DNA of 64,000 nt from a virus: the IMG/VR virus record IMGVR_UViG_3300044811_000010, positions 16,255-80,254 of that record, one strand, 5' to 3'. Within the stretch, counting starts at the first letter, position 1. Each line of letters begins with the position of its first letter. A program made the translations under genes and the position numbers. The notes below the pieces were generated by a model that saw only the letters and a program-made list of their open reading frames with translations, made no database searches and had not been told where the DNA came from. Shown here piece by piece: positions 1 to 64,000 of this stretch.

Positions 1-10
1 GACGCGGAGG

Positions 11-160
11 ATGACAGTTCCTTCATCGGTCGCTAGCTCTCTGTTGGCTTTCGGAGCCATCCTGACGGTCGTCTCCCCGGCCGCCGGGGTCATCGTTGCC
101 GGGCTCGGGCTGGCTTTCGAGCTGGTGCTGTTCGTCGTCAGTGCGACTGGGCAGCCCTGA
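11..160 (+). CDS. small membrane protein (49 aa)
   Basis: Read by hand: MTVPSSVASSLLAFGAILTVV...; two hydrophobic stretches; TGATG overlap with next ORF. Confidence 0.5.
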   Translation: MTVPSSVASSLLAFGAILTVVSPAAGVIVAGLGLAFELVLFVVSATGQP

Positions 161-402
161 TGGCGATTGGCCGCCGCTGCTCGCTAGGTTGCGAATCGTG
201 GCCCGACGAGGCGCTATTCACGACCTGTCCGCAATGCGGCGAGCCTACGCAGAGGATGCGTAACCTGCATCCTCTCGCGGCCGACGAGGCTCACAACGTG
301 CTCGCCCATTACGAATTCGAGAAGTTCTACGTCCGCTATTGCAGGCAGCGCGGCCAGCGGGTCGAGGGGCCGCTTCTTGATGAGCCCAGTCCAGTTGGCT
401 AG
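160..402 (+). CDS. zinc-ribbon protein
   Basis: CxxxC...CPQC motif; coupled to upstream stop. Confidence 0.6.
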   Translation: MAIGRRCSLGCESWPDEALFTTCPQCGEPTQRMRNLHPLAADEAHNVLAHYEFEKFYVRYCRQRGQRVEGPLLDEPSPVG

Positions 403-622
403 ACTTCTGATTGGCACTTTCGAGGCCGTCGAGCTGGCAGATCGAGTCCTGAGCAGGGCGTTCCCGTACCGCTGGACTCGGGACGCTCTACTTGATACGA
501 TCCTAGGCCCCGCCGATAGCTTCGAGTACGTCAGCAGAACTGCCCCCGCAGGACCGCCGCCGACCATCTCATAGCCGAGCGGAACACCCGCTCACAGCCT
601 GAATCCACAGGAGGATTACCCC

Positions 623-2341
623 TTGTCTGACATCTCCCCGTTCCAGACCGACTTCGCGCACTCGGTCATCAGCGCGAAGTACATGGCCCCGCACGGAGAG
701 CGCCATTGGTTCCAGACCGCTGACCGCGCCGTACTCCACCCGCTTGCCGCGCTCGAAGCGCGCACGGGCAAGTCCTACGCGCGAGAGCGTATCGCGCTAC
801 AGGCGCTCGTGCGCGCACGTCACTTCATGCCCGGCGGTCGTTACCTCTACGCGTCGGGCAACGATTTCCACCAAGTCCAGAACTGCCTGCTGCTGTCGTG
901 CGAGGATACTCGCGAGGGCTGGGCAGACCTGTCGTGGAAGTCTGAAATGTCGCTACTGACAGGCGCCGGCATCGGCGTCTACTATGGGGATGTACGCCCC
1001 AACGGAACGCTCGTCGGCCGCACTGGCGGCACGGCCAGCGGCCCCATCCCGAAGATGATTCAGGTCAACGAGACGGGCCGTGCCGCTGTTCAGGGCGGAG
1101 ATAGGCGGTCTGCGGTCTGGGCTGGGCTACCTTGGTGGCACGCGGACGTGTTCTGGTTCAACCGCGTCAAGGACTGGCCGCAGTACCTCAAGGACGCGAA
1201 GGCTGAGGACCCCAGCATCGCTGCGCCGATGGACATGACCAACATCTCCGTGTGCCTTGACGACGAGTTCTTCGAGCTGATGGACACGGGAACGCTCGAT
1301 GACCAGTCTTGGTTCTTGGAGAACGGCTACTCGGCCCCTGACGGCGGCACTTGGTCCGAATGGGCTCGGCGCGTCTACTGGGACGTAGTCAACCGGATGA
1401 CGCAGACCGGCGAGCCGGGCTTCTCTGTTGACCTTGGGGAGCACCGTGACGAGAAGCTGCGCAACGCTTGCACCGAAATCGTCTCGGCGGATGACTCTGA
1501 CATCTGCAACCTCGGGGGCATCGTCCTCTCGCGATTCACTAGCCCCAGCGACTTCGAGGAAGCGGTGCGGCTCGGGGTCCTGTACCTGACTGCCGGCACG
1601 GTCTACTCCGATCTTCCGTACGCGAAGGTTGGAGAGGTCCGTGAGAAGAATAGGCGCCTCGGTCTTGACCTGCTAGGAGTCCATGAGTTCCTGCTGATGC
1701 GTGGCCTCAAGTACGGAACCGACGACGCCTTCGAGGCGTTGGAGCCCTACATGGAGGTCTACGACCGGGCGTTGGAATACGCCCACGAGGCCCAGGCCGC
1801 CGCTGGGCTGTCGTTGTCGGTCGCGGCGACCTCCGGAGCCCCTACAGGCACGCGCGGCATCGGAGCTGAGACGACGACAGGCTGGGAGCCGGTCACCTAC
1901 ACGGCGTATAGCCGCTCCGTCATTACGTCCAAGGCCCACGCTCCGGACGAGCGCACGCTGCACTATGTCGTGGATCCGACGGTCGAACGGCTGATCAAGG
2001 AAGGCTACATCCTGCCCACCGACGATATTGAGGACTCGGCTACGCTGGCATACGACTACGAGAGCCGCTTCCGCATGCAGGCGTACGCTCAATCTCATAC
2101 CGATCAGGCGATCAGCATGACGATCAACCTCCCTCACGTCATGACTAGCGCGCAGGAGCGCAAGCAGTTCGGCGAGACGCTGTACCGCTACCTGCCCAAG
2201 CTGCGCGGCATCACGGTCTACCCGAACGGCGCGATCTCGGGGCAGCCGATCACGCGCGTACCTCTGGCCCAGGCGATGGGCTACGACTACGAGGTCACTG
2301 AGGACGCTGAGAAGTGCGCGACGGGGGTCTGCGGCATCTAG
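623..2341 (+). CDS. nrdJ: class II (B12-dependent) ribonucleotide reductase
   Basis: FMPGGRYL, QNC, RRSA, RNACTEI, CNLG, APTGT, DQAISMTINLP, GITVYP motifs; C-terminal CxxxxC; no beta subunit nearby; GGAGG RBS before TTG. Confidence 0.88.
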   Translation: MSDISPFQTDFAHSVISAKYMAPHGERHWFQTADRAVLHPLAALEARTGKSYARERIALQALVRARHFMPGGRYLYASGNDFHQVQNCLLLSCEDTREGWADLSWKSEMSLLTGAGIGVYYGDVRPNGTLVGRTGGTASGPIPKMIQVNETGRAAVQGGDRRSAVWAGLPWWHADVFWFNRVKDWPQYLKDAKAEDPSIAAPMDMTNISVCLDDEFFELMDTGTLDDQSWFLENGYSAPDGGTWSEWARRVYWDVVNRMTQTGEPGFSVDLGEHRDEKLRNACTEIVSADDSDICNLGGIVLSRFTSPSDFEEAVRLGVLYLTAGTVYSDLPYAKVGEVREKNRRLGLDLLGVHEFLLMRGLKYGTDDAFEALEPYMEVYDRALEYAHEAQAAAGLSLSVAATSGAPTGTRGIGAETTTGWEPVTYTAYSRSVITSKAHAPDERTLHYVVDPTVERLIKEGYILPTDDIEDSATLAYDYESRFRMQAYAQSHTDQAISMTINLPHVMTSAQERKQFGETLYRYLPKLRGITVYPNGAISGQPITRVPLAQAMGYDYEVTEDAEKCATGVCGI

Positions 2342-2371
2342 CATGTCGTAGTGGGCCGTAGGATTTGTCCT

Positions 2372-2545
2372 ATGCCTCTCTCGAACTTGATGTCCAAGCC
2401 CGTCCGGACGAAGCCGGTAGTCGTCAAGACCCGAATCCTCCCGGCCGCCTATCCGGCGGGGCGCGGTGTCAACCAGCCGAGCGGCAAGATCAAGGTCACG
2501 CACCGTAACCCGCCGAAGAAGCACAGCGTCGGCCGCCCTAGCTGA
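2372..2545 (+). CDS. small basic Lys/Pro-rich protein
   Basis: ATG lies 7 nt after TAGGAT (-10); ORF ends 2 nt before the protease gene. Confidence 0.6.
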   Translation: MPLSNLMSKPVRTKPVVVKTRILPAAYPAGRGVNQPSGKIKVTHRNPPKKHSVGRPS

Positions 2546-2547
2546 GC

Positions 2548-3279
2548 ATGCAGTTCCCGGCTGACATCTTCGTCTCCCCGGTCGAGGGCCATGACGACCT
2601 GATCGCGTTCCGCTACGACTTCACGCTCGAAGGCAAGGCAGTCGATGGGGCGTCGCCGCAGATCATCACTGAAGACGAGAACGGCGACCTCATCATCGAG
2701 GGCTACGCCGCAGTCTTCGATGGGCTCGACCGGCAGCGCGAGAACTTCGCCGACGGCGCCTTCCAGCGAGGCATTAAGAGCTTCCTCGACGGCCAAGCCT
2801 CTCTGAACTTTCACCACAAGCACGATCATGGGATCGGCAAGGTTCTCGACCTCAAGGAAGAGGAGGGCAAGGGGCTGTGGATGAAGGCGCGCGTTGATCA
2901 TCAGCCTGAGTCCTCGCCGCTGCGCTACATCTACAACGCCGTCAAGAAGGGCACGTACAGCGCTCTCTCCGTGGGTGGGTTCTTCAAGCGTGCCCTCGTC
3001 GCTGGCGGCCAGAGGATCGTGGACTGCGACTTCACTGAAATCAGCGTCACTCCTGTTCCGGTTCACCCCGGAACAAGCTTCGCTGTCGTTGCCGGTAAGG
3101 CTCTCGCGAGCGACCTGCAGTCCGAGAACCTCAAGGTTCCGAAGCTGCCGGAAGACGAGATTCGCGACGATGACTTCTTCTCGGCGCAGTGCGCGCTTGA
3201 GACGCTGGACCGTATCTTCACGCAGCTCTCGAAGCGTGGAGCAGTCACTTCAACCTCGGATGCCGCAGCCGCTGCTTAG
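2548..3279 (+). CDS. HK97-family prohead protease
   Basis: IEGYAAVF..LD, FHH..IGKV, GLWMKA, LSVG, EISVTPVP motifs; directly upstream of the capsid gene. Confidence 0.9.
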   Translation: MQFPADIFVSPVEGHDDLIAFRYDFTLEGKAVDGASPQIITEDENGDLIIEGYAAVFDGLDRQRENFADGAFQRGIKSFLDGQASLNFHHKHDHGIGKVLDLKEEEGKGLWMKARVDHQPESSPLRYIYNAVKKGTYSALSVGGFFKRALVAGGQRIVDCDFTEISVTPVPVHPGTSFAVVAGKALASDLQSENLKVPKLPEDEIRDDDFFSAQCALETLDRIFTQLSKRGAVTSTSDAAAAA

Positions 3280-3311
3280 CGGTTGTCACTGGCGAAGGTA
3301 AGGTACCACTC

Positions 3312-4634
3312 ATGGATCTCAAGCAGCTCACCGACGCGATCTCCGCCCTGGAGACGAAGGCCAACGAGACGCTCGCCGCTGTCGAGGCTGGCGACAAGAC
3401 GGCCGAGGAAGCCAAGGCGCTCATCGCCGAGTGGCAGCCTCAGATCGAAACCCTCACGCGCGACCGTGAGTCTGCTCTGCAGGCCAAGGCGCTCGAAGAC
3501 CTGCGCGGCGAGTTCGGCACGCTGCAGTCCGTCATCGAAGACCTCCGCAAGCCCGCTGGTGAGTTCGTGCTTCCCACGGACGGCGAGGGCAAGTCGCTTC
3601 CCGAGGACGACCCCTACTCCGCAGGCAACTACTCCGTCTTCGCCGACATCCGCATGGCGAACAAGGGCCAGCAGGACGCCCGCGACCGTCTGACCAAGGG
3701 CTTCGAGGGTCTGACCCCCGAGGGCAAGGCTATGACGGAAGGTACCGACGCGCAGGGCGGCTACCTCGTTCGCCCGCAGATCGAGCGCCAGATCGTTGAG
3801 GCCCGCGAGCTGGACAACGTCCTTCGCACCCTCTGCTCCAAGCTGAACGTCACCACGACGAGCATTCAGCTCGACCAGATCGGCCTGACGACGACTGCCG
3901 GCTGGGTCGCCGAGCTGGCTCAGAAGCCTGAGTCGACCGGCATGACGCTGGCGACCGTCACGGCCAACGTCTTCACGGCGGCTGGCCTCGCGACGATCTC
4001 CAACCAGCTCCTGCAGGACTCCAACCCGGCCATCGACGGCCTCGTCACGGCTGACCTCGCCAAGCGCCTCGTCGCGCTGGAAGAGACGGCCTTCCTCAAC
4101 GGCTCCGGAACGGGACAGCCTCTCGGCATCCTGAACACTCCGGGCATCGGCGCAACGCCGCTGACGGCGACGGACATTCTCTCGCTGCTGGACTCGATCC
4201 TCGACTCCATCGCGACGGTCGAAACGGCGCACGGCGCCCCGACGGCCATCCTGATGCACCCGCGTACGTGGACTCGCATCCTGAAGTCCCGCGACTCGCA
4301 GGGCGCCTACTACATCGACCCGGTCGGCGGTCCTCAGGACCCCCGCACGGGACAGCGCGGCCCGGTCAAGTCCCTCTGGGGCTACCAGGTTGTCACGTCC
4401 AACCGAGTCCCGACCAACCTCGGAACGGGCACCAACGAGTCTCGCGTCATCATCGGCGACTTCGCCGAGGCGCTGATCCTCGACCGTCAGGGAATCACGG
4501 TGGACGAGTCGAGCCACGTCTTTTTCACCACGAACCAGACGGTGTTCCGCGCTGAGCAGCGAGTCGGCTTCACCGCCGCCCGCACCCCGTCCGCCTTCAA
4601 CGTGGTCGGTGGCGTCGGCCTGGCCAACGGCTGA
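3312..4634 (+). CDS. HK97-fold major capsid protein
   Basis: N-terminal coiled-coil delta domain; GGYLV, ISNQLLQDS, FLNGSGTGQPLGI, IGDF, FRAEQR motifs. Confidence 0.95.
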   Translation: MDLKQLTDAISALETKANETLAAVEAGDKTAEEAKALIAEWQPQIETLTRDRESALQAKALEDLRGEFGTLQSVIEDLRKPAGEFVLPTDGEGKSLPEDDPYSAGNYSVFADIRMANKGQQDARDRLTKGFEGLTPEGKAMTEGTDAQGGYLVRPQIERQIVEARELDNVLRTLCSKLNVTTTSIQLDQIGLTTTAGWVAELAQKPESTGMTLATVTANVFTAAGLATISNQLLQDSNPAIDGLVTADLAKRLVALEETAFLNGSGTGQPLGILNTPGIGATPLTATDILSLLDSILDSIATVETAHGAPTAILMHPRTWTRILKSRDSQGAYYIDPVGGPQDPRTGQRGPVKSLWGYQVVTSNRVPTNLGTGTNESRVIIGDFAEALILDRQGITVDESSHVFFTTNQTVFRAEQRVGFTAARTPSAFNVVGGVGLANG

Positions 4635-4663
4635 TCAACCAGCCTCACTAGGAGAACTGACTA

Positions 4664-5071
4664 ATGGCACCCATTTCTACACCTGACAAGCCGGAGATCG
4701 TCGCTCAGGCTGGCGCCCTCATCGGTGACGAGGCAGTCAACGCTGCCCGCCACGTTGTCGAGCCCGAAGTCAACACCGAGCCCGTCGACGCGCAGGTCGC
4801 GCCCGAGCGCGACGCGGCGGCAGCGTCGGTCACCGTCCATGAGACGGTTGTCCACACCGACCGCGTGATCACGGATCCGTCCTCTCCGGAGGCCGTCCAG
4901 ATCCCCGACGCAGGTCGCGGCGACGCTCGTCTCCCGATCCATCAGCTCGGCGAGCCCACGCCGGAGCAGGTCTTCGCTGGTGAAGAGAAGGAGAGCGACG
5001 AAGCTCCCGCCTCCACGCCGGACGAGACTCCGACCTCCACGCCGGACGAGACTCCGACCAACAACGCCTAG
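4664..5071 (+). CDS. acidic protein, probable capsid-associated
   Basis: AGGAG RBS; directly after the capsid gene; C-terminal STPDETPT duplication. Confidence 0.7.
   Translation: MAPISTPDKPEIVAQAGALIGDEAVNAARHVVEPEVNTEPVDAQVAPERDAAAASVTVHETVVHTDRVITDPSSPEAVQIPDAGRGDARLPIHQLGEPTPEQVFAGEEKESDEAPASTPDETPTSTPDETPTNNA
5011..5058 (+). repeat. 24-bp in-frame tandem duplication
   Basis: CTCCACGCCGGACGAGACTCCGAC x2. Confidence 0.9.
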
Positions 5072-5097
5072 ACCACGCCCTACGACAGCCGTTTGTA

Positions 5098-5130
5098 ACG
5101 AGAGCCGCCAAGTGCGGCTCTCGTCGTTTC
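5098..5130 (+). terminator. hairpin terminator after the capsid operon
   Basis: ACGAGAGCCGC-CAAGT-GCGGCTCTCGT followed by CGTTT. Confidence 0.7.
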
Positions 5131-5158
5131 CGGCGAGCCCCACTGTACCATCTGACAC

Positions 5159-5935
5159 ATGCCCACTGCCCCGACCCCTAAGCCGCTTGTAGCCCTTTTC
5201 GGCAACAACAACCCGCAGATGCAGGTTGAGGGGCAGAGCGTCCCGGCAGAGCATCTGAACCAGAGCGTCACTCGCGTCGAGTTCTGGCCGGGCATCGACA
5301 ACATCGAGAACGTCGAGCACTCCCTTTCGACCAACAACGACCGGGTTCTCTCCATGATCGCTCGCGGTCTGGGGGACGCTCACCGTAAGTTCGCCATCGC
5401 GGTTGCTGAGGCCGAGCAGCTTCTCGGTATCCACGCCGCAGGCGACGCGCCCGCGTACATCAACTCCGAGGACCCTGACCTCGCGGCGGCTCTCTCCAAG
5501 CACTTCGACGTTCCGATCCTCGACCCGCAGGCGCTTCTGACCAGCGTAGGGCGCGACGCGCTTCACGCTCAGCATCTTGGATCCGCTGGATCCCCGACGC
5601 AGCCTGCACAGTTCGGCTACATGGCTGTCTCGGCCAACGCGACGGCCGCATCGACGGCGTCCACAACGCTTCCCGGCGAAATCACGACTGCCGGCGGCGG
5701 ACTTCTCCGCGCCCTCGCCACTTACGCCCACACCGCAGGTACGAACACGACGACGTTGACCAAGACCTTCACGGCCAACGGCTCTGACGCTCTGCCCGTG
5801 ACGCTGGCGAAGATCGGCATTCTCAACGCGTCTTCGGTCGGCACGCTCGGCTACGAAACGCTCCTGAGCGCCACGGCGACCCTCACGGTGTCCGGCGACA
5901 ACGTGACGATCACCTGGACCGACACAGCGGGCTAG
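5159..5935 (+). CDS. virion structural protein (beta-rich C-terminal domain)
   Basis: Thr/Gly-rich C-terminal domain (KTFTA...IGILNASSVGTL...GDNVTITWT) typical of fibre-anchoring virion proteins. Confidence 0.6.
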   Translation: MPTAPTPKPLVALFGNNNPQMQVEGQSVPAEHLNQSVTRVEFWPGIDNIENVEHSLSTNNDRVLSMIARGLGDAHRKFAIAVAEAEQLLGIHAAGDAPAYINSEDPDLAAALSKHFDVPILDPQALLTSVGRDALHAQHLGSAGSPTQPAQFGYMAVSANATAASTASTTLPGEITTAGGGLLRALATYAHTAGTNTTTLTKTFTANGSDALPVTLAKIGILNASSVGTLGYETLLSATATLTVSGDNVTITWTDTAG

Positions 5936-5938
5936 TTC

Positions 5939-6292
5939 ATGATGTGGCGCGCGGTCGCCGCCGCATTCGTGCTCATCATGGTGGCTGGCGTGGGAACAGA
6001 CGCGGCTGGCGAAGCTCCAGGCCGCACTACGATCCTCAGGAACGGCGGAGCCGCCGGAGGAGACGCGCTGGTCATCCCGCGCGGTGACATTCTGAACGTC
6101 CGCAACATTCAAGGCGGGACCGCTAGTGACCCAAACCTCGACCTCGGCGCGGGCTCGTCCACGCACCGTGGCGTGCTGGCGCTGAACTACGACGTGGGTC
6201 GCTGCGTCGTCATCTACGACGGGCATCGACGACGCCTCGCTAAGTTCTGCCCCCACAAGATCGTCTTCTACGTCAAGCCGCAGGTGCGCTGA
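5939..6292 (+). CDS. secreted hypothetical protein
   Basis: N-terminal signal-peptide-like stretch; TGATG coupling to the next gene. Confidence 0.6.
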   Translation: MMWRAVAAAFVLIMVAGVGTDAAGEAPGRTTILRNGGAAGGDALVIPRGDILNVRNIQGGTASDPNLDLGAGSSTHRGVLALNYDVGRCVVIYDGHRRRLAKFCPHKIVFYVKPQVR

Positions 6293-8157
6293 TGGCCGCC
6301 GCGTTCGTCAAGAACCACGGACAGGCGACCGGCAAGGCGGTCGCCCTCGGGACGATTCACCCCGTCACGACGATCCCCGTGGGCAACATGGCCCATGTGG
6401 TCCTGACTGCCAACGGCGCGGTAACTCTTTCTACCGTTGCGTCTATCTCCGACACTAAGGGAAACACGTGGGGCATCGACTACAGCCTTAGCAGCGCGAC
6501 GGGGTCGATCATCGTCTTCTCCAGCATCGTCACGGCCGCCATTCTAGCGACTGACAGCGTGAACCTGGCGTATAGCCCATCGTTGTCGGCGGCGGCCGCG
6601 TCGCTGAGTGAGTTCTCCGGGCTCACGCGCACGCTCGATGGAACCGTCGTCGCTGTGCAGAACAGCACCTCTCCGCAGCCGAGCAAGACGCCGACGGTGA
6701 CCGGTGACATGGCAATCACCGTCGGAGTAACCAACGCGAACGCGGGAAACTGGGCTGCGCCCTCGACGGGCTGGACGACAGTCGATGGCGTCACGGCGTC
6801 TACCGGCGGAAGCTCGTCCTCCAACACCGTCAACCAGGTCTACTGCCAGACAGCTACCTTGTCCTCCGTACTGGCGGCGTGGCCGGTTGGCTCGGCGGCG
6901 GGCAACGGCTTCCTCTTGCTCTACGAGGCTGCTGTCACCGGCACCAACTTCCCACGCACCGGGGCGGACACTGTCACGATTTCAGACTCTGCCGTCGCTG
7001 GAACGCGGGCACTTCTGCGAGCGGCCACTGATTCGGCGACGATCAGCGACGCAGCAACCCGGCAGGCTGGCCCTCATCCGCGAGCGATTGCCGACTCGGT
7101 GTCCGTGAGCGACGCCGTGAGCGCCCTCGTCGCACATTCCTACTCCGGAGCAGCGGCTGACTCCGTCTCGGTACTCGATTCCGCAGCAAGGCAGGCTGGC
7201 CCGCAGCCGCGATCCGCCTCGGACACGACGACTATCTCTGACGCTGCGGCGAGGTCTGCTATGGCCCGAATCCGGGCGGCTGTAGACGCCTTGACTGTCT
7301 CCGACGGCGCTCAGCGACAGGCTGGACCCCAGCCTCGCTCGGCTTCTGACACGCTTTCGGTTGCTGACGCGGCTGTGGGACAGCGAGGATCCACTAGGGT
7401 AGCGACCGACTCTGTGGCGCTTGCCGACGCAGCAGTCAGGCTGCTTGTGCTGGTGGGGCGTCCGGCTACTGATGCTGTGGTTCTCAGCGACGCGGCGACT
7501 CGTTCTCAGGCAAACGCAAGGGCCGCCAGCGACCTTATGTCGGTGTCAGACGCGGCAGTGCGCGCCGTGCTGGGGCGTATTCGGGCAAGCACCGACTCGC
7601 TGACGATTTCTGACGCCGCGACACGAGCGGCCCTCGCGGATCTGCGGACGGCGCAGGACGCCTTCGCCGTCGCCGACGCCGCAGTTCGTTCGGCATTGTC
7701 ACGCACGCGCACCGCCTCCGACTCCGTCGTCGTCTCTGACGCCGCCACTAGGCAGCTCGGCTCGTTGCTTCGGGCCGCCGCTGACTCGCTTGCTGTAGCC
7801 GACTCCGCAACACGGGCCGCCCTCGGGAAGCTGAGGGCGCCCGTCGATTCGTTCACTGTCGCCGACTCGACCGTCAGGCTGCTCAGTATGGTGAGGATCG
7901 CGGCTGATTCCGTCGCCATTTCTGATTCAGCAAGCGCAGTGTTGACGATGTATGCGTTGGTCCAGGCCAAGCTGCCTACGTCAGTAGCCCTCGAACTGCA
8001 CCACACAGTCGCGGCGCTCGTGACGATCCGCAGCTCGGCGGCAATCACCGCAGCCGCAGCCAAGGCGGCAATCGCCGCCCACGCCGCCAAGTCGGCGATT
8101 TCGCCCTACAAGAGCAAGGCCGAGGTCGCCGCGCCTGCAACAATGGTGGTGATCTAA
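6292..8157 (+). CDS. repeat-containing fibre-like virion protein
   Basis: ~215-aa N-terminal domain followed by ~15 copies of a ~22-23-aa RxAxDsxtxsDaa repeat. Confidence 0.65.
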   Translation: MAAAFVKNHGQATGKAVALGTIHPVTTIPVGNMAHVVLTANGAVTLSTVASISDTKGNTWGIDYSLSSATGSIIVFSSIVTAAILATDSVNLAYSPSLSAAAASLSEFSGLTRTLDGTVVAVQNSTSPQPSKTPTVTGDMAITVGVTNANAGNWAAPSTGWTTVDGVTASTGGSSSSNTVNQVYCQTATLSSVLAAWPVGSAAGNGFLLLYEAAVTGTNFPRTGADTVTISDSAVAGTRALLRAATDSATISDAATRQAGPHPRAIADSVSVSDAVSALVAHSYSGAAADSVSVLDSAARQAGPQPRSASDTTTISDAAARSAMARIRAAVDALTVSDGAQRQAGPQPRSASDTLSVADAAVGQRGSTRVATDSVALADAAVRLLVLVGRPATDAVVLSDAATRSQANARAASDLMSVSDAAVRAVLGRIRASTDSLTISDAATRAALADLRTAQDAFAVADAAVRSALSRTRTASDSVVVSDAATRQLGSLLRAAADSLAVADSATRAALGKLRAPVDSFTVADSTVRLLSMVRIAADSVAISDSASAVLTMYALVQAKLPTSVALELHHTVAALVTIRSSAAITAAAAKAAIAAHAAKSAISPYKSKAEVAAPATMVVI

Positions 8158-8471
8158 TGGCCTCCCTTACTCTCAAGCAGCATGACAACTGGCCGCCCCT
8201 CAACGCGACCCTCTCCGACGCTGTCGGCCCTATGGATCTCACCGGAGCCACGGTCAAGCTGATCTTGGTTGGGGTCACAGTGACGATCACCGGAGCTTGC
8301 ACGCTGGTCGACGCGGTCAACGGCGTCGTACGCTACACATGGGCCAACGGGGATCTTGCTGTCGCTGGCGACTACAGCGGAGAGTTCGAGGTAACCTTCT
8401 CGACCGGCAAGATCGAGACGTTCCCCAGTGACTCCTACTTCACTCTGACCGTCAAGGCAGACCTCGGCTAA
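8157..8471 (+). CDS. BppU N-terminal-like protein
   Basis: LKQHDNWP..DLTGATVKL..DAVNGVVRYTW...G.YSGEFEVTF..GKIETFP pattern. Confidence 0.75.
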   Translation: MASLTLKQHDNWPPLNATLSDAVGPMDLTGATVKLILVGVTVTITGACTLVDAVNGVVRYTWANGDLAVAGDYSGEFEVTFSTGKIETFPSDSYFTLTVKADLG

Positions 8472-9187
8472 TGCCTGTTACTCCGAACCCGCCCACTTAC
8501 GAAGATGTTGTCTCCACCGACCTCATCTCCCTTGAGGACTACAAGCTGCTGTCCGGAATCGACGCAACGGACACGCGCAAGGACGAGCAGCTCGCCCAGA
8601 TGATCTCGTGGGCGTCGGTTGCCGTTTCCAACTACGCCCAGCGCGGCTTCGGGCTCCCCGTGGTCACCGAAACTCGGCAGTTCGTCTACAACGACGACGA
8701 CGCTGGGTTCTTGGACATCGACGACACGGCCAGCGTCGCCACGGTCGCTCTCGTAGTACCGCACGGCACAGACCTCGCGCTGACGACCGACCAGTGGGTA
8801 GCACTGCCTCCGCGCCGCGCCGACTCCCACGTCTACACGTACATCGCCCTCGCAGGATTCCAAGCGACGGCTGCGTTCAGCTCGGCGATGGGATTCACGC
8901 GCAACCTCGATGTCTACGCCCGCGAGGGGCGCCTGCGCGGCATCCCCACGGTCATCAAGGTCACCGCCGACTGGGGCTGGCCGCTGGTTCCCTCCGATGT
9001 GTCGCTTGCTACGGCGTGGACCGTACAGGACTGGCTCAGCAAGCAGGACGGAGAAGGCTTGACTGCCGAATCCATCGAGAACTACTCGCGGGCTTGGGGC
9101 CGATCTGGCGCAACCGTGGCAGCCGCTCTGGCGATCCCGAACCGAGCGCGCGATCTGCTCACCGATTTCCAGCGGATCCCCGTCTGA
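8471..9187 (+). CDS. head-to-tail adaptor
   Basis: LISLEDYK..., V.NY..R.F, WGWP.VP.DV..A, ESIENYSR motifs; position. Confidence 0.8.
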   Translation: MPVTPNPPTYEDVVSTDLISLEDYKLLSGIDATDTRKDEQLAQMISWASVAVSNYAQRGFGLPVVTETRQFVYNDDDAGFLDIDDTASVATVALVVPHGTDLALTTDQWVALPPRRADSHVYTYIALAGFQATAAFSSAMGFTRNLDVYAREGRLRGIPTVIKVTADWGWPLVPSDVSLATAWTVQDWLSKQDGEGLTAESIENYSRAWGRSGATVAAALAIPNRARDLLTDFQRIPV

Positions 9188-9663
9188 TGGATGTCGCCGT
9201 CTCCAATCGGGTCGTTGCTCGAAACGGCATCGGCCGGTTCATCAGCGAGTGCGAGGCCGCCGGCCAGCGTACGGTGGAGAAGGCCGTACGCAAGGGCACT
9301 GAGCTGTCTCGTCGCCGAGCGCCTGTAGGGCACAAGCCCGACTCTCGCACGGTCACGCTCAAGGAGGGCATGTTCTACAAGATGACCAGCCGCACGTCGG
9401 GGTACTGGGGCAACACAGCCCGCCACGCAATGCCGGTCGAGTTCGGGGCCGCACCACACGACATCCCCGCGACCGTCAGCTTCTACTGGGAGAAGATGGG
9501 GCGCATGTGGATGGTCCCTGAGGAGTATCTGCGACGCACGGGATTCCCCGGCGCGGACCCGATTCACCACCCTGGAAACGCCTCGCAGCCCTACCTGCGC
9601 CCCGCCTACAAGCAGATCATGGGCGAGATCATGCAGATCGCGCGGCAGGAGTACCCGAACTGA
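9187..9663 (+). CDS. HK97 gp10-like neck protein
   Basis: Start reassigned to the TGATG overlap at 9187; APV, HAMPVEFG..PH.I, HPG...QPYLRPA motifs. Confidence 0.8.
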   Translation: MDVAVSNRVVARNGIGRFISECEAAGQRTVEKAVRKGTELSRRRAPVGHKPDSRTVTLKEGMFYKMTSRTSGYWGNTARHAMPVEFGAAPHDIPATVSFYWEKMGRMWMVPEEYLRRTGFPGADPIHHPGNASQPYLRPAYKQIMGEIMQIARQEYPN

Positions 9664-10118
9664 TGGCTGACTCTCCCTACGAAGCGGTCGCTACGGCGAT
9701 CAAGGCTGTCATCGACGCGGAGTTCGCGGCCGAGTCGATCACTGCGATTCAGGACAACATCCACGAGGCGCTAGGCCGCACGGGCGTCGCGGTCGGAATC
9801 GCACCTATCGAGGACTTGGTTCAGTCGTCCAACAACGTCGTGCAGGAGACGTGGGCCGAAGTCCGCTTCTTCGACCTGTGGGACGCCAAGATCGACCCGG
9901 AACAGGCCGTAAATCCCTTCAAGATCACGGCCTACGCCGACCGCTTTAGGCAGGCAATTCGCCGCGCCAGCGTGACAACTCCAGGCACCGGGCAGGTCTG
10001 GTACTTCGATCTTCAGCGGGTTCAGTACCCTAATGACCCCACCGGCAACAAGACGCGCTTCGTGGCAACGATTCGGGCCTACGGCAACAACAGCGGTCTG
10101 GTGGAGACTTCCGGCTAG
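9663..10118 (+). CDS. tail terminator / completion protein
   Basis: Size and position between gp10-like and tail tube genes. Confidence 0.6.
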   Translation: MADSPYEAVATAIKAVIDAEFAAESITAIQDNIHEALGRTGVAVGIAPIEDLVQSSNNVVQETWAEVRFFDLWDAKIDPEQAVNPFKITAYADRFRQAIRRASVTTPGTGQVWYFDLQRVQYPNDPTGNKTRFVATIRAYGNNSGLVETSG

Positions 10119-10150
10119 AAGCTGGCAAGGAGCCCCGTAGTATACCTCCT

Positions 10151-10585
10151 ATGGCTCGCATCGTTCCTTCCGATCTTGCACCGGCTGACACCGTTCATTA
10201 CACCTTCGCCGGTGTGGAGTTCGACCTCGGCGGCTCTGGCAAGGGCAGCTCCAAGTTCTACGAGACGCTCGACCGCGCCGCCCTGTCCAACGCCTCCGCT
10301 CACCCTTGGCTCGACGTTCAGTACGACGAGGCCGAGGCTGTTCCGGTTGTGTTTGCCAACAACCAGGTGAAGCCGGAAGACGACCCGCTGAGCGCGGTTG
10401 GCCCCAACGCCAACGCGCCGTTCGACCCCGCTGAGATCGCCAAGGTCGAAGAGGCCAAGGCGCAGGGCGCAACTACCCCGGTCGCCATCGACGCGGGACT
10501 CGACCAGACGACGGAAGTCTCGGAAGGCGAAGTCGCAGAGACAGTCGCTGCCGACGACGCCGCTGACACCAAGGACAAGAGCTAG
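10151..10585 (+). CDS. acidic hypothetical virion protein
   Basis: Leaderless start 7 nt after TAGTAT; phage-like codon usage. Confidence 0.65.
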   Translation: MARIVPSDLAPADTVHYTFAGVEFDLGGSGKGSSKFYETLDRAALSNASAHPWLDVQYDEAEAVPVVFANNQVKPEDDPLSAVGPNANAPFDPAEIAKVEEAKAQGATTPVAIDAGLDQTTEVSEGEVAETVAADDAADTKDKS

Positions 10586-10587
10586 AC

Positions 10588-11562
10588 ATGGCCGGACTTC
10601 GAGGCAACACCGCGTGGCTGATGGCCCAGAAGCAGACGGCGAAGGGCGCCGTTGCTGTCCCTGCCGTCGCCAGCGCGTACAAGAACCCGTTTACGGGCGG
10701 CTCCATCGGCCCGGTTCGCGCTACCGACAACCTCGCCGAGACTGACGCGACGCGCGACCGTGGCGTTACCTTCATCGCCTCTTCTGGCGTCGAGGGCTCT
10801 CCCGAGTTCTACGTTCGAGACTCGTCCATCGGCTTCTGGCTCTTCGCGGCTCTTGGAGCCGACGCGGTCACGGGCACCATGCCCAACTTCTCGCACGTTC
10901 TCACGCCCGCCAACACGCTTCCCTACATCACCTGCTGGCGCGACATCGCCGACACGCTGTTCGAGCAGTACCTCGACTGCAAGGTCGACACGCTCACAAT
11001 CGCGGCCGAGGCTGGCGCACCCCTCACGGCCACCGCAGCGATCAACGGACTGCAGGCGACTCGTCTGACGGCGGACCCGTCGATCTCGCCCATCATCCCG
11101 CTGCAGTCGAGCACGGTCTACAACTACAACAACGCGACGGTGACCCTCGGCGGCAGCGCCACGGCGCTGATCCGCTCCTTCGAGCTGACCATCGCAAACA
11201 ACATCACTCGTCAGCAGACCGACGATGTCGTCCCCTACGACGTTGCGGAAGGCGTCCGCGAGGTATCGCTCGGGTTCGACCTGATCTTCGAGAACCTGAC
11301 CGAATACAACAAGTTCCACTACGGCGGCGCGGCGGGCACCTCGATCTCGTCTTCGGTCTTCACGACCTCGGCGCTGTTCAACTTCTCGCTCGGAGCCAAC
11401 AACTCCATCGCGTTCAACCTCCCGGCCATCGCGTACGAGGAGTTCCCTGTCGAGCCCAACGCCGGCGGCGACCCCATCGTCGCTTCCGTTCGTGCCTCGG
11501 CTCAGCGCGGAGCCTCGCCGGTCCTCACGGCCACGGTCGCCAACCAGGTCGCGTCCTACTAG
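10588..11562 (+). CDS. major tail (tube) protein
   Basis: 324-aa beta-rich protein with F.H.LTP..LPY.T, Y.DCKV..L.I, FELTI.NN motifs; upstream of the chaperone and tape measure genes. Confidence 0.85.
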   Translation: MAGLRGNTAWLMAQKQTAKGAVAVPAVASAYKNPFTGGSIGPVRATDNLAETDATRDRGVTFIASSGVEGSPEFYVRDSSIGFWLFAALGADAVTGTMPNFSHVLTPANTLPYITCWRDIADTLFEQYLDCKVDTLTIAAEAGAPLTATAAINGLQATRLTADPSISPIIPLQSSTVYNYNNATVTLGGSATALIRSFELTIANNITRQQTDDVVPYDVAEGVREVSLGFDLIFENLTEYNKFHYGGAAGTSISSSVFTTSALFNFSLGANNSIAFNLPAIAYEEFPVEPNAGGDPIVASVRASAQRGASPVLTATVANQVASY

Positions 11563-11574
11563 GAGAACTGACTC

Positions 11575-11742
11575 ATGCCTCGAATCAAGCCCGCCTACAA
11601 GACCCAAGCGGCCCCGAAGGTCGTCTCGCTCGGCTCGGTTTCCAAGCCGAAGAAGCTGGCGAAGTGGCGCCCCACGACACAGCCCGCGCAGGCAACCCCT
11701 CGCGTCGTCAACCCGTGGCCCAAGGACAACACCGGGCTCTAG
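11575..11742 (+). CDS. small basic Lys/Pro-rich protein (55 aa)
   Basis: Read by hand: MPRIKPAYKTQAAPKVVSLGSVSKPKKLAKW...; AGGAG RBS. Confidence 0.65.
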   Translation: MPRIKPAYKTQAAPKVVSLGSVSKPKKLAKWRPTTQPAQATPRVVNPWPKDNTGL

Positions 11743-11908
11743 GCCCGCCCGAACCCCTGCCGACACCGGCCGCCCTCGTGGCGGTCGTTGTCGTTCTGAG
11801 AGGCGGTCTGCGCGCGAAAGGCGGCTAGGCAGGGTGCGCGCCTATCTTCACGCTCTCAGAGCCGCACACGAGCGCTCAGAGCGTCACAGCGGCATCTAGG
11901 CTTGGTGG

Positions 11909-12097
11909 GTGAACGAGCTACATGCTGCGGCCGACAAGCTGTTCACCGAGGTTGACCATCTGGACCGAATCCTCGCCGGGCAGGATGACCCGTCTGAAGA
12001 ACAAGTCTCGTTGGCGCTCGGTGTGGCGAAGCGTGTCCGGCGCGACTGTACCATCCTTGTGCGGCTGCTAGCAGCCGCCCGTGACCAACAGCTATAG
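11909..12097 (+). CDS. hypothetical protein
   Basis: ORF in operon orientation. Confidence 0.45.
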   Translation: MNELHAAADKLFTEVDHLDRILAGQDDPSEEQVSLALGVAKRVRRDCTILVRLLAAARDQQL

Positions 12098-12115
12098 CCT
12101 TAGGAGGCACAAGCT

Positions 12116-12574
12116 ATGTCGTACGACGCAGAGAATGACGAGCAGAAGCCCACCAGCGTTGCCGCTTGGAAGAAGGCTGCGGTCCACTACCCGCTGCTGC
12201 CCAGCGGCGTGCGGGTCGGAATCAAGATCCCCGACCTTCCGAGGCTGATCGAGGTCGGCACGATTCCCCAGCATCTTCTCGAAGCCGCCATCGGCGTCGC
12301 CAGCGGCCAGCAGGCGCTGCCCACGAAGGAGCTGATCGTCCAGCAGCGCGAGTTCACCGACCTGACGGTGCAGCTTACGGTGACGGAGCCCAAGCTCTCC
12401 GAAGCCGACGTGGAGGGACTCCCCTACGAGGACAAGGAGCTGATCGTCGCTCTTGCCACGCGTCAGCGTGACATCGACGCGGAGGGCGAGCACATCGCCG
12501 GGCTGTCTACGTCCGAGAAGTTCCGTAGGTTTCGTAAGCTCGGCGAGTTCGACTCGCCTCTGGGCGACCTGTAA
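12116..12574 (+). CDS. tail assembly chaperone (G)
   Basis: Between tail tube and tape measure genes; AGGAGG RBS. Confidence 0.8.
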   Translation: MSYDAENDEQKPTSVAAWKKAAVHYPLLPSGVRVGIKIPDLPRLIEVGTIPQHLLEAAIGVASGQQALPTKELIVQQREFTDLTVQLTVTEPKLSEADVEGLPYEDKELIVALATRQRDIDAEGEHIAGLSTSEKFRRFRKLGEFDSPLGDL

Positions 12575-12737
12575 GGCAGGAGGGCGTCCTTGGCCGGTCC
12601 TCTGCGATGATGACGTAATCGACTTCATGGTCATGGAGGCGGTCGCGCTCAAGGCTCAGAAGGAGGAAGCGGCAGCGATCCAAGCGGCTAAGAAGAAGGA
12701 TTGGAAGAAGGACCGAGAACACCTGAAGAACCTGTAG
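12531..12737 (+). CDS. tail assembly chaperone frameshift extension (T), +1 frame
   Basis: Overlapping +1 ORF ...LWATCKAGGRPWPVLCDDDVIDFMVMEAV ending just before the tape measure gene; TTT_CGT at 12530-12535. Confidence 0.65.
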   Translation, partial: FVSSASSTRLWATCKAGGRPWPVLCDDDVIDFMVMEAVALKAQKEEAAAIQAAKKKDWKKDREHLKNL

Positions 12738-12744
12738 AACCGCA

Positions 12745-15700
12745 ATGGACATCGCCCACGGCTCAGTCAAGATCGACCTCAACGACGCAGATGTCGTTGC
12801 TGGTCTGCGCAAGGTTGACGCCGAGTTCAGCCGGACGATGGACAAGATCGGCCGCGAGCAGGCGGTCGCGTCGATCAATGCGGACCTCGCGCCGCTTACC
12901 GATAAGGTCGAGAAGGCCAAGCGTAAGCTGCGCGAGCTGCAGGGCGAGAAGGCATCGGCGCGTGTAGACGCCAACACGGCCGAGCTGACACGCAAGATCA
13001 AGAACGCCGAGCGCGAGCTGAAGCGCCTCGACGGGCGCAAGGCGACTCTTGAGATCAAGCTGAAGGGCGCTGAGAAGGTACTCGCGGCCGAGGCTGCCCT
13101 TGAGGCGGCTGAGCACAAGCGCGCCAAGGCTGCGGAGGATGCGGGGCGCCGCATCGAATCTTCTCTGCGCCAGGAGGCCGCTGCTCGCCAGCGCGCCAGC
13201 CGCGAGAACCTGAACCGAGTCAACAGCGACGCGCGAGTCATGCGTTCGCTGGAAGACCAGCGGGTCAAGGAGCAGGCGGCTAGGATGCGTCAGGTCGAGA
13301 ACGACGCGCGCGTTTCGGTCTCCTTGGAACGCCAGCGCGTCAGTTCGATGCGTACTGCGGAGACAGAGGCGCACCGCATGGACGCCGCCTTCCAGAAGGC
13401 TGCCTACAACCGCGACGTGGGCTCGCGCCGCGAAGTCACGCGCATCCTCTCGCTGCAGAAGCAGTATGCCCGGCTGACCGATCAGCTCGAAGCCCTCTCC
13501 CGCAAGCACCCCGTCGGCCGCGAAGCCCGTGCCAAGGTCAACCTCGACGCTACCGGCGTGGTCGCGAAGATGGAGGCGCTGAAGGCGGAGCTGAACTTCC
13601 TCGGCGCGCACCCGCCCATCGACATCAAGGCGGACGTGAACAAGCGCGGCCTCGCGCGCGTCCAGCAGACCGTCACCGGGTTCGTCGCCGGGCTCGCCAA
13701 CAAGGCCAGCGGGCTCCAAGACCTTACCCTCCGACTCGGCCCCTTCACCACCTCGCTCCGGGGTCTGGGAGTAGCCCTAGGGTTCCTCGGGCCGTCGATC
13801 ACCGACCTTCTCGGGGCCGCTGGGTCGCTCGTCGGAGTCCTCGGCGCGGGCGTCGCCGGGGCCGCCGCGCTGGGCGCTGGCGCCGTCACTGGCCTCGCCG
13901 GGGACTTCCTCGGGCTGAAGTTCGCCACCCGCAACACATCGCAGGAGCTGGCACAGGCCCGCACGTCGATCAACGCGTACCAGAGCGCTGTTCTGAAGTA
14001 CGGAGCCGGTTCGGACAAGGCCATCGCCAAGCAGAAGGAGATGAACTCTGTCCTGCAGCAGATCAGCCCGCTCGCCCGCGAGGCGGCGCTCGGCACGGAA
14101 CGCTTCTTCAAGGGCTGGGACGCCTCGACCAAGCCGACGCAGAACAACCTCGGCACCATCGCCAAGCAGGGCTTCGAGGCGCTGAACAAGCTGCGCCCGA
14201 TGTGGGCGGCCTCGACCAACGAGATGTCCGGCGAGCTGCAGAAGGCGCTGGGCGGGGCGTTCAAGTTCCTCGGCGGCGCTCAGGGCCGCAACCTCCTCAG
14301 CGGGATCTTCGGCAACATCAACGCTCAGATCCCGACGCTGCTTCACGGGCTTGGGTCGCTTGGGCACGCGTTCCTGAACCTCGCTTCGGCCGGGGCCAGC
14401 AATTTCGGGTCGCTGGCTAACGGGTTCGACCACTTCGCAACCTCGATCCTGAACTTCACGCAGCAGGACTCCTTCGGGGCGACGGTCCACCGCTGGGTCA
14501 AGGACGCGGGCGACGTGATGCGCTTCTTCGGAGCCCTGACTCGCGTCCTCGTTCACTTCTTCGGCGACGGATCTCAGGCGGGCGACCGCTTCGTCAACAC
14601 GATGACCAAGGCGCTCAACCGCTGGGACACGTTCCTGACTTCGGTCAGTGGGCGTAACAAGGTGGGCGAGTTCTTCTCCAACTCGGTCGCCGGAGCCCAG
14701 CAGCTCTACTCGGCCCTGAAGCCGATCATCCAGCTCTTCGCTCTGTGGTCCATCGGACTTGAGCCCGCTGTCGCGGCGATCACCAGCATCGCCGCGTGGC
14801 TCACCAACGCCGCAGCTTCGCTGGGCAAGATCGTCGGCCTCGGTAACCCGCTGGCGACGCTTGGCACGACTCTCGGCGCCATGTTCGCTGTCAGCAAGAT
14901 CGGCTCTTTCGTTTCGCTGCTCGCACGCGCGGCGGGGCTCATCAAGGACATGGCAGCCGCCGGAGGGGCAGCAGGAGTCCTGAAGGGCGTCATGGGCGGA
15001 GGCTTGCTCGGAGGGCTCAAGGGCGGCGGCGGAATCGTCACAGCGGCCGAGGCAGGCGCGAACGCGATGCGGGCGGCGATTATCTCCGGCGCAACGGTCG
15101 GAGCGGCCGAGCTTCGTGCCGCGATGGTTGAGGGCGGCGCCGTCGGAGCGGCTGAGGGCGGCGCTGGCGGGGGAATCGTAGGCGCCGCGAAGAAGCTGAT
15201 TCTTCCGTCGGGCTTCGCAGCCGAAGCGGCGGGCGCCGAGGCTGCCATTGGCGGCATCAGCATCGCGGCCGGAGCAGCCACAATCGGCGTCTTGGCGCTG
15301 GGCGGCGGCCTGATCTACCTTGGCCTCAGCCTCGACCACCACAAGACTGCTGTCGACCGCGTCAACGACGCCTTGAAGGAGAACGCCAAGTCTCTGCAGA
15401 GCGACGCGACGTACACTCGGCTCTCTGCCGGGGCACAGGACAACGCAGCGAAGTCCCGCCATCAGGCCGCTGCAAGCATCAAGGCGCTGCGCACCGAAAT
15501 GCAGAACGCGACCAAGGGCACCGTCGCCTACCGCGATCTGCAGCTCAAGCTCTACGACGCGAACCAGAAGCTCAAGAACAGCACGGACGCGGGAGTCGAG
15601 TCGGCCCACCACAACCACGACGCGGCTCAGCAGACGATTGACGACGAGCGCAAGCGCATCAAGCTGATCAACGACAGGCTCGACGCGGCGAAGAAGGAAG

Positions 15701-18051
15701 CCGGCACTCACATGGGCTTCAACCCGAACGGGACGGTGAGCGATCAGCGGGCCAAGGCTCAGGCAGATGCCACGGCCGCTCTGACGGTTGAACAGCGGCG
15801 CCTCAACACGGCGTACAACGCACGCGCTGCGGCGGCCCTGAACGTAGGTCGCGCCGAGCGCGGAATGGGTGCTCTCGCGGGTAAGGCAGCTCAGCAGATG
15901 GGAGCCCTCGCGCGCCAGAGCGGCGGCGGTCAGAAGCTGGCCCAGACGATCTCGCTGAAGTACGAGAACCCCACCAATGCCGGCAACGTCGCGTCCGCAG
16001 CCAAGGCCGCTCTCGGCTCTGGCATCAAGGTCAAGACGGTCATGCAGATCGTCGCCGACTCGTCGGATGCCGACGCGGCGATCAAGCGCATCCGCTCGAT
16101 CACGCTGGCGAGGAAGATGCAGCAGGTCGGCATCACCGGCCACAACGGCGTGCTGAGCATGCTGAGCGCCATCGACCGTAAGGCGATCAGGCGCAAGATC
16201 GCGCGCATCATCGAGAACGGCGGCAACCCCACCATCGACAAGATCAACAAGATCATCTCGATGCAGATTCGCGACAAGCCCTTCTCGGTGACGGCCAACG
16301 TAAGCCAGGCGCTCGCTCAGATCAGCCTGATGCAGAGCGGCCTGAGCGCCATCCAGTCCAAGAGCATCGTCATCAGTGCGACCGTCCGCATGAAGGGCTA
16401 CCCGCACGCTAGCGGCGTAGGCCCCGGCGAGATGGGAACCCACGCGGCGCTCATCGGCGAGGGCGGCGCCCCGGAGTGGTACTACAACACCAAGCACGGT
16501 ATCGGCTACAAGACCGCCGGGCCTCAGTTCGCCCGCATCGGACCTGACGACGCAGTCATCCCGACCGAGCCGAAGTACAAGACTCGCGGCCGCGCCATCG
16601 TCTCTGAGATCGCAAGTGATCTTGGCATGCGCGCATACAAGACGGGCAAGAAGCCCGCGAAGAAGGCAAGCCCTAAGAAGGCGGCAGGGGCGCCGGGCGC
16701 AGTCAAGGTTCCGACAGGTGTCGCACAGGCTCAGCGGCTGGGAGTTCCCAACGTCTTCAAGAGCGGCGGCGTCGATGAGGGAACGCTGTCGACCGAGCTT
16801 GGCAACGCAGTCACCGCGTTCCGCAACCAGAACAGCCGCCTTGACACGGCCCGTCAGGCCGAGGCTCGGGCCAAGAAGGCGTACGACCGGGCCAAGGGCG
16901 AGAAGTGGGGCGCTGACGGAACCGCCAACGGCGTCAAGCACAAGAAGGGTCAGCGCAAGCCGGTACCGCAAGGCACCATCGACTCCTACGACCGCGCCAA
17001 GCGGATCGCCTACGTCTACGAGAACGGCGGCAGGCTCCCCGGCTCGCAGATCAGTCTGCCCACCCTCGCGGCCCTGAAGACCGAGGTCAGCGACATCCGC
17101 ACGGCCGACACGCAGGCGAAGCGCGCCAACCAGAACATCGACCACCTGACCACGCTCATCGGGCAAGAGCGTACGAACATGAGCAACGCGTCGTCCAGCT
17201 ACGCGGCGACCGGCGACTCCAAGTACCTCGACGCCTACAACACGGCCAAGCAGAACCGTGCGGACGACATCACGCAGGTGTCGTCGCTGCTCTCGACGGC
17301 CAAGGGGGTCGCCGATGCGCTGACGTCCAAGTACCCCGCCTCGGTTGTTCTGCAGCAGGTCGCCGACGGCATCAACAGCGCCATCGGCGACGTGCAGAGC
17401 TACACCGTTGACAACAACACCGACGCCATCGAGCAGCCCGCTGCCGCTGACATCCCCGCCTACGACCTGAATTGGCTGCTTGGCGCTGCTGGGCTCACGG
17501 ATCGCTACAACACCGCCCTCAAGGACGTAGCGGTCGGCAAGATCAACAACGTCAGCGACGACCCCAGCACCACGATCCGCGAAGATTTGGCGTCGCTGGC
17601 TGACGACCGCGCGGCGTCCGGAGAGATGGTAGGGGTCCTGAAGGACGCCTACACAGCGGCGCAGGGAACCGGCAACATCACGGCGATCACCAGCGCGGCC
17701 GACGCCTACAGCTCGGCCCTGTCCGACCAGCAGGGAATCGAGCAGCAGTTCAGCGACGCAGCCGCTGCTGCTGCTGCGGCAGCCGCTCCCGCCGTTTCAC
17801 AGGATTCGATGCTCAGCTCGGCGCGCGCCGATCTCTACTCCGCCTTCGGCAGCAACTACAGCCCGGTCTTCGCTGGCGCCCAGAGGGCCGCTGACATGGG
17901 CCTCGGAGGCGGGGCATTCGGCCCGAATGCCTCCTCGGACAGCGCCGGAGGATCCACGAGCGTCATCATCAACAACACCTTCCCGACACCGCCGGCCGAC
18001 CCGCACACCTGGTCGCAGGGAGTCGGCTGGGAACTGCAGACCGTGATCTAG
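12745..18051 (+). CDS. tape measure protein
   Basis: 1768 aa, Ala/Gly-rich helical, hydrophobic segments, HASG...IGEGGAPE motif. Confidence 0.93.
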   Translation: MDIAHGSVKIDLNDADVVAGLRKVDAEFSRTMDKIGREQAVASINADLAPLTDKVEKAKRKLRELQGEKASARVDANTAELTRKIKNAERELKRLDGRKATLEIKLKGAEKVLAAEAALEAAEHKRAKAAEDAGRRIESSLRQEAAARQRASRENLNRVNSDARVMRSLEDQRVKEQAARMRQVENDARVSVSLERQRVSSMRTAETEAHRMDAAFQKAAYNRDVGSRREVTRILSLQKQYARLTDQLEALSRKHPVGREARAKVNLDATGVVAKMEALKAELNFLGAHPPIDIKADVNKRGLARVQQTVTGFVAGLANKASGLQDLTLRLGPFTTSLRGLGVALGFLGPSITDLLGAAGSLVGVLGAGVAGAAALGAGAVTGLAGDFLGLKFATRNTSQELAQARTSINAYQSAVLKYGAGSDKAIAKQKEMNSVLQQISPLAREAALGTERFFKGWDASTKPTQNNLGTIAKQGFEALNKLRPMWAASTNEMSGELQKALGGAFKFLGGAQGRNLLSGIFGNINAQIPTLLHGLGSLGHAFLNLASAGASNFGSLANGFDHFATSILNFTQQDSFGATVHRWVKDAGDVMRFFGALTRVLVHFFGDGSQAGDRFVNTMTKALNRWDTFLTSVSGRNKVGEFFSNSVAGAQQLYSALKPIIQLFALWSIGLEPAVAAITSIAAWLTNAAASLGKIVGLGNPLATLGTTLGAMFAVSKIGSFVSLLARAAGLIKDMAAAGGAAGVLKGVMGGGLLGGLKGGGGIVTAAEAGANAMRAAIISGATVGAAELRAAMVEGGAVGAAEGGAGGGIVGAAKKLILPSGFAAEAAGAEAAIGGISIAAGAATIGVLALGGGLIYLGLSLDHHKTAVDRVNDALKENAKSLQSDATYTRLSAGAQDNAAKSRHQAAASIKALRTEMQNATKGTVAYRDLQLKLYDANQKLKNSTDAGVESAHHNHDAAQQTIDDERKRIKLINDRLDAAKKEAGTHMGFNPNGTVSDQRAKAQADATAALTVEQRRLNTAYNARAAAALNVGRAERGMGALAGKAAQQMGALARQSGGGQKLAQTISLKYENPTNAGNVASAAKAALGSGIKVKTVMQIVADSSDADAAIKRIRSITLARKMQQVGITGHNGVLSMLSAIDRKAIRRKIARIIENGGNPTIDKINKIISMQIRDKPFSVTANVSQALAQISLMQSGLSAIQSKSIVISATVRMKGYPHASGVGPGEMGTHAALIGEGGAPEWYYNTKHGIGYKTAGPQFARIGPDDAVIPTEPKYKTRGRAIVSEIASDLGMRAYKTGKKPAKKASPKKAAGAPGAVKVPTGVAQAQRLGVPNVFKSGGVDEGTLSTELGNAVTAFRNQNSRLDTARQAEARAKKAYDRAKGEKWGADGTANGVKHKKGQRKPVPQGTIDSYDRAKRIAYVYENGGRLPGSQISLPTLAALKTEVSDIRTADTQAKRANQNIDHLTTLIGQERTNMSNASSSYAATGDSKYLDAYNTAKQNRADDITQVSSLLSTAKGVADALTSKYPASVVLQQVADGINSAIGDVQSYTVDNNTDAIEQPAAADIPAYDLNWLLGAAGLTDRYNTALKDVAVGKINNVSDDPSTTIREDLASLADDRAASGEMVGVLKDAYTAAQGTGNITAITSAADAYSSALSDQQGIEQQFSDAAAAAAAAAAPAVSQDSMLSSARADLYSAFGSNYSPVFAGAQRAADMGLGGGAFGPNASSDSAGGSTSVIINNTFPTPPADPHTWSQGVGWELQTVI

Positions 18052-18061
18052 GCTGTAGCTG

Positions 18062-18955
18062 ATGAGTTTCGTCTACCCCAACGGCCCTGAGTACGGAGTC
18101 CCGTATGTCCTCACCGGACCCGACGGGTCGCGAGCGGTCTTCAACGACCAGACCGACGCCGACTACGTGGGGGCGCTGACCGACGCCACCGGCTTCGACT
18201 CGCCCGAGGTCCGCGAGTCGGCCGACAACCTCGTCGGCATGGACGGAGGCATCCATGGCAGCTTCTACTACGGCCGCCGCCCCGTAACGCTGAGCGGCAC
18301 GGTCTACAACGTAGCGACGGACGCCGTTCGCAACACTCGTCTGACCAAGCTGCAGCAGGCCAGCAACGCCGTGCGAGGCGACGCAACCCTGTCGTGGACG
18401 CCCGGTGGCGGCGTCGCGCAGCAGATCAAGGTTCGGCGACAGCAGCCGCTCCGCATCTCCGGCGGCTGGGTCAAGGACTTCCAGCTCAGCCTCGTGGCCG
18501 CCGACCCGCGCATCTACTCGGCCGTGCTCCACACGCAGAGCGTAGCGGCCTCCGGAACCCCGACCCCCAGCGGCCGTGGGTACGCCAAGGCGTACCCGGT
18601 CGTCTACGGCGGCGGCAGCATCCTCGGCCAGATGTTCGTAGTCAACAGCGGATCGGCGCTGTCCTACCCGATCCTTACCTTCACTGGGCCGGGTTCAAAC
18701 CCTAGCGCTCTAAACTTGACGACCGGCGAGCGCATTTCGCTGATCTACACGCTCGGCGCGGGCGACACCCTCACCGTAGACACCCTGAACCGGACTGTGG
18801 TCCTGAACGGCACGGCGTCTCGATACTCGGCTATTGACTTCACGAACACCGCTTGGTGGGGCTTGGTTCCGGGCTCCAACGACGTGCGACTGTCGTGGGG
18901 AGCGTACACAGCCGGGGCGAGCCTCACGGTACAGTACAGGGACGCTTGGCTCTAA
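18062..18955 (+). CDS. distal tail protein (Dit)
   Basis: GFDSP.VR...GMDG, R.VTL.G, L.A.DP..Y, N.G....P, L.PGSN motifs; follows the tape measure gene. Confidence 0.85.
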   Translation: MSFVYPNGPEYGVPYVLTGPDGSRAVFNDQTDADYVGALTDATGFDSPEVRESADNLVGMDGGIHGSFYYGRRPVTLSGTVYNVATDAVRNTRLTKLQQASNAVRGDATLSWTPGGGVAQQIKVRRQQPLRISGGWVKDFQLSLVAADPRIYSAVLHTQSVAASGTPTPSGRGYAKAYPVVYGGGSILGQMFVVNSGSALSYPILTFTGPGSNPSALNLTTGERISLIYTLGAGDTLTVDTLNRTVVLNGTASRYSAIDFTNTAWWGLVPGSNDVRLSWGAYTAGASLTVQYRDAWL

Positions 18956-18983
18956 CGAGCGCCGCGACCGGAGTCACTAGAAC

Positions 18984-19931
18984 ATGGCACTTCTCACACC
19001 CGAGTATCTGCAGACCAAGACCTACGCGGCCTCCAAGGACCGCTACGCTTGGGCCACTTCGGCACTGCAGGCTGGCGTCTACGCGGCGACTGACTTTCTC
19101 GTAGTACAGCACACCGGAACGGCCAACATGACGGTCGACATCGGTGCGGGGGCGGCTTGGGTTGCTGGCACGTCGGTAGCTCGCCAGGGCCTCTACCACA
19201 TCGTCAACGACGCGGCCGTGCTGTCGGCCGTTACGCTCAACGCCTCGAACGTCACCAACCCGCGCCTCGACAAGATCTACGTCGTGATTCACGACTCGAC
19301 CGACGCGGGTTCGTCTGACGACATCCCCGTGTTCGGCGTCGCGACCGGGACTCCGGTAGGCGGCACCACGCTCGACAACGGCAACACCAACGGCTCGGCT
19401 GCCGCCCTGCCGGCCAACGCCCTGCTGCTGGCTGACGTGCTCGTACCCGCGTCTTCTACGACCGTCACGACGGCCAATATTCGCGACCGTCGGGCATGGG
19501 CTCGCGGTGCCAATTGGAGCACTATCCGCAACAACGCCGGAGGCGACTACATCGTAACGGTGACGACCATGACGGCGTTGGACACTACGAATCTTCGTGC
19601 GCGCATCGAATGCACAGGTAACCCAATCAAGCTTACCCTGACCGGGGCTGCTGCTGCGCCTTCGACCGGCCAAGGCGCGCTTGGTTTTATGGTAGACGGC
19701 ACGGTCTATGCGTCGGGCGAAGGCGCACCGCACGCTCTGAACCTCGGGAACTCGGCTCTTTCCGTTCCGTTCGGATTTTCGGACGTAGTCATCCCGGCGG
19801 CTGGCTCACATGTCTTCGATGCTGCCGCAGCATCGGGGGCTGGCACGGGATTCCGCGTCTACGCCCAGGCTGGTATTCTTCTGCGGTTCGCCGTGGAGGA
19901 GATCGTACGACAGAACGCGAACAACAACTGA
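18984..19931 (+). CDS. minor tail / fibre protein
   Basis: MTVDI.AG.A, NPRLD.I, GTP, LP.NAL.LA.V.V....I.D.R motifs common in actinophage minor tail proteins. Confidence 0.8.
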   Translation: MALLTPEYLQTKTYAASKDRYAWATSALQAGVYAATDFLVVQHTGTANMTVDIGAGAAWVAGTSVARQGLYHIVNDAAVLSAVTLNASNVTNPRLDKIYVVIHDSTDAGSSDDIPVFGVATGTPVGGTTLDNGNTNGSAAALPANALLLADVLVPASSTTVTTANIRDRRAWARGANWSTIRNNAGGDYIVTVTTMTALDTTNLRARIECTGNPIKLTLTGAAAAPSTGQGALGFMVDGTVYASGEGAPHALNLGNSALSVPFGFSDVVIPAAGSHVFDAAAASGAGTGFRVYAQAGILLRFAVEEIVRQNANNN

Positions 19932-20269
19932 TGCCCTACCTACGAGATGCACACACCAGCGAGGCGATCTTCGAGGGCACCCCCGAGGAGCTTGCCCTGC
20001 TCGCCAACGAGCTTGGTCGCGACGAAGTTCTGTTCGACGGAGTCGGCCTCGCATTCGACCCTGACGCGGTACTCTCCGCCCGGCAGGAGAACATCGACGC
20101 CAACAAGAAGCTGGCGGCTTCGACGGCCAAGGCCATCACTGCTGACATCAAGGACGCGGCGAAGGCTGCCGTTGCAGCCGCAACGGAGCAGGAAGACAAC
20201 GTCAAGGCCGCCGCTCCCGACGCCCAGACGCTGCTGGACGAAGCACGAGCGCGCCGTGAGGCGGGCTAG
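19931..20269 (+). CDS. hypothetical tail-region protein
   Basis: Coupled ORF. Confidence 0.6.
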   Translation: MPYLRDAHTSEAIFEGTPEELALLANELGRDEVLFDGVGLAFDPDAVLSARQENIDANKKLAASTAKAITADIKDAAKAAVAAATEQEDNVKAAAPDAQTLLDEARARREAG

Positions 20270-20272
20270 CGT

Positions 20273-21397
20273 GTGGCTGTCTGGTCCTTCCAACTGACGG
20301 ACCTGAACTTCCTGCCACTCGGGGAAGTTCTCAACGCACCGACGCGTAGCGTGGTGCTGCCGCTGAACAAGGTACCGACGGCGAGCCTCGTCGTTCGACT
20401 CGATAACCCCCTCGCCCCGATCATGGCGAGTGGCCTCGGCTACATCAAGGCGTACCGCAACGCGGCCTTGCAGTTCTTCGGACCCATCGTCACCGCTGAG
20501 ATCGACGCAACCCGCGAGGACGCCACTCTCGCCGTCAACGCCGCCGGGGTCGCTTGGAACCTCGCGCACCGGCTGGCCGGCAAGACCGTCGCCGGAATCT
20601 CGTTCGCCTCGGCCGACCGGGCCGTGATCAGCAAGAGCCTGATCGACACAGCGAACGGTGAAGACGAGACGCACATCGACACGTCGCTGGTGTCTCCCGC
20701 GTACCAGTCGTCCAACGGAACCTCGATCTCCGCCAACTCCGCGACCGCGTACGCGGCGAGCCCCTTCAAGCCCATCTCCGAGTGCCTGCTCGACCTCGCA
20801 GGGACGCTTGACGGCTTCGACTGGCGCGTGACCCCGCTAGAGAACTACGTCAACAACGCCGTCATCTCTCAGAAGATCGGGCGCTTCGAGGCGTACCCGG
20901 TCATGGGCATCGCTCAGCCTGAAGCGGTCTTCGAGTGGGGCACCGGCCGCAACAACGTCGTTTCGTTCAAGCGCACGCTGTCGCGCGACACGCAGGCCAA
21001 CAAGGTCTACAACTACACCAGCGCTGGGCCGGACGCTCCCGGCGCGCCCACCGTCGTCCAGACCGACGCGACCAGCATCACGACGTGGGACTTGATGGAG
21101 GCTCTAGCTCAGGCCGACATCCTCGATAACACGCTGCGCCAGCGCCTCGTAGACGAGCACGTCCGAGTGCGCAAGGGGCCTCGCCAGGTAGTCGAGTTCC
21201 AGCCTCACTTGGACGACGGGCGAGGCAGGGTGCCTCAGTATGGCACCGACTTCCTCGTCGGCGACAGCCTGCGGGGCCGCATCTGCTACAACGGCTCGAT
21301 GATCCTCGACGCCGCTGTGCGCTGCTGGGGCGCCCAGTTCGACATCAGCTCCGAGAATCAGGAGTCGATCACACTCACACTGTCGGATGACACCTGA
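20273..21397 (+). CDS. minor tail (baseplate hub-like) protein
   Basis: Position; G.DW.V.P, FEWG...NV, D..VGD motifs. Confidence 0.75.
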   Translation: MAVWSFQLTDLNFLPLGEVLNAPTRSVVLPLNKVPTASLVVRLDNPLAPIMASGLGYIKAYRNAALQFFGPIVTAEIDATREDATLAVNAAGVAWNLAHRLAGKTVAGISFASADRAVISKSLIDTANGEDETHIDTSLVSPAYQSSNGTSISANSATAYAASPFKPISECLLDLAGTLDGFDWRVTPLENYVNNAVISQKIGRFEAYPVMGIAQPEAVFEWGTGRNNVVSFKRTLSRDTQANKVYNYTSAGPDAPGAPTVVQTDATSITTWDLMEALAQADILDNTLRQRLVDEHVRVRKGPRQVVEFQPHLDDGRGRVPQYGTDFLVGDSLRGRICYNGSMILDAAVRCWGAQFDISSENQESITLTLSDDT

Positions 21398-21627
21398 TGC
21401 CGACGCTGCTGGAACCCCGCGCCATCGACTCGGACGCCCGGCTGGCCCAGAAGATCGCTGCCTTGGAGCAGCGAATCAACGACTTGGAGCGAACACAGGC
21501 CAGCATCCCCGTCGTCGGCGGTGCCCCGACTTCAGTGTCGGGCGACGGTCAGATGGCCGGCGATTCCGTCAACACCCGTCTGTGGCTCCGCGTCAGTGGC
21601 ACATGGCGCTACGTGACGCTAACCTAG
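21397..21627 (+). CDS. small coiled-coil tail protein
   Basis: LAQKIAALEQRINDLER coiled coil; coupled to upstream gene. Confidence 0.65.
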   Translation: MPTLLEPRAIDSDARLAQKIAALEQRINDLERTQASIPVVGGAPTSVSGDGQMAGDSVNTRLWLRVSGTWRYVTLT

Positions 21628-21643
21628 CTGGTACACTAGAGCC

Positions 21644-22162
21644 ATGGCTCGCAGCCGCCTGAGCATCCTCTACCCGGCCTACCACACCGTCACCTTCGAC
21701 GGCGTGCCGATGTTCCGCGCGCAGGCGTGGGCGCTGCTGGACGCTCGTCGCTCAGGGGTTCGCTTCTCAGTGGCCTCGGCCGACAGGCGACAGGGCGTGG
21801 CCGAGAAGTACGGCCACCAGTCGCAGTTCGCGCTGTATCAGGGATGGCTTCGCCGCCTTCCCGGCTACTACCCGGCAAACCCGCCCGGCTACAGCTCCCA
21901 CGAGCTGCGCTCGGATGGAAGCGCCGTCTACCGAGTCCGGCGCGGAGCTGCGATTCCGAAGTTCATGCTGGGAATCGACGCCAACGACGCTGGGGCCTCG
22001 AACTCCTGCGAACATCTGGTCCGGTGGCTCAACGCTCACGGCTACCACGCAGTCCGACCCTACAGCGCAGGCTCGGAAGCTCACCACTTCAGCTTCACCA
22101 AGTCTCCCGCGTATAACGCGCGACGCCGCATCGCGGCGCAGAACCGAAAGGCACGACGATGA
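21644..22162 (+). CDS. endolysin, M15-like Zn peptidase
   Basis: PANPPGYSSHE...GID...EAHH (SxH...D...ExxH). Confidence 0.75.
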   Translation: MARSRLSILYPAYHTVTFDGVPMFRAQAWALLDARRSGVRFSVASADRRQGVAEKYGHQSQFALYQGWLRRLPGYYPANPPGYSSHELRSDGSAVYRVRRGAAIPKFMLGIDANDAGASNSCEHLVRWLNAHGYHAVRPYSAGSEAHHFSFTKSPAYNARRRIAAQNRKARR

Positions 22163-22689
22163 GCCTCGCATCAGACCTCAGGCTGGCTGCACGCGCTAAG
22201 CTGCACGGCGCAAACTACGCGCTCCGCATCATTCGCGAATCACGCGGCCACGGCATTCCGATCAGCGCGGGCTTCGCGTTGGTTCAGAAGGAGACGTATT
22301 TCCGCAACATCTTCGGCCACGACGGCACCACGTCGATCCCGAACTCGTGGAAGGGCGGCGCAGTCACCAAGAGCCGCTACGCCTACTACAAGGCGCGCCG
22401 TCCCACGCACGGCATGCAGGGCGTCGGGCCGACGCAGTTGACGTGGTACAGCTTCCAGGATGAGGCCGACAAGCTTGGCGGCTGCTGGCGCCCCGGCATC
22501 AACATCCACGTCGGACTGCGCAACTTCTCCGCGTCCTTCAAGACCTACGTCGCACGAGGACAGACCCGCCGCACGGCGCTGCAGTCGGCAGCTCACGACT
22601 ACAACGGCACGGGCGCGGCGGCTGACGCTTACGGCCGCGACTTCCTTGTCCAGATGGACAAGTGGCACAACATCCTGAACACCAAGTAG
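22159..22689 (+). CDS. endolysin, lysozyme/SLT-like transglycosylase
   Basis: ALVQKET, GPTQLT, NI.VG, YNG motifs. Confidence 0.75.
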   Translation: MSLASDLRLAARAKLHGANYALRIIRESRGHGIPISAGFALVQKETYFRNIFGHDGTTSIPNSWKGGAVTKSRYAYYKARRPTHGMQGVGPTQLTWYSFQDEADKLGGCWRPGINIHVGLRNFSASFKTYVARGQTRRTALQSAAHDYNGTGAAADAYGRDFLVQMDKWHNILNTK

Positions 22690-22700
22690 AGGAGATCCTC

Positions 22701-23012
22701 ATGGCAACGACCCCCACACCTACGCAGGACGCAACCGAGGTAGCCGGCATCCTCACGCAAGACGCCAAGCTCGGCACGCCTGTCGTCAACACGTTTCTCC
22801 ATGACGCTCCTGTCGTCATCGCAGACGTGAAGGCGGGCTACAAGACGACCGAGTTCTGGATCGCCGGCATCGGCATCCTGCTCACGCAGCTCGGGGCTCT
22901 CCATCTGCCCGGCAAGTACGGGGACACGATCACCACGGCCGCGCTCGCGCTGTCGTACATCCTGTCTCGCGGCTTCGCCAAGGCAGGTGCTTCCAAGGGA
23001 GTCGTGGCCTAG
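22701..23012 (+). CDS. holin
   Basis: KAGYKTTEFW followed by two TM helices and YILSRG; GAGGAG RBS; after the endolysins. Confidence 0.8.
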   Translation: MATTPTPTQDATEVAGILTQDAKLGTPVVNTFLHDAPVVIADVKAGYKTTEFWIAGIGILLTQLGALHLPGKYGDTITTAALALSYILSRGFAKAGASKGVVA

Positions 23013-23061
23013 GGCAGCCGCCACGCTCCCTCGTCCGAGGGGGTGGTCCTAAATCTCGCTC

Positions 23062-23083
23062 AGAGCCCGCTTCGGCGGGCTCT
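23062..23083 (+). terminator. hairpin terminator ending the lysis operon
   Basis: AGAGCCCGC-TTCG-GCGGGCTCT. Confidence 0.75.
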
Positions 23084-23134
23084 CTGCGTGCTGGTGGGCT
23101 TGCGTCCCTAGGGTTGCTGTGGTAGCCTCGCGGG

Positions 23135-23329
23135 GTGAGCCATTCTGGAACCAAGAACAGGCACCAGCGCATCACCGCGCGAATGGGCCGTAAGAAGTTC
23201 CGGGCCGCCGAGAAGCGAGTGCTGCATGGCGATAACATCCGCACGAGCAGATACTCGCACCGATGGGGCGGAATGGGCGCGATGAAGCAGGACGACATCC
23301 CGATTGACCCTAAGGAGGAAACACCATGA
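23135..23329 (+). CDS. small basic protein
   Basis: Leaderless GTG after TTGCGT-17-TAGCCT. Confidence 0.55.
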   Translation: MSHSGTKNRHQRITARMGRKKFRAAEKRVLHGDNIRTSRYSHRWGGMGAMKQDDIPIDPKEETP

Positions 23330-23466
23330 AGATCCGTCGCCAGCGCAACGCCAACAAGCGCCTCGCCGTCCGTCAAGCGGGCCACGACACCCGCAAGAGC
23401 GCGGGCTCGGTCAACCCCAAGGCGTTCACGCGGCCGGGCTCTCAGAACCCGCACAAGCAGGGATGA
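23326..23466 (+). CDS. small basic protein (46 aa)
   Basis: AAGGAGG RBS; MKIRRQRNANKRLAVRQAG... Confidence 0.6.
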   Translation: MKIRRQRNANKRLAVRQAGHDTRKSAGSVNPKAFTRPGSQNPHKQG

Positions 23467-23846
23467 TGCACCACGTTCTCGTCACGGGCGACCGAAACTG
23501 GACCGACGCTTGGGCCGTCAGCACCCAGATTCTGCGCCTCGTGGACACCCACGGCGCTCGAAACGTCCTCTTGATCGCCGGCGGCTGCCGAGGACTGGAC
23601 CTCATGGCCGAGAAGATCGCCAAGGACCACGGAATCCATGTGGCGCGCATCGACGCGCTCTGGGACTCCTACCACCGGGGCGCGGGGCCAATCCGCAACG
23701 GCGTCATGCTGACGCTTCACCCGAACGAGGTTCTCGCCTTCCATAACGACATCGAGAACAGCTCAGGCACCGCCAACTGCATCAAGCAGGCTCGGGAACT
23801 TGGGGCTGATATCACGATGATCACTTCAGAGACGCGGCCCGGATGA
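23463..23846 (+). CDS. SLOG-superfamily (DUF2493/YspA-like) protein
   Basis: VLVTGDRNW, GGCRGLD, W..Y..GAGPIRN..ML, SGT motifs. Confidence 0.8.
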   Translation: MMHHVLVTGDRNWTDAWAVSTQILRLVDTHGARNVLLIAGGCRGLDLMAEKIAKDHGIHVARIDALWDSYHRGAGPIRNGVMLTLHPNEVLAFHNDIENSSGTANCIKQARELGADITMITSETRPG

Positions 23847-24338
23847 CCGGCTACCGGACGTGCGAGCGTTGCCCTCTGCCGCTGACGTGGTGGGAGCGGC
23901 TCCGCAACCTCACGCTCTGCGCCGACTGTCGACGCTGGGGTCGCTGATGCAGGGTCCGCATTTCATCCACCTGACGAACGCCTATGTCGAAGCTCTAGGC
24001 TTGGAGAAGTTCGTCTACCAGCACTCTGGGCGCTACAGTTGTGTCTTCATCACCGAGGACTCGGTGTTACCTTTCGAAGCTCGTGGGTTCGATCTGGCCG
24101 TCGCCTACAACCACTGTCTGTACCTGCGGGCTTCTGACGGGCTCTCATGGGACCTCAAGCGATGATCACTGACACGACCCGCGTCGTGGCCGAGATGATG
24201 GACGGCGTCAACAAGATGACCGGCGCCCCTCCCGACGCAATCATCGACATCGCCCGGCACGCGACTAAGCGCGCTGGTCTGGATGACGATACTGTGGACG
24301 AGGCGCTCCGCTACCTGCGCGAGCAGGATCGGCTGTGA
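23843..24338 (+). CDS. three small coupled ORFs (23843-23947 CxxC protein; 23947-24165; 24162-24338)
   Basis: ATGA/TGATG overlaps. Confidence 0.5.
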
Positions 24339-24589
24339 GCCACCCCTCGAAGACCATTCGAGGAAAGCGCCGCAAGCTGGTCCGGCTGCTCGTGCGCGAC
24401 GGCTTCAACTGCCACATCTGCAAGGAACCCCTGAACCTCCGGGCCGAGAACAACGCTCCTGACCAGCCCTCCATTGACCACGTTCTGCCCCGAAGCGAGG
24501 GCGGAGGCCACGAGCTGTCGAACCTGAGGCTGGCTCATCGCGAGTGCAACTCGCGGCGAGGTAGTGCGCCAATCGAACCTGTACTATAG
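24335..24589 (+). CDS. HNH endonuclease (terminase-associated type)
   Basis: RDG..CHIC, IDHVLPRSEGG, NLRLAHRECN. Confidence 0.9.
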   Translation: MSHPSKTIRGKRRKLVRLLVRDGFNCHICKEPLNLRAENNAPDQPSIDHVLPRSEGGGHELSNLRLAHRECNSRRGSAPIEPVL

Positions 24590-24593
24590 GTCC

Positions 24594-24731
24594 GTGATCA
24601 TTGCAGCCCTCCTTGCCGTCGTAATCGCCGCCCTCGTCTACTGGGTGGCTGTCCGCCTTGGGCTCCCGCAGCTCATCGCCATCATCGCTGCGATCCTAGT
24701 GATCCTAGGGATTCTTGGGCCGTACACCTAA
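24594..24731 (+). CDS. small 2-TM membrane protein (45 aa)
   Basis: Read by hand; leaderless GTG 6 nt after TACTAT. Confidence 0.55.
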   Translation: MIIAALLAVVIAALVYWVAVRLGLPQLIAIIAAILVILGILGPYT

Positions 24732-26278
24732 CGCAGCCACACGTCGGGAGACGTGAGCAGCTCGGAGATAGTCGGCGGCGTCCGGAAGTCGGTCAGCCCG
24801 ATGGCGTCAGCCGCCTCCTCGTCGGTCAGCCCAGCATCCTCTTCAACCCCGTAGTAGTCCTCGTCGGGGTCGTCCGGGTCGTGGATGTCCCAAGGGTCGC
24901 TGTCGTCGGACTGGCCGCCCTCTCCAGGATCCGTGCTCAGAACCTGAACGTCAGGGACGCCCTCGTTGACGAGGCCCCAATGCTGCAGCATCTTCGCGGA
25001 GACAACGTCGTCGTGCTCCCCTTCGGGAGCCGAGTACGTCATCTTCCCGGCAGGGCTCATCGTCATCGTGTAGTTCTCGAACTCGTCCCGGCCGCTCGGA
25101 ACGAGGAACGCGCGGTTCTCTTCCAAGTCCTTCGCAAGCAGCCGGACCATGTTGGTCTTGTGCGTCGTGAAGTTGATCGGGACCACGTCGTAGCCCTCGA
25201 CCTCCATGTCCTCCACGATGGGGTCGCCGACGCCGGTCGAGTCCATTACGAGCATGACGTTCTCGGCGCCCGCCTTCATCAGCGTCCTGACGGCCCTTCG
25301 GATGCGGCGCTTCTGCTCGGGCCAAGTGATCGCCTGCATGCGTTCGAAGTAGACGTTGCGCCGGTCGCGAGCGCGGGCTCCGTAGAGGACTGTCCAGTCG
25401 TTCGTGCGCGCGAGGTCGATCCCGAGTACGACGTAGCCTGCCGGCAGGATGACCTTGCCGCTGTCGGGGTCGGCGAGCAGGCCATCAGAGCGGACGATAA
25501 CGTCCTGCTCGGCCCGGTTGCCAATGAGGAAGGTGCTCGATCCGGCCGCGAGGAACTTCGCCAATACCTCCTGCTCGAACTCCAAGCGCGGCATGGCGCC
25601 GCGCATGCGCTCGACTTCGCCCTCGGGAAGCGTGGGGTTGTCAGCCGACGTGAACGTCCAGCTCTCCCAGTCCTCGCGGTCGGGGTCTTGGCCCATCCTC
25701 CACACCTGATAGAACCAGTTGCGCCCTCGGGGCGTGCTGATCATCAGCGCGCCACCGCGACGGTCCATAAGGGTCGGGGAGACGATCTGGTTCCAGATGC
25801 GGCCCGGCATGGTAGCGGCCTCGTCCAAGACGGCGAAGTCGACGCCTTCTCCCAGCATGCCCTCAGGGCGCTCAGCGGAGTAGAACTCCATCCGCGTGCC
25901 GTTCTTGAAGCGCAGGATGACGGAGCGTCCCGCGTCGAAGTTGGTTTCGGGCGGAGGATCGTGGACCAGCACGCCGTCGGGTAGCTGGCGCAGGACTTCA
26001 GCGTAGCCACGCTTGACGATCTTGTACGTCGGCGCGACCCACCACAGCATCTGCTTGGGCTTTCGAGCCTTCCCGACGATGATCTTGGCGGCGATCTTCG
26101 TCTTACCGAAGCGGCGGCCCGCGTTCATCACCTTGAATCGCGCGTTGGAGCGGACCACCGGGAGCTGGGCCGGGTGCGGGTAGACGACCTTGTCCTTGAG
26201 GCTGGCGATGAGCCTCCGGAACTGCTCAGGGTCGTTCTCCGCAAGCTCCTGCAGCCGGTCGAATGCCTTGTCGGCCAT
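24728..26278 (-). CDS. terL: terminase large subunit
   Basis: AGRRFGKT Walker A, VLDEAA Walker B, ISTPRG, GIDLA, HDD nuclease motifs. Confidence 0.95.
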   Translation of the reverse strand: MADKAFDRLQELAENDPEQFRRLIASLKDKVVYPHPAQLPVVRSNARFKVMNAGRRFGKTKIAAKIIVGKARKPKQMLWWVAPTYKIVKRGYAEVLRQLPDGVLVHDPPPETNFDAGRSVILRFKNGTRMEFYSAERPEGMLGEGVDFAVLDEAATMPGRIWNQIVSPTLMDRRGGALMISTPRGRNWFYQVWRMGQDPDREDWESWTFTSADNPTLPEGEVERMRGAMPRLEFEQEVLAKFLAAGSSTFLIGNRAEQDVIVRSDGLLADPDSGKVILPAGYVVLGIDLARTNDWTVLYGARARDRRNVYFERMQAITWPEQKRRIRRAVRTLMKAGAENVMLVMDSTGVGDPIVEDMEVEGYDVVPINFTTHKTNMVRLLAKDLEENRAFLVPSGRDEFENYTMTMSPAGKMTYSAPEGEHDDVVSAKMLQHWGLVNEGVPDVQVLSTDPGEGGQSDDSDPWDIHDPDDPDEDYYGVEEDAGLTDEEAADAIGLTDFRTPPTISELLTSPDVWLR

Positions 26279-26280
26279 GA

Positions 26281-26727
26281 CTACTCCGAGGCGGCTGCTG
26301 CGATGCCTTCAGGCACTTCGCCGCCCTCGAAGAGCTGCGCGAGCTTCTCAGCGAGGTCCGGATCGCGCTCCATCGCCTCGACCGCCTGCGTGATCGTCTC
26401 TTCGTCGGCCTTCTCGGTCTGGGCACGCAGCGCTCCACCGAGGAACTCCTTGCGGACGGCGAGAAGCTCGGTGATCGTCATTTCGCTGGCATGCTCAAGG
26501 CGCTCGGCGATGACGCCGTCGACCTTGCGGGTGACCTGAAGAACGCGGTCTTCGATGAGGCGCAGAGCGCGGCCCTTGACGCGGGGGTCCTTGCGCCACC
26601 GTGTGATGGTTGCGCTGTCCTTGACTCCGAACAGCTCGCACATGTCGGCGCGCGAGGCGCCGCTGGCGAACGCCTCGGCGACCTGCTGAGCGAAGTCGGG
26701 GTCTGCGAGAGGGTTTGGGCGAGCCAT
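26281..26727 (-). CDS. terS: terminase small subunit
   Basis: N-terminal HTH (ATITRWRKDP); immediately upstream of terL. Confidence 0.75.
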   Translation of the reverse strand: MARPNPLADPDFAQQVAEAFASGASRADMCELFGVKDSATITRWRKDPRVKGRALRLIEDRVLQVTRKVDGVIAERLEHASEMTITELLAVRKEFLGGALRAQTEKADEETITQAVEAMERDPDLAEKLAQLFEGGEVPEGIAAAASE

Positions 26728-26731
26728 GAGG

Positions 26732-26872
26732 CTATTCTACCCCGTTATTCGACACGGGCTTGTTGCCGGGATCGGCGCAATCATGGGGCGGAGAGTAGTC
26801 CCAGTGCCCCGGCTCGGGGTGCCCGAGATAGACACGCCCTCCGCACTTCGGGCACACCATGGCGATAGCCAC
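26732..26872 (-). CDS. small zinc-finger protein (46 aa)
   Basis: TAGTG-coupled; MAIAMVCPKCGG...HDC. Confidence 0.5.
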   Translation of the reverse strand: MAIAMVCPKCGGRVYLGHPEPGHWDYSPPHDCADPGNKPVSNNGVE

Positions 26873-27186
26873 TACTCGACCACCTGAATCGCCACTGTGC
26901 CGTCCGGCCACACCAGCCGGCAGCTAGAGATGTGGGAGTCCGATGCGACGCACAGCCGATCCGCGAGGTCGAGGCTGATCGTAGGCTTGGACTCGTCCGG
27001 GTTTAGCACGCGGTAGACCGTGCGCGTCGACACTCGCGCCTTGTGGGCAATCAGGGACACGCTCTCGCCAGCCTCGTCGCTACCGGGCCGGATGATCCGC
27101 TGCAGTATCGCCTGCACGTCCGCTGTCACCACTCGGGGCTCCGGCCCCTCGTGGCGTTCGATCTCGTTGTCCAGTAGTGTCGCCAT
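26872..27186 (-). CDS. HTH DNA-binding protein
   Basis: VSLIAHKARVSTRTVYRVL...ISLDLADRL. Confidence 0.8.
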   Translation of the reverse strand: MATLLDNEIERHEGPEPRVVTADVQAILQRIIRPGSDEAGESVSLIAHKARVSTRTVYRVLNPDESKPTISLDLADRLCVASDSHISSCRLVWPDGTVAIQVVE

Positions 27187-27357
27187 CTGTCTCCCTAGGT
27201 TCGGTCTGGACGTGTGACGGTCCAGGGAGACTTGTGTGCTGAACGCCGAAGAGGAACTTCTCGTACAACGCCTTGTCGGTGACCCTGAGAGTGAAGGTGA
27301 CTCCGACGCCGTCGACCTCCGATGAGACTACTTCGAATCCGGGCGGCAGGCTAACCA

Positions 27358-27918
27358 TCAGGATCGCCTAAGTCGGCCAAGGAGCGTCCGAGTGGAGCGC
27401 TTCTCGGCCCGTCGCGTCCGAAGCCACTCGTTGATGAGGTCCGCAGACCAGCCGCGCTGTAGCCAATGCTTGATCTGGCTTAGCTCCTCGGGAGTCAGGT
27501 GGTCCGTCTCGATGATCGTCGGCCTGTCGCGGTAGAGATCCAGCGAGCTGAAGGTCGCGGCGACGTGGGGGCTGTCCTTGTCCACGATCTCGATGCCGAG
27601 CGCGGTGGGGACGATGGAGGCAACTTCGGTGTGCCCCTCATCCAAGATCAGAGCGGTCTTGAACCCGCGTCCGTTGAGGTATCGCTCGATGTCGAGCAGG
27701 TGCTCCCGGTCGCGCGCCTCCATGACCAGTTTCATGTAGTGGCCGCCCTTGTACCACTGGTTGACGAGGCCCGTCTCGATCAGGTGCCCGAAGCCTTCCT
27801 CGCCGTGTCGGCAGGAGATTCGGTACGCCTCGACCGCCGCGTGGCTGGCCTGAGCGGCCGCCTTGCCGGTCGACATGCCGAGCCCCTTGTTGAGCACGAT
27901 GTACATTGCTGGCCTCAT
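27358..27918 (-). CDS. pth2: peptidyl-tRNA hydrolase type 2
   Basis: IVLNKGLGMSTGKAAAQASHA, KLVM, DEGHTEV...TALGI match the Pth2 signature. Confidence 0.88.
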   Translation of the reverse strand: MRPAMYIVLNKGLGMSTGKAAAQASHAAVEAYRISCRHGEEGFGHLIETGLVNQWYKGGHYMKLVMEARDREHLLDIERYLNGRGFKTALILDEGHTEVASIVPTALGIEIVDKDSPHVAATFSSLDLYRDRPTIIETDHLTPEELSQIKHWLQRGWSADLINEWLRTRRAEKRSTRTLLGRLRRS

Positions 27919-28315
27919 GGCCGCCTCGCCTCGCAGAACTGGGTCCAGTATTGGCCGACGCAGACGCCGAAGAAGAACACCCAGCCGCTGCCCCAATCGT
28001 ACGCCATCGCCAAGGTGGCTAGCGCTACAGAGATTGACAGCAAGGCCGCTGTTGCCCAGCGCTGAGTGCGTCGAGACATCAGTCGGGCCATCCTGGACCG
28101 CAGGTGACCCGCACGCGATGCGGGCACATTACATTCATGCAGGTCGTCCCCAGAGGGCACCCGCATTGAGGCATCAGCAGCCCGCCGGGGAGGGGCTCGT
28201 AGGGTCCTCGCTCAGCCTCACGAACGAACCTCTCCATAATCTCTGACAAGCTCTCTCCTTCGCAGGCGAGCCGCACGTCGTCAGCGAACTCCAAGAGTTC
28301 CTCAGGCGACAGCAC
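27915..28315 (-). CDS. two small ORFs (27915-28079 membrane; 28079-28315 Cys-rich)
   Basis: Coupled starts and stops. Confidence 0.5.
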
Positions 28316-28853
28316 TGGGCGCTCCCGGCAACGTCTTGAGGTCGATCCCGGCCTTGAGGCCGAGCAGCTCAGTCTGGGTGTAGAAGACGAAGTGCTGGAT
28401 CGCGTCGTTCTGGTGACGGTTCTCCTTGAGCGGCTTGTAGTACAGCTCTTCCGCGCCCGCCGCCTGCGCCGCCTTCTTGATGGCGGCCGGTTGAAGCACC
28501 AGCGGGATCTCGAAGTGGCGGCACAGGAACGTGATCGCCCCAATGACCCTAGCGGTCCTGCATTGATCCCACTTCAAGAACTTCAGCTTCTCGGGGTACA
28601 GCCGCCAGTCCTCGCAGACCACGCGTCCGATGGGGCCAGTGTTGTCCTCGGCCGTGACTCCGTCACGAGCGTAGGCGTCCCCGTTGAAGATCGAGGCGTG
28701 AGGGTCGCTAGGGTTGCTCAGCGCCTCCCACATCTCGTCAGCGGTGACCCACATCTTCTCTGTCCCGCCCGCAAGCAACCGCGTGTGGCGGCCGACAGCC
28801 CACCCGAAGTCCTCGCCGGGGTCGCAGTAGAGGGTGCGGAAGTCCTCAGACAC
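28302..28853 (-). CDS. RuvC-like Holliday junction resolvase
   Basis: DPG..GWA, VVCE, H.NDA..H acidic catalytic pattern. Confidence 0.75.
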   Translation of the reverse strand: MSEDFRTLYCDPGEDFGWAVGRHTRLLAGGTEKMWVTADEMWEALSNPSDPHASIFNGDAYARDGVTAEDNTGPIGRVVCEDWRLYPEKLKFLKWDQCRTARVIGAITFLCRHFEIPLVLQPAAIKKAAQAAGAEELYYKPLKENRHQNDAIQHFVFYTQTELLGLKAGIDLKTLPGAPSAVA

Positions 28854-29115
28854 TGGGAGCCTCTACGAAGCGGCGCCGAGTCGACAGCTTGATCGGCAGC
28901 GAGGCGCGGACTGAGGTCGTTGCGGCGTTGAAGGCAATCTGCCCGACGTAGTTAGCGAGGTCGCCCCGCTTGCCGAAGTCCTCGGCGGCCTCTACCATCA
29001 TGGCTTCGGGAACAGGCACGGCGATGAAGAGGTCGTTGTACCCATCGGCCCTGTTGTAGCCGGGCAACAGCCGCTTCAACGCCCTACGGCGCCACCAACG
29101 GCGCCACCAGCTCAT
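28846..29115 (-). CDS. hypothetical protein
   Basis: Coupled ORF. Confidence 0.5.
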   Translation of the reverse strand: MSWWRRWWRRRALKRLLPGYNRADGYNDLFIAVPVPEAMMVEAAEDFGKRGDLANYVGQIAFNAATTSVRASLPIKLSTRRRFVEAPSV

Positions 29116-29399
29116 GTCTGCACCGTGAGCGTGTCGCGCAGGTGAGCCGGAACGGCGATGACGACCGGAACGGCCTCAGGCTTTCCGTCCTTGCCTCGGA
29201 TGGTGTATTCGCCGTAGCCGACCTTGTGGCTCTCAGAGCGCAGCTTGCCGCCTAGGATCAGGAGCCGTGCCTCGCGCTTGGTGCGGGCATGGCCGCGCGA
29301 GACGATGAACTCGACCGGGTCGATGAATGCGGGAAGCTCGCGGCGAAGCAGCTTGCGCAGCTTCGCGATCTTCTTGGCCTGAACAGGTCGATGGCTCAT
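29112..29399 (-). CDS. S4-like RNA-binding domain protein
   Basis: IDPVEFIVSRGHARTKREARLLILGGKLR matches the S4 consensus LD..L...G.a.Sr..Ar.LI..G.V. Confidence 0.6.
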   Translation of the reverse strand: MSHRPVQAKKIAKLRKLLRRELPAFIDPVEFIVSRGHARTKREARLLILGGKLRSESHKVGYGEYTIRGKDGKPEAVPVVIAVPAHLRDTLTVQT

Positions 29400-29403
29400 T
29401 TCT

Positions 29404-29916
29404 CTAGATCACCGAGGTCTGGACGGGCTGGCCCGTGTCCTCGACACCGGCCTCAGGCGAGACGGGTCCGAGCGGGCCATCGCTGGGCTTCGGACGAGGA
29501 TCGACCAGCGGGCTCTCGGCGGCTGCCTTGATGGCGCCCGGCCGACGCGGCGCGTCAGGGTCGCCAGGAGCCTCCTTGGCGAAGATTTCCTCAGGCGTCG
29601 GGCCAGCGTCGCCGGTCGTGGGCGAAATGACGCGAACCTGCGGCCGAGCGTCTACGAGAACCTCAGGCACGGAGACGACCGTGTAGAGAGCCTGCAGCTT
29701 CCCCAGCGGCTCATCCAACGTCGAGCCGAAGTTGGACTCGGGCGTGATGATCACGCCAGCGCCGGCAGCCCCGGACCACTCGGATTGAGCACCAGCCCCA
29801 TGGTTGATCGGGGACGGGCCGACGACCTTGACCCGGTTGTACGGGAAGACCTCGTCAGTCTCGGAGTCATTGGGTCGCTGGTCGTTGAGTTCGAGGATGG
29901 TTCCGGGCGTGTACAT
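29404..29916 (-). CDS. hypothetical protein with Pro-rich tail
   Basis: AGGAGG RBS. Confidence 0.65.
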   Translation of the reverse strand: MYTPGTILELNDQRPNDSETDEVFPYNRVKVVGPSPINHGAGAQSEWSGAAGAGVIITPESNFGSTLDEPLGKLQALYTVVSVPEVLVDARPQVRVISPTTGDAGPTPEEIFAKEAPGDPDAPRRPGAIKAAAESPLVDPRPKPSDGPLGPVSPEAGVEDTGQPVQTSVI

Positions 29917-30147
29917 GTGGGTCAGACCTCCTGGGTCAGCTTGTCGCGAATGACGGACGACCGCCTGAGCAGCCTGTCCAGTTCAGCAGAGAGCGCGATG
30001 TGGTCTACCGGCCAGAGCCGGGCGTCAATCGAGTTCAGAGAAATCTCGACCTTTCGGACGCTGCGATTGACTTCGGCGTACCGACGCCAGAGGCGACGAC
30101 GGAACCATGCGCGAATGAAGTAGGGCATCTGCAAGGAACTGTACCAG

Positions 30148-30564
30148 CTATTCCTTGTAGGCGTCGTAAAGCTGACGAGCGACGCGGTCTACGAAGCCCT
30201 CGCGTCGCTGATCCACGGTTTCCTTGAAGTCCTCGTACGTCTGCTCGGGCATCCACGACTCGACCGCGTGTAGTGACACATCGAAGTCTCGCATCGCCAC
30301 ATGTACCCATTCGTGGATGATCGTCTGGTCGAGTTCGTGCTGGTCGGCCTCGTCCACGAAGTCGTTGTCGAAGTAGAAGTGACAGGAGTCGTAGAGAACC
30401 GAAGTCTGCACAGCAGCCACGGCAGACAAGCCTCCCCTACACGGAACGTCGTCCGTCGTCGTCACGCACTTGATGTCGAAGTGCCCGATGGCTAGCATCG
30501 GCAGCCTCTTCTGCCAGAACTCGATACGCTTGGCTAGCTTGACAGCTCCCCGGCTGGTCATCAA
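30148..30564 (-). CDS. HExxH metallopeptidase-like protein
   Basis: TIIHEWVH...E motif. Confidence 0.65.
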   Translation of the reverse strand: MMTSRGAVKLAKRIEFWQKRLPMLAIGHFDIKCVTTTDDVPCRGGLSAVAAVQTSVLYDSCHFYFDNDFVDEADQHELDQTIIHEWVHVAMRDFDVSLHAVESWMPEQTYEDFKETVDQRREGFVDRVARQLYDAYKE

Positions 30565-31220
30565 GCGAGTTCACTCTCAACTTCAGTCACGATCTGCTCG
30601 ACGTGGTCTGTCGTGGTGCTCATGTTGAGTTCCAGACAAGGTAGCTCGTAGGCGTCCAGCATGTCCTTGATGCGCAGGTCGAGGTTCTGTGCCTCGATCT
30701 CGGACTGAGATCGGCCCTTAGGGTTGTAGGGCCGTTCGATGTTGCGGCGCAGGAACACGTTGAGCGTCCGGCGGGCACGCCAGTCAGCGACGATCCACTG
30801 GTGGAACGCAAGATCGCGGAGCGGCGAATCGCTGGACTTACTGTAAATCAGCGAGAGCATCGTTGATGTGTCAGTAATGATGGCGTCGACTTGACCGTGG
30901 AGCCGGTCGTAGCGGAACATCTGCTTGGCAGCGACGTAGGGCTGATGGGCCAGCGCGCGATGCCGCTGCTCCCACGTCAAGTCCTTCGCAACTTCGTGGA
31001 CCAGCTCGACGTTGTGGCCGTGCTGCTTCAGCGCGCCGAATACCAGCGAAGCCGTCGTTGACTTACCCGTGCCGGGGCCTCCGTAGAGCGCCACCAGCAG
31101 CGGCTGAAGGCGCCCCTCGGCCCGGTCGATGTCCTGCTGCAAGCTTCCGATGATGGGCGGGCGGCTAGGAGGAAGGACGAACGGAACCTCGCGTACGCAC
31201 GGCTGAGGACCAGCGACCAT
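30561..31220 (-). CDS. P-loop kinase (AAA_28/NadR-like)
   Basis: GGPGTGKST, E.AKDL.WE, IITD, GRSQ. Confidence 0.8.
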   Translation of the reverse strand: MVAGPQPCVREVPFVLPPSRPPIIGSLQQDIDRAEGRLQPLLVALYGGPGTGKSTTASLVFGALKQHGHNVELVHEVAKDLTWEQRHRALAHQPYVAAKQMFRYDRLHGQVDAIITDTSTMLSLIYSKSSDSPLRDLAFHQWIVADWRARRTLNVFLRRNIERPYNPKGRSQSEIEAQNLDLRIKDMLDAYELPCLELNMSTTTDHVEQIVTEVESELA

Positions 31221-31498
31221 CAGGCGGCCTTCCGGTCGAGGGCTTCAATCCACGCCAGCGCGACAGCGGCTACATGGACGACTTCCTCACGAAGCTCGCC
31301 ATGGCCCTTGCCGGCCGATCCGAACTGGGCGGTGAGAATCTCCTGCGCCGCCTCGCCAACCTCTTCGCTGAGGATCGCCAACCACGTCAAGTCGAGATGA
31401 TTCTGCTCGCCCCACTTGTCGCTCTGCCTGCCGCGCTCCTTGCGCACAGACTCGAAGGCTTCGTAGGCATATTCGGGTACATAAACGGGCTCGTTCAT
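31220..31498 (-). CDS. MazG-like nucleotide pyrophosphohydrolase
   Basis: LSEEVGEAA...LREEVVHVAAVA. Confidence 0.8.
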   Translation of the reverse strand: MNEPVYVPEYAYEAFESVRKERGRQSDKWGEQNHLDLTWLAILSEEVGEAAQEILTAQFGSAGKGHGELREEVVHVAAVALAWIEALDRKAA

Positions 31499-31803
31499 CA
31501 GTTCTCCTTAGGAGGTCGTGGGGCGTCGTATTGGGGACGCCGTAGGCGATGGACCACGAAGTTCTTACCGCTGCCGCGACATCCTCCGCAAGACTGTCGA
31601 GTGCCATACTCGTCGCTGTAGCTGTCGTAGTGCGGCCTGCCGTAAGAGCCCGAGCAGGGAACGAACTCCCCGAAGCGCTCGAAGGCCCGCCCGTCATTCG
31701 ACCACTGGATGCCGTGGCTCATGCAGCGGGACTCGACTTCCTTCTCGAACTCTTCACGGTCGATCTTGTCGGCCTCTGCTCGCAGCTCTGCTGCCGTACT
31801 CAT
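31498..31803 (-). CDS. small Cys-containing protein
   Basis: C.GS...CGGCRGSG. Confidence 0.5.
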   Translation of the reverse strand: MSTAAELRAEADKIDREEFEKEVESRCMSHGIQWSNDGRAFERFGEFVPCSGSYGRPHYDSYSDEYGTRQSCGGCRGSGKNFVVHRLRRPQYDAPRPPKEN

Positions 31804-33965
31804 GCGGCCACCGGGCGCTTCTCGCCGCCTGCCCACTCGGGAGTGAACAGGTACTCGGAGCCGTCGGAGTCCTTGAGATGCTTAGCGTCTGACCAGCGCT
31901 GCACGATGTCAGCGTCGGCCCTTAGCGGCACGATGTCCTTGAGCCCCTCGAACTCGGTCATCCTCGTCTCAATCAGCTTCCCAACCTCGGGAGCGTCCGC
32001 AGTCGGGACGTGGGCCACGATCTCGTCGTGGACCAGAGCGACCATAGGGACGCCGTCCTCGTGCAGTTTGACGACCGCGTACTTCAGCAGCGCGGCTGCT
32101 GTGCCTTGGACGAGGTAGTTCGTCGCCTTGTAGGCGTCGCGGGGGTCGACGCGGAAGCGCCGTCCGCTGATCAGCTTGTCCTGAATGTAGCCGTCGTCCT
32201 GCAGCCTGTACTCGATCCGCGTCTGCAGCCTCTGAACCTCGGGGTACGCATCATCGAACCGGCGCTTGAGCAACCGGGCCTCGTCCATCGTGCAGCGGAA
32301 CTGGCGCCGGATGGTCCGGAGGCCGCCGCCGTAGACGCGCGAGAAGTTGTACGTCTTGCCGAGCTGGCGGGCCGTCTCGACGCCGCCCCCCATCCGCTTA
32401 CGGTCGCGGAGGCCCAGCATCTGAGCCGTCAGCGTGTGGAGGTCATCCCCGCGCTTGACGGCGTTCAGCAGGCGGCCCTCGCCGCAGTAGGCCGCGAACA
32501 GCACCATTTCGATGTTCGAGAGGTCGCAGGTGACCAGCGAGAAGCCTGGGTCTGCCACGATGTTGTAGCGCAGCCTCAGGTCGTCTCGCGGCTGATTCTG
32601 CATGTTGGGGTCCGAGCAGCTCATTCGGCCCGTCCGGGCCCCGACCTGCCTGTAGTTGGCGTGGATGCGGCTGTCGCCCGCGATGAACGGCTCCTTGTAG
32701 GTGTTCATCGACGTGACGTAGGACCGCCCGATCATGGGACGAACGTAGGTGCTCAGCACCTTGTACTCGGATCGGAACTTCAGGATCGCGACCGCCAGCT
32801 CGTCATCGACAGCCAGCAGGTTGTCCTTGTCGGCCGACAGCGCTCCGTTCTTCTCGGACATGAATGACATGTCGGCGCCCCGAGACTTCAGGGCCGCGAG
32901 AATCTGCGGGGTCGAGTTCGGGTTGAACTCCGGAACGCCGCCCTTGTAGGAGACGATCTCTGCGCCGTTCCCGTTGTCTTCGACCTCCACTTCGATCCCG
33001 AGCGCCTTGGCGTAGACCTTCGGGTCGCCCTCGGACGCAAGCGCATGCACGCGGTCTTCGAGGGTTTCGAGGTTGCCGATGACCTCCTGTTCGAGCTTCA
33101 GGTATTCCTCGCGACGTGCGGGGAGCCCGCGCTTCTCGATGGCGAACAGCGCGTCCATCGCCTTGCGCTCGAATTCGTAAACGCCGGCGAGGTCGGGCTG
33201 GTTCTCCAACGTCGCCTCGTACACGTCACAGACCTTGCGTGTCAGGATCACGTCGTCCAGCGCGTAGGGCTCCATGATCTCCATGGGCACGTCGGCGAAA
33301 TTGGCGTAAGAGAAGGTCCCATCCTCGCGACGATACTGGGACGCCTCCGCGAGCACGTCGCGGACTTCCTCGTCCGTGGCCTTGCGCTTGCGGTTCTTCT
33401 CGACTCCCGGCAGGCCGCAGGTGACGCACAGATCGCCGCCGCCCTCCCACTTCTGGGGACAAGCTTCGCAGACGTACTCGACGTAGTCGATCTTGAGCGT
33501 CCCTGCCTCGGCCTTCTCGGCCTGCTTCTCGACGTGGCGGCGGCGCTTGTTCTCGTCGTTGAGCCAGCCCTTGACCTTCTTCTGCTCGTCGGCCGCGTCC
33601 TCGCCGAAGAGCTGAGCGGCGACCGCCTTCAGGGCGACCGAGCGGCGCTCGTCAATCGCGTGAGCAACGAGCATCCCATCGTGCCAGCGCCCGTCGCCGG
33701 GTACCGTGAACTGGCAGGCCGTCTCAGCGAAGGCGCGGTCGAACTTGGCGTTCCACGCACGAATCCCGTCAGGGTCGGCGATGGCCTCGTTGAACCACTC
33801 CTGAATCCTGTCGTGCGCAGCGCCGTCAGGGTCGCTGGGGAGGTACTCGATGGCCTCGGCGCGGTCGCCGTCGGCGCTCAGGAAGATCCAGAGGAACGCC
33901 TCGTTCCCGTCGCTGTAGGGCTGAAGCCCGGTCGTCTCACAATCGAACTCAATAATGGCTATCAC
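31800..33965 (-). CDS. polA: DNA polymerase family A with 3'-5' exonuclease
   Basis: DCETTGL (ExoI), WNAKFD (ExoII), YALDDV (ExoIII), TGRMSC..PNMQN, DLSNIE, KTYNF..YG, QGTAA, VHDE; start reassigned to the GTGA overlap. Confidence 0.95.
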   Translation of the reverse strand: MIAIIEFDCETTGLQPYSDGNEAFLWIFLSADGDRAEAIEYLPSDPDGAAHDRIQEWFNEAIADPDGIRAWNAKFDRAFAETACQFTVPGDGRWHDGMLVAHAIDERRSVALKAVAAQLFGEDAADEQKKVKGWLNDENKRRRHVEKQAEKAEAGTLKIDYVEYVCEACPQKWEGGGDLCVTCGLPGVEKNRKRKATDEEVRDVLAEASQYRREDGTFSYANFADVPMEIMEPYALDDVILTRKVCDVYEATLENQPDLAGVYEFERKAMDALFAIEKRGLPARREEYLKLEQEVIGNLETLEDRVHALASEGDPKVYAKALGIEVEVEDNGNGAEIVSYKGGVPEFNPNSTPQILAALKSRGADMSFMSEKNGALSADKDNLLAVDDELAVAILKFRSEYKVLSTYVRPMIGRSYVTSMNTYKEPFIAGDSRIHANYRQVGARTGRMSCSDPNMQNQPRDDLRLRYNIVADPGFSLVTCDLSNIEMVLFAAYCGEGRLLNAVKRGDDLHTLTAQMLGLRDRKRMGGGVETARQLGKTYNFSRVYGGGLRTIRRQFRCTMDEARLLKRRFDDAYPEVQRLQTRIEYRLQDDGYIQDKLISGRRFRVDPRDAYKATNYLVQGTAAALLKYAVVKLHEDGVPMVALVHDEIVAHVPTADAPEVGKLIETRMTEFEGLKDIVPLRADADIVQRWSDAKHLKDSDGSEYLFTPEWAGGEKRPVAA

Positions 33966-34573
33966 GCCTCCTTGATGGCAGTGTTGGCGGGGAACTCCAA
34001 GATCAGCTCGCGAGTTACGGAGAACCACTCCTGCAGCACGTTGTTGTGGCTGTACTTGGCGTGCAGCTTACGCTCGTCGTCCTCAGTACCCGGCATAGCG
34101 TACAACACTTGCAGCGGGCGCGGGTTTCCCGTCTGCAGCTCGGCCACGCGCTTCTCCGGGTTGGTAGAGAACCCAATCTTCCCGTAGTTGATCCCGCCGC
34201 CGGGCAGCTTCTCGATGATCAGGTAGACGAAGCCCTGAACGCCCGCCTTCTGAGCCTTGTAGTCGCGCAGGACCCCCAGCGCATCCTTGACCTCTTGAGG
34301 CAAGGGCTGAGAGGAACGCGAGGGTCGCTTGTGGCCTGCGGACTTCAGCTTGGTGGCAGACCACACGTCCGGGTTGCCGTTGGCATAGTCGCAGTAGTCC
34401 TGCGCCGCCTCAAGCGCAGTAGCACGCTGCGGACCCCACCACGCGTGCCCCGCACGCGTCAGCTTGCCGCCATAGGCTTGCGCATGGTAGAACGCGCCGC
34501 CGTTGTGGATGTTGACGTGCTTGTAGCCGCTCTTGAGCGCGGTGTTCCGGATGTCGGCGGGCTTCAGAGTCAC
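33962..34573 (-). CDS. GIY-YIG (T5orf172) nuclease with N-terminal AP2-like domain
   Basis: FVYLI..KIGFS.NPEKR..LQTGNP..E..LH....EWF; N-terminal SGYKHV...TALEAA..Y. Confidence 0.8.
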   Translation of the reverse strand: MTLKPADIRNTALKSGYKHVNIHNGGAFYHAQAYGGKLTRAGHAWWGPQRATALEAAQDYCDYANGNPDVWSATKLKSAGHKRPSRSSQPLPQEVKDALGVLRDYKAQKAGVQGFVYLIIEKLPGGGINYGKIGFSTNPEKRVAELQTGNPRPLQVLYAMPGTEDDERKLHAKYSHNNVLQEWFSVTRELILEFPANTAIKEA

Positions 34574-35217
34574 AGCGTTTCCAGCGCGGTGACGACGCGG
34601 CCTTCGAGAACGTCGAGGTCGCCATCGTTGATGATCTTGTAGTCGACCAGATACGGCGGCAGCGGCGTCTCTGTCGCGTGGCCGTCGCTTTCGGTGCCGG
34701 GGCGTAGGACTTCCCAGACGACGCCGCCGAGCGCCTTGACGCGCTGAGCCTCGTTGGGGTAACGCACGTCGGTCACGCAGACGAGGTCTGCGTCCGGGTA
34801 CATGAGCGGCAGCGGATCCAGGCCGCCGGCAAACGCCGGGTAGGGCAGGATCTGGTCGATCCAGAAGTTGTCGCCGAACACGTCGCGGGCCTTCGCTCCG
34901 AAGAGCTGCAGGTACTCACGGCCGCTCAGCGTCTTGATGCTGGCCGGGTCGCCGAGCATCGTGTCGTCGGGGCCGTTGCCCTCGTACTGATTGAGCTGCG
35001 TGACGATGCGCCCGCGTGCCTTGAAGTCGTCCATGTGGTCGATCAGCTCCTGCGGAGGCCCTTCGTAGCCGAGCACCAAGGCCGCCATGATCTTCAGCTT
35101 GTCGGCGAACGCTACGCGCTGAACGAACGCGTCACCATCGCCGTAGACGTGGCTGAGGATCGTGTAGGTGGTGTCCTTGCCTGAGGTCTTGAACCCGTTG
35201 ATGCCGATGAGTGTCAT
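34570..35217 (-). CDS. deoxynucleoside monophosphate kinase
   Basis: IGINGFKTSGKDT, FADKLK, R..LQ..G, DVRYPNE, H.TE. Confidence 0.88.
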   Translation of the reverse strand: MTLIGINGFKTSGKDTTYTILSHVYGDGDAFVQRVAFADKLKIMAALVLGYEGPPQELIDHMDDFKARGRIVTQLNQYEGNGPDDTMLGDPASIKTLSGREYLQLFGAKARDVFGDNFWIDQILPYPAFAGGLDPLPLMYPDADLVCVTDVRYPNEAQRVKALGGVVWEVLRPGTESDGHATETPLPPYLVDYKIINDGDLDVLEGRVVTALETL

Positions 35218-35218
35218 G

Positions 35219-35584
35219 TTAGAACACGTCTCCGTTCTGTTGGATCTTGTCGTCCTCATAGGGAGCGACGATGTCGTTGTAGTAGCCGTCCAGCACGGTG
35301 TTGAGCACGTAGTGGGCGACGAGGCTATCTGTGGGGCGCCGCCTGATGAACTCGCGCCTAGCACACTCCAAGCACCCTACCACGGACGACAGGAGCGCGT
35401 AGGAGAGCTTCTTAGCGCCGAGGTAGTCGGCGATCTCCTGCTTGATCGCCACGACGAGGTAGGTGTCGTAGTGGTCCAGCATCAACAGGTGAGCAGTGAC
35501 GACGTAGGTCAGCTCGCCGGGAGTCTCGGCTGTGCGATACCCATGGTCGAGAGAGTCCTTGGTGGCCTGATCGACGTAGGGCAT
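35219..35584 (-). CDS. conserved phage hypothetical protein (MPY... family)
   Basis: GELTY, G.LEC...EF.RR, PYED.KI..NGDV pattern. Confidence 0.7.
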   Translation of the reverse strand: MPYVDQATKDSLDHGYRTAETPGELTYVVTAHLLMLDHYDTYLVVAIKQEIADYLGAKKLSYALLSSVVGCLECARREFIRRRPTDSLVAHYVLNTVLDGYYNDIVAPYEDDKIQQNGDVF

Positions 35585-35741
35585 CAGCGCATGACCATCG
35601 CGGAGGCGTCCCCGACTGAAAGGAGCGGCCAGAGAACTCGACGCGCCTCGTTGGTTGCCGTGACGGCGCTGCTCATACGCCGCTCGTCCATGATGAAGGC
35701 GGCGAGTGCTGCTACAGCGTCATCGAAGTCGATCTTCGCCA

Positions 35742-36365
35742 TCAGACGGCCCTCCGGCCGCGCGGAATGTCGAGGCCGGGGCGATGCTCGCCCAACGTCC
35801 GCTGAGAGCGTGAGAGGCCCAGCGGGTCGAGTTCCAGCCTTCCGACGCGGTAGGGGCTCTCAGGGAGCGGCGGGGCCTCACGCATGGCCTCCAACAGCTT
35901 GCTGTTCTCGTGGTGCTTGATCGCCTCGTCACGGTCAATCTCCATGAGCACGAACGCCGTGTCCTCAGGACGAATCCACGCATCCTCGATGAAGAGGTAG
36001 ATAGGCCGCTTGAACCGCTTGGCGATGAACGTCTCGATCTGAGCGCCGAAGCTATCCTCCCAGCCCTTCAGGCAGATCACGCCAACGCAGCGAGGGTGCA
36101 TCACGATGTTCACGTCGCGCCGCAGAAGAGCTAGCCCAACAGGCGCGTCGGAGCGCAGATGCTCCTGCGTGCCGTCGCCGTCCATGACCTCGTCGTAGAT
36201 CGGGGCGTCGAGGTCAGCCGGGGAGCAGATCGTGTAGTGCGCCTTGGTGAGCTTCTCTGAAACGCGCTGGAACTCGGGGAAGTTGTGCTGTGGGTAACCC
36301 GTCATCGGCCCGGCGAGGTAATAGAACTCCCCGTACGGCACTGGCACGTCGATTGTGATGCTCAT
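35742..36365 (-). CDS. DUF4406 / nucleoside deoxyribosyltransferase-like protein
   Basis: YLAGPMTG....NFPEF, L.GWE.S.GA..E. Confidence 0.8.
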   Translation of the reverse strand: MSITIDVPVPYGEFYYLAGPMTGYPQHNFPEFQRVSEKLTKAHYTICSPADLDAPIYDEVMDGDGTQEHLRSDAPVGLALLRRDVNIVMHPRCVGVICLKGWEDSFGAQIETFIAKRFKRPIYLFIEDAWIRPEDTAFVLMEIDRDEAIKHHENSKLLEAMREAPPLPESPYRVGRLELDPLGLSRSQRTLGEHRPGLDIPRGRRAV

Positions 36366-37537
36366 AGCTTGATACCTCCGAAATCCTCGTTGTCGCTAGA
36401 CGGCAACCTATACCGTACACCAGTCGAGCCATTCTGTCCACTCACAGATGGCATCTTCTTCACGCGCTTCTCGTCTACGAGCTGCGCCATGATCGGCCGC
36501 AGCTTGGAGCGTGTCTCGCCTGTCTCGTCGGCGATGCCGGCCAGGTTCATGGGCTCGTCGTCGGACTCGCGCAACACAGCCAACACGCCGTCGGCGATGG
36601 AAGAGGTAGGAACCCACTTGTACCAGCCCGTCTCACGCTCCCACTCCATGCGCACAGGGGTCGGGCCGGGGAGATAGCGGGCCTTGCTCCACGTCATTTC
36701 CCTGTACTCGTTGTTCTTGACGCTCTCGAAGTTCTCCATGACCGCAACGACGCCTTCGAGCACGGTCGATCCTCGCCCGGCGCTCATCTTCTCGCCGTCG
36801 TCTCCGACGCCGCCCTTGCGCTCATGGTGGCTAAGAATGACCGCACACTGAAACTCGGTGGCGAGCGCCACGAGGTTGTCCACGACGACGGCCATATCGG
36901 TGGCCGAGTTCTCGTCGCCGCTCCACAGCGACCGGAAGGGCTCGATGAAGACGATGTCCGGCGAGCACTTGTCGACAGCCGCCCTCAGCTTGTTCAGCCC
37001 CTCCGGCTTGTCGAGCTTCATACCTGAGTAGCCGCCGTCGCCGTGGATCCAGAGATTGTCCTTGATCAGCTCGCGGTGGTCCTTTTCCAGCGGCCCGTTG
37101 TTGAGTAGGATTCCGACCTTCTGGTGGAACATCCCAGCGTTGCCTTCGTTCTCGGCGATCAGCGTCTTGAGCGGCTTCTCGGGCTGCAGGTAGGTGTTGC
37201 CGTCGTGGTCTGTCCAGCCGGGGAACAGCGCCAGCCCGGCCGCCCACGCGAAGATGCGGTTCAGGTTCATCGTCGTCTTGCCCTTGCCGGCGCGTCCCAG
37301 CGTTGTGGTGATCTCACCGCGAACGGCGATGGTCGGCCACACCAGCGAGGGCGGAATCGGAATTTCACGGAGTAGGTAGTCCCGCAGCAGCGTCACGTCG
37401 GGCTCGAAGGCTTCCTCGGGCGCGATGTTCACGGCCCGCATCTTGACCTGAGCGAGCAGGCGCTCGCGCTCGGCCTCGTCGGTGATGGATGCGAAGTGTC
37501 GAATGAACCCGTCGATGGCGGGGTTGGCTGTGCTCAT
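36362..37537 (-). CDS. RepA/AAA_25-type replicative helicase
   Basis: GRAGKGKT, VFIEP, ILSHH.RK, GRGS. Confidence 0.8.
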   Translation of the reverse strand: MSTANPAIDGFIRHFASITDEAERERLLAQVKMRAVNIAPEEAFEPDVTLLRDYLLREIPIPPSLVWPTIAVRGEITTTLGRAGKGKTTMNLNRIFAWAAGLALFPGWTDHDGNTYLQPEKPLKTLIAENEGNAGMFHQKVGILLNNGPLEKDHRELIKDNLWIHGDGGYSGMKLDKPEGLNKLRAAVDKCSPDIVFIEPFRSLWSGDENSATDMAVVVDNLVALATEFQCAVILSHHERKGGVGDDGEKMSAGRGSTVLEGVVAVMENFESVKNNEYREMTWSKARYLPGPTPVRMEWERETGWYKWVPTSSIADGVLAVLRESDDEPMNLAGIADETGETRSKLRPIMAQLVDEKRVKKMPSVSGQNGSTGVRYRLPSSDNEDFGGIKL

Positions 37538-37959
37538 CAGGAGCTGGGCACTAGCGACGTGATCACGACGACCCGGTCGACGTTCTTGAGCGACACGACG
37601 CGGTTGGGGTCGAAGATCGCGCTCTGAGTAGAGCCCTCGCGCGTCCGTCGGACACGAAGCATGTACGCCTTGGAGTCATCGCGCACGAAGTCTCCGTACA
37701 CGCGTCCAATCTTGTTCATCGGGTGAGCGGCGCCGGGATCCCAGCGGCCGGGAATGAGGCGCCTCACGTAAGGCTTCGCCGCGTCACCGGGGATCGACCC
37801 GCGCCGGTTCTTCGGGTCGGCAGGGTCCTCAGGTGTGATCGGGATGATCTCGGTCACGACGCCTTGGTTGAGGTCGGCGGCAGAGCTACCGCTGCAGGTC
37901 GGGTAGACGATGCTATCTCCGACTGCGATGCAGTTCCCCAGATAGTCTGTGTAGTTCAT
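37537..37959 (-). CDS. hypothetical protein
   Basis: D.LGN.I.VGD.IVY SH3-like start; AAGGAG RBS. Confidence 0.6.
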   Translation of the reverse strand: MNYTDYLGNCIAVGDSIVYPTCSGSSAADLNQGVVTEIIPITPEDPADPKNRRGSIPGDAAKPYVRRLIPGRWDPGAAHPMNKIGRVYGDFVRDDSKAYMLRVRRTREGSTQSAIFDPNRVVSLKNVDRVVVITSLVPSS

Positions 37960-37962
37960 GGA

Positions 37963-38931
37963 TTAGCTCCTTGGATGGGCGATGGGGCAGTTGGGATGCG
38001 CGTACGGCAGGAACAAGGGATCGTCGCACCCAGTGGAAGTGTACTGGCCTCGCTCAGCGTTCGCGAGGATACGTCGTAGCTCGGAGTCCGGGGCCTTGTC
38101 GGGGGACGCCTCGCTGACCGAGCGCAGGATGTCGAGCGCCTCGTCGTGGTTGACGAGTCGCCAGTTCGTGAGCTGCTTGGCGAGCGCGAAGTAGACCGCG
38201 TTGCGATGGCCGTCGAGTACCGGGTTGTCCTCGGCGTGCTCGATGACGTGTTCGGCGCAGATGTGCAGGTTCTCCTGCTGGCCGAAATCTGTGCGCTCAG
38301 CACGCGCTTCACGCGGGTCGGTAAGCATCATCCACGAGGCACGCTTGCGCCAGTCGCGCGGGTCGTTCATGGACGCCTCAGCGTCGTCCAAGAACATGGG
38401 CAGCTCGGTGGCGAGGTCGTACCAGTCGCCCTCGTGCTCGGCGCCCTGCATCTGGATCGGGCGCCTGTCGCCATGCCACGGAAGGTTGATGTAGTTGCCC
38501 AGCTTGACGCGGGTGAAGTCGGGGTTCTTAGGGAAGACCTCGACTCCCTTCTTGCCGGCCGCTACGACCGCCTCCTTCAGAATCCCCATCGGAATCCACG
38601 CCTCGATGGCGTCTGAGAAGAAGACCCAGACGTGTGCGTTCCCCGACCGGGAACTCTCGATCCATGACGTGCCGGGGATGTACTGCTGCATATCGCGGGC
38701 AGCCGCGAAATCAGGCTCGTCCAGGTCGATAGCTGCGAAGCGCACGGTGCTGTCGGCGCGCAGGGGCGCGATGCCCATGCCCGGACCATCGCCGCGCAGG
38801 TGCTTCAGCCAGTCCTCGGGCTGCGGGGGTCGCTTGATCCACTCACCGTTCCCGGTCCCGAACGCAACCCGGAGGCCATCGAACAGCGCCGTGAATCGGG
38901 GCTGCAGTTCATAGAGGTCGCCTGAAGTCAC
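37963..38931 (-). CDS. AEP-type primase with PriCT-like C-terminus
   Basis: IDLD, SRSGNAHVW, EVFPK, GNYINLP, G.RN motifs; C-terminal Cys residues. Confidence 0.82.
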   Translation of the reverse strand: MTSGDLYELQPRFTALFDGLRVAFGTGNGEWIKRPPQPEDWLKHLRGDGPGMGIAPLRADSTVRFAAIDLDEPDFAAARDMQQYIPGTSWIESSRSGNAHVWVFFSDAIEAWIPMGILKEAVVAAGKKGVEVFPKNPDFTRVKLGNYINLPWHGDRRPIQMQGAEHEGDWYDLATELPMFLDDAEASMNDPRDWRKRASWMMLTDPREARAERTDFGQQENLHICAEHVIEHAEDNPVLDGHRNAVYFALAKQLTNWRLVNHDEALDILRSVSEASPDKAPDSELRRILANAERGQYTSTGCDDPLFLPYAHPNCPIAHPRS

Positions 38932-39094
38932 GCGAGTGCAACCCCGAGGCAGGCCGCGAGAAAATAGACCGTAGCGACGATGGCGTAAAACACGCCGAAC
39001 CAGAAGACGGTCGGGCTGTCGGCGCGCACCATGTTGTAGAGAGCGCAGCCGGACGCCAGCAGCCCGAATACGCCGGCAAGGTAGAACAGCCCGA

Positions 39095-39304
39095 TCATGA
39101 CTGGCGCTCCGCTGCACGCATCAGCATCGCACGGCCGACAGGGCGAGGGAGGATACCCTTGAAGGCACGTCGCATCGCCTTGTCCCACGCAATCGCGACC
39201 TTCTCGGCCTCCGACATCGCGGCCGCCTCGGTCGACTTGCGCTGCAGAGCTGCTGCGCGGGCTACCTTCGAAAGATCGACTGCGTTCCTAGGGTCGATGG
39301 TCAT
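39095..39304 (-). CDS. hypothetical protein
   Basis: AAGGAGG RBS; ATGA coupling. Confidence 0.55.
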   Translation of the reverse strand: MTIDPRNAVDLSKVARAAALQRKSTEAAAMSEAEKVAIAWDKAMRRAFKGILPRPVGRAMLMRAAERQS

Positions 39305-39534
39305 GCGGTGACCTCCTTGATGTAGCGCCGCATGACGATGTCGCGCGTCGCGCGAAGGCCGGTGCGGTCCTTATCCTCTCGCTCGTCGCCACGGTCAAGC
39401 TGCTCGTGGATGTAGTCGATCTTCCGTACATCCTCGGCAGGCATGGACTTACGAACAGAGGCGATCTCCTTGCGGAGTTCCTTCTCTCGCTGGGCGGCGC
39501 GCTCTACTGCACGCTCTGCTGCGGTCTTAGGGAT
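39301..39534 (-). CDS. charged 77-aa protein with a probable ATC start
   Basis: AAGGAGG-6nt-ATC then open frame PKTAAERAVERAAQREKELRK... to an ATGA overlap. Confidence 0.5.
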   Translation of the reverse strand: MPKTAAERAVERAAQREKELRKEIASVRKSMPAEDVRKIDYIHEQLDRGDEREDKDRTGLRATRDIVMRRYIKEVTA

Positions 39535-39625
39535 GGTAGACCTCCTTCTCTTGGATGATGTAGTGCCGGGTCGCCTCCGCCGCGCTCCCGGCCAACGGCT
39601 GCTAGGCCGCTCCCTCCGCGCCTCG

Positions 39626-39802
39626 CTAGAAGCGCTTGGACTTGATGGCCGCTGCCGCCAGCGCGAAGATCACGAGCGCGAAGACGAGCCCGACACCCCC
39701 CACGATCAGCAGGATCGCTCCGACCGTTGCCGCCCCGGTGAACCAAGACGACCCGGCGAGCAGCAGCACCAGCCCGGCGATGATGAACAGGAAGGCGGGC
39801 AT
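39626..39802 (-). CDS. 2-TM membrane protein
   Basis: MPAFLFIIAGLVLLLAG...; TGATG coupling. Confidence 0.6.
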   Translation of the reverse strand: MPAFLFIIAGLVLLLAGSSWFTGAATVGAILLIVGGVGLVFALVIFALAAAAIKSKRF

Positions 39803-40638
39803 CAGACTCCCAGCCCACCCTTCGCGTCCGGCTCGACGGGCTTGTCGCCTGTCGCAGCGGCGACCGCGTTGTCCGACACGCGACCTGCGGCTACGGCCTG
39901 CGCCAGCTCGACGGCCTGCGACCGCTCTTCCGGAGTCGTCTCGCGACCCAGCGTCGCGTTCAGCAGGTGCGCGGAGCCCCTGTCAAACGTGCGCTTCTCC
40001 GTGGACAGGTCGTAGACCTTGTCCCAGAACGGACGGTTGCGCAGCGACGCCTTCTTCAGCGTCAGGATCTTGCGGACAGCGGGCATGTTGGTCCGCTGCA
40101 GCGATAGACGAACCGGCTGCAGCTCGTCCTCGTCATCGCTTCCCTCGACCGCGCTGATGACAGCGAGCCCAGTGAAGTTGTGGGTGGTCGAAATCAGCGG
40201 GCCCTTGCCCCACTCGATCTCCTTGGCGTTGACGCGCTTCTTGAACGTCTCTTCGGCGTCCGGGTGCTCCGAGAACGGAGTCCCGACGAACTGCTCGCCG
40301 ACGAGGTCAGCCCACGCCTCGGGGATGGAGTCGCCGAAGGCGACGTAGGCGCGACCGGAGTCGCGGTCGGCCGCGAAGCGGCCCTTCTGGTAGAAGGAGA
40401 CGATGAACTCCAACTTGTCTCCGATGCCCTGACCAGTCAGGGTGTTGATGAACTCGCCGGCCTCGGCCTGCTCGTTCTGAACCTCACGGGTGAGGGGCTG
40501 ACCGATCTTGAGGATCGGTGTCTGGAACAGGTCGGAGTCGATCTCCGAGTCCTGCTGGGCCTGAAGAGCCTGCAGCTCTTCCGGCGAGATAAGAGCGCCT
40601 GCGCTCTCGGGGGCTTCCACGTCGGTTGACGGGGTCAT
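39802..40638 (-). CDS. putative ssDNA-binding / replication accessory protein
   Basis: P.LKIGQ...GEF.NT.T pattern; acidic; located in the replication module. Confidence 0.45.
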   Translation of the reverse strand: MTPSTDVEAPESAGALISPEELQALQAQQDSEIDSDLFQTPILKIGQPLTREVQNEQAEAGEFINTLTGQGIGDKLEFIVSFYQKGRFAADRDSGRAYVAFGDSIPEAWADLVGEQFVGTPFSEHPDAEETFKKRVNAKEIEWGKGPLISTTHNFTGLAVISAVEGSDDEDELQPVRLSLQRTNMPAVRKILTLKKASLRNRPFWDKVYDLSTEKRTFDRGSAHLLNATLGRETTPEERSQAVELAQAVAAGRVSDNAVAAATGDKPVEPDAKGGLGV

Positions 40639-40685
40639 GCTGATGATGCCTCCTATCGTTGGTTTCTGCGTCTGAGCGGAAGAAC

Positions 40686-40728
40686 CGCGCGACCCACTGA
40701 GAGTAGCAGCTCAGTGGGTCGCGCGCAA
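40686..40728 (-). promoter_or_regulatory. 16-bp hairpin overlapping a TTGCGC-17-TACTCT promoter
   Basis: Perfect inverted repeat 40686-40701/40710-40725 with an 8-nt loop. Confidence 0.7.
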
Positions 40729-40731
40729 GTG

Positions 40732-41133
40732 CTAGCCGGTGTGCAGGTTGAAGTCCGGAATGATGTTCTGCGGCTTGAGGACGATCTCCGTGTGGTACTC
40801 GCTGACGTTGAGCCCTTCGAGCTGCGTAGCGACGAAGAACATGTTGTCGGCGAGGCCGAAGTAGTGCTTCTTGAAGTCGTGCAGACCCTGCTGGCAGGTG
40901 ACCACCAGCGCCCGGATGCCCGGAAGACTGTCGGAGCCCTCGATGGAGCAGCGGCCGACAACCTCGAACTCCACCTTGTCGGTGATTCCGTTGACGCCGA
41001 TGATTCGGCGCTGGCAGTTGAACTTCTCGCATTCGGTGCTGATGTTCTTCGACACCTTGTCGGCGTTCGACGCACAACCAGCGAGCGGGACGATGAAGAC
41101 GACAGCGAGAAGAAGTGCGATGGTGCGCTTCAT
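40732..41133 (-). CDS. phage lipoprotein
   Basis: Lipobox LAGC; ADKVSKN.S...F...RRI..VNGITD family pattern. Confidence 0.8.
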   Translation of the reverse strand: MKRTIALLLAVVFIVPLAGCASNADKVSKNISTECEKFNCQRRIIGVNGITDKVEFEVVGRCSIEGSDSLPGIRALVVTCQQGLHDFKKHYFGLADNMFFVATQLEGLNVSEYHTEIVLKPQNIIPDFNLHTG

Positions 41134-41167
41134 GAGTATGGATCCTCCTTCGTTGGGATACAGATGA

Positions 41168-41204
41168 CGCGAGGGACGCTACAGCACGCCCCTCGCGATG
41201 TCAA
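41168..41204 (-). promoter_or_regulatory. TTGACA-17-TAGCGT promoter within an 11-bp hairpin
   Basis: -35 at 41199-41204, -10 at 41176-41181. Confidence 0.75.
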
Positions 41205-41207
41205 GCG

Positions 41208-41627
41208 TCAGCTCTTCTGCTTCGTGATGCTCACGAAGCGGCGCTGGTAGAAGTCAAGGCCGGGCGGCAGCTTCTCGCCCTGCTCAACAGCGTCGCGCAC
41301 CAGCTCATTGACGCGAGCCATAACGAACTTCGGCTCGCTGACTTCCTCGACCATCTGGCGCTGCTCGAAGTATTCCTGCGCTTCGTCGGCGTCGATGACG
41401 CGGCCGTAGATCGTCTCGCGAGCTTGGAAGCTGACCTTGCCCCACGGCTCGCCAAGGTCGATGTTGTTGAGCCTGTCCATCGGGCCTTCATCGAGAGCTT
41501 CGTACACGTCAGCCTCTGCCTCGCGGTACGCCTTCTCGTCAATCTCGGCCTGCTTCTTGGACTCGTCCCGGCGCTGCCTCAGCTCCATGAGCCTGCGGAG
41601 CTTCTGCAGGCTGTCTTCACCGATCAT
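41208..41627 (-). CDS. conserved phage hypothetical coiled-coil protein
   Basis: Coupled to SNF2 gene; ends with LPPGL. Confidence 0.65.
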   Translation of the reverse strand: MIGEDSLQKLRRLMELRQRRDESKKQAEIDEKAYREAEADVYEALDEGPMDRLNNIDLGEPWGKVSFQARETIYGRVIDADEAQEYFEQRQMVEEVSEPKFVMARVNELVRDAVEQGEKLPPGLDFYQRRFVSITKQKS

Positions 41628-43489
41628 GCTGCGCCCTCCTTGATCTCGTCCTTAGGAATCACGGTCTTGACGATGCCTTCCTTGAGCGTGTTGGTCGGCT
41701 CGACGTTGTTGGTCGACACGGTGTTGCGCGGGAGCGGGATGTAGATGCGGACCAGCTCCTGCTGGCCGAGCCGGTCGCAACGCGACTCCCACTGCTCGTT
41801 GGTCGCTGGCACCCAGGCCCGCGTGAGCTGGTACATCGAATGGCCGCTCGTGAGGGTGATGCCTTCCTTCGTGGCGTCGAGCGTGCCGACGATCACGTCC
41901 AGCTCGCCGCGCTGAAAGGCGTCCTCCATCTTCGTGCGGTCCTCCGGCGGCGTGTCCCCAGTGTACACGCCCACGTCGGCGTTGTACTTGGACCGCAGCC
42001 GAGCGGCGAGGATGTTGCAGGACTCCTTGAACTTGCACGCCACAACCCACTGAGTAGGCCGCGAGTCGATGAACTTCTGCTCGAAGTCATCCATCAGCGC
42101 CGAGTCGTCCTCACCGCCGAGGATCGCCGGGTTCTCAAGGATCTGCTGGCAGCGAATCATGCGGGCGGCGCCGTTGGGGATGTTGTAGAGCATCCCGACC
42201 GGGTCTACCGCCTGCTCGATCTGCAGCGCTGTGGTGTCTCCGGCCGCCGCGTCCTTCTTGACTTCGAGCCACATGACCTTCTCGGCCTCGTCGTAGAGCT
42301 TGCGCTGCTTGGGGTTCAAGTCGACTTCGTACCGAATCCGCTTGCGCCCCTTGAGGCCGAGGATCGCAGCGGTGCGCCGGATCAGCTTCCCACGCAGCAC
42401 GAACCGCAGCGCGTCCGGGTTCTTGACGCCAGTGACGACCTTGCGCTTGTACTGATCCTCCCAGTAGTCAACGTAGTCCTCGTAGAACGCCCAGTAGGCG
42501 ACGCGGGGGTGGCCTGCGGGGTTCTTGGCCGAGCGCGGGGTGGAGTTCCCGTACTCGTCCGGCCACAGCCAGCGGAGGATGGACCACAGCTCGTCGGGGG
42601 AGTTCATCAGCGGCGTGCCGGTGAGCCCGAGCATCATCTGCCCCTTGACGCGCCAGAGTCCCTGCGTCTGCTGAGACTTACGGTTCTTGGCGCGGTGGAC
42701 CTCGTCGGCGATGGTTGCGAGCCATTCAGTGTCCTCGAACAGCGGCTCCTTCAGCATCGTGACCGTCTTCCGGCCGCCGTTCTTGAGCAGTACCTTCTCC
42801 TTCTTGACGCGTAGCTGCTCCCAGTTGACGATGGTCCACGCCGATTCCTCGATGGCTGCTTCGAGCTGCTTGGACCGTGCCGCCGGCGACTTGGCGTCAA
42901 CGATCTGGTGTGGAGCGTCTTCAAGCCACCGGCTGATCTCGCGAGCCCAGCCGCCCAGCACCGAGTTCGGCGCAACGACCAGCTTCGGCCCGTCGATCTG
43001 TCCGTTGCGTAGCGCGAACTCTTCGACCGCGCTGATCGCCTCGAACGTCTTTCCGAGCCCCATGTCGTCGGCGAGGATAGCTCGCGTCGAGGCCGCCATT
43101 GCTGAGACTGCGGCTCGCTGGTAGTCCAGCAGCCCGTCGTACTTCTCGTCGTTGACGTACTCGGGCTGCCACGGCATGCGCTTAGTCGCCCACGGAACCA
43201 GCAGGTCTGCGGCGTCGTCGGGCAGCTCGGTCGTCAGCGACTCCTCCGCTCCGCCCTTGGCCTCCTTGATCCACTGGATGATCTCAGGGTCGCACTCCGG
43301 GCGCAGCGTCTTGAGTACGCGCTCTGCGTTCTGGACCGTCGCCGGGACGATCCACAGCTTCGTGTCCCAGTCGAACCGGCGTCCGGGGATGTCGCTGACC
43401 TTGTCCTTGGCATCCTGGAATTCCATGCCACGGCAGCCCGATAGGGCCAGTTCCAGCGAGTCTCCGTTTCGCGTCAGGACAGGCGGCAT
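41624..43489 (-). CDS. SNF2-family helicase with HARP-like N-terminus
   Basis: IPGRRFD...W, LADDMGLGKT, DEVH, LTGTP, EGITL, R..RLGQ. Confidence 0.9.
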   Translation of the reverse strand: MPPVLTRNGDSLELALSGCRGMEFQDAKDKVSDIPGRRFDWDTKLWIVPATVQNAERVLKTLRPECDPEIIQWIKEAKGGAEESLTTELPDDAADLLVPWATKRMPWQPEYVNDEKYDGLLDYQRAAVSAMAASTRAILADDMGLGKTFEAISAVEEFALRNGQIDGPKLVVAPNSVLGGWAREISRWLEDAPHQIVDAKSPAARSKQLEAAIEESAWTIVNWEQLRVKKEKVLLKNGGRKTVTMLKEPLFEDTEWLATIADEVHRAKNRKSQQTQGLWRVKGQMMLGLTGTPLMNSPDELWSILRWLWPDEYGNSTPRSAKNPAGHPRVAYWAFYEDYVDYWEDQYKRKVVTGVKNPDALRFVLRGKLIRRTAAILGLKGRKRIRYEVDLNPKQRKLYDEAEKVMWLEVKKDAAAGDTTALQIEQAVDPVGMLYNIPNGAARMIRCQQILENPAILGGEDDSALMDDFEQKFIDSRPTQWVVACKFKESCNILAARLRSKYNADVGVYTGDTPPEDRTKMEDAFQRGELDVIVGTLDATKEGITLTSGHSMYQLTRAWVPATNEQWESRCDRLGQQELVRIYIPLPRNTVSTNNVEPTNTLKEGIVKTVIPKDEIKEGAA

Positions 43490-43607
43490 CAGGAGCGCGT
43501 CGAGCCGCCGCCGTAGCGGCGTTCGTAGGCCGCCTTCTTAGCCAGCTCGTCAGCGAGGATCGTGACCTGCTTGATCAAGCTGATGATGGCGTGCTCTAGA
43601 GCCATGC

Positions 43608-43826
43608 TCATTCGACGCGCTCGGCTTCCATGGCAGAGATGTTCTGGGGGTTGACGTAGAGGATCTTCACGGGTAGTCCTTCGAGCTTGACGCGCTCTTC
43701 AGCGATAAGCGCGGGGATTCCGTACGTCTCCTCGTTGACGAGGCTGATGTAGTTGATCCCCGAAAACTCGATGGGCTCCCCTGTTTCGTCAGCGGCGGGA
43801 AAGACCCGTACGTTGATCGTGTTCAT
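43608..43826 (-). CDS. hypothetical protein
   Basis: AAGGAG RBS. Confidence 0.6.
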   Translation of the reverse strand: MNTINVRVFPAADETGEPIEFSGINYISLVNEETYGIPALIAEERVKLEGLPVKILYVNPQNISAMEAERVE

Positions 43827-43967
43827 GGGTAATGGTGCTCCTTTCGGGGCGAGTGATGTTGTAGATGGGCCTCCGGCTTACACGACGCCGCCACATAGGA
43901 CGCACGCCCCTCCATCCTCATCCAACCGGAGGCCCACCAAGAACGGTAGCAGACGATGCCGTCTGCG

Positions 43968-44297
43968 TCAAACCTTGGGAGGCTTGCGCGGGTTGAATCC
44001 TGCGGCCCTCGCGAGGACGCCAAGCCGCGTCCGGAGGTTCTTCACGTCCTGCTCGGCGGCCTTGAACTGCCGGCCCTGAGGGGTGCCCTCCCAGCCCGGC
44101 GCGTCCGCATCCTCAGCACGTAGTAGCTGCCGCTCCATCTCGGCGTTGCGGGCCATCACGTCGGCGCTTGCGAGCGAGTCCGTGAGCAGGTCCACCAGCG
44201 CCAGCGACTGCCTTGCGGCGCGCTCGGCGACTTCGAACGGGTCGCCGTCGAAGTCGCGAGGGTCGCTGATGGAGAAGTTCTTGATCCTTGGTCCCAT
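43968..44297 (-). CDS. hypothetical protein
   Basis: AGGAGG RBS before the ATG at 44297. Confidence 0.6.
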   Translation of the reverse strand: MGPRIKNFSISDPRDFDGDPFEVAERAARQSLALVDLLTDSLASADVMARNAEMERQLLRAEDADAPGWEGTPQGRQFKAAEQDVKNLRTRLGVLARAAGFNPRKPPKV

Positions 44298-44325
44298 TTC
44301 ACTGCCTCCTAAGTCCGTAGACTGA

Positions 44326-45780
44326 GTGTTGATGTCTGCGCCTGAAGCCAAGAAGAGGTCGTTGTTCCCATGGTTCTATGCGACGCGTGGGCTGGGTGTA
44401 GTGTTCTTGCTCTACGGGTTGCTTCATGACCACTCCGGAGATCGGGGCACCATCATCCTCACGGGCGCTGGCCTGATCGGAGTCGACAAGGTGGCTCGTT
44501 CAGAACCCGGAAAGTAAAGACATGGTCCCACAGGATTGCGAAGAAGTCAAGCGACGTGATGGTCACGCAGCATTGATCTCCTGGATTGAGTGCCATCCGC
44601 GCACGGGCTGGTACATCGCGGTCCTGACCACGCTGAACGTGGTCCTGAACCTTCTCGGCCTGTTCCACTGACACGATAGACTGGTACTGATGCCCCAATT
44701 GACCGAAGATCAGCTCGACTTCTTCTCCCAGCAGACGGAACGCGCGGCTCGTAAGGCGGTGCGGCGCTACCGTCGGAGCGCGGTTGTTGGCTTCGCTGTC
44801 TTGGCGCTCGGAATCGGGGCACAGCAGTACACGACGAACCACGATGCGAATAGCTCTAGGCAGGCAATCGTGGTCACGACGCGCGACGTTGCCACAGCTA
44901 GCTGCAACGGGCGCTTCCTCGACCGGCAGGTTCTTCGTGAAATCGTAGAGGCCCAGAGGCCGGTTATCGCCGGTTATGTCAAGGACGGCACTCTGACCTT
45001 GGGCCAAGGCACGCAGGCCATCAAGCAGCTCAACGAGACACTGACTCTCCTACGCCTCCCCGACTGCCGGCGCGCTGCAGAGATCATCACCGATGATCCG
45101 ACGCATGCTGCCCCTAACACGCCTCCGGCGCTGTACCCCGGCGCCCCCGCTGCGGGCGGCTTCACCTACAAGGCCATCGGATAGCTCATGCTGCTCGTTG
45201 CATACATCGCCATCATGGGCTCAGCGCTCACCCTCAGCGCGTCCGGCCTCTTCGTTCCGGCGCTCGTGCTTGGGATCGTGGGGTCGATGTTGGCGTACCG
45301 CTGGACCATCGTGGCGGCTGCACACCGGGTCAAGACGCAAGCATCCCGGTCGCGCTCTTGATCGACCATCTGCGCAGCATCCGATGGTGGGACGCCACGG
45401 TCTTCGTGATTCTAATTGCGGCGATCATCTTCGCCATCCACACCCAACAGTCAGTGACGCGGGTCGAGCGCCACATCACAACCATCACGAGGGCTGGCGC
45501 GCGTGGTCGTCCGGGTAAGTCTTGCGTGGTCATCGTGCGGCGGCCTGTGGCCGTGGGGCCGCTTCAGCGCCGCGTGCTTCCCAGCCACGCTAGAAGGTCA
45601 AGCGCGCTAGGCACAGCTCGCCGCCCTAGCGGCGCAAGTCCGGGGCGAACGAAGGGCCACGCTCGAACCAAGAGCACAGCGGGCAAGGCACGCAAGCGCG
45701 ACGTGACTCGCAAGCACGCTGCCAAGCACCACGGTCGGCATCTAGGCCACAAGAAGCATCACGGCCACAAGAAGCACTAG
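44326..45780 (+). CDS. five-gene + strand membrane-protein cluster (44326-44517, 44522-44671, 44690-45184, 45188-45361, 45358-45780)
   Basis: Each ORF has 1-2 TM segments; TAGACT -10 boxes at 44318 and 44677. Confidence 0.6.
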
Positions 45781-45787
45781 GCGAGAC

Positions 45788-45964
45788 TCAGCCCGCCACG
45801 ACGGCGATGGACAGGCCCAGTGTCGTAAACGACAGAAGCACGACGCAGATGATGTAGAACGTAGAGTTCCACGTCCGCGTGATCGGCTGGTCGGCGAACT
45901 CCCAGACGAACCCGATTACGTTCCAGACGATGATGACCCACGCCAGCCAATGAGCGGTGTTCAT
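45788..45964 (-). CDS. 2-TM membrane protein
   Basis: Read by hand; ATGA coupling. Confidence 0.5.
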   Translation of the reverse strand: MNTAHWLAWVIIVWNVIGFVWEFADQPITRTWNSTFYIICVVLLSFTTLGLSIAVVAG

Positions 45965-46530
45965 CCTGTCACCGCGCAGATGGCCGTGACCACGACGTTC
46001 GCCGGAGTGGTCGTGTCGGTGTTAGAGATACGCGCCGTCCATGAGTCAGTGCCGCCGGGACCTGACGCCTGAATAGCCGTCGCCGAGGCGGAAGACGCTC
46101 CACCGCCTAGGACGTGTTGCCCGGCATCGCACACGGCCGAGAGGGTAGCCACCTGCAGCGGCCCAATCGAGGCTGACGCCTGCGGATAGGTCACCTGCGT
46201 TACGCCCGGCGAGCCCTGTGGGCCAGCAGGTCCCTGCGCTCCGGGGTCGCCCTTCTCGCCATGAACGGTGATGTTGATGCCGCTCGCCGGGTCGCTCAAG
46301 ACCTCAGTGATAGCGTCGCGCAGATTCGTCTTCGTGATCGCATGTGCCGGCGGCCTGGCCGACGGCGCAAGGTCACGAACGCGCACCGAGCGGTCGTGAA
46401 TGGCGCGCGTGCCTACGGCGCCGGTCCTGATCTGGTTCGGGCCGACCTGAGTGGCCGCGTAGCCCACGCCGCCGCTCGCCAATACGAGCGCGAGGACGGA
46501 GAGGGCCGTGGACGGCGAGGGGAGCCTCAT
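45961..46530 (-). CDS. secreted collagen-repeat protein
   Basis: Signal SPSTALSVLALVLASGG.GYAA; Gxx repeats; C..G..VLGGG..W..AIC domain. Confidence 0.75.
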   Translation of the reverse strand: MRLPSPSTALSVLALVLASGGVGYAATQVGPNQIRTGAVGTRAIHDRSVRVRDLAPSARPPAHAITKTNLRDAITEVLSDPASGINITVHGEKGDPGAQGPAGPQGSPGVTQVTYPQASASIGPLQVATLSAVCDAGQHVLGGGASSASATAIQASGPGGTDSWTARISNTDTTTPANVVVTAICAVTG

Positions 46531-46973
46531 GCGACCGAAACCTCGCCCTTCATGCGGTCCACGCGATAGGCGCGCGGCTCGTCGCGGTCGGGGTCGTAGC
46601 CCGTGAACGTGACGTGGCCTGCGACCTCCTTGACCTCCGTGGGCTGCAGGGTGCGCGTCTCGATGACGGCGCCGTCGCCCTTGGCGTAGCGGAATGTCAC
46701 GGTCTTGCTGTGGACAGCCGCGAGGCGCAACAGCCCCTCGTTGAAGCTGATCTGCGAAGCCAGAGGAACTCCGTCGAGCTTGACGCTCTGGGGGTGCTCA
46801 GCAGCATCGCCCAAGAATTCGTTGCAGGCGCTGCGCAGCGCACGCACGCCGTCCGTCTGCGCTTCCTGGAACTGGAAGCTGGAAACGTCCCGGTCGCCAT
46901 TGAGGTCGAGGGAGCCTGTCGCCGCGTGAATCTGCAGAACGTCGCCGCAACAGTCTGTGATGTTTACGTGCAT
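46527..46973 (-). CDS. WYL-domain protein
   Basis: VTFRY......TRTLQP....F.GYD..RDEPRAYRVDRM. Confidence 0.85.
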   Translation of the reverse strand: MHVNITDCCGDVLQIHAATGSLDLNGDRDVSSFQFQEAQTDGVRALRSACNEFLGDAAEHPQSVKLDGVPLASQISFNEGLLRLAAVHSKTVTFRYAKGDGAVIETRTLQPTEVKEVAGHVTFTGYDPDRDEPRAYRVDRMKGEVSVA

Positions 46974-47009
46974 GGTTGACCTCCTAGGGTCGTTGGGATA
47001 GCTGAAAGT

Positions 47010-47261
47010 CTAGCAGTAGTTGGCTCGCCGTCGCGTCAACGCGGCCAGCTTCGGGCGGTGCTCGTGCTCGTGGATCGCCGCGCGGACGATCAGATCGCGC
47101 TCGTCCTTGGGGAGCAGCAGGTTGCAGACGATCAGAGCGTCGCTGGGAGCCTCGGGGTGGAACTGGTAATCGCTCCACCTAGGGTTGGTGGGGTAGCCGC
47201 CGTGGGATGGCGTCGAGAAGTAGCCCACGTCGTCCTCGTCCTCGTAGATCACAACTCCCAC
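47010..47261 (-). CDS. hypothetical protein
   Basis: Overlapping ORF between the WYL genes. Confidence 0.45.
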   Translation of the reverse strand: MGVVIYEDEDDVGYFSTPSHGGYPTNPRWSDYQFHPEAPSDALIVCNLLLPKDERDLIVRAAIHEHEHRPKLAALTRRRANYC

Positions 47262-47752
47262 AGCCTTTCGATGCGATCCATCCTGAACGTGCGGGGCTCG
47301 TCCTTCGCCACGTCGAGCGCGACGAGATAGTCGGTCTGGAATCCGAGGCCGGCGCGGCGCTGCTCGACCCTGATCGGGACGATGGCGCGCGAGGACTCGA
47401 TTCCGTTTTCGGTGCTATAGCCGAGCTGCATCTGGGGAACGTCATCGAGGCTCAGAACCTCGATAAGCAGCTCCTTGATGCGCTCCGTGCTGGCCGCTCC
47501 ACGCTTGATGCGGGCCGTGGACGGCGTGGAGTGGGGCTCGACTGAGTCGCGCTGGTGAGGGACCACAACGTCGGGGCCGATGATGAACGGCTGTGTCTTG
47601 TTGTAGTAGGCATTCATCGCCTCCATGACAGCGTTTCGCTCAGAGACTCCGCCTCCGCAGGCGCCGCTGGACAGCAGCTCGCTGGACTCGCAGACGAAGG
47701 CGACGGTTCCGCCACCCTCGCGCACGAACGTCTCGACAAGGAGCCGCGTCAT
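47249..47752 (-). CDS. WYL-domain protein
   Basis: LGYS.ENG.ESSRAIVP...YLVALD..KDEPRTFRMDRI. Confidence 0.85.
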   Translation of the reverse strand: MTRLLVETFVREGGGTVAFVCESSELLSSGACGGGVSERNAVMEAMNAYYNKTQPFIIGPDVVVPHQRDSVEPHSTPSTARIKRGAASTERIKELLIEVLSLDDVPQMQLGYSTENGIESSRAIVPIRVEQRRAGLGFQTDYLVALDVAKDEPRTFRMDRIERLWEL

Positions 47753-47915
47753 GACTTCGTCTGGTTGCTGCCGAGGAACTGCAGCACGGCGATCACGAAC
47801 AGCGCGATGAACCAGCCGGACCACGGATGCCCTAGATCGGGGTTGGACCCGCACAGCGCCCAGATGAGAAGAAAGAGAAGCATGCGACCTCCTTGGATAG
47901 CTCTATGTCTGAAAC

Positions 47916-47944
47916 AGACTACAGCGTCTGGGGCGGCTTGTCAA
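47916..47944 (-). promoter_or_regulatory. sigma-A-like promoter TTGACA-17-TAGTCT
   Basis: Consensus -35 and spacing. Confidence 0.8.
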
Positions 47945-48091
47945 CTGCGGGCGCCGGCAATTCCCAGGTGCGCTCGATCTGCTCCGCCTTGGCGATGAAC
48001 GTCGCCGCCTGCTGGATGTGATACTTCGCGTCGCGGCGGGCGTCGGCTGCACGCTTGGCTGCGGCCTGCTGGCGCTTGGGGTCGATGGGCG

Positions 48092-48313
48092 TCATGGCAG
48101 CTTCTCCCCGACCACGTCAACCGCCTCGATCCAGACGCGCGTGCCGTCTTGTCGCGGTGCCCCGTAGGTGATGATCGCGTCGGACAACAGGGCGCGGCAA
48201 TAGCTCTCGACGCGGCCTGTCTTCGTGTCCTCGACCCGCACGGGCTCGGCGTCTGCGCCCGTGGGCGTATGGTCGAGCAGGGCGCGATCCACGCTGACGA
48301 CATAGCGCCTCAT
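48092..48313 (-). CDS. hypothetical protein
   Basis: Coupled ORF ending G.RVWIE. Confidence 0.55.
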   Translation of the reverse strand: MRRYVVSVDRALLDHTPTGADAEPVRVEDTKTGRVESYCRALLSDAIITYGAPRQDGTRVWIEAVDVVGEKLP

Positions 48314-48813
48314 GCGCGTTGGCCGGGGAAGGTGTCGAGCAGCACGTCTCCGACTTCATCGAAGAACTCCACGTCGGCGGTGTGCATCAGGGCGTTCGCC
48401 GCCGCGAGGGCGCCGTTAGGGTTGCCTCCGGTGAGCGCCATCAGCACCAGCGCGGTGGCGTAGCTCTCAGCCGAGAACGTCTCGTCGCCCTCGTCCTCAG
48501 GGACGCCGTTCGCAGGGGTCCTGAGCGTCGCGTCGAAGACCTGCTCTGGCGTAAGGTCGATGGCCGCCTTGGCACCACCAACCGAATCAGCTTCGAGCGC
48601 ACGCGCGGCCTTGTGGACCAACGACAGGTCGGCGTGGCGGCCAATGAGAACGGGCTGCTGACCGTTGGCCTTGAACTGGTCCACAGTCGCCACCGAGCGC
48701 TGTAGCGTGGACCCCAGCTCGTCACCGAGAACTTCGCGGGCGCGCCGGATGCCGACGACGACCTGAACTCGGCGGTTCACGTCGCAATCGACCATGTGGA
48801 GCGTGTGGGTCAT
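48310..48813 (-). CDS. protein with a possible ribosomal bL12 C-terminal-like domain
   Basis: RRVQVVVGIR...LG.TL..S...VD....P..I......A..LE resembles KI.VIK.VR...GL.EAK.LV..P. Confidence 0.35.
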   Translation of the reverse strand: MTHTLHMVDCDVNRRVQVVVGIRRAREVLGDELGSTLQRSVATVDQFKANGQQPVLIGRHADLSLVHKAARALEADSVGGAKAAIDLTPEQVFDATLRTPANGVPEDEGDETFSAESYATALVLMALTGGNPNGALAAANALMHTADVEFFDEVGDVLLDTFPGQRA

Positions 48814-49188
48814 GCGTCCTCCTGTCCGGTTACGAAGCCAGCATTGCTCCACGCCGCGAGGTCGTCCTCGGTCAGCGCGTTCTGAGTCACGATAGCGGAT
48901 AGCTCCGCAAGTCGCAGCCGGATGCGCTCAACGGTGTCGATGCGCAGCACGACGTGCCGCGCGTGACGGTCGTTCTCCTTCGAGGCGATGTAGTCCTCCA
49001 GGTCGCCGGCGTGATGTGGGATGCCTCGGAACTCGTCCATCAGCGGTACTCCTTCCTCAGCTTGGCGCGCTCAGTCGGGCGCCGCTGCTTGGCGGTCTTG
49101 CGGACGACGCTGGGTCGCTCGGTGAGCACGGGCTTAGGGCCGCGCTTGGCGGATCGCGCCGGAGCCTCGTGGCGTCGGTGGGTGCGGC

Positions 49189-49869
49189 TCATACCACCGC
49201 CCTCCGCAACTGTCGCCCGAGGTAGCGCGTGTAGGCGGGCGGGATCGCCTCGTTGATCTCCTTCTTCGTCATCCAGTCGATGCCCATAGCGTCCTGCGCG
49301 TTCGCAACGGTGCAGTTGCCGCCGCCCGTCACCTGCACGAACGCGGTGTTCTGATCGAGGCGGCCGTAGTGCGCCTTACGCCTGTCATGCGTGAACACGA
49401 GAGGATGCCGTCGGGGGTGGCGTGGTGGCGTCAGCGGCACGGTGCTCTCGAACAAACGGTGTCGAATCACGCGAAGCTCGGGGAACATGGTGCCACATAG
49501 CATCGTAGGTCTGCGGAGGGGCGCTCCCTCCACGTTCTCGATGATGTACGGAAGCCCCAGCGCCTGCAGCCGCGCCCGCACGGGCGGGATGAAGTCTTCG
49601 TAGACGCGCTTGTTCTGCTTCTGCAGGTCGCTGAACGCCTGACAGGGAGGCGAGGCGTGGATCGCCGAGTAGCGAAGCTTGAAGCCCGGCCGCGACTGCA
49701 ACGCAATGAGCGAGTCGAGGAAGCTCAGCGCGTTGTCCTGAGTGAAGTGGAACGGGTAGCGGGGCTGCGGGTGGATGTCCACGCCGACTACCTCGAAGCC
49801 GGCATCCTGGTACCCGCGACCCGCGCCGCCCGCCCCGCAGAACAGGTCAAGGATGACCGGGCGGCTCAC
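49189..49869 (-). CDS. DNA cytosine-5 methyltransferase (short phage type)
   Basis: LDLFCGAGG, HASPPCQ, IENV, EAIPPAY. Confidence 0.85.
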   Translation of the reverse strand: MSRPVILDLFCGAGGAGRGYQDAGFEVVGVDIHPQPRYPFHFTQDNALSFLDSLIALQSRPGFKLRYSAIHASPPCQAFSDLQKQNKRVYEDFIPPVRARLQALGLPYIIENVEGAPLRRPTMLCGTMFPELRVIRHRLFESTVPLTPPRHPRRHPLVFTHDRRKAHYGRLDQNTAFVQVTGGGNCTVANAQDAMGIDWMTKKEINEAIPPAYTRYLGRQLRRAVV

Positions 49870-50140
49870 GCGGGCGGCGTGGCTAGGAGGGCGGCTACGT
49901 CGGGCGGCGTAGGAAGCAACGCGGCCACGGCGACGTGGTGACGCTTGGACTCGTAGAGAGCTTCCAGCAGAGTCGCGGGGAGAACGCCATAGCGCTGGAC
50001 CGTGTGGGCCAGCGCCTTGTCATGTGGCTCGTCCTGCTCACGCAAGTGGAGGTAATGATTTACTGGAAGTCGTGTGTCCATGGTGCCCTCCCTTACTGTA
50101 AGTACGGAGCCCGGAGGACCGGGCAAGACGTGGTATCGAA

Positions 50141-50270
50141 CGGGTGTGTTGAGGGAACTCGCTCGACCGTCCTCCGGGCTGGGGTAGGCGCTCCGAAGAG
50201 CCTAGGGCTAGAGCGTTGCCGCTCAGGCTCGCCTCGGGTTCGGAGCGCCTACCTCAACCCCTCAGCCCGC
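50141..50270 (-). ncRNA. candidate structured RNA downstream of rIIB
   Basis: 15-bp perfect stem 50183-50197/50239-50253 enclosing nested stems and a GCAA tetraloop (- strand). Confidence 0.35.
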
Positions 50271-50300
50271 CACCGCGCGGACTGAGAGGGAGGCTTGTGG

Positions 50301-51503
50301 TCAGCCGCTGAAGCGGCCAGTTGAGGCGTCGCGCGACGAGCCGGGGCGGCCGTTGGAGAAGCGGCCCTTGTCGTCCTGCGCAGGGTTGCGGCCGTTACCC
50401 TTAGTGGCCTGCGAGGTCGGGCCGCCCTTGCCATGGATCTTCGCGAGCTGGTACGAGTAGACCGGCTCGACACCGAAGTTCTCGTTGTCGTACTCGACTA
50501 CGGGGTCGCCCTCGGAGTCGAAGTCCACCACGGTCCCCTGATCGCCGTCGTCGTCCTCGACGCGGTCGCCAACCTCGAACTCGTCATCGAGGGAGTCGAA
50601 GGACAGGTCGATGCCGACGCGGCTCTCTTCTGTCACCTGCTCGCGGGTCTGGTAGACAGGGACGCTCAGCGGCTCGTCCACCGGACGGATGACCGTGTAG
50701 CGGCAGACGCGCAGCTTCCACGCCGAGTTGCTGTCGGGGAGCGAGACGATGTCACGGGGCGAGAACTCCACCAGCATGACGGTGTCGCCCTGAAACCCGT
50801 TGGCGTAGCCCCACGTACCGATGTGGAGGCCGTCGCCACACGCCTGCGAGGGGGCGTTGAGCACCTTCGAGCGCGGCATTTCGACCACGTCGCCGGCAAC
50901 CTGCTCGATGAACTCGGAGGCCGTCACGTCGCGGCCGTTGACGATGCCCTCGCCGCGTCGCGACGGGCGGTAGACGGTCGTCTCGTCCGTGCGCCACTCT
51001 GGCGTCGCGGAGTGAACCGACTTGTAGCCGAGGATGTTGCCCTCCGGTGTGATCGTCAGCGGGCCGTCCTTGCGGCCGCCGTCGATCCAGTCGTACAGAC
51101 CGTCGCGCACGTCGCCCAGCGGGTTCGTGAGCAGCTTCTCGTAGAAGTTGACCAGCGGCCCGAAGTCCTCGCCTGCGCTCAGGAAGTCGAGGATCTGCTC
51201 CTGCAGGGTGCCGTGGACGGGGTCGCCGTCGAGCAGGACGTTGTCGCCCTTGACCGTCACGCGGTCGGAGAGGCGCTGGAACTTGCGGGTGATCGTGGCA
51301 CCGATGTCGAACAGGTCGATCAGCTCGGCCTCATCGACGGACTCGCCCTTCATCGACGCCATGCACGCGCCGAGGATGGCCTTGTAGCTCGGGTGATCCG
51401 ACGCGACCGGAGGCTGAAGCCCCTTGCCCGGAATGAACACGACGACGTGGTCGGGCTGGCTCTCGGACTCGGTCTTGATGTGGCTGAACTGGATAGGACT
51501 CAT
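50301..51503 (-). CDS. rIIB: rIIB-like protein
   Basis: LVNF.EKL..NP, ITPEG.ILGYKSV, G.VVEMPR, C..GLH.G...YA, P.DIVS.P....KLRVCRY.V. Confidence 0.88.
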   Translation of the reverse strand: MSPIQFSHIKTESESQPDHVVVFIPGKGLQPPVASDHPSYKAILGACMASMKGESVDEAELIDLFDIGATITRKFQRLSDRVTVKGDNVLLDGDPVHGTLQEQILDFLSAGEDFGPLVNFYEKLLTNPLGDVRDGLYDWIDGGRKDGPLTITPEGNILGYKSVHSATPEWRTDETTVYRPSRRGEGIVNGRDVTASEFIEQVAGDVVEMPRSKVLNAPSQACGDGLHIGTWGYANGFQGDTVMLVEFSPRDIVSLPDSNSAWKLRVCRYTVIRPVDEPLSVPVYQTREQVTEESRVGIDLSFDSLDDEFEVGDRVEDDDGDQGTVVDFDSEGDPVVEYDNENFGVEPVYSYQLAKIHGKGGPTSQATKGNGRNPAQDDKGRFSNGRPGSSRDASTGRFSG

Positions 51504-51537
51504 GATGACCTCCTAGGTCGAATGCGGTGTGTTAGGA

Positions 51538-51566
51538 ACACTACAGTACGGGCGGGTGTTTGTCAA
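51538..51566 (-). promoter_or_regulatory. promoter TTGACA-17-TAGTGT
   Basis: Consensus; upstream of rIIB. Confidence 0.8.
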
Positions 51567-53605
51567 GCGAACTGGCCGGCGTCAACCAGGTTCAGGTAGC
51601 TGTAGACGTGGGCTGCGTTGCTCCGCGTATAGCACGAGCTGTAGAGCGGGTACTTAGTCAGCGGGTTCTTGAACACCGCCTTCGACGCGGCTGCGGTGTT
51701 CACGACGCGCCGGAACTCACGCCTCGACTCGATCAGCGGGCTCACGTTCACCTTGGAGTCGCGGATAGCTTGCCTGAGCAGCTTGTCCGTGACCTTGGTC
51801 GGGTCAAGCACCTTGAACTCGTTGGTGAGGTTTGCGTCGTAGATAGCGATGGCCGCCCGCTGCGCGCGGCTCAGCCCCTTGAACCACTTGTCGTAGACAG
51901 CGGTGCAGCCCTCAGTGACGCGCTTGGCGGTCGGCAGCTCGCGGCAGAACTTCTCGATGCGGTTGCCGGGGAGACAGACCAGCGTGAAGGCTGGCATATG
52001 CCCGGCCAGCACCGCCGCGTACTCGGAGCAGCTATAGCGGTTTCCCTGATGCCAGAACACGGGGTTGCGCAGGTTGATCTTGTCGCCGGGGACGCCATGC
52101 GAGAACTCAGCCCGCGCCTCGCCCCGCTTCTTCGTCCACAGATCGAAGCTGCCGGCGATGCGGGCTGGGCGCCCGTTGATCGTCGTGTTCACGGCGAGCT
52201 TGATCGCCTTGATCGTCGTCCAGTCCACCACCATCTTGGGGTCGATGAACACGGACACGGGCGCCGGGCCGCGCACCAGCGCGAACTGGGAAACCACGTT
52301 CGGCGCCTCGGTCCCGAACTGCTGCCCGGCCCAGACGTGCAGCTTGTCCTTGTGCTGCGCGGTGAACTTGGCCGGGTCGAAGCCTGCGACCCAGACGGTC
52401 GTAGGCCAGTCGTGGATGGATAGCGTCCCGAACTTGGACGTGTTCGAGCGCGTGCGGCCGTGGTTGCGGTACGGCGCAACCTCGATAAGCGCGGGGAGCT
52501 GCGCGCCGCGATAGTCGAGCTTCGGGTTGCCCAGCACGTCCACCTGCGGGGGCGGGGTGAACCCGACCGGGAGCGGTGTTCCCTTGTAGGTGTAGTTGGA
52601 CACAGCCTGGTTGCCGGCCACGTACTTGTTCCACTTGACGATGATCCGGACGGCGGCCTGCGGCGTCGGCGCCGCGTCAACCTCCCGCTGGATCGCGTTG
52701 TTGATTTCGCGTCCGAAGTCGCCTTCGATCCGCTTGATCGTGGCCTTCGTCTTGTCTGTGTCCATCAGCGCCTCGCGGCTCGGCGCGAAGTTCACGTCTC
52801 CGATGGCGACGTGAGCCATCACCTCCACGTCGGAGTAGTTGCCGTAGCCCCGGCCCGCCCTATTGCCATAGCGCGTCGAGACGTGGGGCAGATCGAACAC
52901 GGCCGGGTAGGTCACGCCGCCCATGACGATGTAGCTCTGAGAGTCCTCAATGATGTAGAGGTCGTCGGTTAGCCGCAGACCCTCGAACGGCTTAGGCGTC
53001 TCGCCGTCGAGCAGCACCGTGCCCTTCGCCCAGACCGAGAAGAACCGCTCCGCCTTGGCGCGAATGTCGTTGCCGCGCTTGGCCGGGATCTGAACCTCGG
53101 TACCGTCACGCTGATCCGTGCTCGACGTGTCGAGCACGGTCATCGACCCAGCGCCGTCAGCGTCGCGGGCGACCACGACGGTCACCATGACGCCATCCTT
53201 GACCGAGACGACCGTGAACTGGTCGCAGTAGGTCAGGGCGCTCTTGCAGCCGAGTCCGAGCATGCCGTTGAAGTCGTTGCTGTTGCGCTTCGTGGACGTG
53301 CCGTACTGGCTGTAGATCGTGTGAATGTCATCGACCGTCAGTCCGATGCCGTAATCGCGGATCTTCAGGAACGGCGAGAAGGCCGTCGGGGTCGTGACCT
53401 CGATGGGGTCGTTGCGCCCCGCCTCGACGGTCGCGTCGCGGCCGTTGGTGCTGTACTCACGGATGACCGCCAGCTCGGGGTCCGAGTACAAGTCAGTCAG
53501 GATGTTCATGATGTGCGCCATCGCGGCCGGGTCGATGCCCATGGCGACCTTGTCGCCGCCGAGCGTGCTCTGGACCTGAATGCCGTTGTTACGGTCTGCG
53601 ATCAT
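51563..53605 (-). CDS. rIIA: rIIA-like protein (GHKL ATPase N-terminus)
   Basis: LYSD..AVIREYSTNGRDA, IRDYGIGL, STKR.SN...G.LGLG.KS, PSRE.L; adjacent to rIIB. Confidence 0.9.
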   Translation of the reverse strand: MIADRNNGIQVQSTLGGDKVAMGIDPAAMAHIMNILTDLYSDPELAVIREYSTNGRDATVEAGRNDPIEVTTPTAFSPFLKIRDYGIGLTVDDIHTIYSQYGTSTKRNSNDFNGMLGLGCKSALTYCDQFTVVSVKDGVMVTVVVARDADGAGSMTVLDTSSTDQRDGTEVQIPAKRGNDIRAKAERFFSVWAKGTVLLDGETPKPFEGLRLTDDLYIIEDSQSYIVMGGVTYPAVFDLPHVSTRYGNRAGRGYGNYSDVEVMAHVAIGDVNFAPSREALMDTDKTKATIKRIEGDFGREINNAIQREVDAAPTPQAAVRIIVKWNKYVAGNQAVSNYTYKGTPLPVGFTPPPQVDVLGNPKLDYRGAQLPALIEVAPYRNHGRTRSNTSKFGTLSIHDWPTTVWVAGFDPAKFTAQHKDKLHVWAGQQFGTEAPNVVSQFALVRGPAPVSVFIDPKMVVDWTTIKAIKLAVNTTINGRPARIAGSFDLWTKKRGEARAEFSHGVPGDKINLRNPVFWHQGNRYSCSEYAAVLAGHMPAFTLVCLPGNRIEKFCRELPTAKRVTEGCTAVYDKWFKGLSRAQRAAIAIYDANLTNEFKVLDPTKVTDKLLRQAIRDSKVNVSPLIESRREFRRVVNTAAASKAVFKNPLTKYPLYSSCYTRSNAAHVYSYLNLVDAGQFA

Positions 53606-53648
53606 GCGGTGGACCTCCTTGGGATGCGGTGGACTGCTGTATGTCTAC

Positions 53649-53677
53649 AGTGTAAGGGACGGCAGGGCGGATTACAA
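53649..53677 (-). promoter_or_regulatory. promoter TTGTAA-17-TACACT
   Basis: Consensus; upstream of rIIA. Confidence 0.7.
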
Positions 53678-53694
53678 GCCCTGGCTGCCGGCGG

Positions 53695-54182
53695 TCACGC
53701 GCTCGCCGTCTTGACCCACGCTTCGACCAGCGCCTTGTCCGCGTCGGTGGCTCCGGGGTCGAAGTCGATTGCTCCGCCCGGCTCCCACTGGCGCCAGCGC
53801 ACGGTGTACTTGCGCATGTGGGGAAGCTCGATGAACGCCGCGTTGTGGTCCATCAGGAGCGTAGGCCACGCCCAGATGACGCCTCCGACGAGGACGCCGC
53901 GCCATGCGGGCCTCATGGCTTCGCCGCCGCGTCGAGCACGATCACAACCTCGCGCACGGTGCCATTTTCCTGCACCTTGAAGCTACGCGCGCCGCCGAGC
54001 GGCTCGATCACGTACTGCTCGCCGGGAGTGGGCGCGGTGTTCCAGCGGTCGTTGGCCGCCCGGATCAGATCGAAGGCGCCCTCGCGGTTGTCCTCGATGA
54101 CGATGCCGGCGGCGTACTTGTCGTCGGGCTCGCTACCGTCGTGGCAGGCGACCAGCGAGACGCGCCAGAGGCGGCGGCTCAT
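53695..54182 (-). CDS. two small hypothetical ORFs (53695-53916, 53913-54182)
   Basis: ATGA coupling. Confidence 0.5.
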
Positions 54183-55108
54183 GCTCCGGCCTCACGCCAG
54201 CCGAGGAACACCGGGTGGCGCGGCTTGTCCTTGACGCCGATGGGGAAGCACTTGACCTTGGCGACGCGGCCGTTCAGGCCGTTACCGCTCCCCAGATCGG
54301 GGTAGTGCTTCGTGTCGGCGTCGGCCCAGAGCGCAACGCGGGCGGCGTGGTCGAAGCCGGTCCCGCAGCGGAACTCGACGCCTTCCCAGCCACTGTTGAG
54401 GCCACGCAGGATCAGGCCGCCCAGCGTGCCCTTGCCGGTCTTGTTCGCCTGCACGGACGAACGCTCGGTGCGGCCGAGAGCGTTGGTGACCGCCTCGTTG
54501 CCGTTGTGCTGTTCCTCGTAGACCCCGATCACCTCCGCCTCGAAGTCCTCGAAGCGCTTGATCTTGCCCAGCTCACCCACCGTGGCAGACGCGCGGCCGA
54601 ACTTGTAGAAGGAGTCGGGGTCGCGGACGACCACGCCCTCATGGCCCTCAGCCACGCATCGCTGCTCGATGACTTCAAGAGCGGCTGCGGTTGCCGCGCG
54701 CCACGTCGTGACGAGGTTCAGGTGGGGGGTTTCCTCGTAGTCGTTGACGACCGCATCGGCAGCGAGGTAGCGCTCCGAGAACGTGCCGACCCTGTCCCAC
54801 TTGTCGAAGACGTGGAAGGTCCAATCCGCGCCGGTCTTGTTCGGCGCCATGACGAAGCTCGTCGTCTTGCGGTAGCAGTCGTCAGCGGTCGGCTCGCCAA
54901 CCAGAATCTCGCCGTCGAGCCCTTCGAACTCGGGGCGGCTGAGGAAGTCGAAGACCTCGCGGTTCGGGACCTCCTTCAGCGTGCGCGTGAGGGCGCGGCC
55001 CTCCACGATGCAGACGCGGATGCCGTCGAGCTTGGGCTGCACTGAGAGCGGGAACCGCAGCTTGGCCGGGTTGACCTTACTGGCGAGCATCGGCTTGAAC
55101 GCGCTCAT
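54179..55108 (-). CDS. lig: ATP-dependent DNA ligase
   Basis: KPMLA, KLDGIR, LDGE, VFD, EGVVVR, KIK, GTGF, RHPVF. Confidence 0.93.
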   Translation of the reverse strand: MSAFKPMLASKVNPAKLRFPLSVQPKLDGIRVCIVEGRALTRTLKEVPNREVFDFLSRPEFEGLDGEILVGEPTADDCYRKTTSFVMAPNKTGADWTFHVFDKWDRVGTFSERYLAADAVVNDYEETPHLNLVTTWRAATAAALEVIEQRCVAEGHEGVVVRDPDSFYKFGRASATVGELGKIKRFEDFEAEVIGVYEEQHNGNEAVTNALGRTERSSVQANKTGKGTLGGLILRGLNSGWEGVEFRCGTGFDHAARVALWADADTKHYPDLGSGNGLNGRVAKVKCFPIGVKDKPRHPVFLGWREAGA

Positions 55109-55449
55109 GAGCGGTTACCTCGCTGGTCGCGGGCGCGGCATGTCGGAGGAATCTCGATCAGCTTGCCGGTGGTGCCGATGCTGTCCTGCCGGTGACCAAG
55201 ACCGCGCCCATGCGGACCCTTGGCGACGAGCGTGCTCACCGTGCCGCGCGCCACGTCGACCCAACGCCCCGACGTGCTCGGGTAGTCGGTGGTCGGGTAG
55301 TCGGTGGTCGGGTCTGTGATCCAGACGTTGCCGTTGTCAGCGACCACGATGAACTGCTTGGCCGGGAGCTGGGGCGCAGGGGTCAGCGTGACGTTCTCGC
55401 CGTTGGCGAGGGCTGCGGCCTGCTCCTGCGAAATCTCGATTGTCGGCAT
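55105..55449 (-). CDS. hypothetical protein, paralog A
   Basis: Similar to 56985-57305; first gene after the promoter at 55483-55511. Confidence 0.7.
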   Translation of the reverse strand: MPTIEISQEQAAALANGENVTLTPAPQLPAKQFIVVADNGNVWITDPTTDYPTTDYPSTSGRWVDVARGTVSTLVAKGPHGRGLGHRQDSIGTTGKLIEIPPTCRARDQRGNRS

Positions 55450-55482
55450 TGAAACCTCCTAGGGAGTTGATCTGATACGGGT

Positions 55483-55511
55483 ATCTTACAGAGCGCGGGG
55501 CGGCTTGTCAA
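55483..55511 (-). promoter_or_regulatory. promoter TTGACA-17-TAAGAT
   Basis: Consensus. Confidence 0.8.
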
Positions 55512-55856
55512 GGTCCAGGCGCCGGCGAGTTGGGCACCGTTCCGTGTGCAGCTCGGCGCCGAACTTTTCGCGTCCGCAGGTACATCGCGCTGCCAGCCCC
55601 GCCCCGCGCCGCTTCGCGCCTCTCTCGACGCTGACCAGCCCGGACGTGGCGCCCCTGCCAGTAGCCCTCGATGTCGAAGTGCAGCGCGCAGATCATCGCC
55701 GCCAGCGAGCAGGCGAAGTCGAGCAGTCCAGCGCCGACCCATTCAAGCGGGGTCACGGCCGCATCGCCATACTGGCGCGAGCGCAGCGGCAGGCTTCATC
55801 GGCGCCACAACCGAGCGACCTGTAGAACCGGAACCAATCTCCGAAGACGAGCACGG

Positions 55857-56099
55857 TCATGCCGGCACCAAGGCAACCTGCCCGGATTCCTCGGTTTCGA
55901 GCTTCCAGCCGTCCGTTCTATCGGGGAGTTCCCGCAACGTCGGAATCTCAACCTCCCACACGTACCCGGTGCAGCCGTTCCCGGTTTGCTGAGCGGCGAG
56001 AGCAGCCGCCTCTGCCTGATTGAAGTAGACGACGCTAGGGTCGCTCACCGGCTCGGTGGGGTCGTAGTGGTAGTGGCGCACGACGATGTAGCCGATCAT
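55857..56099 (-). CDS. hypothetical protein
   Basis: Start reassigned to the ATG at 56099. Confidence 0.5.
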   Translation of the reverse strand: MIGYIVVRHYHYDPTEPVSDPSVVYFNQAEAAALAAQQTGNGCTGYVWEVEIPTLRELPDRTDGWKLETEESGQVALVPA

Positions 56100-56701
56100 G
56101 CTGTCACCAGCCCGGCCGTATACCCCGCCTTGCAGTACGCCTCGAAGTGCTCGTTCTCCCAGAGGCAGAATGTGATGTCGAGCGGGCCGGTGAAGTAGCG
56201 CGCAGCCTCCATGGCGATGGCCGCCGCGCCCGCGACCGGGTAGCCGAAAATGCCGCAGGAGATTGCCGGGACGGCGAGACGTGTCCAGCCACACTCGGCC
56301 GCAGCCATGAACGCCTCGTAGTGAGCTGAGTAGAGCAGGTCTGGCTCGCAGAACTGGCCGCCGCCCCAGACCGGGCCGACCGCGTGGATGACGCCCTTGA
56401 GTGGCAGCATCCCCGCCGACGTGACGTAGCAATCGCCCGTAGCGACGAGGGGAGCCCCGGAGTGATCCGCCTTCCAGTCCCCTACCTTGCGGCTCCACAG
56501 ATCGAGGGCGGCCCGCTTCTCGGCCTCGGTCATCGTCGTGCCCTCAGCGGTTCCGTCAGGCCAGGTTGCCGGCCACTGCAAGGCGGCGCTGTCGATCTTC
56601 GCCGCCAATCCTCCGCCGTGGCGAAGGTGGCTGTTCGCGGGGTTGACGATGGCGTCAGCCTCGACCGTGAGGATGTCCGTCTGCCGGATCTGGACGCTCA
56701 T
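56096..56701 (-). CDS. macrodomain (MacroD-like ADP-ribose hydrolase)
   Basis: DI...ADAIVNPAN..L.HGGGLA, VIHAVGP, PAISCGIFGYP. Confidence 0.92.
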   Translation of the reverse strand: MSVQIRQTDILTVEADAIVNPANSHLRHGGGLAAKIDSAALQWPATWPDGTAEGTTMTEAEKRAALDLWSRKVGDWKADHSGAPLVATGDCYVTSAGMLPLKGVIHAVGPVWGGGQFCEPDLLYSAHYEAFMAAAECGWTRLAVPAISCGIFGYPVAGAAAIAMEAARYFTGPLDITFCLWENEHFEAYCKAGYTAGLVTA

Positions 56702-56985
56702 GCGAGCCTCCCGGCGACACGCCATCCCGAGTCCACACGACGCTTGGTCCTGACTGTGCGGGTCACGGGCGGGGGAACGCGGACCTCCACGTCCTCGATG
56801 GCAACCTCGCCGTCGTGCCACTGGATCAGTAGACGGTACTGGCCCGCGTCGAGCTGCGCCGACTCGACAGCCTGCTCCACGAGTTCGGAGGTACCAGAAA
56901 TCTCCGCGCTGTTGAGCAGTTCGATGATCGGCTCGTGCCAGCCGCCCGCCTTGGGGGCGGCGCTGAGGTTGTAGACGCGGATCAT
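56698..56985 (-). CDS. hypothetical protein
   Basis: Coupled ORF. Confidence 0.55.
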   Translation of the reverse strand: MIRVYNLSAAPKAGGWHEPIIELLNSAEISGTSELVEQAVESAQLDAGQYRLLIQWHDGEVAIEDVEVRVPPPVTRTVRTKRRVDSGWRVAGRLA

Positions 56986-57305
56986 CAGGCGTCGCGTCCG
57001 GCGAGGGGGATTTCGGTGAAGGTCCCGCGTCCGGACAGCCAGCCCTCCTGAGTGTGGCCGAGCAGGCGTCTGTGCTGACCCCTAGCGATCAGCCGACACT
57101 CGCCGGTGACCGAGACAGTCTCGTCGAGCACGCCCGTCCTCGTGAGGACGGGCGGCGAGGGCGCCAGCACGTCGTAGACGTTGCCGGTCTTAGTGAGGAC
57201 CACGATGAAGCGCCGCTTGACTTGGGGCGGATCGGACTTGATCGTGATGTCTTCGCCGTTTGCGAGCTGGCAAGCCTGTACGGCGGTGATGGTGATGGAA
57301 GGCAT
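56985..57305 (-). CDS. hypothetical protein, paralog B
   Basis: Similar to 55105-55449; first gene after the promoter at 57336-57364. Confidence 0.7.
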   Translation of the reverse strand: MPSITITAVQACQLANGEDITIKSDPPQVKRRFIVVLTKTGNVYDVLAPSPPVLTRTGVLDETVSVTGECRLIARGQHRRLLGHTQEGWLSGRGTFTEIPLAGRDA

Positions 57306-57335
57306 GCGGAGTGTCCTTTCGTTCGGTATGGCTAC

Positions 57336-57364
57336 AAGCTAGCCTAGGGTTCCGGGGTTGTCAA
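57336..57364 (-). promoter_or_regulatory. promoter TTGACA-17-TAGCTT
   Basis: Consensus. Confidence 0.75.
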
Positions 57365-57841
57365 GGGCTGGGCGGCCTGGTGCCGGCAGCTCTCGGTGGT
57401 GATGGGGTAGTGCTCGATGCCGTCTGTCACCCAGTAGCAGCTCGCGCAGGGCTTCTCGCACGGATCAAGGCGGAACCGTGTCGCGTAACCGTAGCGATCT
57501 GGCGGGCGCAGTAGCGCGTCAGCGACCGCAGGCAGGCTGTCCATGGCGCTCGTGAAGACTTCGGTTGGCATCTTGTCGGAGGCGTGCTGCTCGTAGAGGT
57601 ACGTGAGAGCGGCCGTGAGCCCTGCTAGCAGGTCGGGAGGGGCGGGGACGGCCTCGGAGTAGGGTTCGGGCTTAGGCGCGCTTAGAGAGGCTGAGGGCGC
57701 CGGAGCCCAGAGGACTGACGAAGCTGCGGCGAGTGCGAGGCCCATGCCAATCGCCGTCCCGAACTCGGACAGGGATAGCTCGATGAGTACGAGTCCCGCG
57801 CCTGTCATCAGCAGCCGAACTACCATCCTGATCGTGTTCAC
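57344..57841 (-). CDS. membrane protein with C-terminal Cys cluster
   Basis: AAGGAGG RBS; two TM segments; CxxPCxxC. Confidence 0.6.
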   Translation of the reverse strand: MNTIRMVVRLLMTGAGLVLIELSLSEFGTAIGMGLALAAASSVLWAPAPSASLSAPKPEPYSEAVPAPPDLLAGLTAALTYLYEQHASDKMPTEVFTSAMDSLPAVADALLRPPDRYGYATRFRLDPCEKPCASCYWVTDGIEHYPITTESCRHQAAQPLTTPEP

Positions 57842-57879
57842 TAGGTGCCTCCTTTCAGCAGCCGAACATGCGTTCGTCT

Positions 57880-58245
57880 ATCGGTCTAATCTTCATACCT
57901 TCCAGCGGCCGAGATAGAGCATTGTCGGACACACCTGTCCCTCTCTAGAGAGGGACGACGGTGTACGTCCGAAATCCTCAACAAACACGGGCCATAAAGT
58001 TGGGACATTCGTACCACTTACATAGGCTTCGTACCACCTTAGGGGTACTTTCCTAAAGCCCAGCTAAAGATCTGGTATGAATCTGGTATGTAAGTCCCGT
58101 GCTTACTGGGTATCTCGGACATTCGTACCAGTCTAGGAAAGTTAGATAAACGTGACCGTTTTTCTGGCTCCGAAAACCTAATCCCCAGTAAGCACGGGAC
58201 TTGTGGCGCGTTGCCACTCAAATTTATGCCCGGAAGTGGTACGAC
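57880..58245. repeat. AT-enriched intergenic locus with iterons, a 20-bp palindrome and a 19-bp inverted repeat (putative ori)
   Basis: GTCCCTCTCTAGAGAGGGAC 57937-57956; AAGTCCCGTGCTTACTGGG 58092-58110 / 58184-58202; repeated TCRTACC. Confidence 0.7.
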
Positions 58246-58247
58246 CG

Positions 58248-58508
58248 TTAGTCAGTCGCCCCGAGGGCTCTCGTGAGCGCCCTCGACCCCTTCATCGCGG
58301 CTGCGTTGAGCACCTGCGCGACGCCATTGGCCGACGCTGCGGTGTCCCGATGTGCGACCTGCCGGCCGCTCACATTGTCGATCACGTCGTGGCCGTCGAT
58401 GGTGGCGAGGATGCCGAACTTCTGCGGACTCGGCCGCGCGGTCAGCTTGGCGACCTCACGGTCGATGATGCGGTCGCGGGCGTGGTTGGTCTGCGCTGCG
58501 TAGTGCAT
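58248..58508 (-). CDS. hypothetical early protein
   Basis: AGGAGG RBS. Confidence 0.6.
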   Translation of the reverse strand: MHYAAQTNHARDRIIDREVAKLTARPSPQKFGILATIDGHDVIDNVSGRQVAHRDTAASANGVAQVLNAAAMKGSRALTRALGATD

Positions 58509-58634
58509 AGTAGTCCTCCTGTGTTGAGGGATTAGATAGCTCCTGCGCCTTGCGGTAGCCGTCTGCGTGCCCGAGAAGGTACGCGGCCAGTAGCAGGATC
58601 ATGAGGATGGTTGCTGCGAGGGCTTCGGAATCGG

Positions 58635-59045
58635 TCATGCGTCCTCCCACCTTCCCTGAGCGTCGTTGTAGAGGTAGCAGCCGATGTGCTTGGTCTTGTG
58701 GTCGTATTGCGCGGCGAGCCCGTCGATGGCCTCCTTCGTGCGCTTCAGTGTCGCGCCTGAGTCGATCAGGTCGTCCACGAAGACCCAGCGGTGGCCCAGC
58801 GTCCCCTCAGCCTGACGGAAGGAGTGCGTTCCGTCCCCCGGCTTGCGGACGATCATCCAGTTGGTCTTCAGCGACGCGGCGAGCCGAGGCACGATGATCC
58901 CGCCTGACAGCCCCGTGCCTACGAGAGTGTCGTAGTCCCGACCAGCGAGGAACAGTTTGGCCTGAGCAACGACTGCGCGCCACGGCCCGAAAGCGTGTCT
59001 CATGTAGCTGGTGTGGAGGCGTAGTAGCCCATCATCGCCGGTCAT
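58635..59045 (-). CDS. type I phosphoribosyltransferase-fold protein
   Basis: G.GLSG, IVRK, VFVDDLIDSGAT PRPP-binding loop. Confidence 0.85.
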   Translation of the reverse strand: MTGDDGLLRLHTSYMRHAFGPWRAVVAQAKLFLAGRDYDTLVGTGLSGGIIVPRLAASLKTNWMIVRKPGDGTHSFRQAEGTLGHRWVFVDDLIDSGATLKRTKEAIDGLAAQYDHKTKHIGCYLYNDAQGRWEDA

Positions 59046-59166
59046 TCAGGGACCAGCGCGTTCGGGTACTCGCGGAGGGCGGCCGCGATGGAGGGGAACC
59101 AGATGCTCTCCTGCTCATCGTTGAACACTCGCACGCCGTTGGGACACCTGATGATGACCGTCTCGC

Positions 59167-59379
59167 TCACGCGATCACCGCGTTGCTGCCGGCAGCTTGG
59201 ATTGCGGCGGCCTTCGAGCCGACGCCCGTGAAGATGTCGATGAGTCGTCCGTCCTTGACGGCGGCCCAGCCGCCGCTGTTCGTGCGCCGAATGCCGGTGT
59301 GAGTCGTAGTCGCGAGGACTGCGAGCTGCTCGTCAGCGGATTCGTCACGGATGATCTTCGGACCCAAGGTGGTCGTCAT
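59167..59379 (-). CDS. hypothetical early protein
   Basis: AGGAG RBS overlapping the AGCTATCC motif. Confidence 0.6.
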   Translation of the reverse strand: MTTTLGPKIIRDESADEQLAVLATTTHTGIRRTNSGGWAAVKDGRLIDIFTGVGSKAAAIQAAGSNAVIA

Positions 59380-59494
59380 GGATAGCTCCTATCTTGTAGC
59401 TTATGATCCGAGGCTGGGCCGGACACTGGCTTTCGGCCGGGCCGAAATGGCCGCCCTAATTGCGCTCGTCCGGCTGCTCAGCCTCGTACTGTAT

Positions 59495-59523
59495 ACCTTA
59501 TGCGACGTGGGGCGTCTTGTCAA
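59495..59523 (-). promoter_or_regulatory. promoter TTGACA-17-TAAGGT
   Basis: Consensus. Confidence 0.8.
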
Positions 59524-60018
59524 GGGAGAGCGCCGGCAGCGACTCCCGCTTGAACCAGACCAACACGTCTCGGCGGTCGTGAAGGCAGAGCAGCAGCGCC
59601 GCCGCGCCCAGCAGCTTGCGGTGCCGATTCCGAGCGACGGCTAGTAGTACGGCGCCGGTCGCCCCATGGTGGAGCCGCTGCCCCGCGACCCAAACGCGCG
59701 GCCCATGCGGATAGCTCCGGACAGTGACCAGCCGAGTCATCGACGCCCGGCCCTATCGGCGCGGCATGCTGCGCAGAAACATGGCCCGGTGCCAGCGTTG
59801 CGAGTGCATGCGCCCTTCATCCCGGCGGGTGGGTCGAACGTGCCGTCAGGGTGAACCACCAGCACGGGGCGGTCGGGCGCCCTCACAATCAGTACATCGC
59901 TAGCCGCCTCCGCTGAGGCTGCTACTGCCGCTCGGCGCGCAGTCGTCATGTGCTGAGCTTCGCTCAGAGCATTGAGCGGATAGCTGCCATCGTGGTTGAG
60001 CGGGTAGACGCGGAACAT
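59498..60018 (-). CDS. two small early ORFs (59498-59740, 59737-60018)
   Basis: ATGA coupling. Confidence 0.55.
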
Positions 60019-60158
60019 AGGTTAGAGCCTACGGTTCGACCGCGCACGCTGGCGCGCGTGGTGTTCAGTGTAATCCCAGCCGCCCTTAGGCGCAAGGTGG
60101 GAGGCGATGAACGCCGGCACCAGGATTCCGACTGCCACGCCGATGGTGACCAGCGCGA

Positions 60159-60713
60159 TCATGCGCCCCACTGGTCCGCCATCGCAGCAGCGATTCCGGG
60201 GAACGTCTTGCTGCGCTCCTTCCAGCGGTCAGGTCCGGGCGGCAGCTTCCAGACGCGCGGCTCGCGCCCCTCGACAATGTCGGTAGGCACCAGCTTGGGA
60301 AGGTTCTGTAGCCAGAGACAGGTACGCTTGACTTCGCCGTGCCCGAACTGCCACGGCTGGATGGTCTGATCTGGCTTGCGGATAGCTGTGCTGATGATGC
60401 TCACCGGATTCTCGATGGCGATGCGCTCGACGGGCGCGGCCATGATTCTGCGGACGAAGTCCAGCGCGGCTTGCTGGCGACCGTCGGCGCGCTTCTCGGG
60501 GAACCACCGAGCGCCGCTGACCGCAAGGTGCGTGCATGGCGGGAAGGCGATCAGTAGGTCGAACTTGGATAGCTCCAAGTCGAACATATCGCCCTCGTGG
60601 TGCGGGCCGGGCGAATCGGTCGGCAGGAAGTCACACGACATAGCGTCGTGGCCTCGCGCGAGGAACGCATCGCGGACGGCGCCGCTGTACTCGCATGCGA
60701 CTAGCACCCTCAT
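60159..60713 (-). CDS. DNA cytosine methyltransferase-like protein (MRVLVACE family)
   Basis: VLVACEYSG.VRDAF, SCD, AFPPCTHL, IENPV, QPWQFG, RSKTF.GIA.AMA.QW. Confidence 0.8.
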   Translation of the reverse strand: MRVLVACEYSGAVRDAFLARGHDAMSCDFLPTDSPGPHHEGDMFDLELSKFDLLIAFPPCTHLAVSGARWFPEKRADGRQQAALDFVRRIMAAPVERIAIENPVSIISTAIRKPDQTIQPWQFGHGEVKRTCLWLQNLPKLVPTDIVEGREPRVWKLPPGPDRWKERSKTFPGIAAAMADQWGA

Positions 60714-61913
60714 CGCTGAGCCTCGCATGGGGCGGGGACAGGCTCGATGCGGCCCGCACCGTACAAGCTGCGGCCGAGGCTGTAGTGCGCGGTCAGGGTG
60801 CAGGTAGACCAGCCCTTGCGGCGGGTACGGTCGCATCCGACGACAGCGCAGCGAGTAGCGGCGTGCTTCCAATGAGGCGCAGGGCTTGCCGGCACGTTCG
60901 GCCAATCGGTGTGGTCGTGGATGCTCACTTGACGGTCACCGTACCCTCAGCGGTAACCGTCAGGGTGCCGTAGAACTTGCGGCTGGTGTAGGGGTCAGGC
61001 CCGACGAAGTGATAGCTCCCGACCGGGGCATCGGACAGCGGGCCATCGTACTCGTTGCCGAATAGGGAGGTCGCCTCGATCCCGATAGGTGCGCTGATGC
61101 CGTGCGCTGCTACGGAATCCTTGATCGCCTTCTTAGAGGCGGGGCGGCTGTAGTTCAGGTAAAGCCCTTGCATGATTATCTCCTAGGTGTTTGTGTGCTG
61201 CGGGATTGGTACATGATACTGCGGGATAGCCGGTAGTCAAGCGGTCAGTCTGATGAATCCCTGAACGCAAGCATCGGCAAGGTGTAGAGCCCGACCGCGC
61301 GCGTGGTGTAGATCCGAAGTGGGCCGAGCCGCGCTGGCATACCGGGATCGTTGGCGGCCCATAGGTCGCCATAGCCGGGCTGCCCGGTCACGCTGCCTTC
61401 GCGAATGTAGGCCACGGTTGAGCCTTCCGCGTCGAGCAGCGCATGCACGGCCCAAGATGCCGGCACGGATAGCTCCGCCTTTTCATCGTTTCCTAGCAGT
61501 CGCGCGCTGGCGAACATTACTTCGCCTCCCTGATTGCACGCTTGGCCGCGCGCTGACGCTTGCGGTCGATGGTCTTGGACTTCGCCGCGTGCGTTCGCTT
61601 GCGGTCGCGCATGGGCCGGTCTTCGTTCGTGCGTTCGGTGCGTCTCATTGCTGGATAGCTCGCTTTCGGTGTAGCAGGGATTTGTGTTAGCTCAGCCGCC
61701 GCGCGGCTTGCCGGAAAGGATGCGCGACTGACGGTGGATGGTGGCGCCGACGTTTTCGACGGCGTCCCATGCATCGCGCGTTGCCTGATTGGCACACTCC
61801 GGGTCAGCGGCCGTTGCGCGGTCAGCCGCCGCTAGCAGGGCTTCGATTCGCGCGGCGGCTTCGCGAATCTTCGCAACGCGCTTGGCGGTCGGCATGGGTG
61901 CTCGGTTGCTCAT
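60710..61913 (-). CDS. cluster of small early ORFs (60710-60928, 60925-61173, 61245-61517, 61517-61648, 61692-61913)
   Basis: Coupled or RBS-led ORFs; TTGACT-16-TATCAT promoter at 61213-61240. Confidence 0.55.
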
Positions 61914-61956
61914 TTGGGATAGCTCGCTTTCGGGATAGCTGACTGTGTGGACGGTA

Positions 61957-62721
61957 CTACGCGCTCCGGACGAATCCGGAGCGGTCACGCTTGGCCCGGC
62001 CCTTAGCCCGCAGACCGACAATGACTCCGCTAGGGTCAAGGAATCGTAGGTCTGTTGAGTCACCATCGACTACCGGGCGCCCCATGTACTCAGCGGGCAG
62101 GGTATGGCCCTTACCAGTGTCGAACACTGCCGCGACGTTGAGCCCGGCGCGCAGCGCGTCGAGCGCCTTTAGATCGTTTGACTCCGCGAGACTGAACGTA
62201 AGAGAGTAGTTCGGGATGCTCGCGACCAACGGCCGCAAACGCGCGGGCCATTTCGTGTAATCGTAGAACGTGATTGCCGGGAACGCGGCCATGATGTTGG
62301 CGAACGTCTCGCCGTTGCGCTCCACCGGGAACCGTTCCCATGGCAGGTCCGACGTTCCGTTGAGCCTCACGGCCGGATTGAATCCATGCCGCGCGGCCGC
62401 CTTCTCATGCTTCGCGACTTCCGCGACCAACGTAGCCAGAAAGCTGGCGCGGTCGGCGTGGAAAAACCGCGTCCGGCGAATCCGCGCAGCCTGAATCATG
62501 TTCAGTCCGTCGGAATCGAGCCCGATTCCGCCGCGACCTGCCGTATTCAGGCAAGCCGCCGCACAACCTGCCGTTGCATGCGGGCAGACATTCCGGCCGG
62601 ACACCTTCTCCGGAGCAAGGTGCATGATCGCGGTCAGATAACCGCGACCCTCACCCTTCGCCGTTTTCGGATTGCCCATAGTGAGCAATGCGAGGGGCGG
62701 AGCGTTCAGGTCGAACATCAC
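61957..62721 (-). CDS. GP88-family protein (radical-SAM-like Cys motif)
   Basis: N.KT.K, CPHATAGCAAAC, RLNGTSD, FYDYTK, DGD..DLRF.D, VGL.AKG. Confidence 0.8.
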   Translation of the reverse strand: MMFDLNAPPLALLTMGNPKTAKGEGRGYLTAIMHLAPEKVSGRNVCPHATAGCAAACLNTAGRGGIGLDSDGLNMIQAARIRRTRFFHADRASFLATLVAEVAKHEKAAARHGFNPAVRLNGTSDLPWERFPVERNGETFANIMAAFPAITFYDYTKWPARLRPLVASIPNYSLTFSLAESNDLKALDALRAGLNVAAVFDTGKGHTLPAEYMGRPVVDGDSTDLRFLDPSGVIVGLRAKGRAKRDRSGFVRSA

Positions 62722-63028
62722 GCGCCGAGCCCTGCCGCGCGTAGAAAGCGCACGCGGTCGAAGCGGGGATTGGCGGCCGCGCAGACGTTCGCGACCGCGA
62801 CGATTGAGTCCGTGCTAGCCTCGCTCGACTTCAGCGCAGCCGCTAGGGATTCGAAATGCTTTCTGGTCATTTCCGCACTTTCTGTACAGTCACGCGGTAG
62901 ACTTCGCCGCTGGGAAGGTGAACCGTCATTGTTCCGTCAGCGGATTGCCGACAGCCGGCGTCCAGCACTTCTTCCGCGACGCACTCCGCGCCATCGAGTA
63001 AGTGATTCTGGACTTCTTGCTTGCTCAT
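62718..63028 (-). CDS. two small early ORFs (62718-62870 MTRKHF...NPRFD..RF family; 62867-63028)
   Basis: Leaderless ATG at 63028, 7 nt after CATACT; TTGACG -35 at 63058-63063. Confidence 0.6.
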
Positions 63029-63070
63029 GGGCCGTAGTATGACGACTCGCCGGAGTCCGTCAAGTGCCAT

Positions 63071-63116
63071 TGTTCGATTCCTTACATTCGCCGGCGCATG
63101 TTCGATTCCTTACATT
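63071..63116 (+). repeat. 18-bp direct repeat at the divergence point
   Basis: TGTTCGATTCCTTACATT at 63071-63088 and 63099-63116. Confidence 0.9.
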
Positions 63117-63206
63117 TGCACTTGACGCGGCTCGGGCAAGCTGGGATGTTGTGCGCATGGAAACACCGATTGTCCATGAAATCCCGAGCAGTCGAAAGGT
63201 CAAGTA

Positions 63207-63581
63207 ATGAACTACCGTCGAGCAACCCTTGCCGCGTTCGTCTACGCGCTCCTATGGGTCGCCTTCTCTGCGGCCATCCTTCCGGCCCTTGCATCGGCCC
63301 GGCCCGTGAATCTGACGGACGCTACCTACGCGCCGTCGCGACTCGTGTACTTGCAGCCTCACATGGCCGCTACGTTCGACGTTGACCAGTGCCCGCGCGG
63401 AACCTACTTCTCCGAGGTCAGTGCGTATCGGTGGAATGGTCACGCGCTCAGCGCTCAGCGCTGGAACGCTGACCATACGGTCACGTATTGGAGCTACGGC
63501 CGCGAGCGCATTACGTTCGACGGAATCACGTTCCGCAACGCTACGCACCACCACGTACTAGTGGCGGGATGGTGCGAGTAA
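63207..63581 (+). CDS. secreted protein
   Basis: Signal peptide ...PALASA; GAAAGG RBS. Confidence 0.6.
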   Translation: MNYRRATLAAFVYALLWVAFSAAILPALASARPVNLTDATYAPSRLVYLQPHMAATFDVDQCPRGTYFSEVSAYRWNGHALSAQRWNADHTVTYWSYGRERITFDGITFRNATHHHVLVAGWCE

Positions 63582-63775
63582 TGCTCTATCGCGTTGACAC
63601 CGAATCAGGACCAGTGCGCGATATGCTCGGCGTTCGGCTTATCAGTAGGTGGGCTATCGCGCGACGTATCGCTATGGAGGCCCATGAGCGCACGCAAGAG
63701 ACAGTGACCATCACGCGCATTGGTCGCGCGGGTCATTTGTCGCATGCGCTGACTATTCCTAGGACGGGCGCATGA
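63581..63775 (+). CDS. hypothetical protein
   Basis: TAATG coupling. Confidence 0.5.
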   Translation: MLYRVDTESGPVRDMLGVRLISRWAIARRIAMEAHERTQETVTITRIGRAGHLSHALTIPRTGA

Positions 63776-64000
63776 TGCGCGCATGGATTCGCGAAGTGCT
63801 CGCCGCCATCGGGCGCATGGAGCATGAGCGCAGTAGGTATCTCTGAACCGTCGCACCCCTCACGTTCCACAATCCCTAGCGACCCTCGCACCGATTCCCG
63901 CGTGAGCATCCCTAGGGTCGCTAGGGATGCTGGTACGTCGGGCCGAAAGAATCGCGAATCCGCCGGCGGACCCTGGCGGGATACGCGGTGGTGCTCCCAC

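Follow-up and report, generated by a model that had tools for sequence, protein, structure and literature searches.

What does a short, exact and strongly polar sequence do in the early arm of an uncultured phage? The question is raised by the octamer GGATAGCT in a 64,000-nucleotide stretch of viral DNA (the window), corresponding to positions 16255-80254 in a virus record 80,254 bp long. An initial annotation placed 16 copies on the + strand, from 43075 to 61933, and a lone reverse copy at 36050; each of these positions is exact. Three near-matches listed with them are likewise real (58534, AGATAGCT; 61010, TGATAGCT; 61224, GGATAGCC). The GC content had been put at ~67% and measures ~64% in the window. 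The low chance expectation held up: 100 dinucleotide shuffles yielded 0.96 copies on average for both strands, with a maximum of 4, and none reached 17. The octamer is the top over-represented 8-mer of the entire record (order-3 Markov expectation, 0.74) and is absent from both strands of the 16 kb outside the window. This pattern is not the product of chance. The single reverse copy is at chance level, one being predicted.

Because all copies on the + strand fall in a leftward arm extending from the GP88 gene to the SNF2 helicase gene, the sense form is (G)AGCTATCC, an exact signal of 8-9 bases. The gene content of this arm suggests that it is expressed early (Table 1). The replication genes farther left (41.6 to 27 kb) contain no sense copies.

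Table 1. Genes of the leftward arm, octamer copies, near-matches and associated signals in the window.
Feature	Position	Strand	Context
Leftward early arm, carrying all sense copies	43075..62718	-	Putatively early, from gene content
GP88-family gene	61957-62718	-	First gene of early arm
Small ORFs, DNA methyltransferase, PRTase-like, Macro, ligase	60159-60713 (DNA methyltransferase)	-	After GP88
rIIA-like, rIIB-like, C5-MTase-like, two WYL proteins	51563-53605 (rIIA-like); 50301-51503 (rIIB-like)	-	Follow the preceding group
SNF2 helicase	41624-43426	-	5′ part closes octamer-bearing arm
AGCTATCC, arm's first copy	61933..61940	-	In 44-nt gap after GP88; ATG 61913 19 nt downstream
GAGCTATCC	61917..61924	-	ATG 61913 3 nt downstream (73-aa ORF 61692-61913)
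GAGCTATCC	61653..61660	-	ATG 61648 4 nt downstream (43-aa ORF)
GGAGCTATCC	61467..61474	-	In-frame GTG 61466 immediately after (73-aa ORF 61245-61466)
Octamer in DNA methyltransferase gene	60567..60574	-	Frame GAG-CTA-TCC (E-L-S)
Octamer in DNA methyltransferase gene	60380..60387	-	Frame xxA-GCT-ATC-C
Octamer in ORF 59737-60018	59978..59985	-	33 nt past ATG 60018, 28 nt before in-frame ATG 59949
Octamer in 80-aa ORF 59498-59740	59709..59716	-	24 nt past ATG 59740
AGGAGCTATCC-ATG	59380..59387	-	Motif forms Shine-Dalgarno GGAG and entire spacer of 70-aa ORF 59167-59379
Octamer in ORF 57344-57841	57773..57780	-	In-frame ATG 57745 27 nt downstream
Octamer in rIIA-like gene, 3′ part	51763..51770	-	rIIB-like start 259 nt downstream
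Octamer in 76-aa ORF 48810-49040	48897..48904	-	Next start 83 nt on
Octamer in 5′ UTR	47895..47902	-	TTGACA-17-TAGTCT (47944-47916), 13 nt, GAGCTATCC, AAGGAGG, ATG 47883
Octamer in 5′ UTR	46996..47003	-	TAGACT hexamer 3 nt before; ATG 46973 22 nt after (WYL-domain protein 46527-46973)
Octamer at convergent junction	45179..45186	-	Overlaps TAG stop of + strand gene 44690-45184
Octamer in SNF2 helicase gene, last copy	43075..43082	-	Directly upstream of conserved DDMGLGKT box
Near-match AGCTATCT, 5′ UTR	58534..58541	-	ATG 58508 26 nt downstream; AGGAGG follows
Sigma-70-like promoter TTGACT-16-TATCAT	61213..61240	-	Near-match GGCTATCC (61224-61231) in spacer
Single reverse copy, GGATAGCT on - strand	36050..36057	-	In DUF4406-like gene, replication module

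Codon usage does not generate the copies found inside genes. In 2000 codon-preserving (synonymous) shuffles of the 40 early-arm genes, the 8 sense copies located within genes were not reproduced (mean 0.88, maximum 4), and the replication and late gene sets, included in the same analysis, harbor no sense copies inside genes. Rare codons occur within the motif, CTA accounting for 4.6% of Leu codons and TAT for 10% of Tyr codons. Three reading frames had been described: our gene calls support two in the window phage, xAG-CTA-TCC and xxA-GCT-ATC-C, and find the third, AGC-TAT-CC, in relatives only. The core of the initial interpretation, a strand-oriented signal at the nucleotide level that amino-acid selection does not explain, is upheld by these shuffles, by the count of reverse copies and by the relatives.

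The identical octamer, with identical polarity and in the same arm, is present in no fewer than 12 related records from IMG/VR or metagenomes, which bears out the conservation expected of a true signal. Sense to antisense copies number 7:0 in L087, 18:0 in G001, 18:2 in G002, 7:1 in G003, 21:0 in G004, 11:0 in G005, 22:0 in G008, 4:0 in both G411 and G425, 18:0 in G413, 15:0 in G419 and 14:1 in G429. Octamer-bearing records and the window have in common portal, capsid (40-80% identity), terminase, PolA, primase, DnaB and SNF2. The cluster always covers the stretch between the arm's head and, approximately, the SNF2 gene; the gene content of the arm is otherwise poorly conserved, the octamer being constant. 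Sharing is found at individual sites as well: the 3′ part of rIIA holds the octamer in G002 and G005 too, and a 14-mer spanning site 59380 is also found in L087. Within the window, sites 61917 and 61653 have 17 nt in common (CCGAAAGCGAGCTATCC). Reverse copies are not as common as forward ones, seven early arms (139 kb) containing 106 sense and 0 antisense octamers. One-mismatch variants, including G-U-compatible ones, show no enrichment in these arms (25 sense vs 21 antisense). Exact conservation, lack of an excess of decayed copies and the presence of rare-codon copies inside conserved genes point to direct purifying selection on the sequence.

The octamer is associated with translation starts. 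An ORF-opening ATG lies 0-4 nt downstream from 20 of 89 sites (22%, as opposed to 3.2% in the control; p about 8e-12) and within 40 nt of 45 (51% vs 23%; p about 2e-8); about half of the copies are away from any start. Approximately 15% of sites are found 1-15 nt past a TANNNT hexamer, at variable spacing, that is, in 5′ UTRs. Site 61467 has another possible start, an ATG upstream at 61517. At the same place, two octamer-less relatives have polar, RBS-linked 5′-UTR cassettes of other kinds. Among them are T-loop hairpins whose stems show compensatory changes, a feature that is meaningful only at the RNA level. Placement on the coding strand only, in early genes of the window phage and its relatives and often at gene starts, indicates that the octamer is a real, conserved signal, not a chance occurrence, and probably one of gene expression.

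In our best reading, (G)AGCTATCC is a start-associated, class-specific element, and a sequence-specific factor recognizes its sense orientation. A link to expression through sense-orientation reading is probable; that the reading occurs at the RNA level is a more tentative proposal. The element would be a cis-acting tag on the immediate-early genes of high-GC siphoviruses from soil that form an uncultured family, and a single, highly specific trans-acting factor would read it in the sense orientation only. Roughly half of the copies lie in translation-initiation regions, the remainder inside early genes. Where the start codon follows within 0-4 nt, GAG would also serve as the Shine-Dalgarno, with CTATCC forming the spacer; other copies in initiation regions sit in a short 5′ UTR, 10-40 nt upstream from the start. 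In the mechanism that we prefer, a protein would recognize the tag on early mRNA, either as a translational operator or as a target for nuclease cleavage, much as T4 RegA/RegB do, and the whole early class would be switched jointly, most plausibly off, once the replication genes come on. In T4, the RegB signal is GGAG in the Shine-Dalgarno of early genes and RegA binds translational operators of early mRNAs; these signals are 4 nt long or degenerate and have known protein readers. By analogy, the octamer would mark the translation-initiation regions of early mRNAs across the whole class, with additional sites in genes, and the likeness may extend to post-transcriptional shut-off of the early class. 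It differs in that an exact 9-mer is involved, and a homolog of RegA or RegB was not recognized.

The lack of enrichment of one-mismatch variants, together with the failure to find a complementary RNA encoded elsewhere in the genome, suggests that the reader is a protein rather than an RNA. Against this reading, no early-arm protein family was found that is common to all motif-bearing genomes yet missing from motif-less ones, and among the small early ORFs Pfam and PHROGs named neither RNA-binding proteins nor nucleases. Judging by its genes, the phage looks lytic (rIIA/B, NAMPT, NUDIX, tRNA set); integrase, NusG, sigma factor and phage RNA polymerase genes were not detected.

Several explanations do without a reader of early mRNA. 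The initial annotation had entertained a Chi-like site and a KOPS-like translocase cue. In such a case the phage would have taken over a signal of the host's DNA machinery, be it a Chi-like site that tames RecBCD/AddAB/AdnAB at an end that enters or arises by rolling circle, or a translocase cue of the KOPS/SRS type. Like E. coli Chi (GCTGGTGG) and KOPS/SRS, the octamer is 8 nt long, exact, strictly polar and intolerant of mismatches, and in this record the 5′-GGATAGCT-3′ strand has its 3′ end at the contig end close by, oriented as Chi would require. However, Chi and KOPS abound in the host chromosome, where they are skewed and show no relation to gene starts, whereas the octamer tracks start codons and 5′ UTRs, is replaced in relatives by RBS-linked cassettes, and reaches Chi-like abundance in none of 401 Actinomycetota genomes from an even sample (10-60 copies in most and 136 in the densest, of 3.6 Mb; at most about 1 per 26 kb, compared to 1 per 1.2 kb in the phage arm). 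For these reasons it is probably not a Chi-like DNA-repair site, and the host-signal idea as a whole is very improbable. Moreover, contig ends need not be virion ends: the L087 contig crosses the "ends" of this record, the clusters wrap around contig ends in G002, G003 and G005 and are mid-contig in the 140-kb relatives G004 and G008, and the other end lacks copies in the opposite orientation. An RNA polymerase in a form specific to the phage, with a new sigma-like factor or as a modified host enzyme, might use the octamer as a promoter or initiation element and make early or middle mRNAs that lack a leader or have a short one. Such an element could be exact, polar, class-specific and located just 5′ of genes, at times within the preceding gene, as T7-type promoters are; a purine follows the motif in 70% of sites. 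This is unlikely given that conservation is limited to 9 bp with no -35 or upstream partner, that an ATG at 0 nt is the wrong geometry for a sigma-70 -10 box, that the +8 preference varies among lineages and that copies occur deep in long genes (SNF2, rIIA, methyltransferase), besides the failure to find polymerase and sigma factor genes. Strand-specific nicks occur in the virion DNA of T5, phiKMV-like phages and Pseudomonas phage tf, and cutting by an exact-sequence phage nickase would fit a mismatch-intolerant consensus present on one strand a dozen or more times per genome; nick sites confined to a single gene class and linked to start codons would be unexpected, no nickase gene was recognized, and we give this idea very little credence. 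Least credible is a passive junction sequence that has no reader and spreads with shuffled early-gene cassettes through recombination microhomology, a role proposed for the PeSL cassettes of T4-type phages. The constancy of the motif amid hypervariable gene content and its patchy presence on the capsid tree are in its favor, but all 8 of 8 positions are exact across phages at 40% capsid identity, decayed one-mismatch copies are not in excess, and rare codons build the copies inside conserved genes.

An asymmetric DNA operator or roadblock, the "stoperator-like" site first proposed, deserves more weight, although we consider it doubtful. As a roadblock, a phage DNA-binding protein sitting as a monomer on the 9-bp site would halt RNA polymerase one-way and silence the used early arm. 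Stoperators of Cluster A mycobacteriophages, the sites of L5 gp71, are 13-bp asymmetric sequences present in both arms of temperate phages; they serve the immunity repressor and include the early-promoter operator. The octamer resembles them in being asymmetric, multi-copy and oriented with transcription, and Cluster A phages, like the window phage, have rightward structural genes and a leftward arm opening with a GP88-family gene. Several copies lie 1-14 nt past -10-like hexamers, and the arm encodes two HTH-type or WYL-domain regulators directly downstream from motif-bearing 5′ regions. The near-match at 61224 occupies an operator-like position in a promoter spacer, and the copy at 45179 retains the arm's orientation although it overlaps the stop of a gene on the other strand (a real one, with a homolog in G419), where a sense transcript is not assured; both observations also speak against RNA-level reading. 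Unlike stoperators, however, the octamer is confined to one temporal class, with no site upstream of GP88 at the arm's head; a roadblock would have no need of so tight a coupling to ATG (0-4 nt); homologs of the WYL proteins are present in motif-less relatives too; and the lytic-looking phage lacks a detectable integrase. A protein site of the stoperator type is conceivable, but neither an integrase nor a repressor-type lifestyle nor an arm-head site was found. Between a reader of RNA and a DNA roadblock, we slightly favor the former. Predicted accessibility of the motif in RNA is no different from that of composition-matched 8-mers (p = 0.15), which counts against the RNA-level reading; the hairpin elements in the same 5′ UTRs of octamer-less relatives lend it support by analogy.

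As an expression-linked element, the octamer can be compared to the SAS of Cluster K mycobacteriophages, a 13-bp sequence (GGGATAGGAGCCC) that is nearly always start-proximal, with 6/125 copies inside ORFs (Pope et al. 2011, PMC3203893; PMC11373665; PMC12699233). PMC3203893 sets SAS against the L5 stoperators, for which it gives size and transcriptional role. SAS and octamer are both short and asymmetric, with about 10-20 mostly exact copies per genome, all in a single orientation and only in the non-structural early arm. Both lie a few nt from ATG, overlap the Shine-Dalgarno, and are kept across sub-lineages ahead of unrelated genes; neither shows notable density in host genomes or has a known reader. 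The octamer differs in sequence, in length (9 vs 13 nt), in including only GAG of the Shine-Dalgarno core, and in its many in-gene copies built of rare codons. A start is found at 0-4 nt for about 22% of its copies and no farther than 40 nt for about half; the half lying far from starts, whereas nearly all SAS lie near them, is a further point against RNA-level reading. The phages differ as well, those studied here being lytic-looking and uncultured, with <30% capsid identity to any isolate. Finally, in G002 and G005 an inverted repeat and a -10-like box are found upstream of the octamer, an arrangement that recalls the ESAS of Cluster K.

The structural genes of this virus lie on the + strand and point rightwards, and a long leftward arm occupies the - strand with a GP88-family gene in first position (codon-model gene calls combined with family searches; see the table). 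From its gene content, we infer that this arm represents the "early" class. Every + strand copy of the octamer GGATAGCT falls between GP88 and the first third of the SNF2 helicase gene; since all of them are thus within the leftward GP88-SNF2 arm, the sense-strand form of the motif is AGCTATCC. The sixteen + strand copies reported in the initial annotation are all exact, a single - strand copy is present at position 36050, and the three near-matches named alongside were confirmed in the sequence. Dinucleotide-preserving shuffles predict 0.96 copies for the two strands combined (at most 4), and none of 100 shuffles reaches 17. The octamer is the top over-represented 8-mer of the whole 80,254-bp genome (order-3 Markov expectation, 0.74), and the 16 kb of the record lying outside the window (bases 16255-80254 of the record) contain no copy on either strand. 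A soil-metagenome DNA run is the probable origin of the record. The GC content, initially put at ~67%, measures about 64%.

Coordinates of the features discussed in the text (window positions unless marked "genome" or assigned to a relative)
Feature	Position	Strand	Remarks
GP88-family gene	61957-62718	-	head of leftward arm
Arm genes after GP88		-	many small ORFs, DNA methyltransferase, PRTase-like, Macro, ligase, rIIA-like, rIIB-like, two WYL-domain proteins
SNF2 helicase gene	41624-43426	-	far end of motif-bearing arm
Genes beyond SNF2			replication genes (AEP primase, DnaB-like helicase, dNMP kinase, PolA) and terminase
Best sigma-70-like promoter of dense region	61213-61240	-	TTGACT-16-TATCAT; spacer holds near-match GGCTATCC (61224)
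WYL gene	47249-47752	-	second gene past the 47895 site
WYL gene	46527-46973	-	directly downstream of motif-bearing 5′ UTR (46996)
Opposite-strand gene island	44522-45184	+	within leftward arm
Interval about 600 nt long after the island	45187-45787		no convincing ORF
NAMPT gene	genome 4409-5812		in L219 (genome 3200-9582), outside window
NUDIX protein gene	genome 5815-6885		in L219
HD-domain CCA-adding enzyme gene	genome 8032-9582		in L219
Hairpin cassettes of relative G414	L314-L318, about 84.3-89.5 kb		
Hairpin cassettes of relative G423	L319-L321, 41.9-44.0 kb		
Inverted repeat preceding TAGCNT -10-like box, relative G002	L213, about 14250-14830		
Inverted repeat preceding TAGCNT -10-like box, relative G005	L215, about 8070-8630		

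Amino-acid selection, already discounted in the initial annotation, does not explain the motif. When synonymous codons were permuted within each of the 40 early-arm genes, sense copies inside genes averaged 0.88 (maximum 4 in 2000 shuffles) against 8 observed, and the intragenic motif is built from rare codons (CTA accounts for 4.6% of Leu codons, and 10% of Tyr codons are TAT). The same count gave no sense copies in the replication and late gene sets. Six to eight of the 16 window copies lie in genes, the five clear cases being two in the methyltransferase gene and one each in rIIA, SNF2 and an ORF at 48810-49040. About 10 sit close to a start or within a 5′ UTR; for some, the assignment hinges on the choice of start codon. 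At 45179, the copy shares bases with the stop codon of a real gene on the opposite strand. The + strand island at this place includes a 164-aa gene with a homolog in the same relative position and orientation in the relative G419.

The signal is short and remarkably strict. Across 122 sites, the flanks are informative at three positions only: -1 is G in 83%, A is avoided at -2 and, in a lineage-dependent manner, A is favoured and T avoided at +8. Nothing resembling a -35 box or any other partner element accompanies these sites. The early arms of seven genomes (139 kb) contain 106 exact sense copies and no antisense copy, which bears out the strand orientation originally proposed. In the same 139 kb, all 24 one-mismatch variants pooled amount to 25 sense and 21 antisense occurrences, that is, to background, implying that recognition is essentially all-or-none. 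Changes compatible with G-U pairing are likewise not tolerated. No conserved fold surrounds the motif, its predicted RNA accessibility does not differ from that of controls, and a literature search with the motif sequence returned primers and unrelated matches only.

Neither DNA nor capsid protein comparison reveals a close relative among GenBank phages (capsid identity to cultured phages is at most 29%). Relatives were found by scanning IMG/VR for two 9-mers spaced 160-190 nt apart and by a capsid-based scan; a rIIA-based scan of IMG/VR found none, and matches from a GP88-based scan were mostly distant low-GC phages whose top k-mers were ordinary promoters, RBSs and tRNA T-arms. The relatives share with the window the portal, capsid (40-80% identity), tail, terminase, PolA, primase, DnaB and SNF2 genes, indicating that the records form one family. 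Counted over whole records (major strand : minor strand), GGATAGCT occurs 18:0 in G001, 18:2 in G002, 7:1 in G003, 21:0 in G004, 11:0 in G005, 22:0 in G008, 18:0 in G413, 15:0 in G419, 14:1 in G429, 4:0 in G411 and 4:0 in G425/G426; the control, the octamer read backwards, occurs 0-2 times per strand. In every motif-bearing record, the early-arm genes are encoded on the major strand, and the cluster is densest at the head of that arm and extends to about the SNF2 gene. Conservation with the same polarity and location thus holds across these records. The early genes themselves are poorly conserved, unlike the motif, and at some orthologous sites of G002 and G005 the motif is fully conserved although the flanks are only about 75% identical. 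The related metagenome contig L087, whose GP88 is 68% identical, carries seven sense copies, all in the last 1.35 kb and the first one 12 nt before GP88, with no antisense copy and none in the 10 kb upstream. The closest GP88 relatives (70-80% identity) stood outside the octamer comparison.

A link with translation starts is apparent. An ORF-opening ATG follows within 0-4 nt at 20 of 89 sites (control, 3.2%; p about 8e-12) and within 40 nt at 45, 25 of them beyond the 0-4 nt class (control, 23%; p about 2e-8). Where the ATG lies 0-4 nt away, the GAG of the motif, often as GGAG, takes the Shine-Dalgarno position and CTATCC forms the spacer; of the start-proximal copies, only about half form GGAG. 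An example is AGGAGCTATCC-ATG at 59380, which recurs identically in L087, and G004 has many copies of this class. In a second class, the motif lies within a short 5′ UTR and is followed by a canonical AGGAGG. The 47895 copy is located 13 nt past a good promoter, TTGACA-17-TAGTCT. Within 1-15 nt upstream of the motif, TANNNT hexamers show about four-fold enrichment, at variable distance, and no fixed spacing separates the motif from -10-like hexamers. WYL homologs, encoded here next to or near two of the motif-bearing leaders, also occur in relatives without the motif.

The octamer is patchily distributed on the capsid tree, and lineages lacking it carry other polar 5′-UTR elements in the same genomic position, some of them interpretable only as RNA. 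G414, the capsid sister of G003, has 0-1 octamer copies and an alternative cassette present 13:0, which reads on the coding strand as a 10-bp hairpin with a TTCGATC T-loop, about 20 nt, AAAGGGTGA and ATG; stems differ between copies by compensatory changes. In G423, eight near-identical 75-nt cassettes each combine a 13-bp stem, capped by a TTCGATT loop, with another small hairpin, a AAAGGGAA RBS and the start codon. These T-loop minihelices could serve as tRNA-style punctuation of mRNAs; the family also encodes a CCA-adding enzyme. The early arm of the present phage has no T-loop hairpins. Together, the patchiness of the octamer and the elements of the sister lineages fit an exchange of early modules along with their signals.

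This kind of signal is already known. Start-associated sequences (SAS) of Cluster K mycobacteriophages have the consensus GGGATAGGAGCCC with an AGGAG Shine-Dalgarno core, lie virtually all 3-9 bp upstream of a start codon, and have had no known reader since their report in 2011 (PMC3203893). Like SAS, the octamer is a short, asymmetric, mostly exact repeat (16 copies here and 7-22 in most relatives, compared with about 10-20 SAS per genome); it likewise keeps a single orientation, running with the genes, stays within the non-structural arm, is associated with starts and is conserved ahead of genes that are unrelated to each other. It differs in being only partially start-proximal (the 0-4 nt and 40 nt fractions are 20/89 and 45/89) and in that the motif, GAGCTATCC, lacks the full AGGAG core. 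In G002 and G005, several motif copies are preceded, about 25-35 nt upstream, by an inverted repeat, GTGTGAC-N4-6-GTCACAC; together with the -10-like box that follows it, this recalls the promoter/inverted-repeat units (ESAS) of Cluster K. The motif sequence and the uncultured phage family are new, and the intragenic share and the exactness across deep divergence are unusual.

Stoperators of Cluster A phages occupy both arms, with an operator at the early promoter, in temperate phages that have an immunity repressor and an integrase. As in that system, orientation follows the direction of transcription. Unlike stoperators, the present sites are confined to the GP88-SNF2 interval with none at the arm head (upstream of GP88, this phage has neither an exact nor a one-mismatch site). 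Searches of the genome for NusG, sigma-70 region 2 and tyrosine integrase (PF00589) gave no match, again unlike the stoperator phages as regards integrase, and the large ORFs carry other annotations. The rIIA/B, NAMPT, NUDIX and CCA-adding enzyme genes and a large tRNA set suggest a lytic phage.

On these comparative grounds, (G)AGCTATCC can be read as a SAS-like class tag of immediate-early genes, presumably read in its sense form by a highly specific protein, because it is exact, asymmetric, sense-only, restricted to one gene class, start-associated and placed in front of unrelated genes. Tentatively, the reader would act on mRNA, the motif serving as a translational operator or nuclease target in the manner of RegA or RegB; half of the copies, however, lie away from starts. 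The stoperator-like action suggested in the initial annotation survives as a rival, in the form of a DNA roadblock, and the copy at 45179 and the promoter-spacer near-match at 61224 do have a DNA-level flavour. We consider it somewhat less likely and lean slightly towards mRNA because of the tie to initiation regions, the RNA-type elements of sister lineages, the lack of an arm-head site and a gene content that looks lytic. The presence or absence of the motif is tracked by no protein family, and no reader was found. A bolder variant, which we regard as rather improbable, makes the motif an exact 9-nt sense-strand "early-class barcode" whose mismatch-intolerant, enzyme-like reader would inactivate or re-program, in one stroke, all immediate-early messages of an entire uncultured phage family, sister lineages punctuating theirs with tRNA-like minihelices. 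Such a reader might be a sequence-specific endoribonuclease or a factor reading the non-template strand in the transcription bubble, and the minihelices might be handled by the phage's own CCA-adding enzyme.

The initial annotation was right in proposing a strand-oriented signal; its Chi- or KOPS-like version, a host DNA signal, now appears very improbable. The strong tie of the sites to starts and 5′ UTRs speaks against positions set by DNA ends or replication, and sister lineages swap the octamer for replacement cassettes. In the 140-kb G004 and G008, moreover, the cluster occupies the middle of the contig, and in G002, G003 and G005 it wraps around contig ends. Because of this, and because L087 is contiguous across the ends of this record (CheckV completeness, 66%) and the "terminal repeat" of G419 is an 86-bp assembly overlap, contig ends are not equated with virion ends. 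Chi-like abundance was not seen in any of 401 evenly sampled Actinomycetota genomes, a sample that may lack the true host: the densest had 136 copies in 3.6 Mb (its control, 89) and most had 10-60, compared with one octamer per 1.2 kb in the phage arm. Sixteen unpublished genomes are among the 401 and carry part of this negative result (G129, G010, G180, G380, G226, G057, G401, G237, G027, G325, G155, G077, G261, G332, G407 and G097). A phage-specific promoter has scarcely better prospects. Sigma-70 promoters have -35 and -10 hexamers 16-18 bp apart and start transcription about 7 nt after the -10; here a partner element is missing, an ATG at 0 nt breaks the geometry, the promoter scan does not exceed shuffles and no sigma gene was found. 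T7-like promoters comprise 17-23 conserved bp and come with a phage RNA polymerase gene; only 9 positions are conserved here, and the annotated large genes include no RNA polymerase-like ORF. Nick sites in virion DNA, as in the localized single-strand interruptions at a consensus in T5, phiKMV and tf, have a very low probability, as does a passive recombination junction.

Further candidates were tried and rejected. No complementary phage RNA is present, even with G-U pairs allowed, apart from single reverse copies within genes at the level of chance. Base-pairing to the 16S 3′ tail (GAG..AUCCA versus the complement GAGGUGAUCCA) is contradicted by the lack of enrichment of wobble-compatible variants, the lineage-specific +8 A and late genes without the motif; the UGG of the 16S target would fall in helix 45. 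GGAUAGCUC resembles tRNA positions 5-13, with no conserved upstream partner or fold. The TATCCA resemblance to a DnaA box fails at the downstream bases, and AGCT is not avoided, contrary to a link with AluI-type methylation or restriction.

Few genome-wide regulatory signals are known in actinobacteriophages, and start-associated and stoperator-type repeats belong to them. The present motif is exact at eight positions (nine with the flanking G) across uncultured soil phages with capsids only 40% identical. With >100 natural sites, natural "knock-out" lineages bearing other cassettes and no tolerated mismatches, the family offers a clean comparative system, which could help to find the reader and to decide between RNA and DNA action of such signals. 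In practice, the octamer marks the early module and its orientation in metagenomic contigs of this family.

The NAMPT, NUDIX and CCA-adding enzyme genes lie amid about 34 tRNA genes; with the Macro and PRTase-like genes of the early arm, they look like a NAD-salvage/counter-defence and tRNA-repair kit. Other strand-biased 8-mers on the + strand of the whole genome, CCTAGGGT (7:0) and GGGTCGCT (18:3), are scattered across both arms (e.g., genome 30030, 39361, 55541, 63237, 63432, 73597 and 80165). TTAA is nearly missing from the whole genome (1 copy versus 13.5 expected) and CTAG and AATT are depleted, which may reflect restriction avoidance or a compositional effect.
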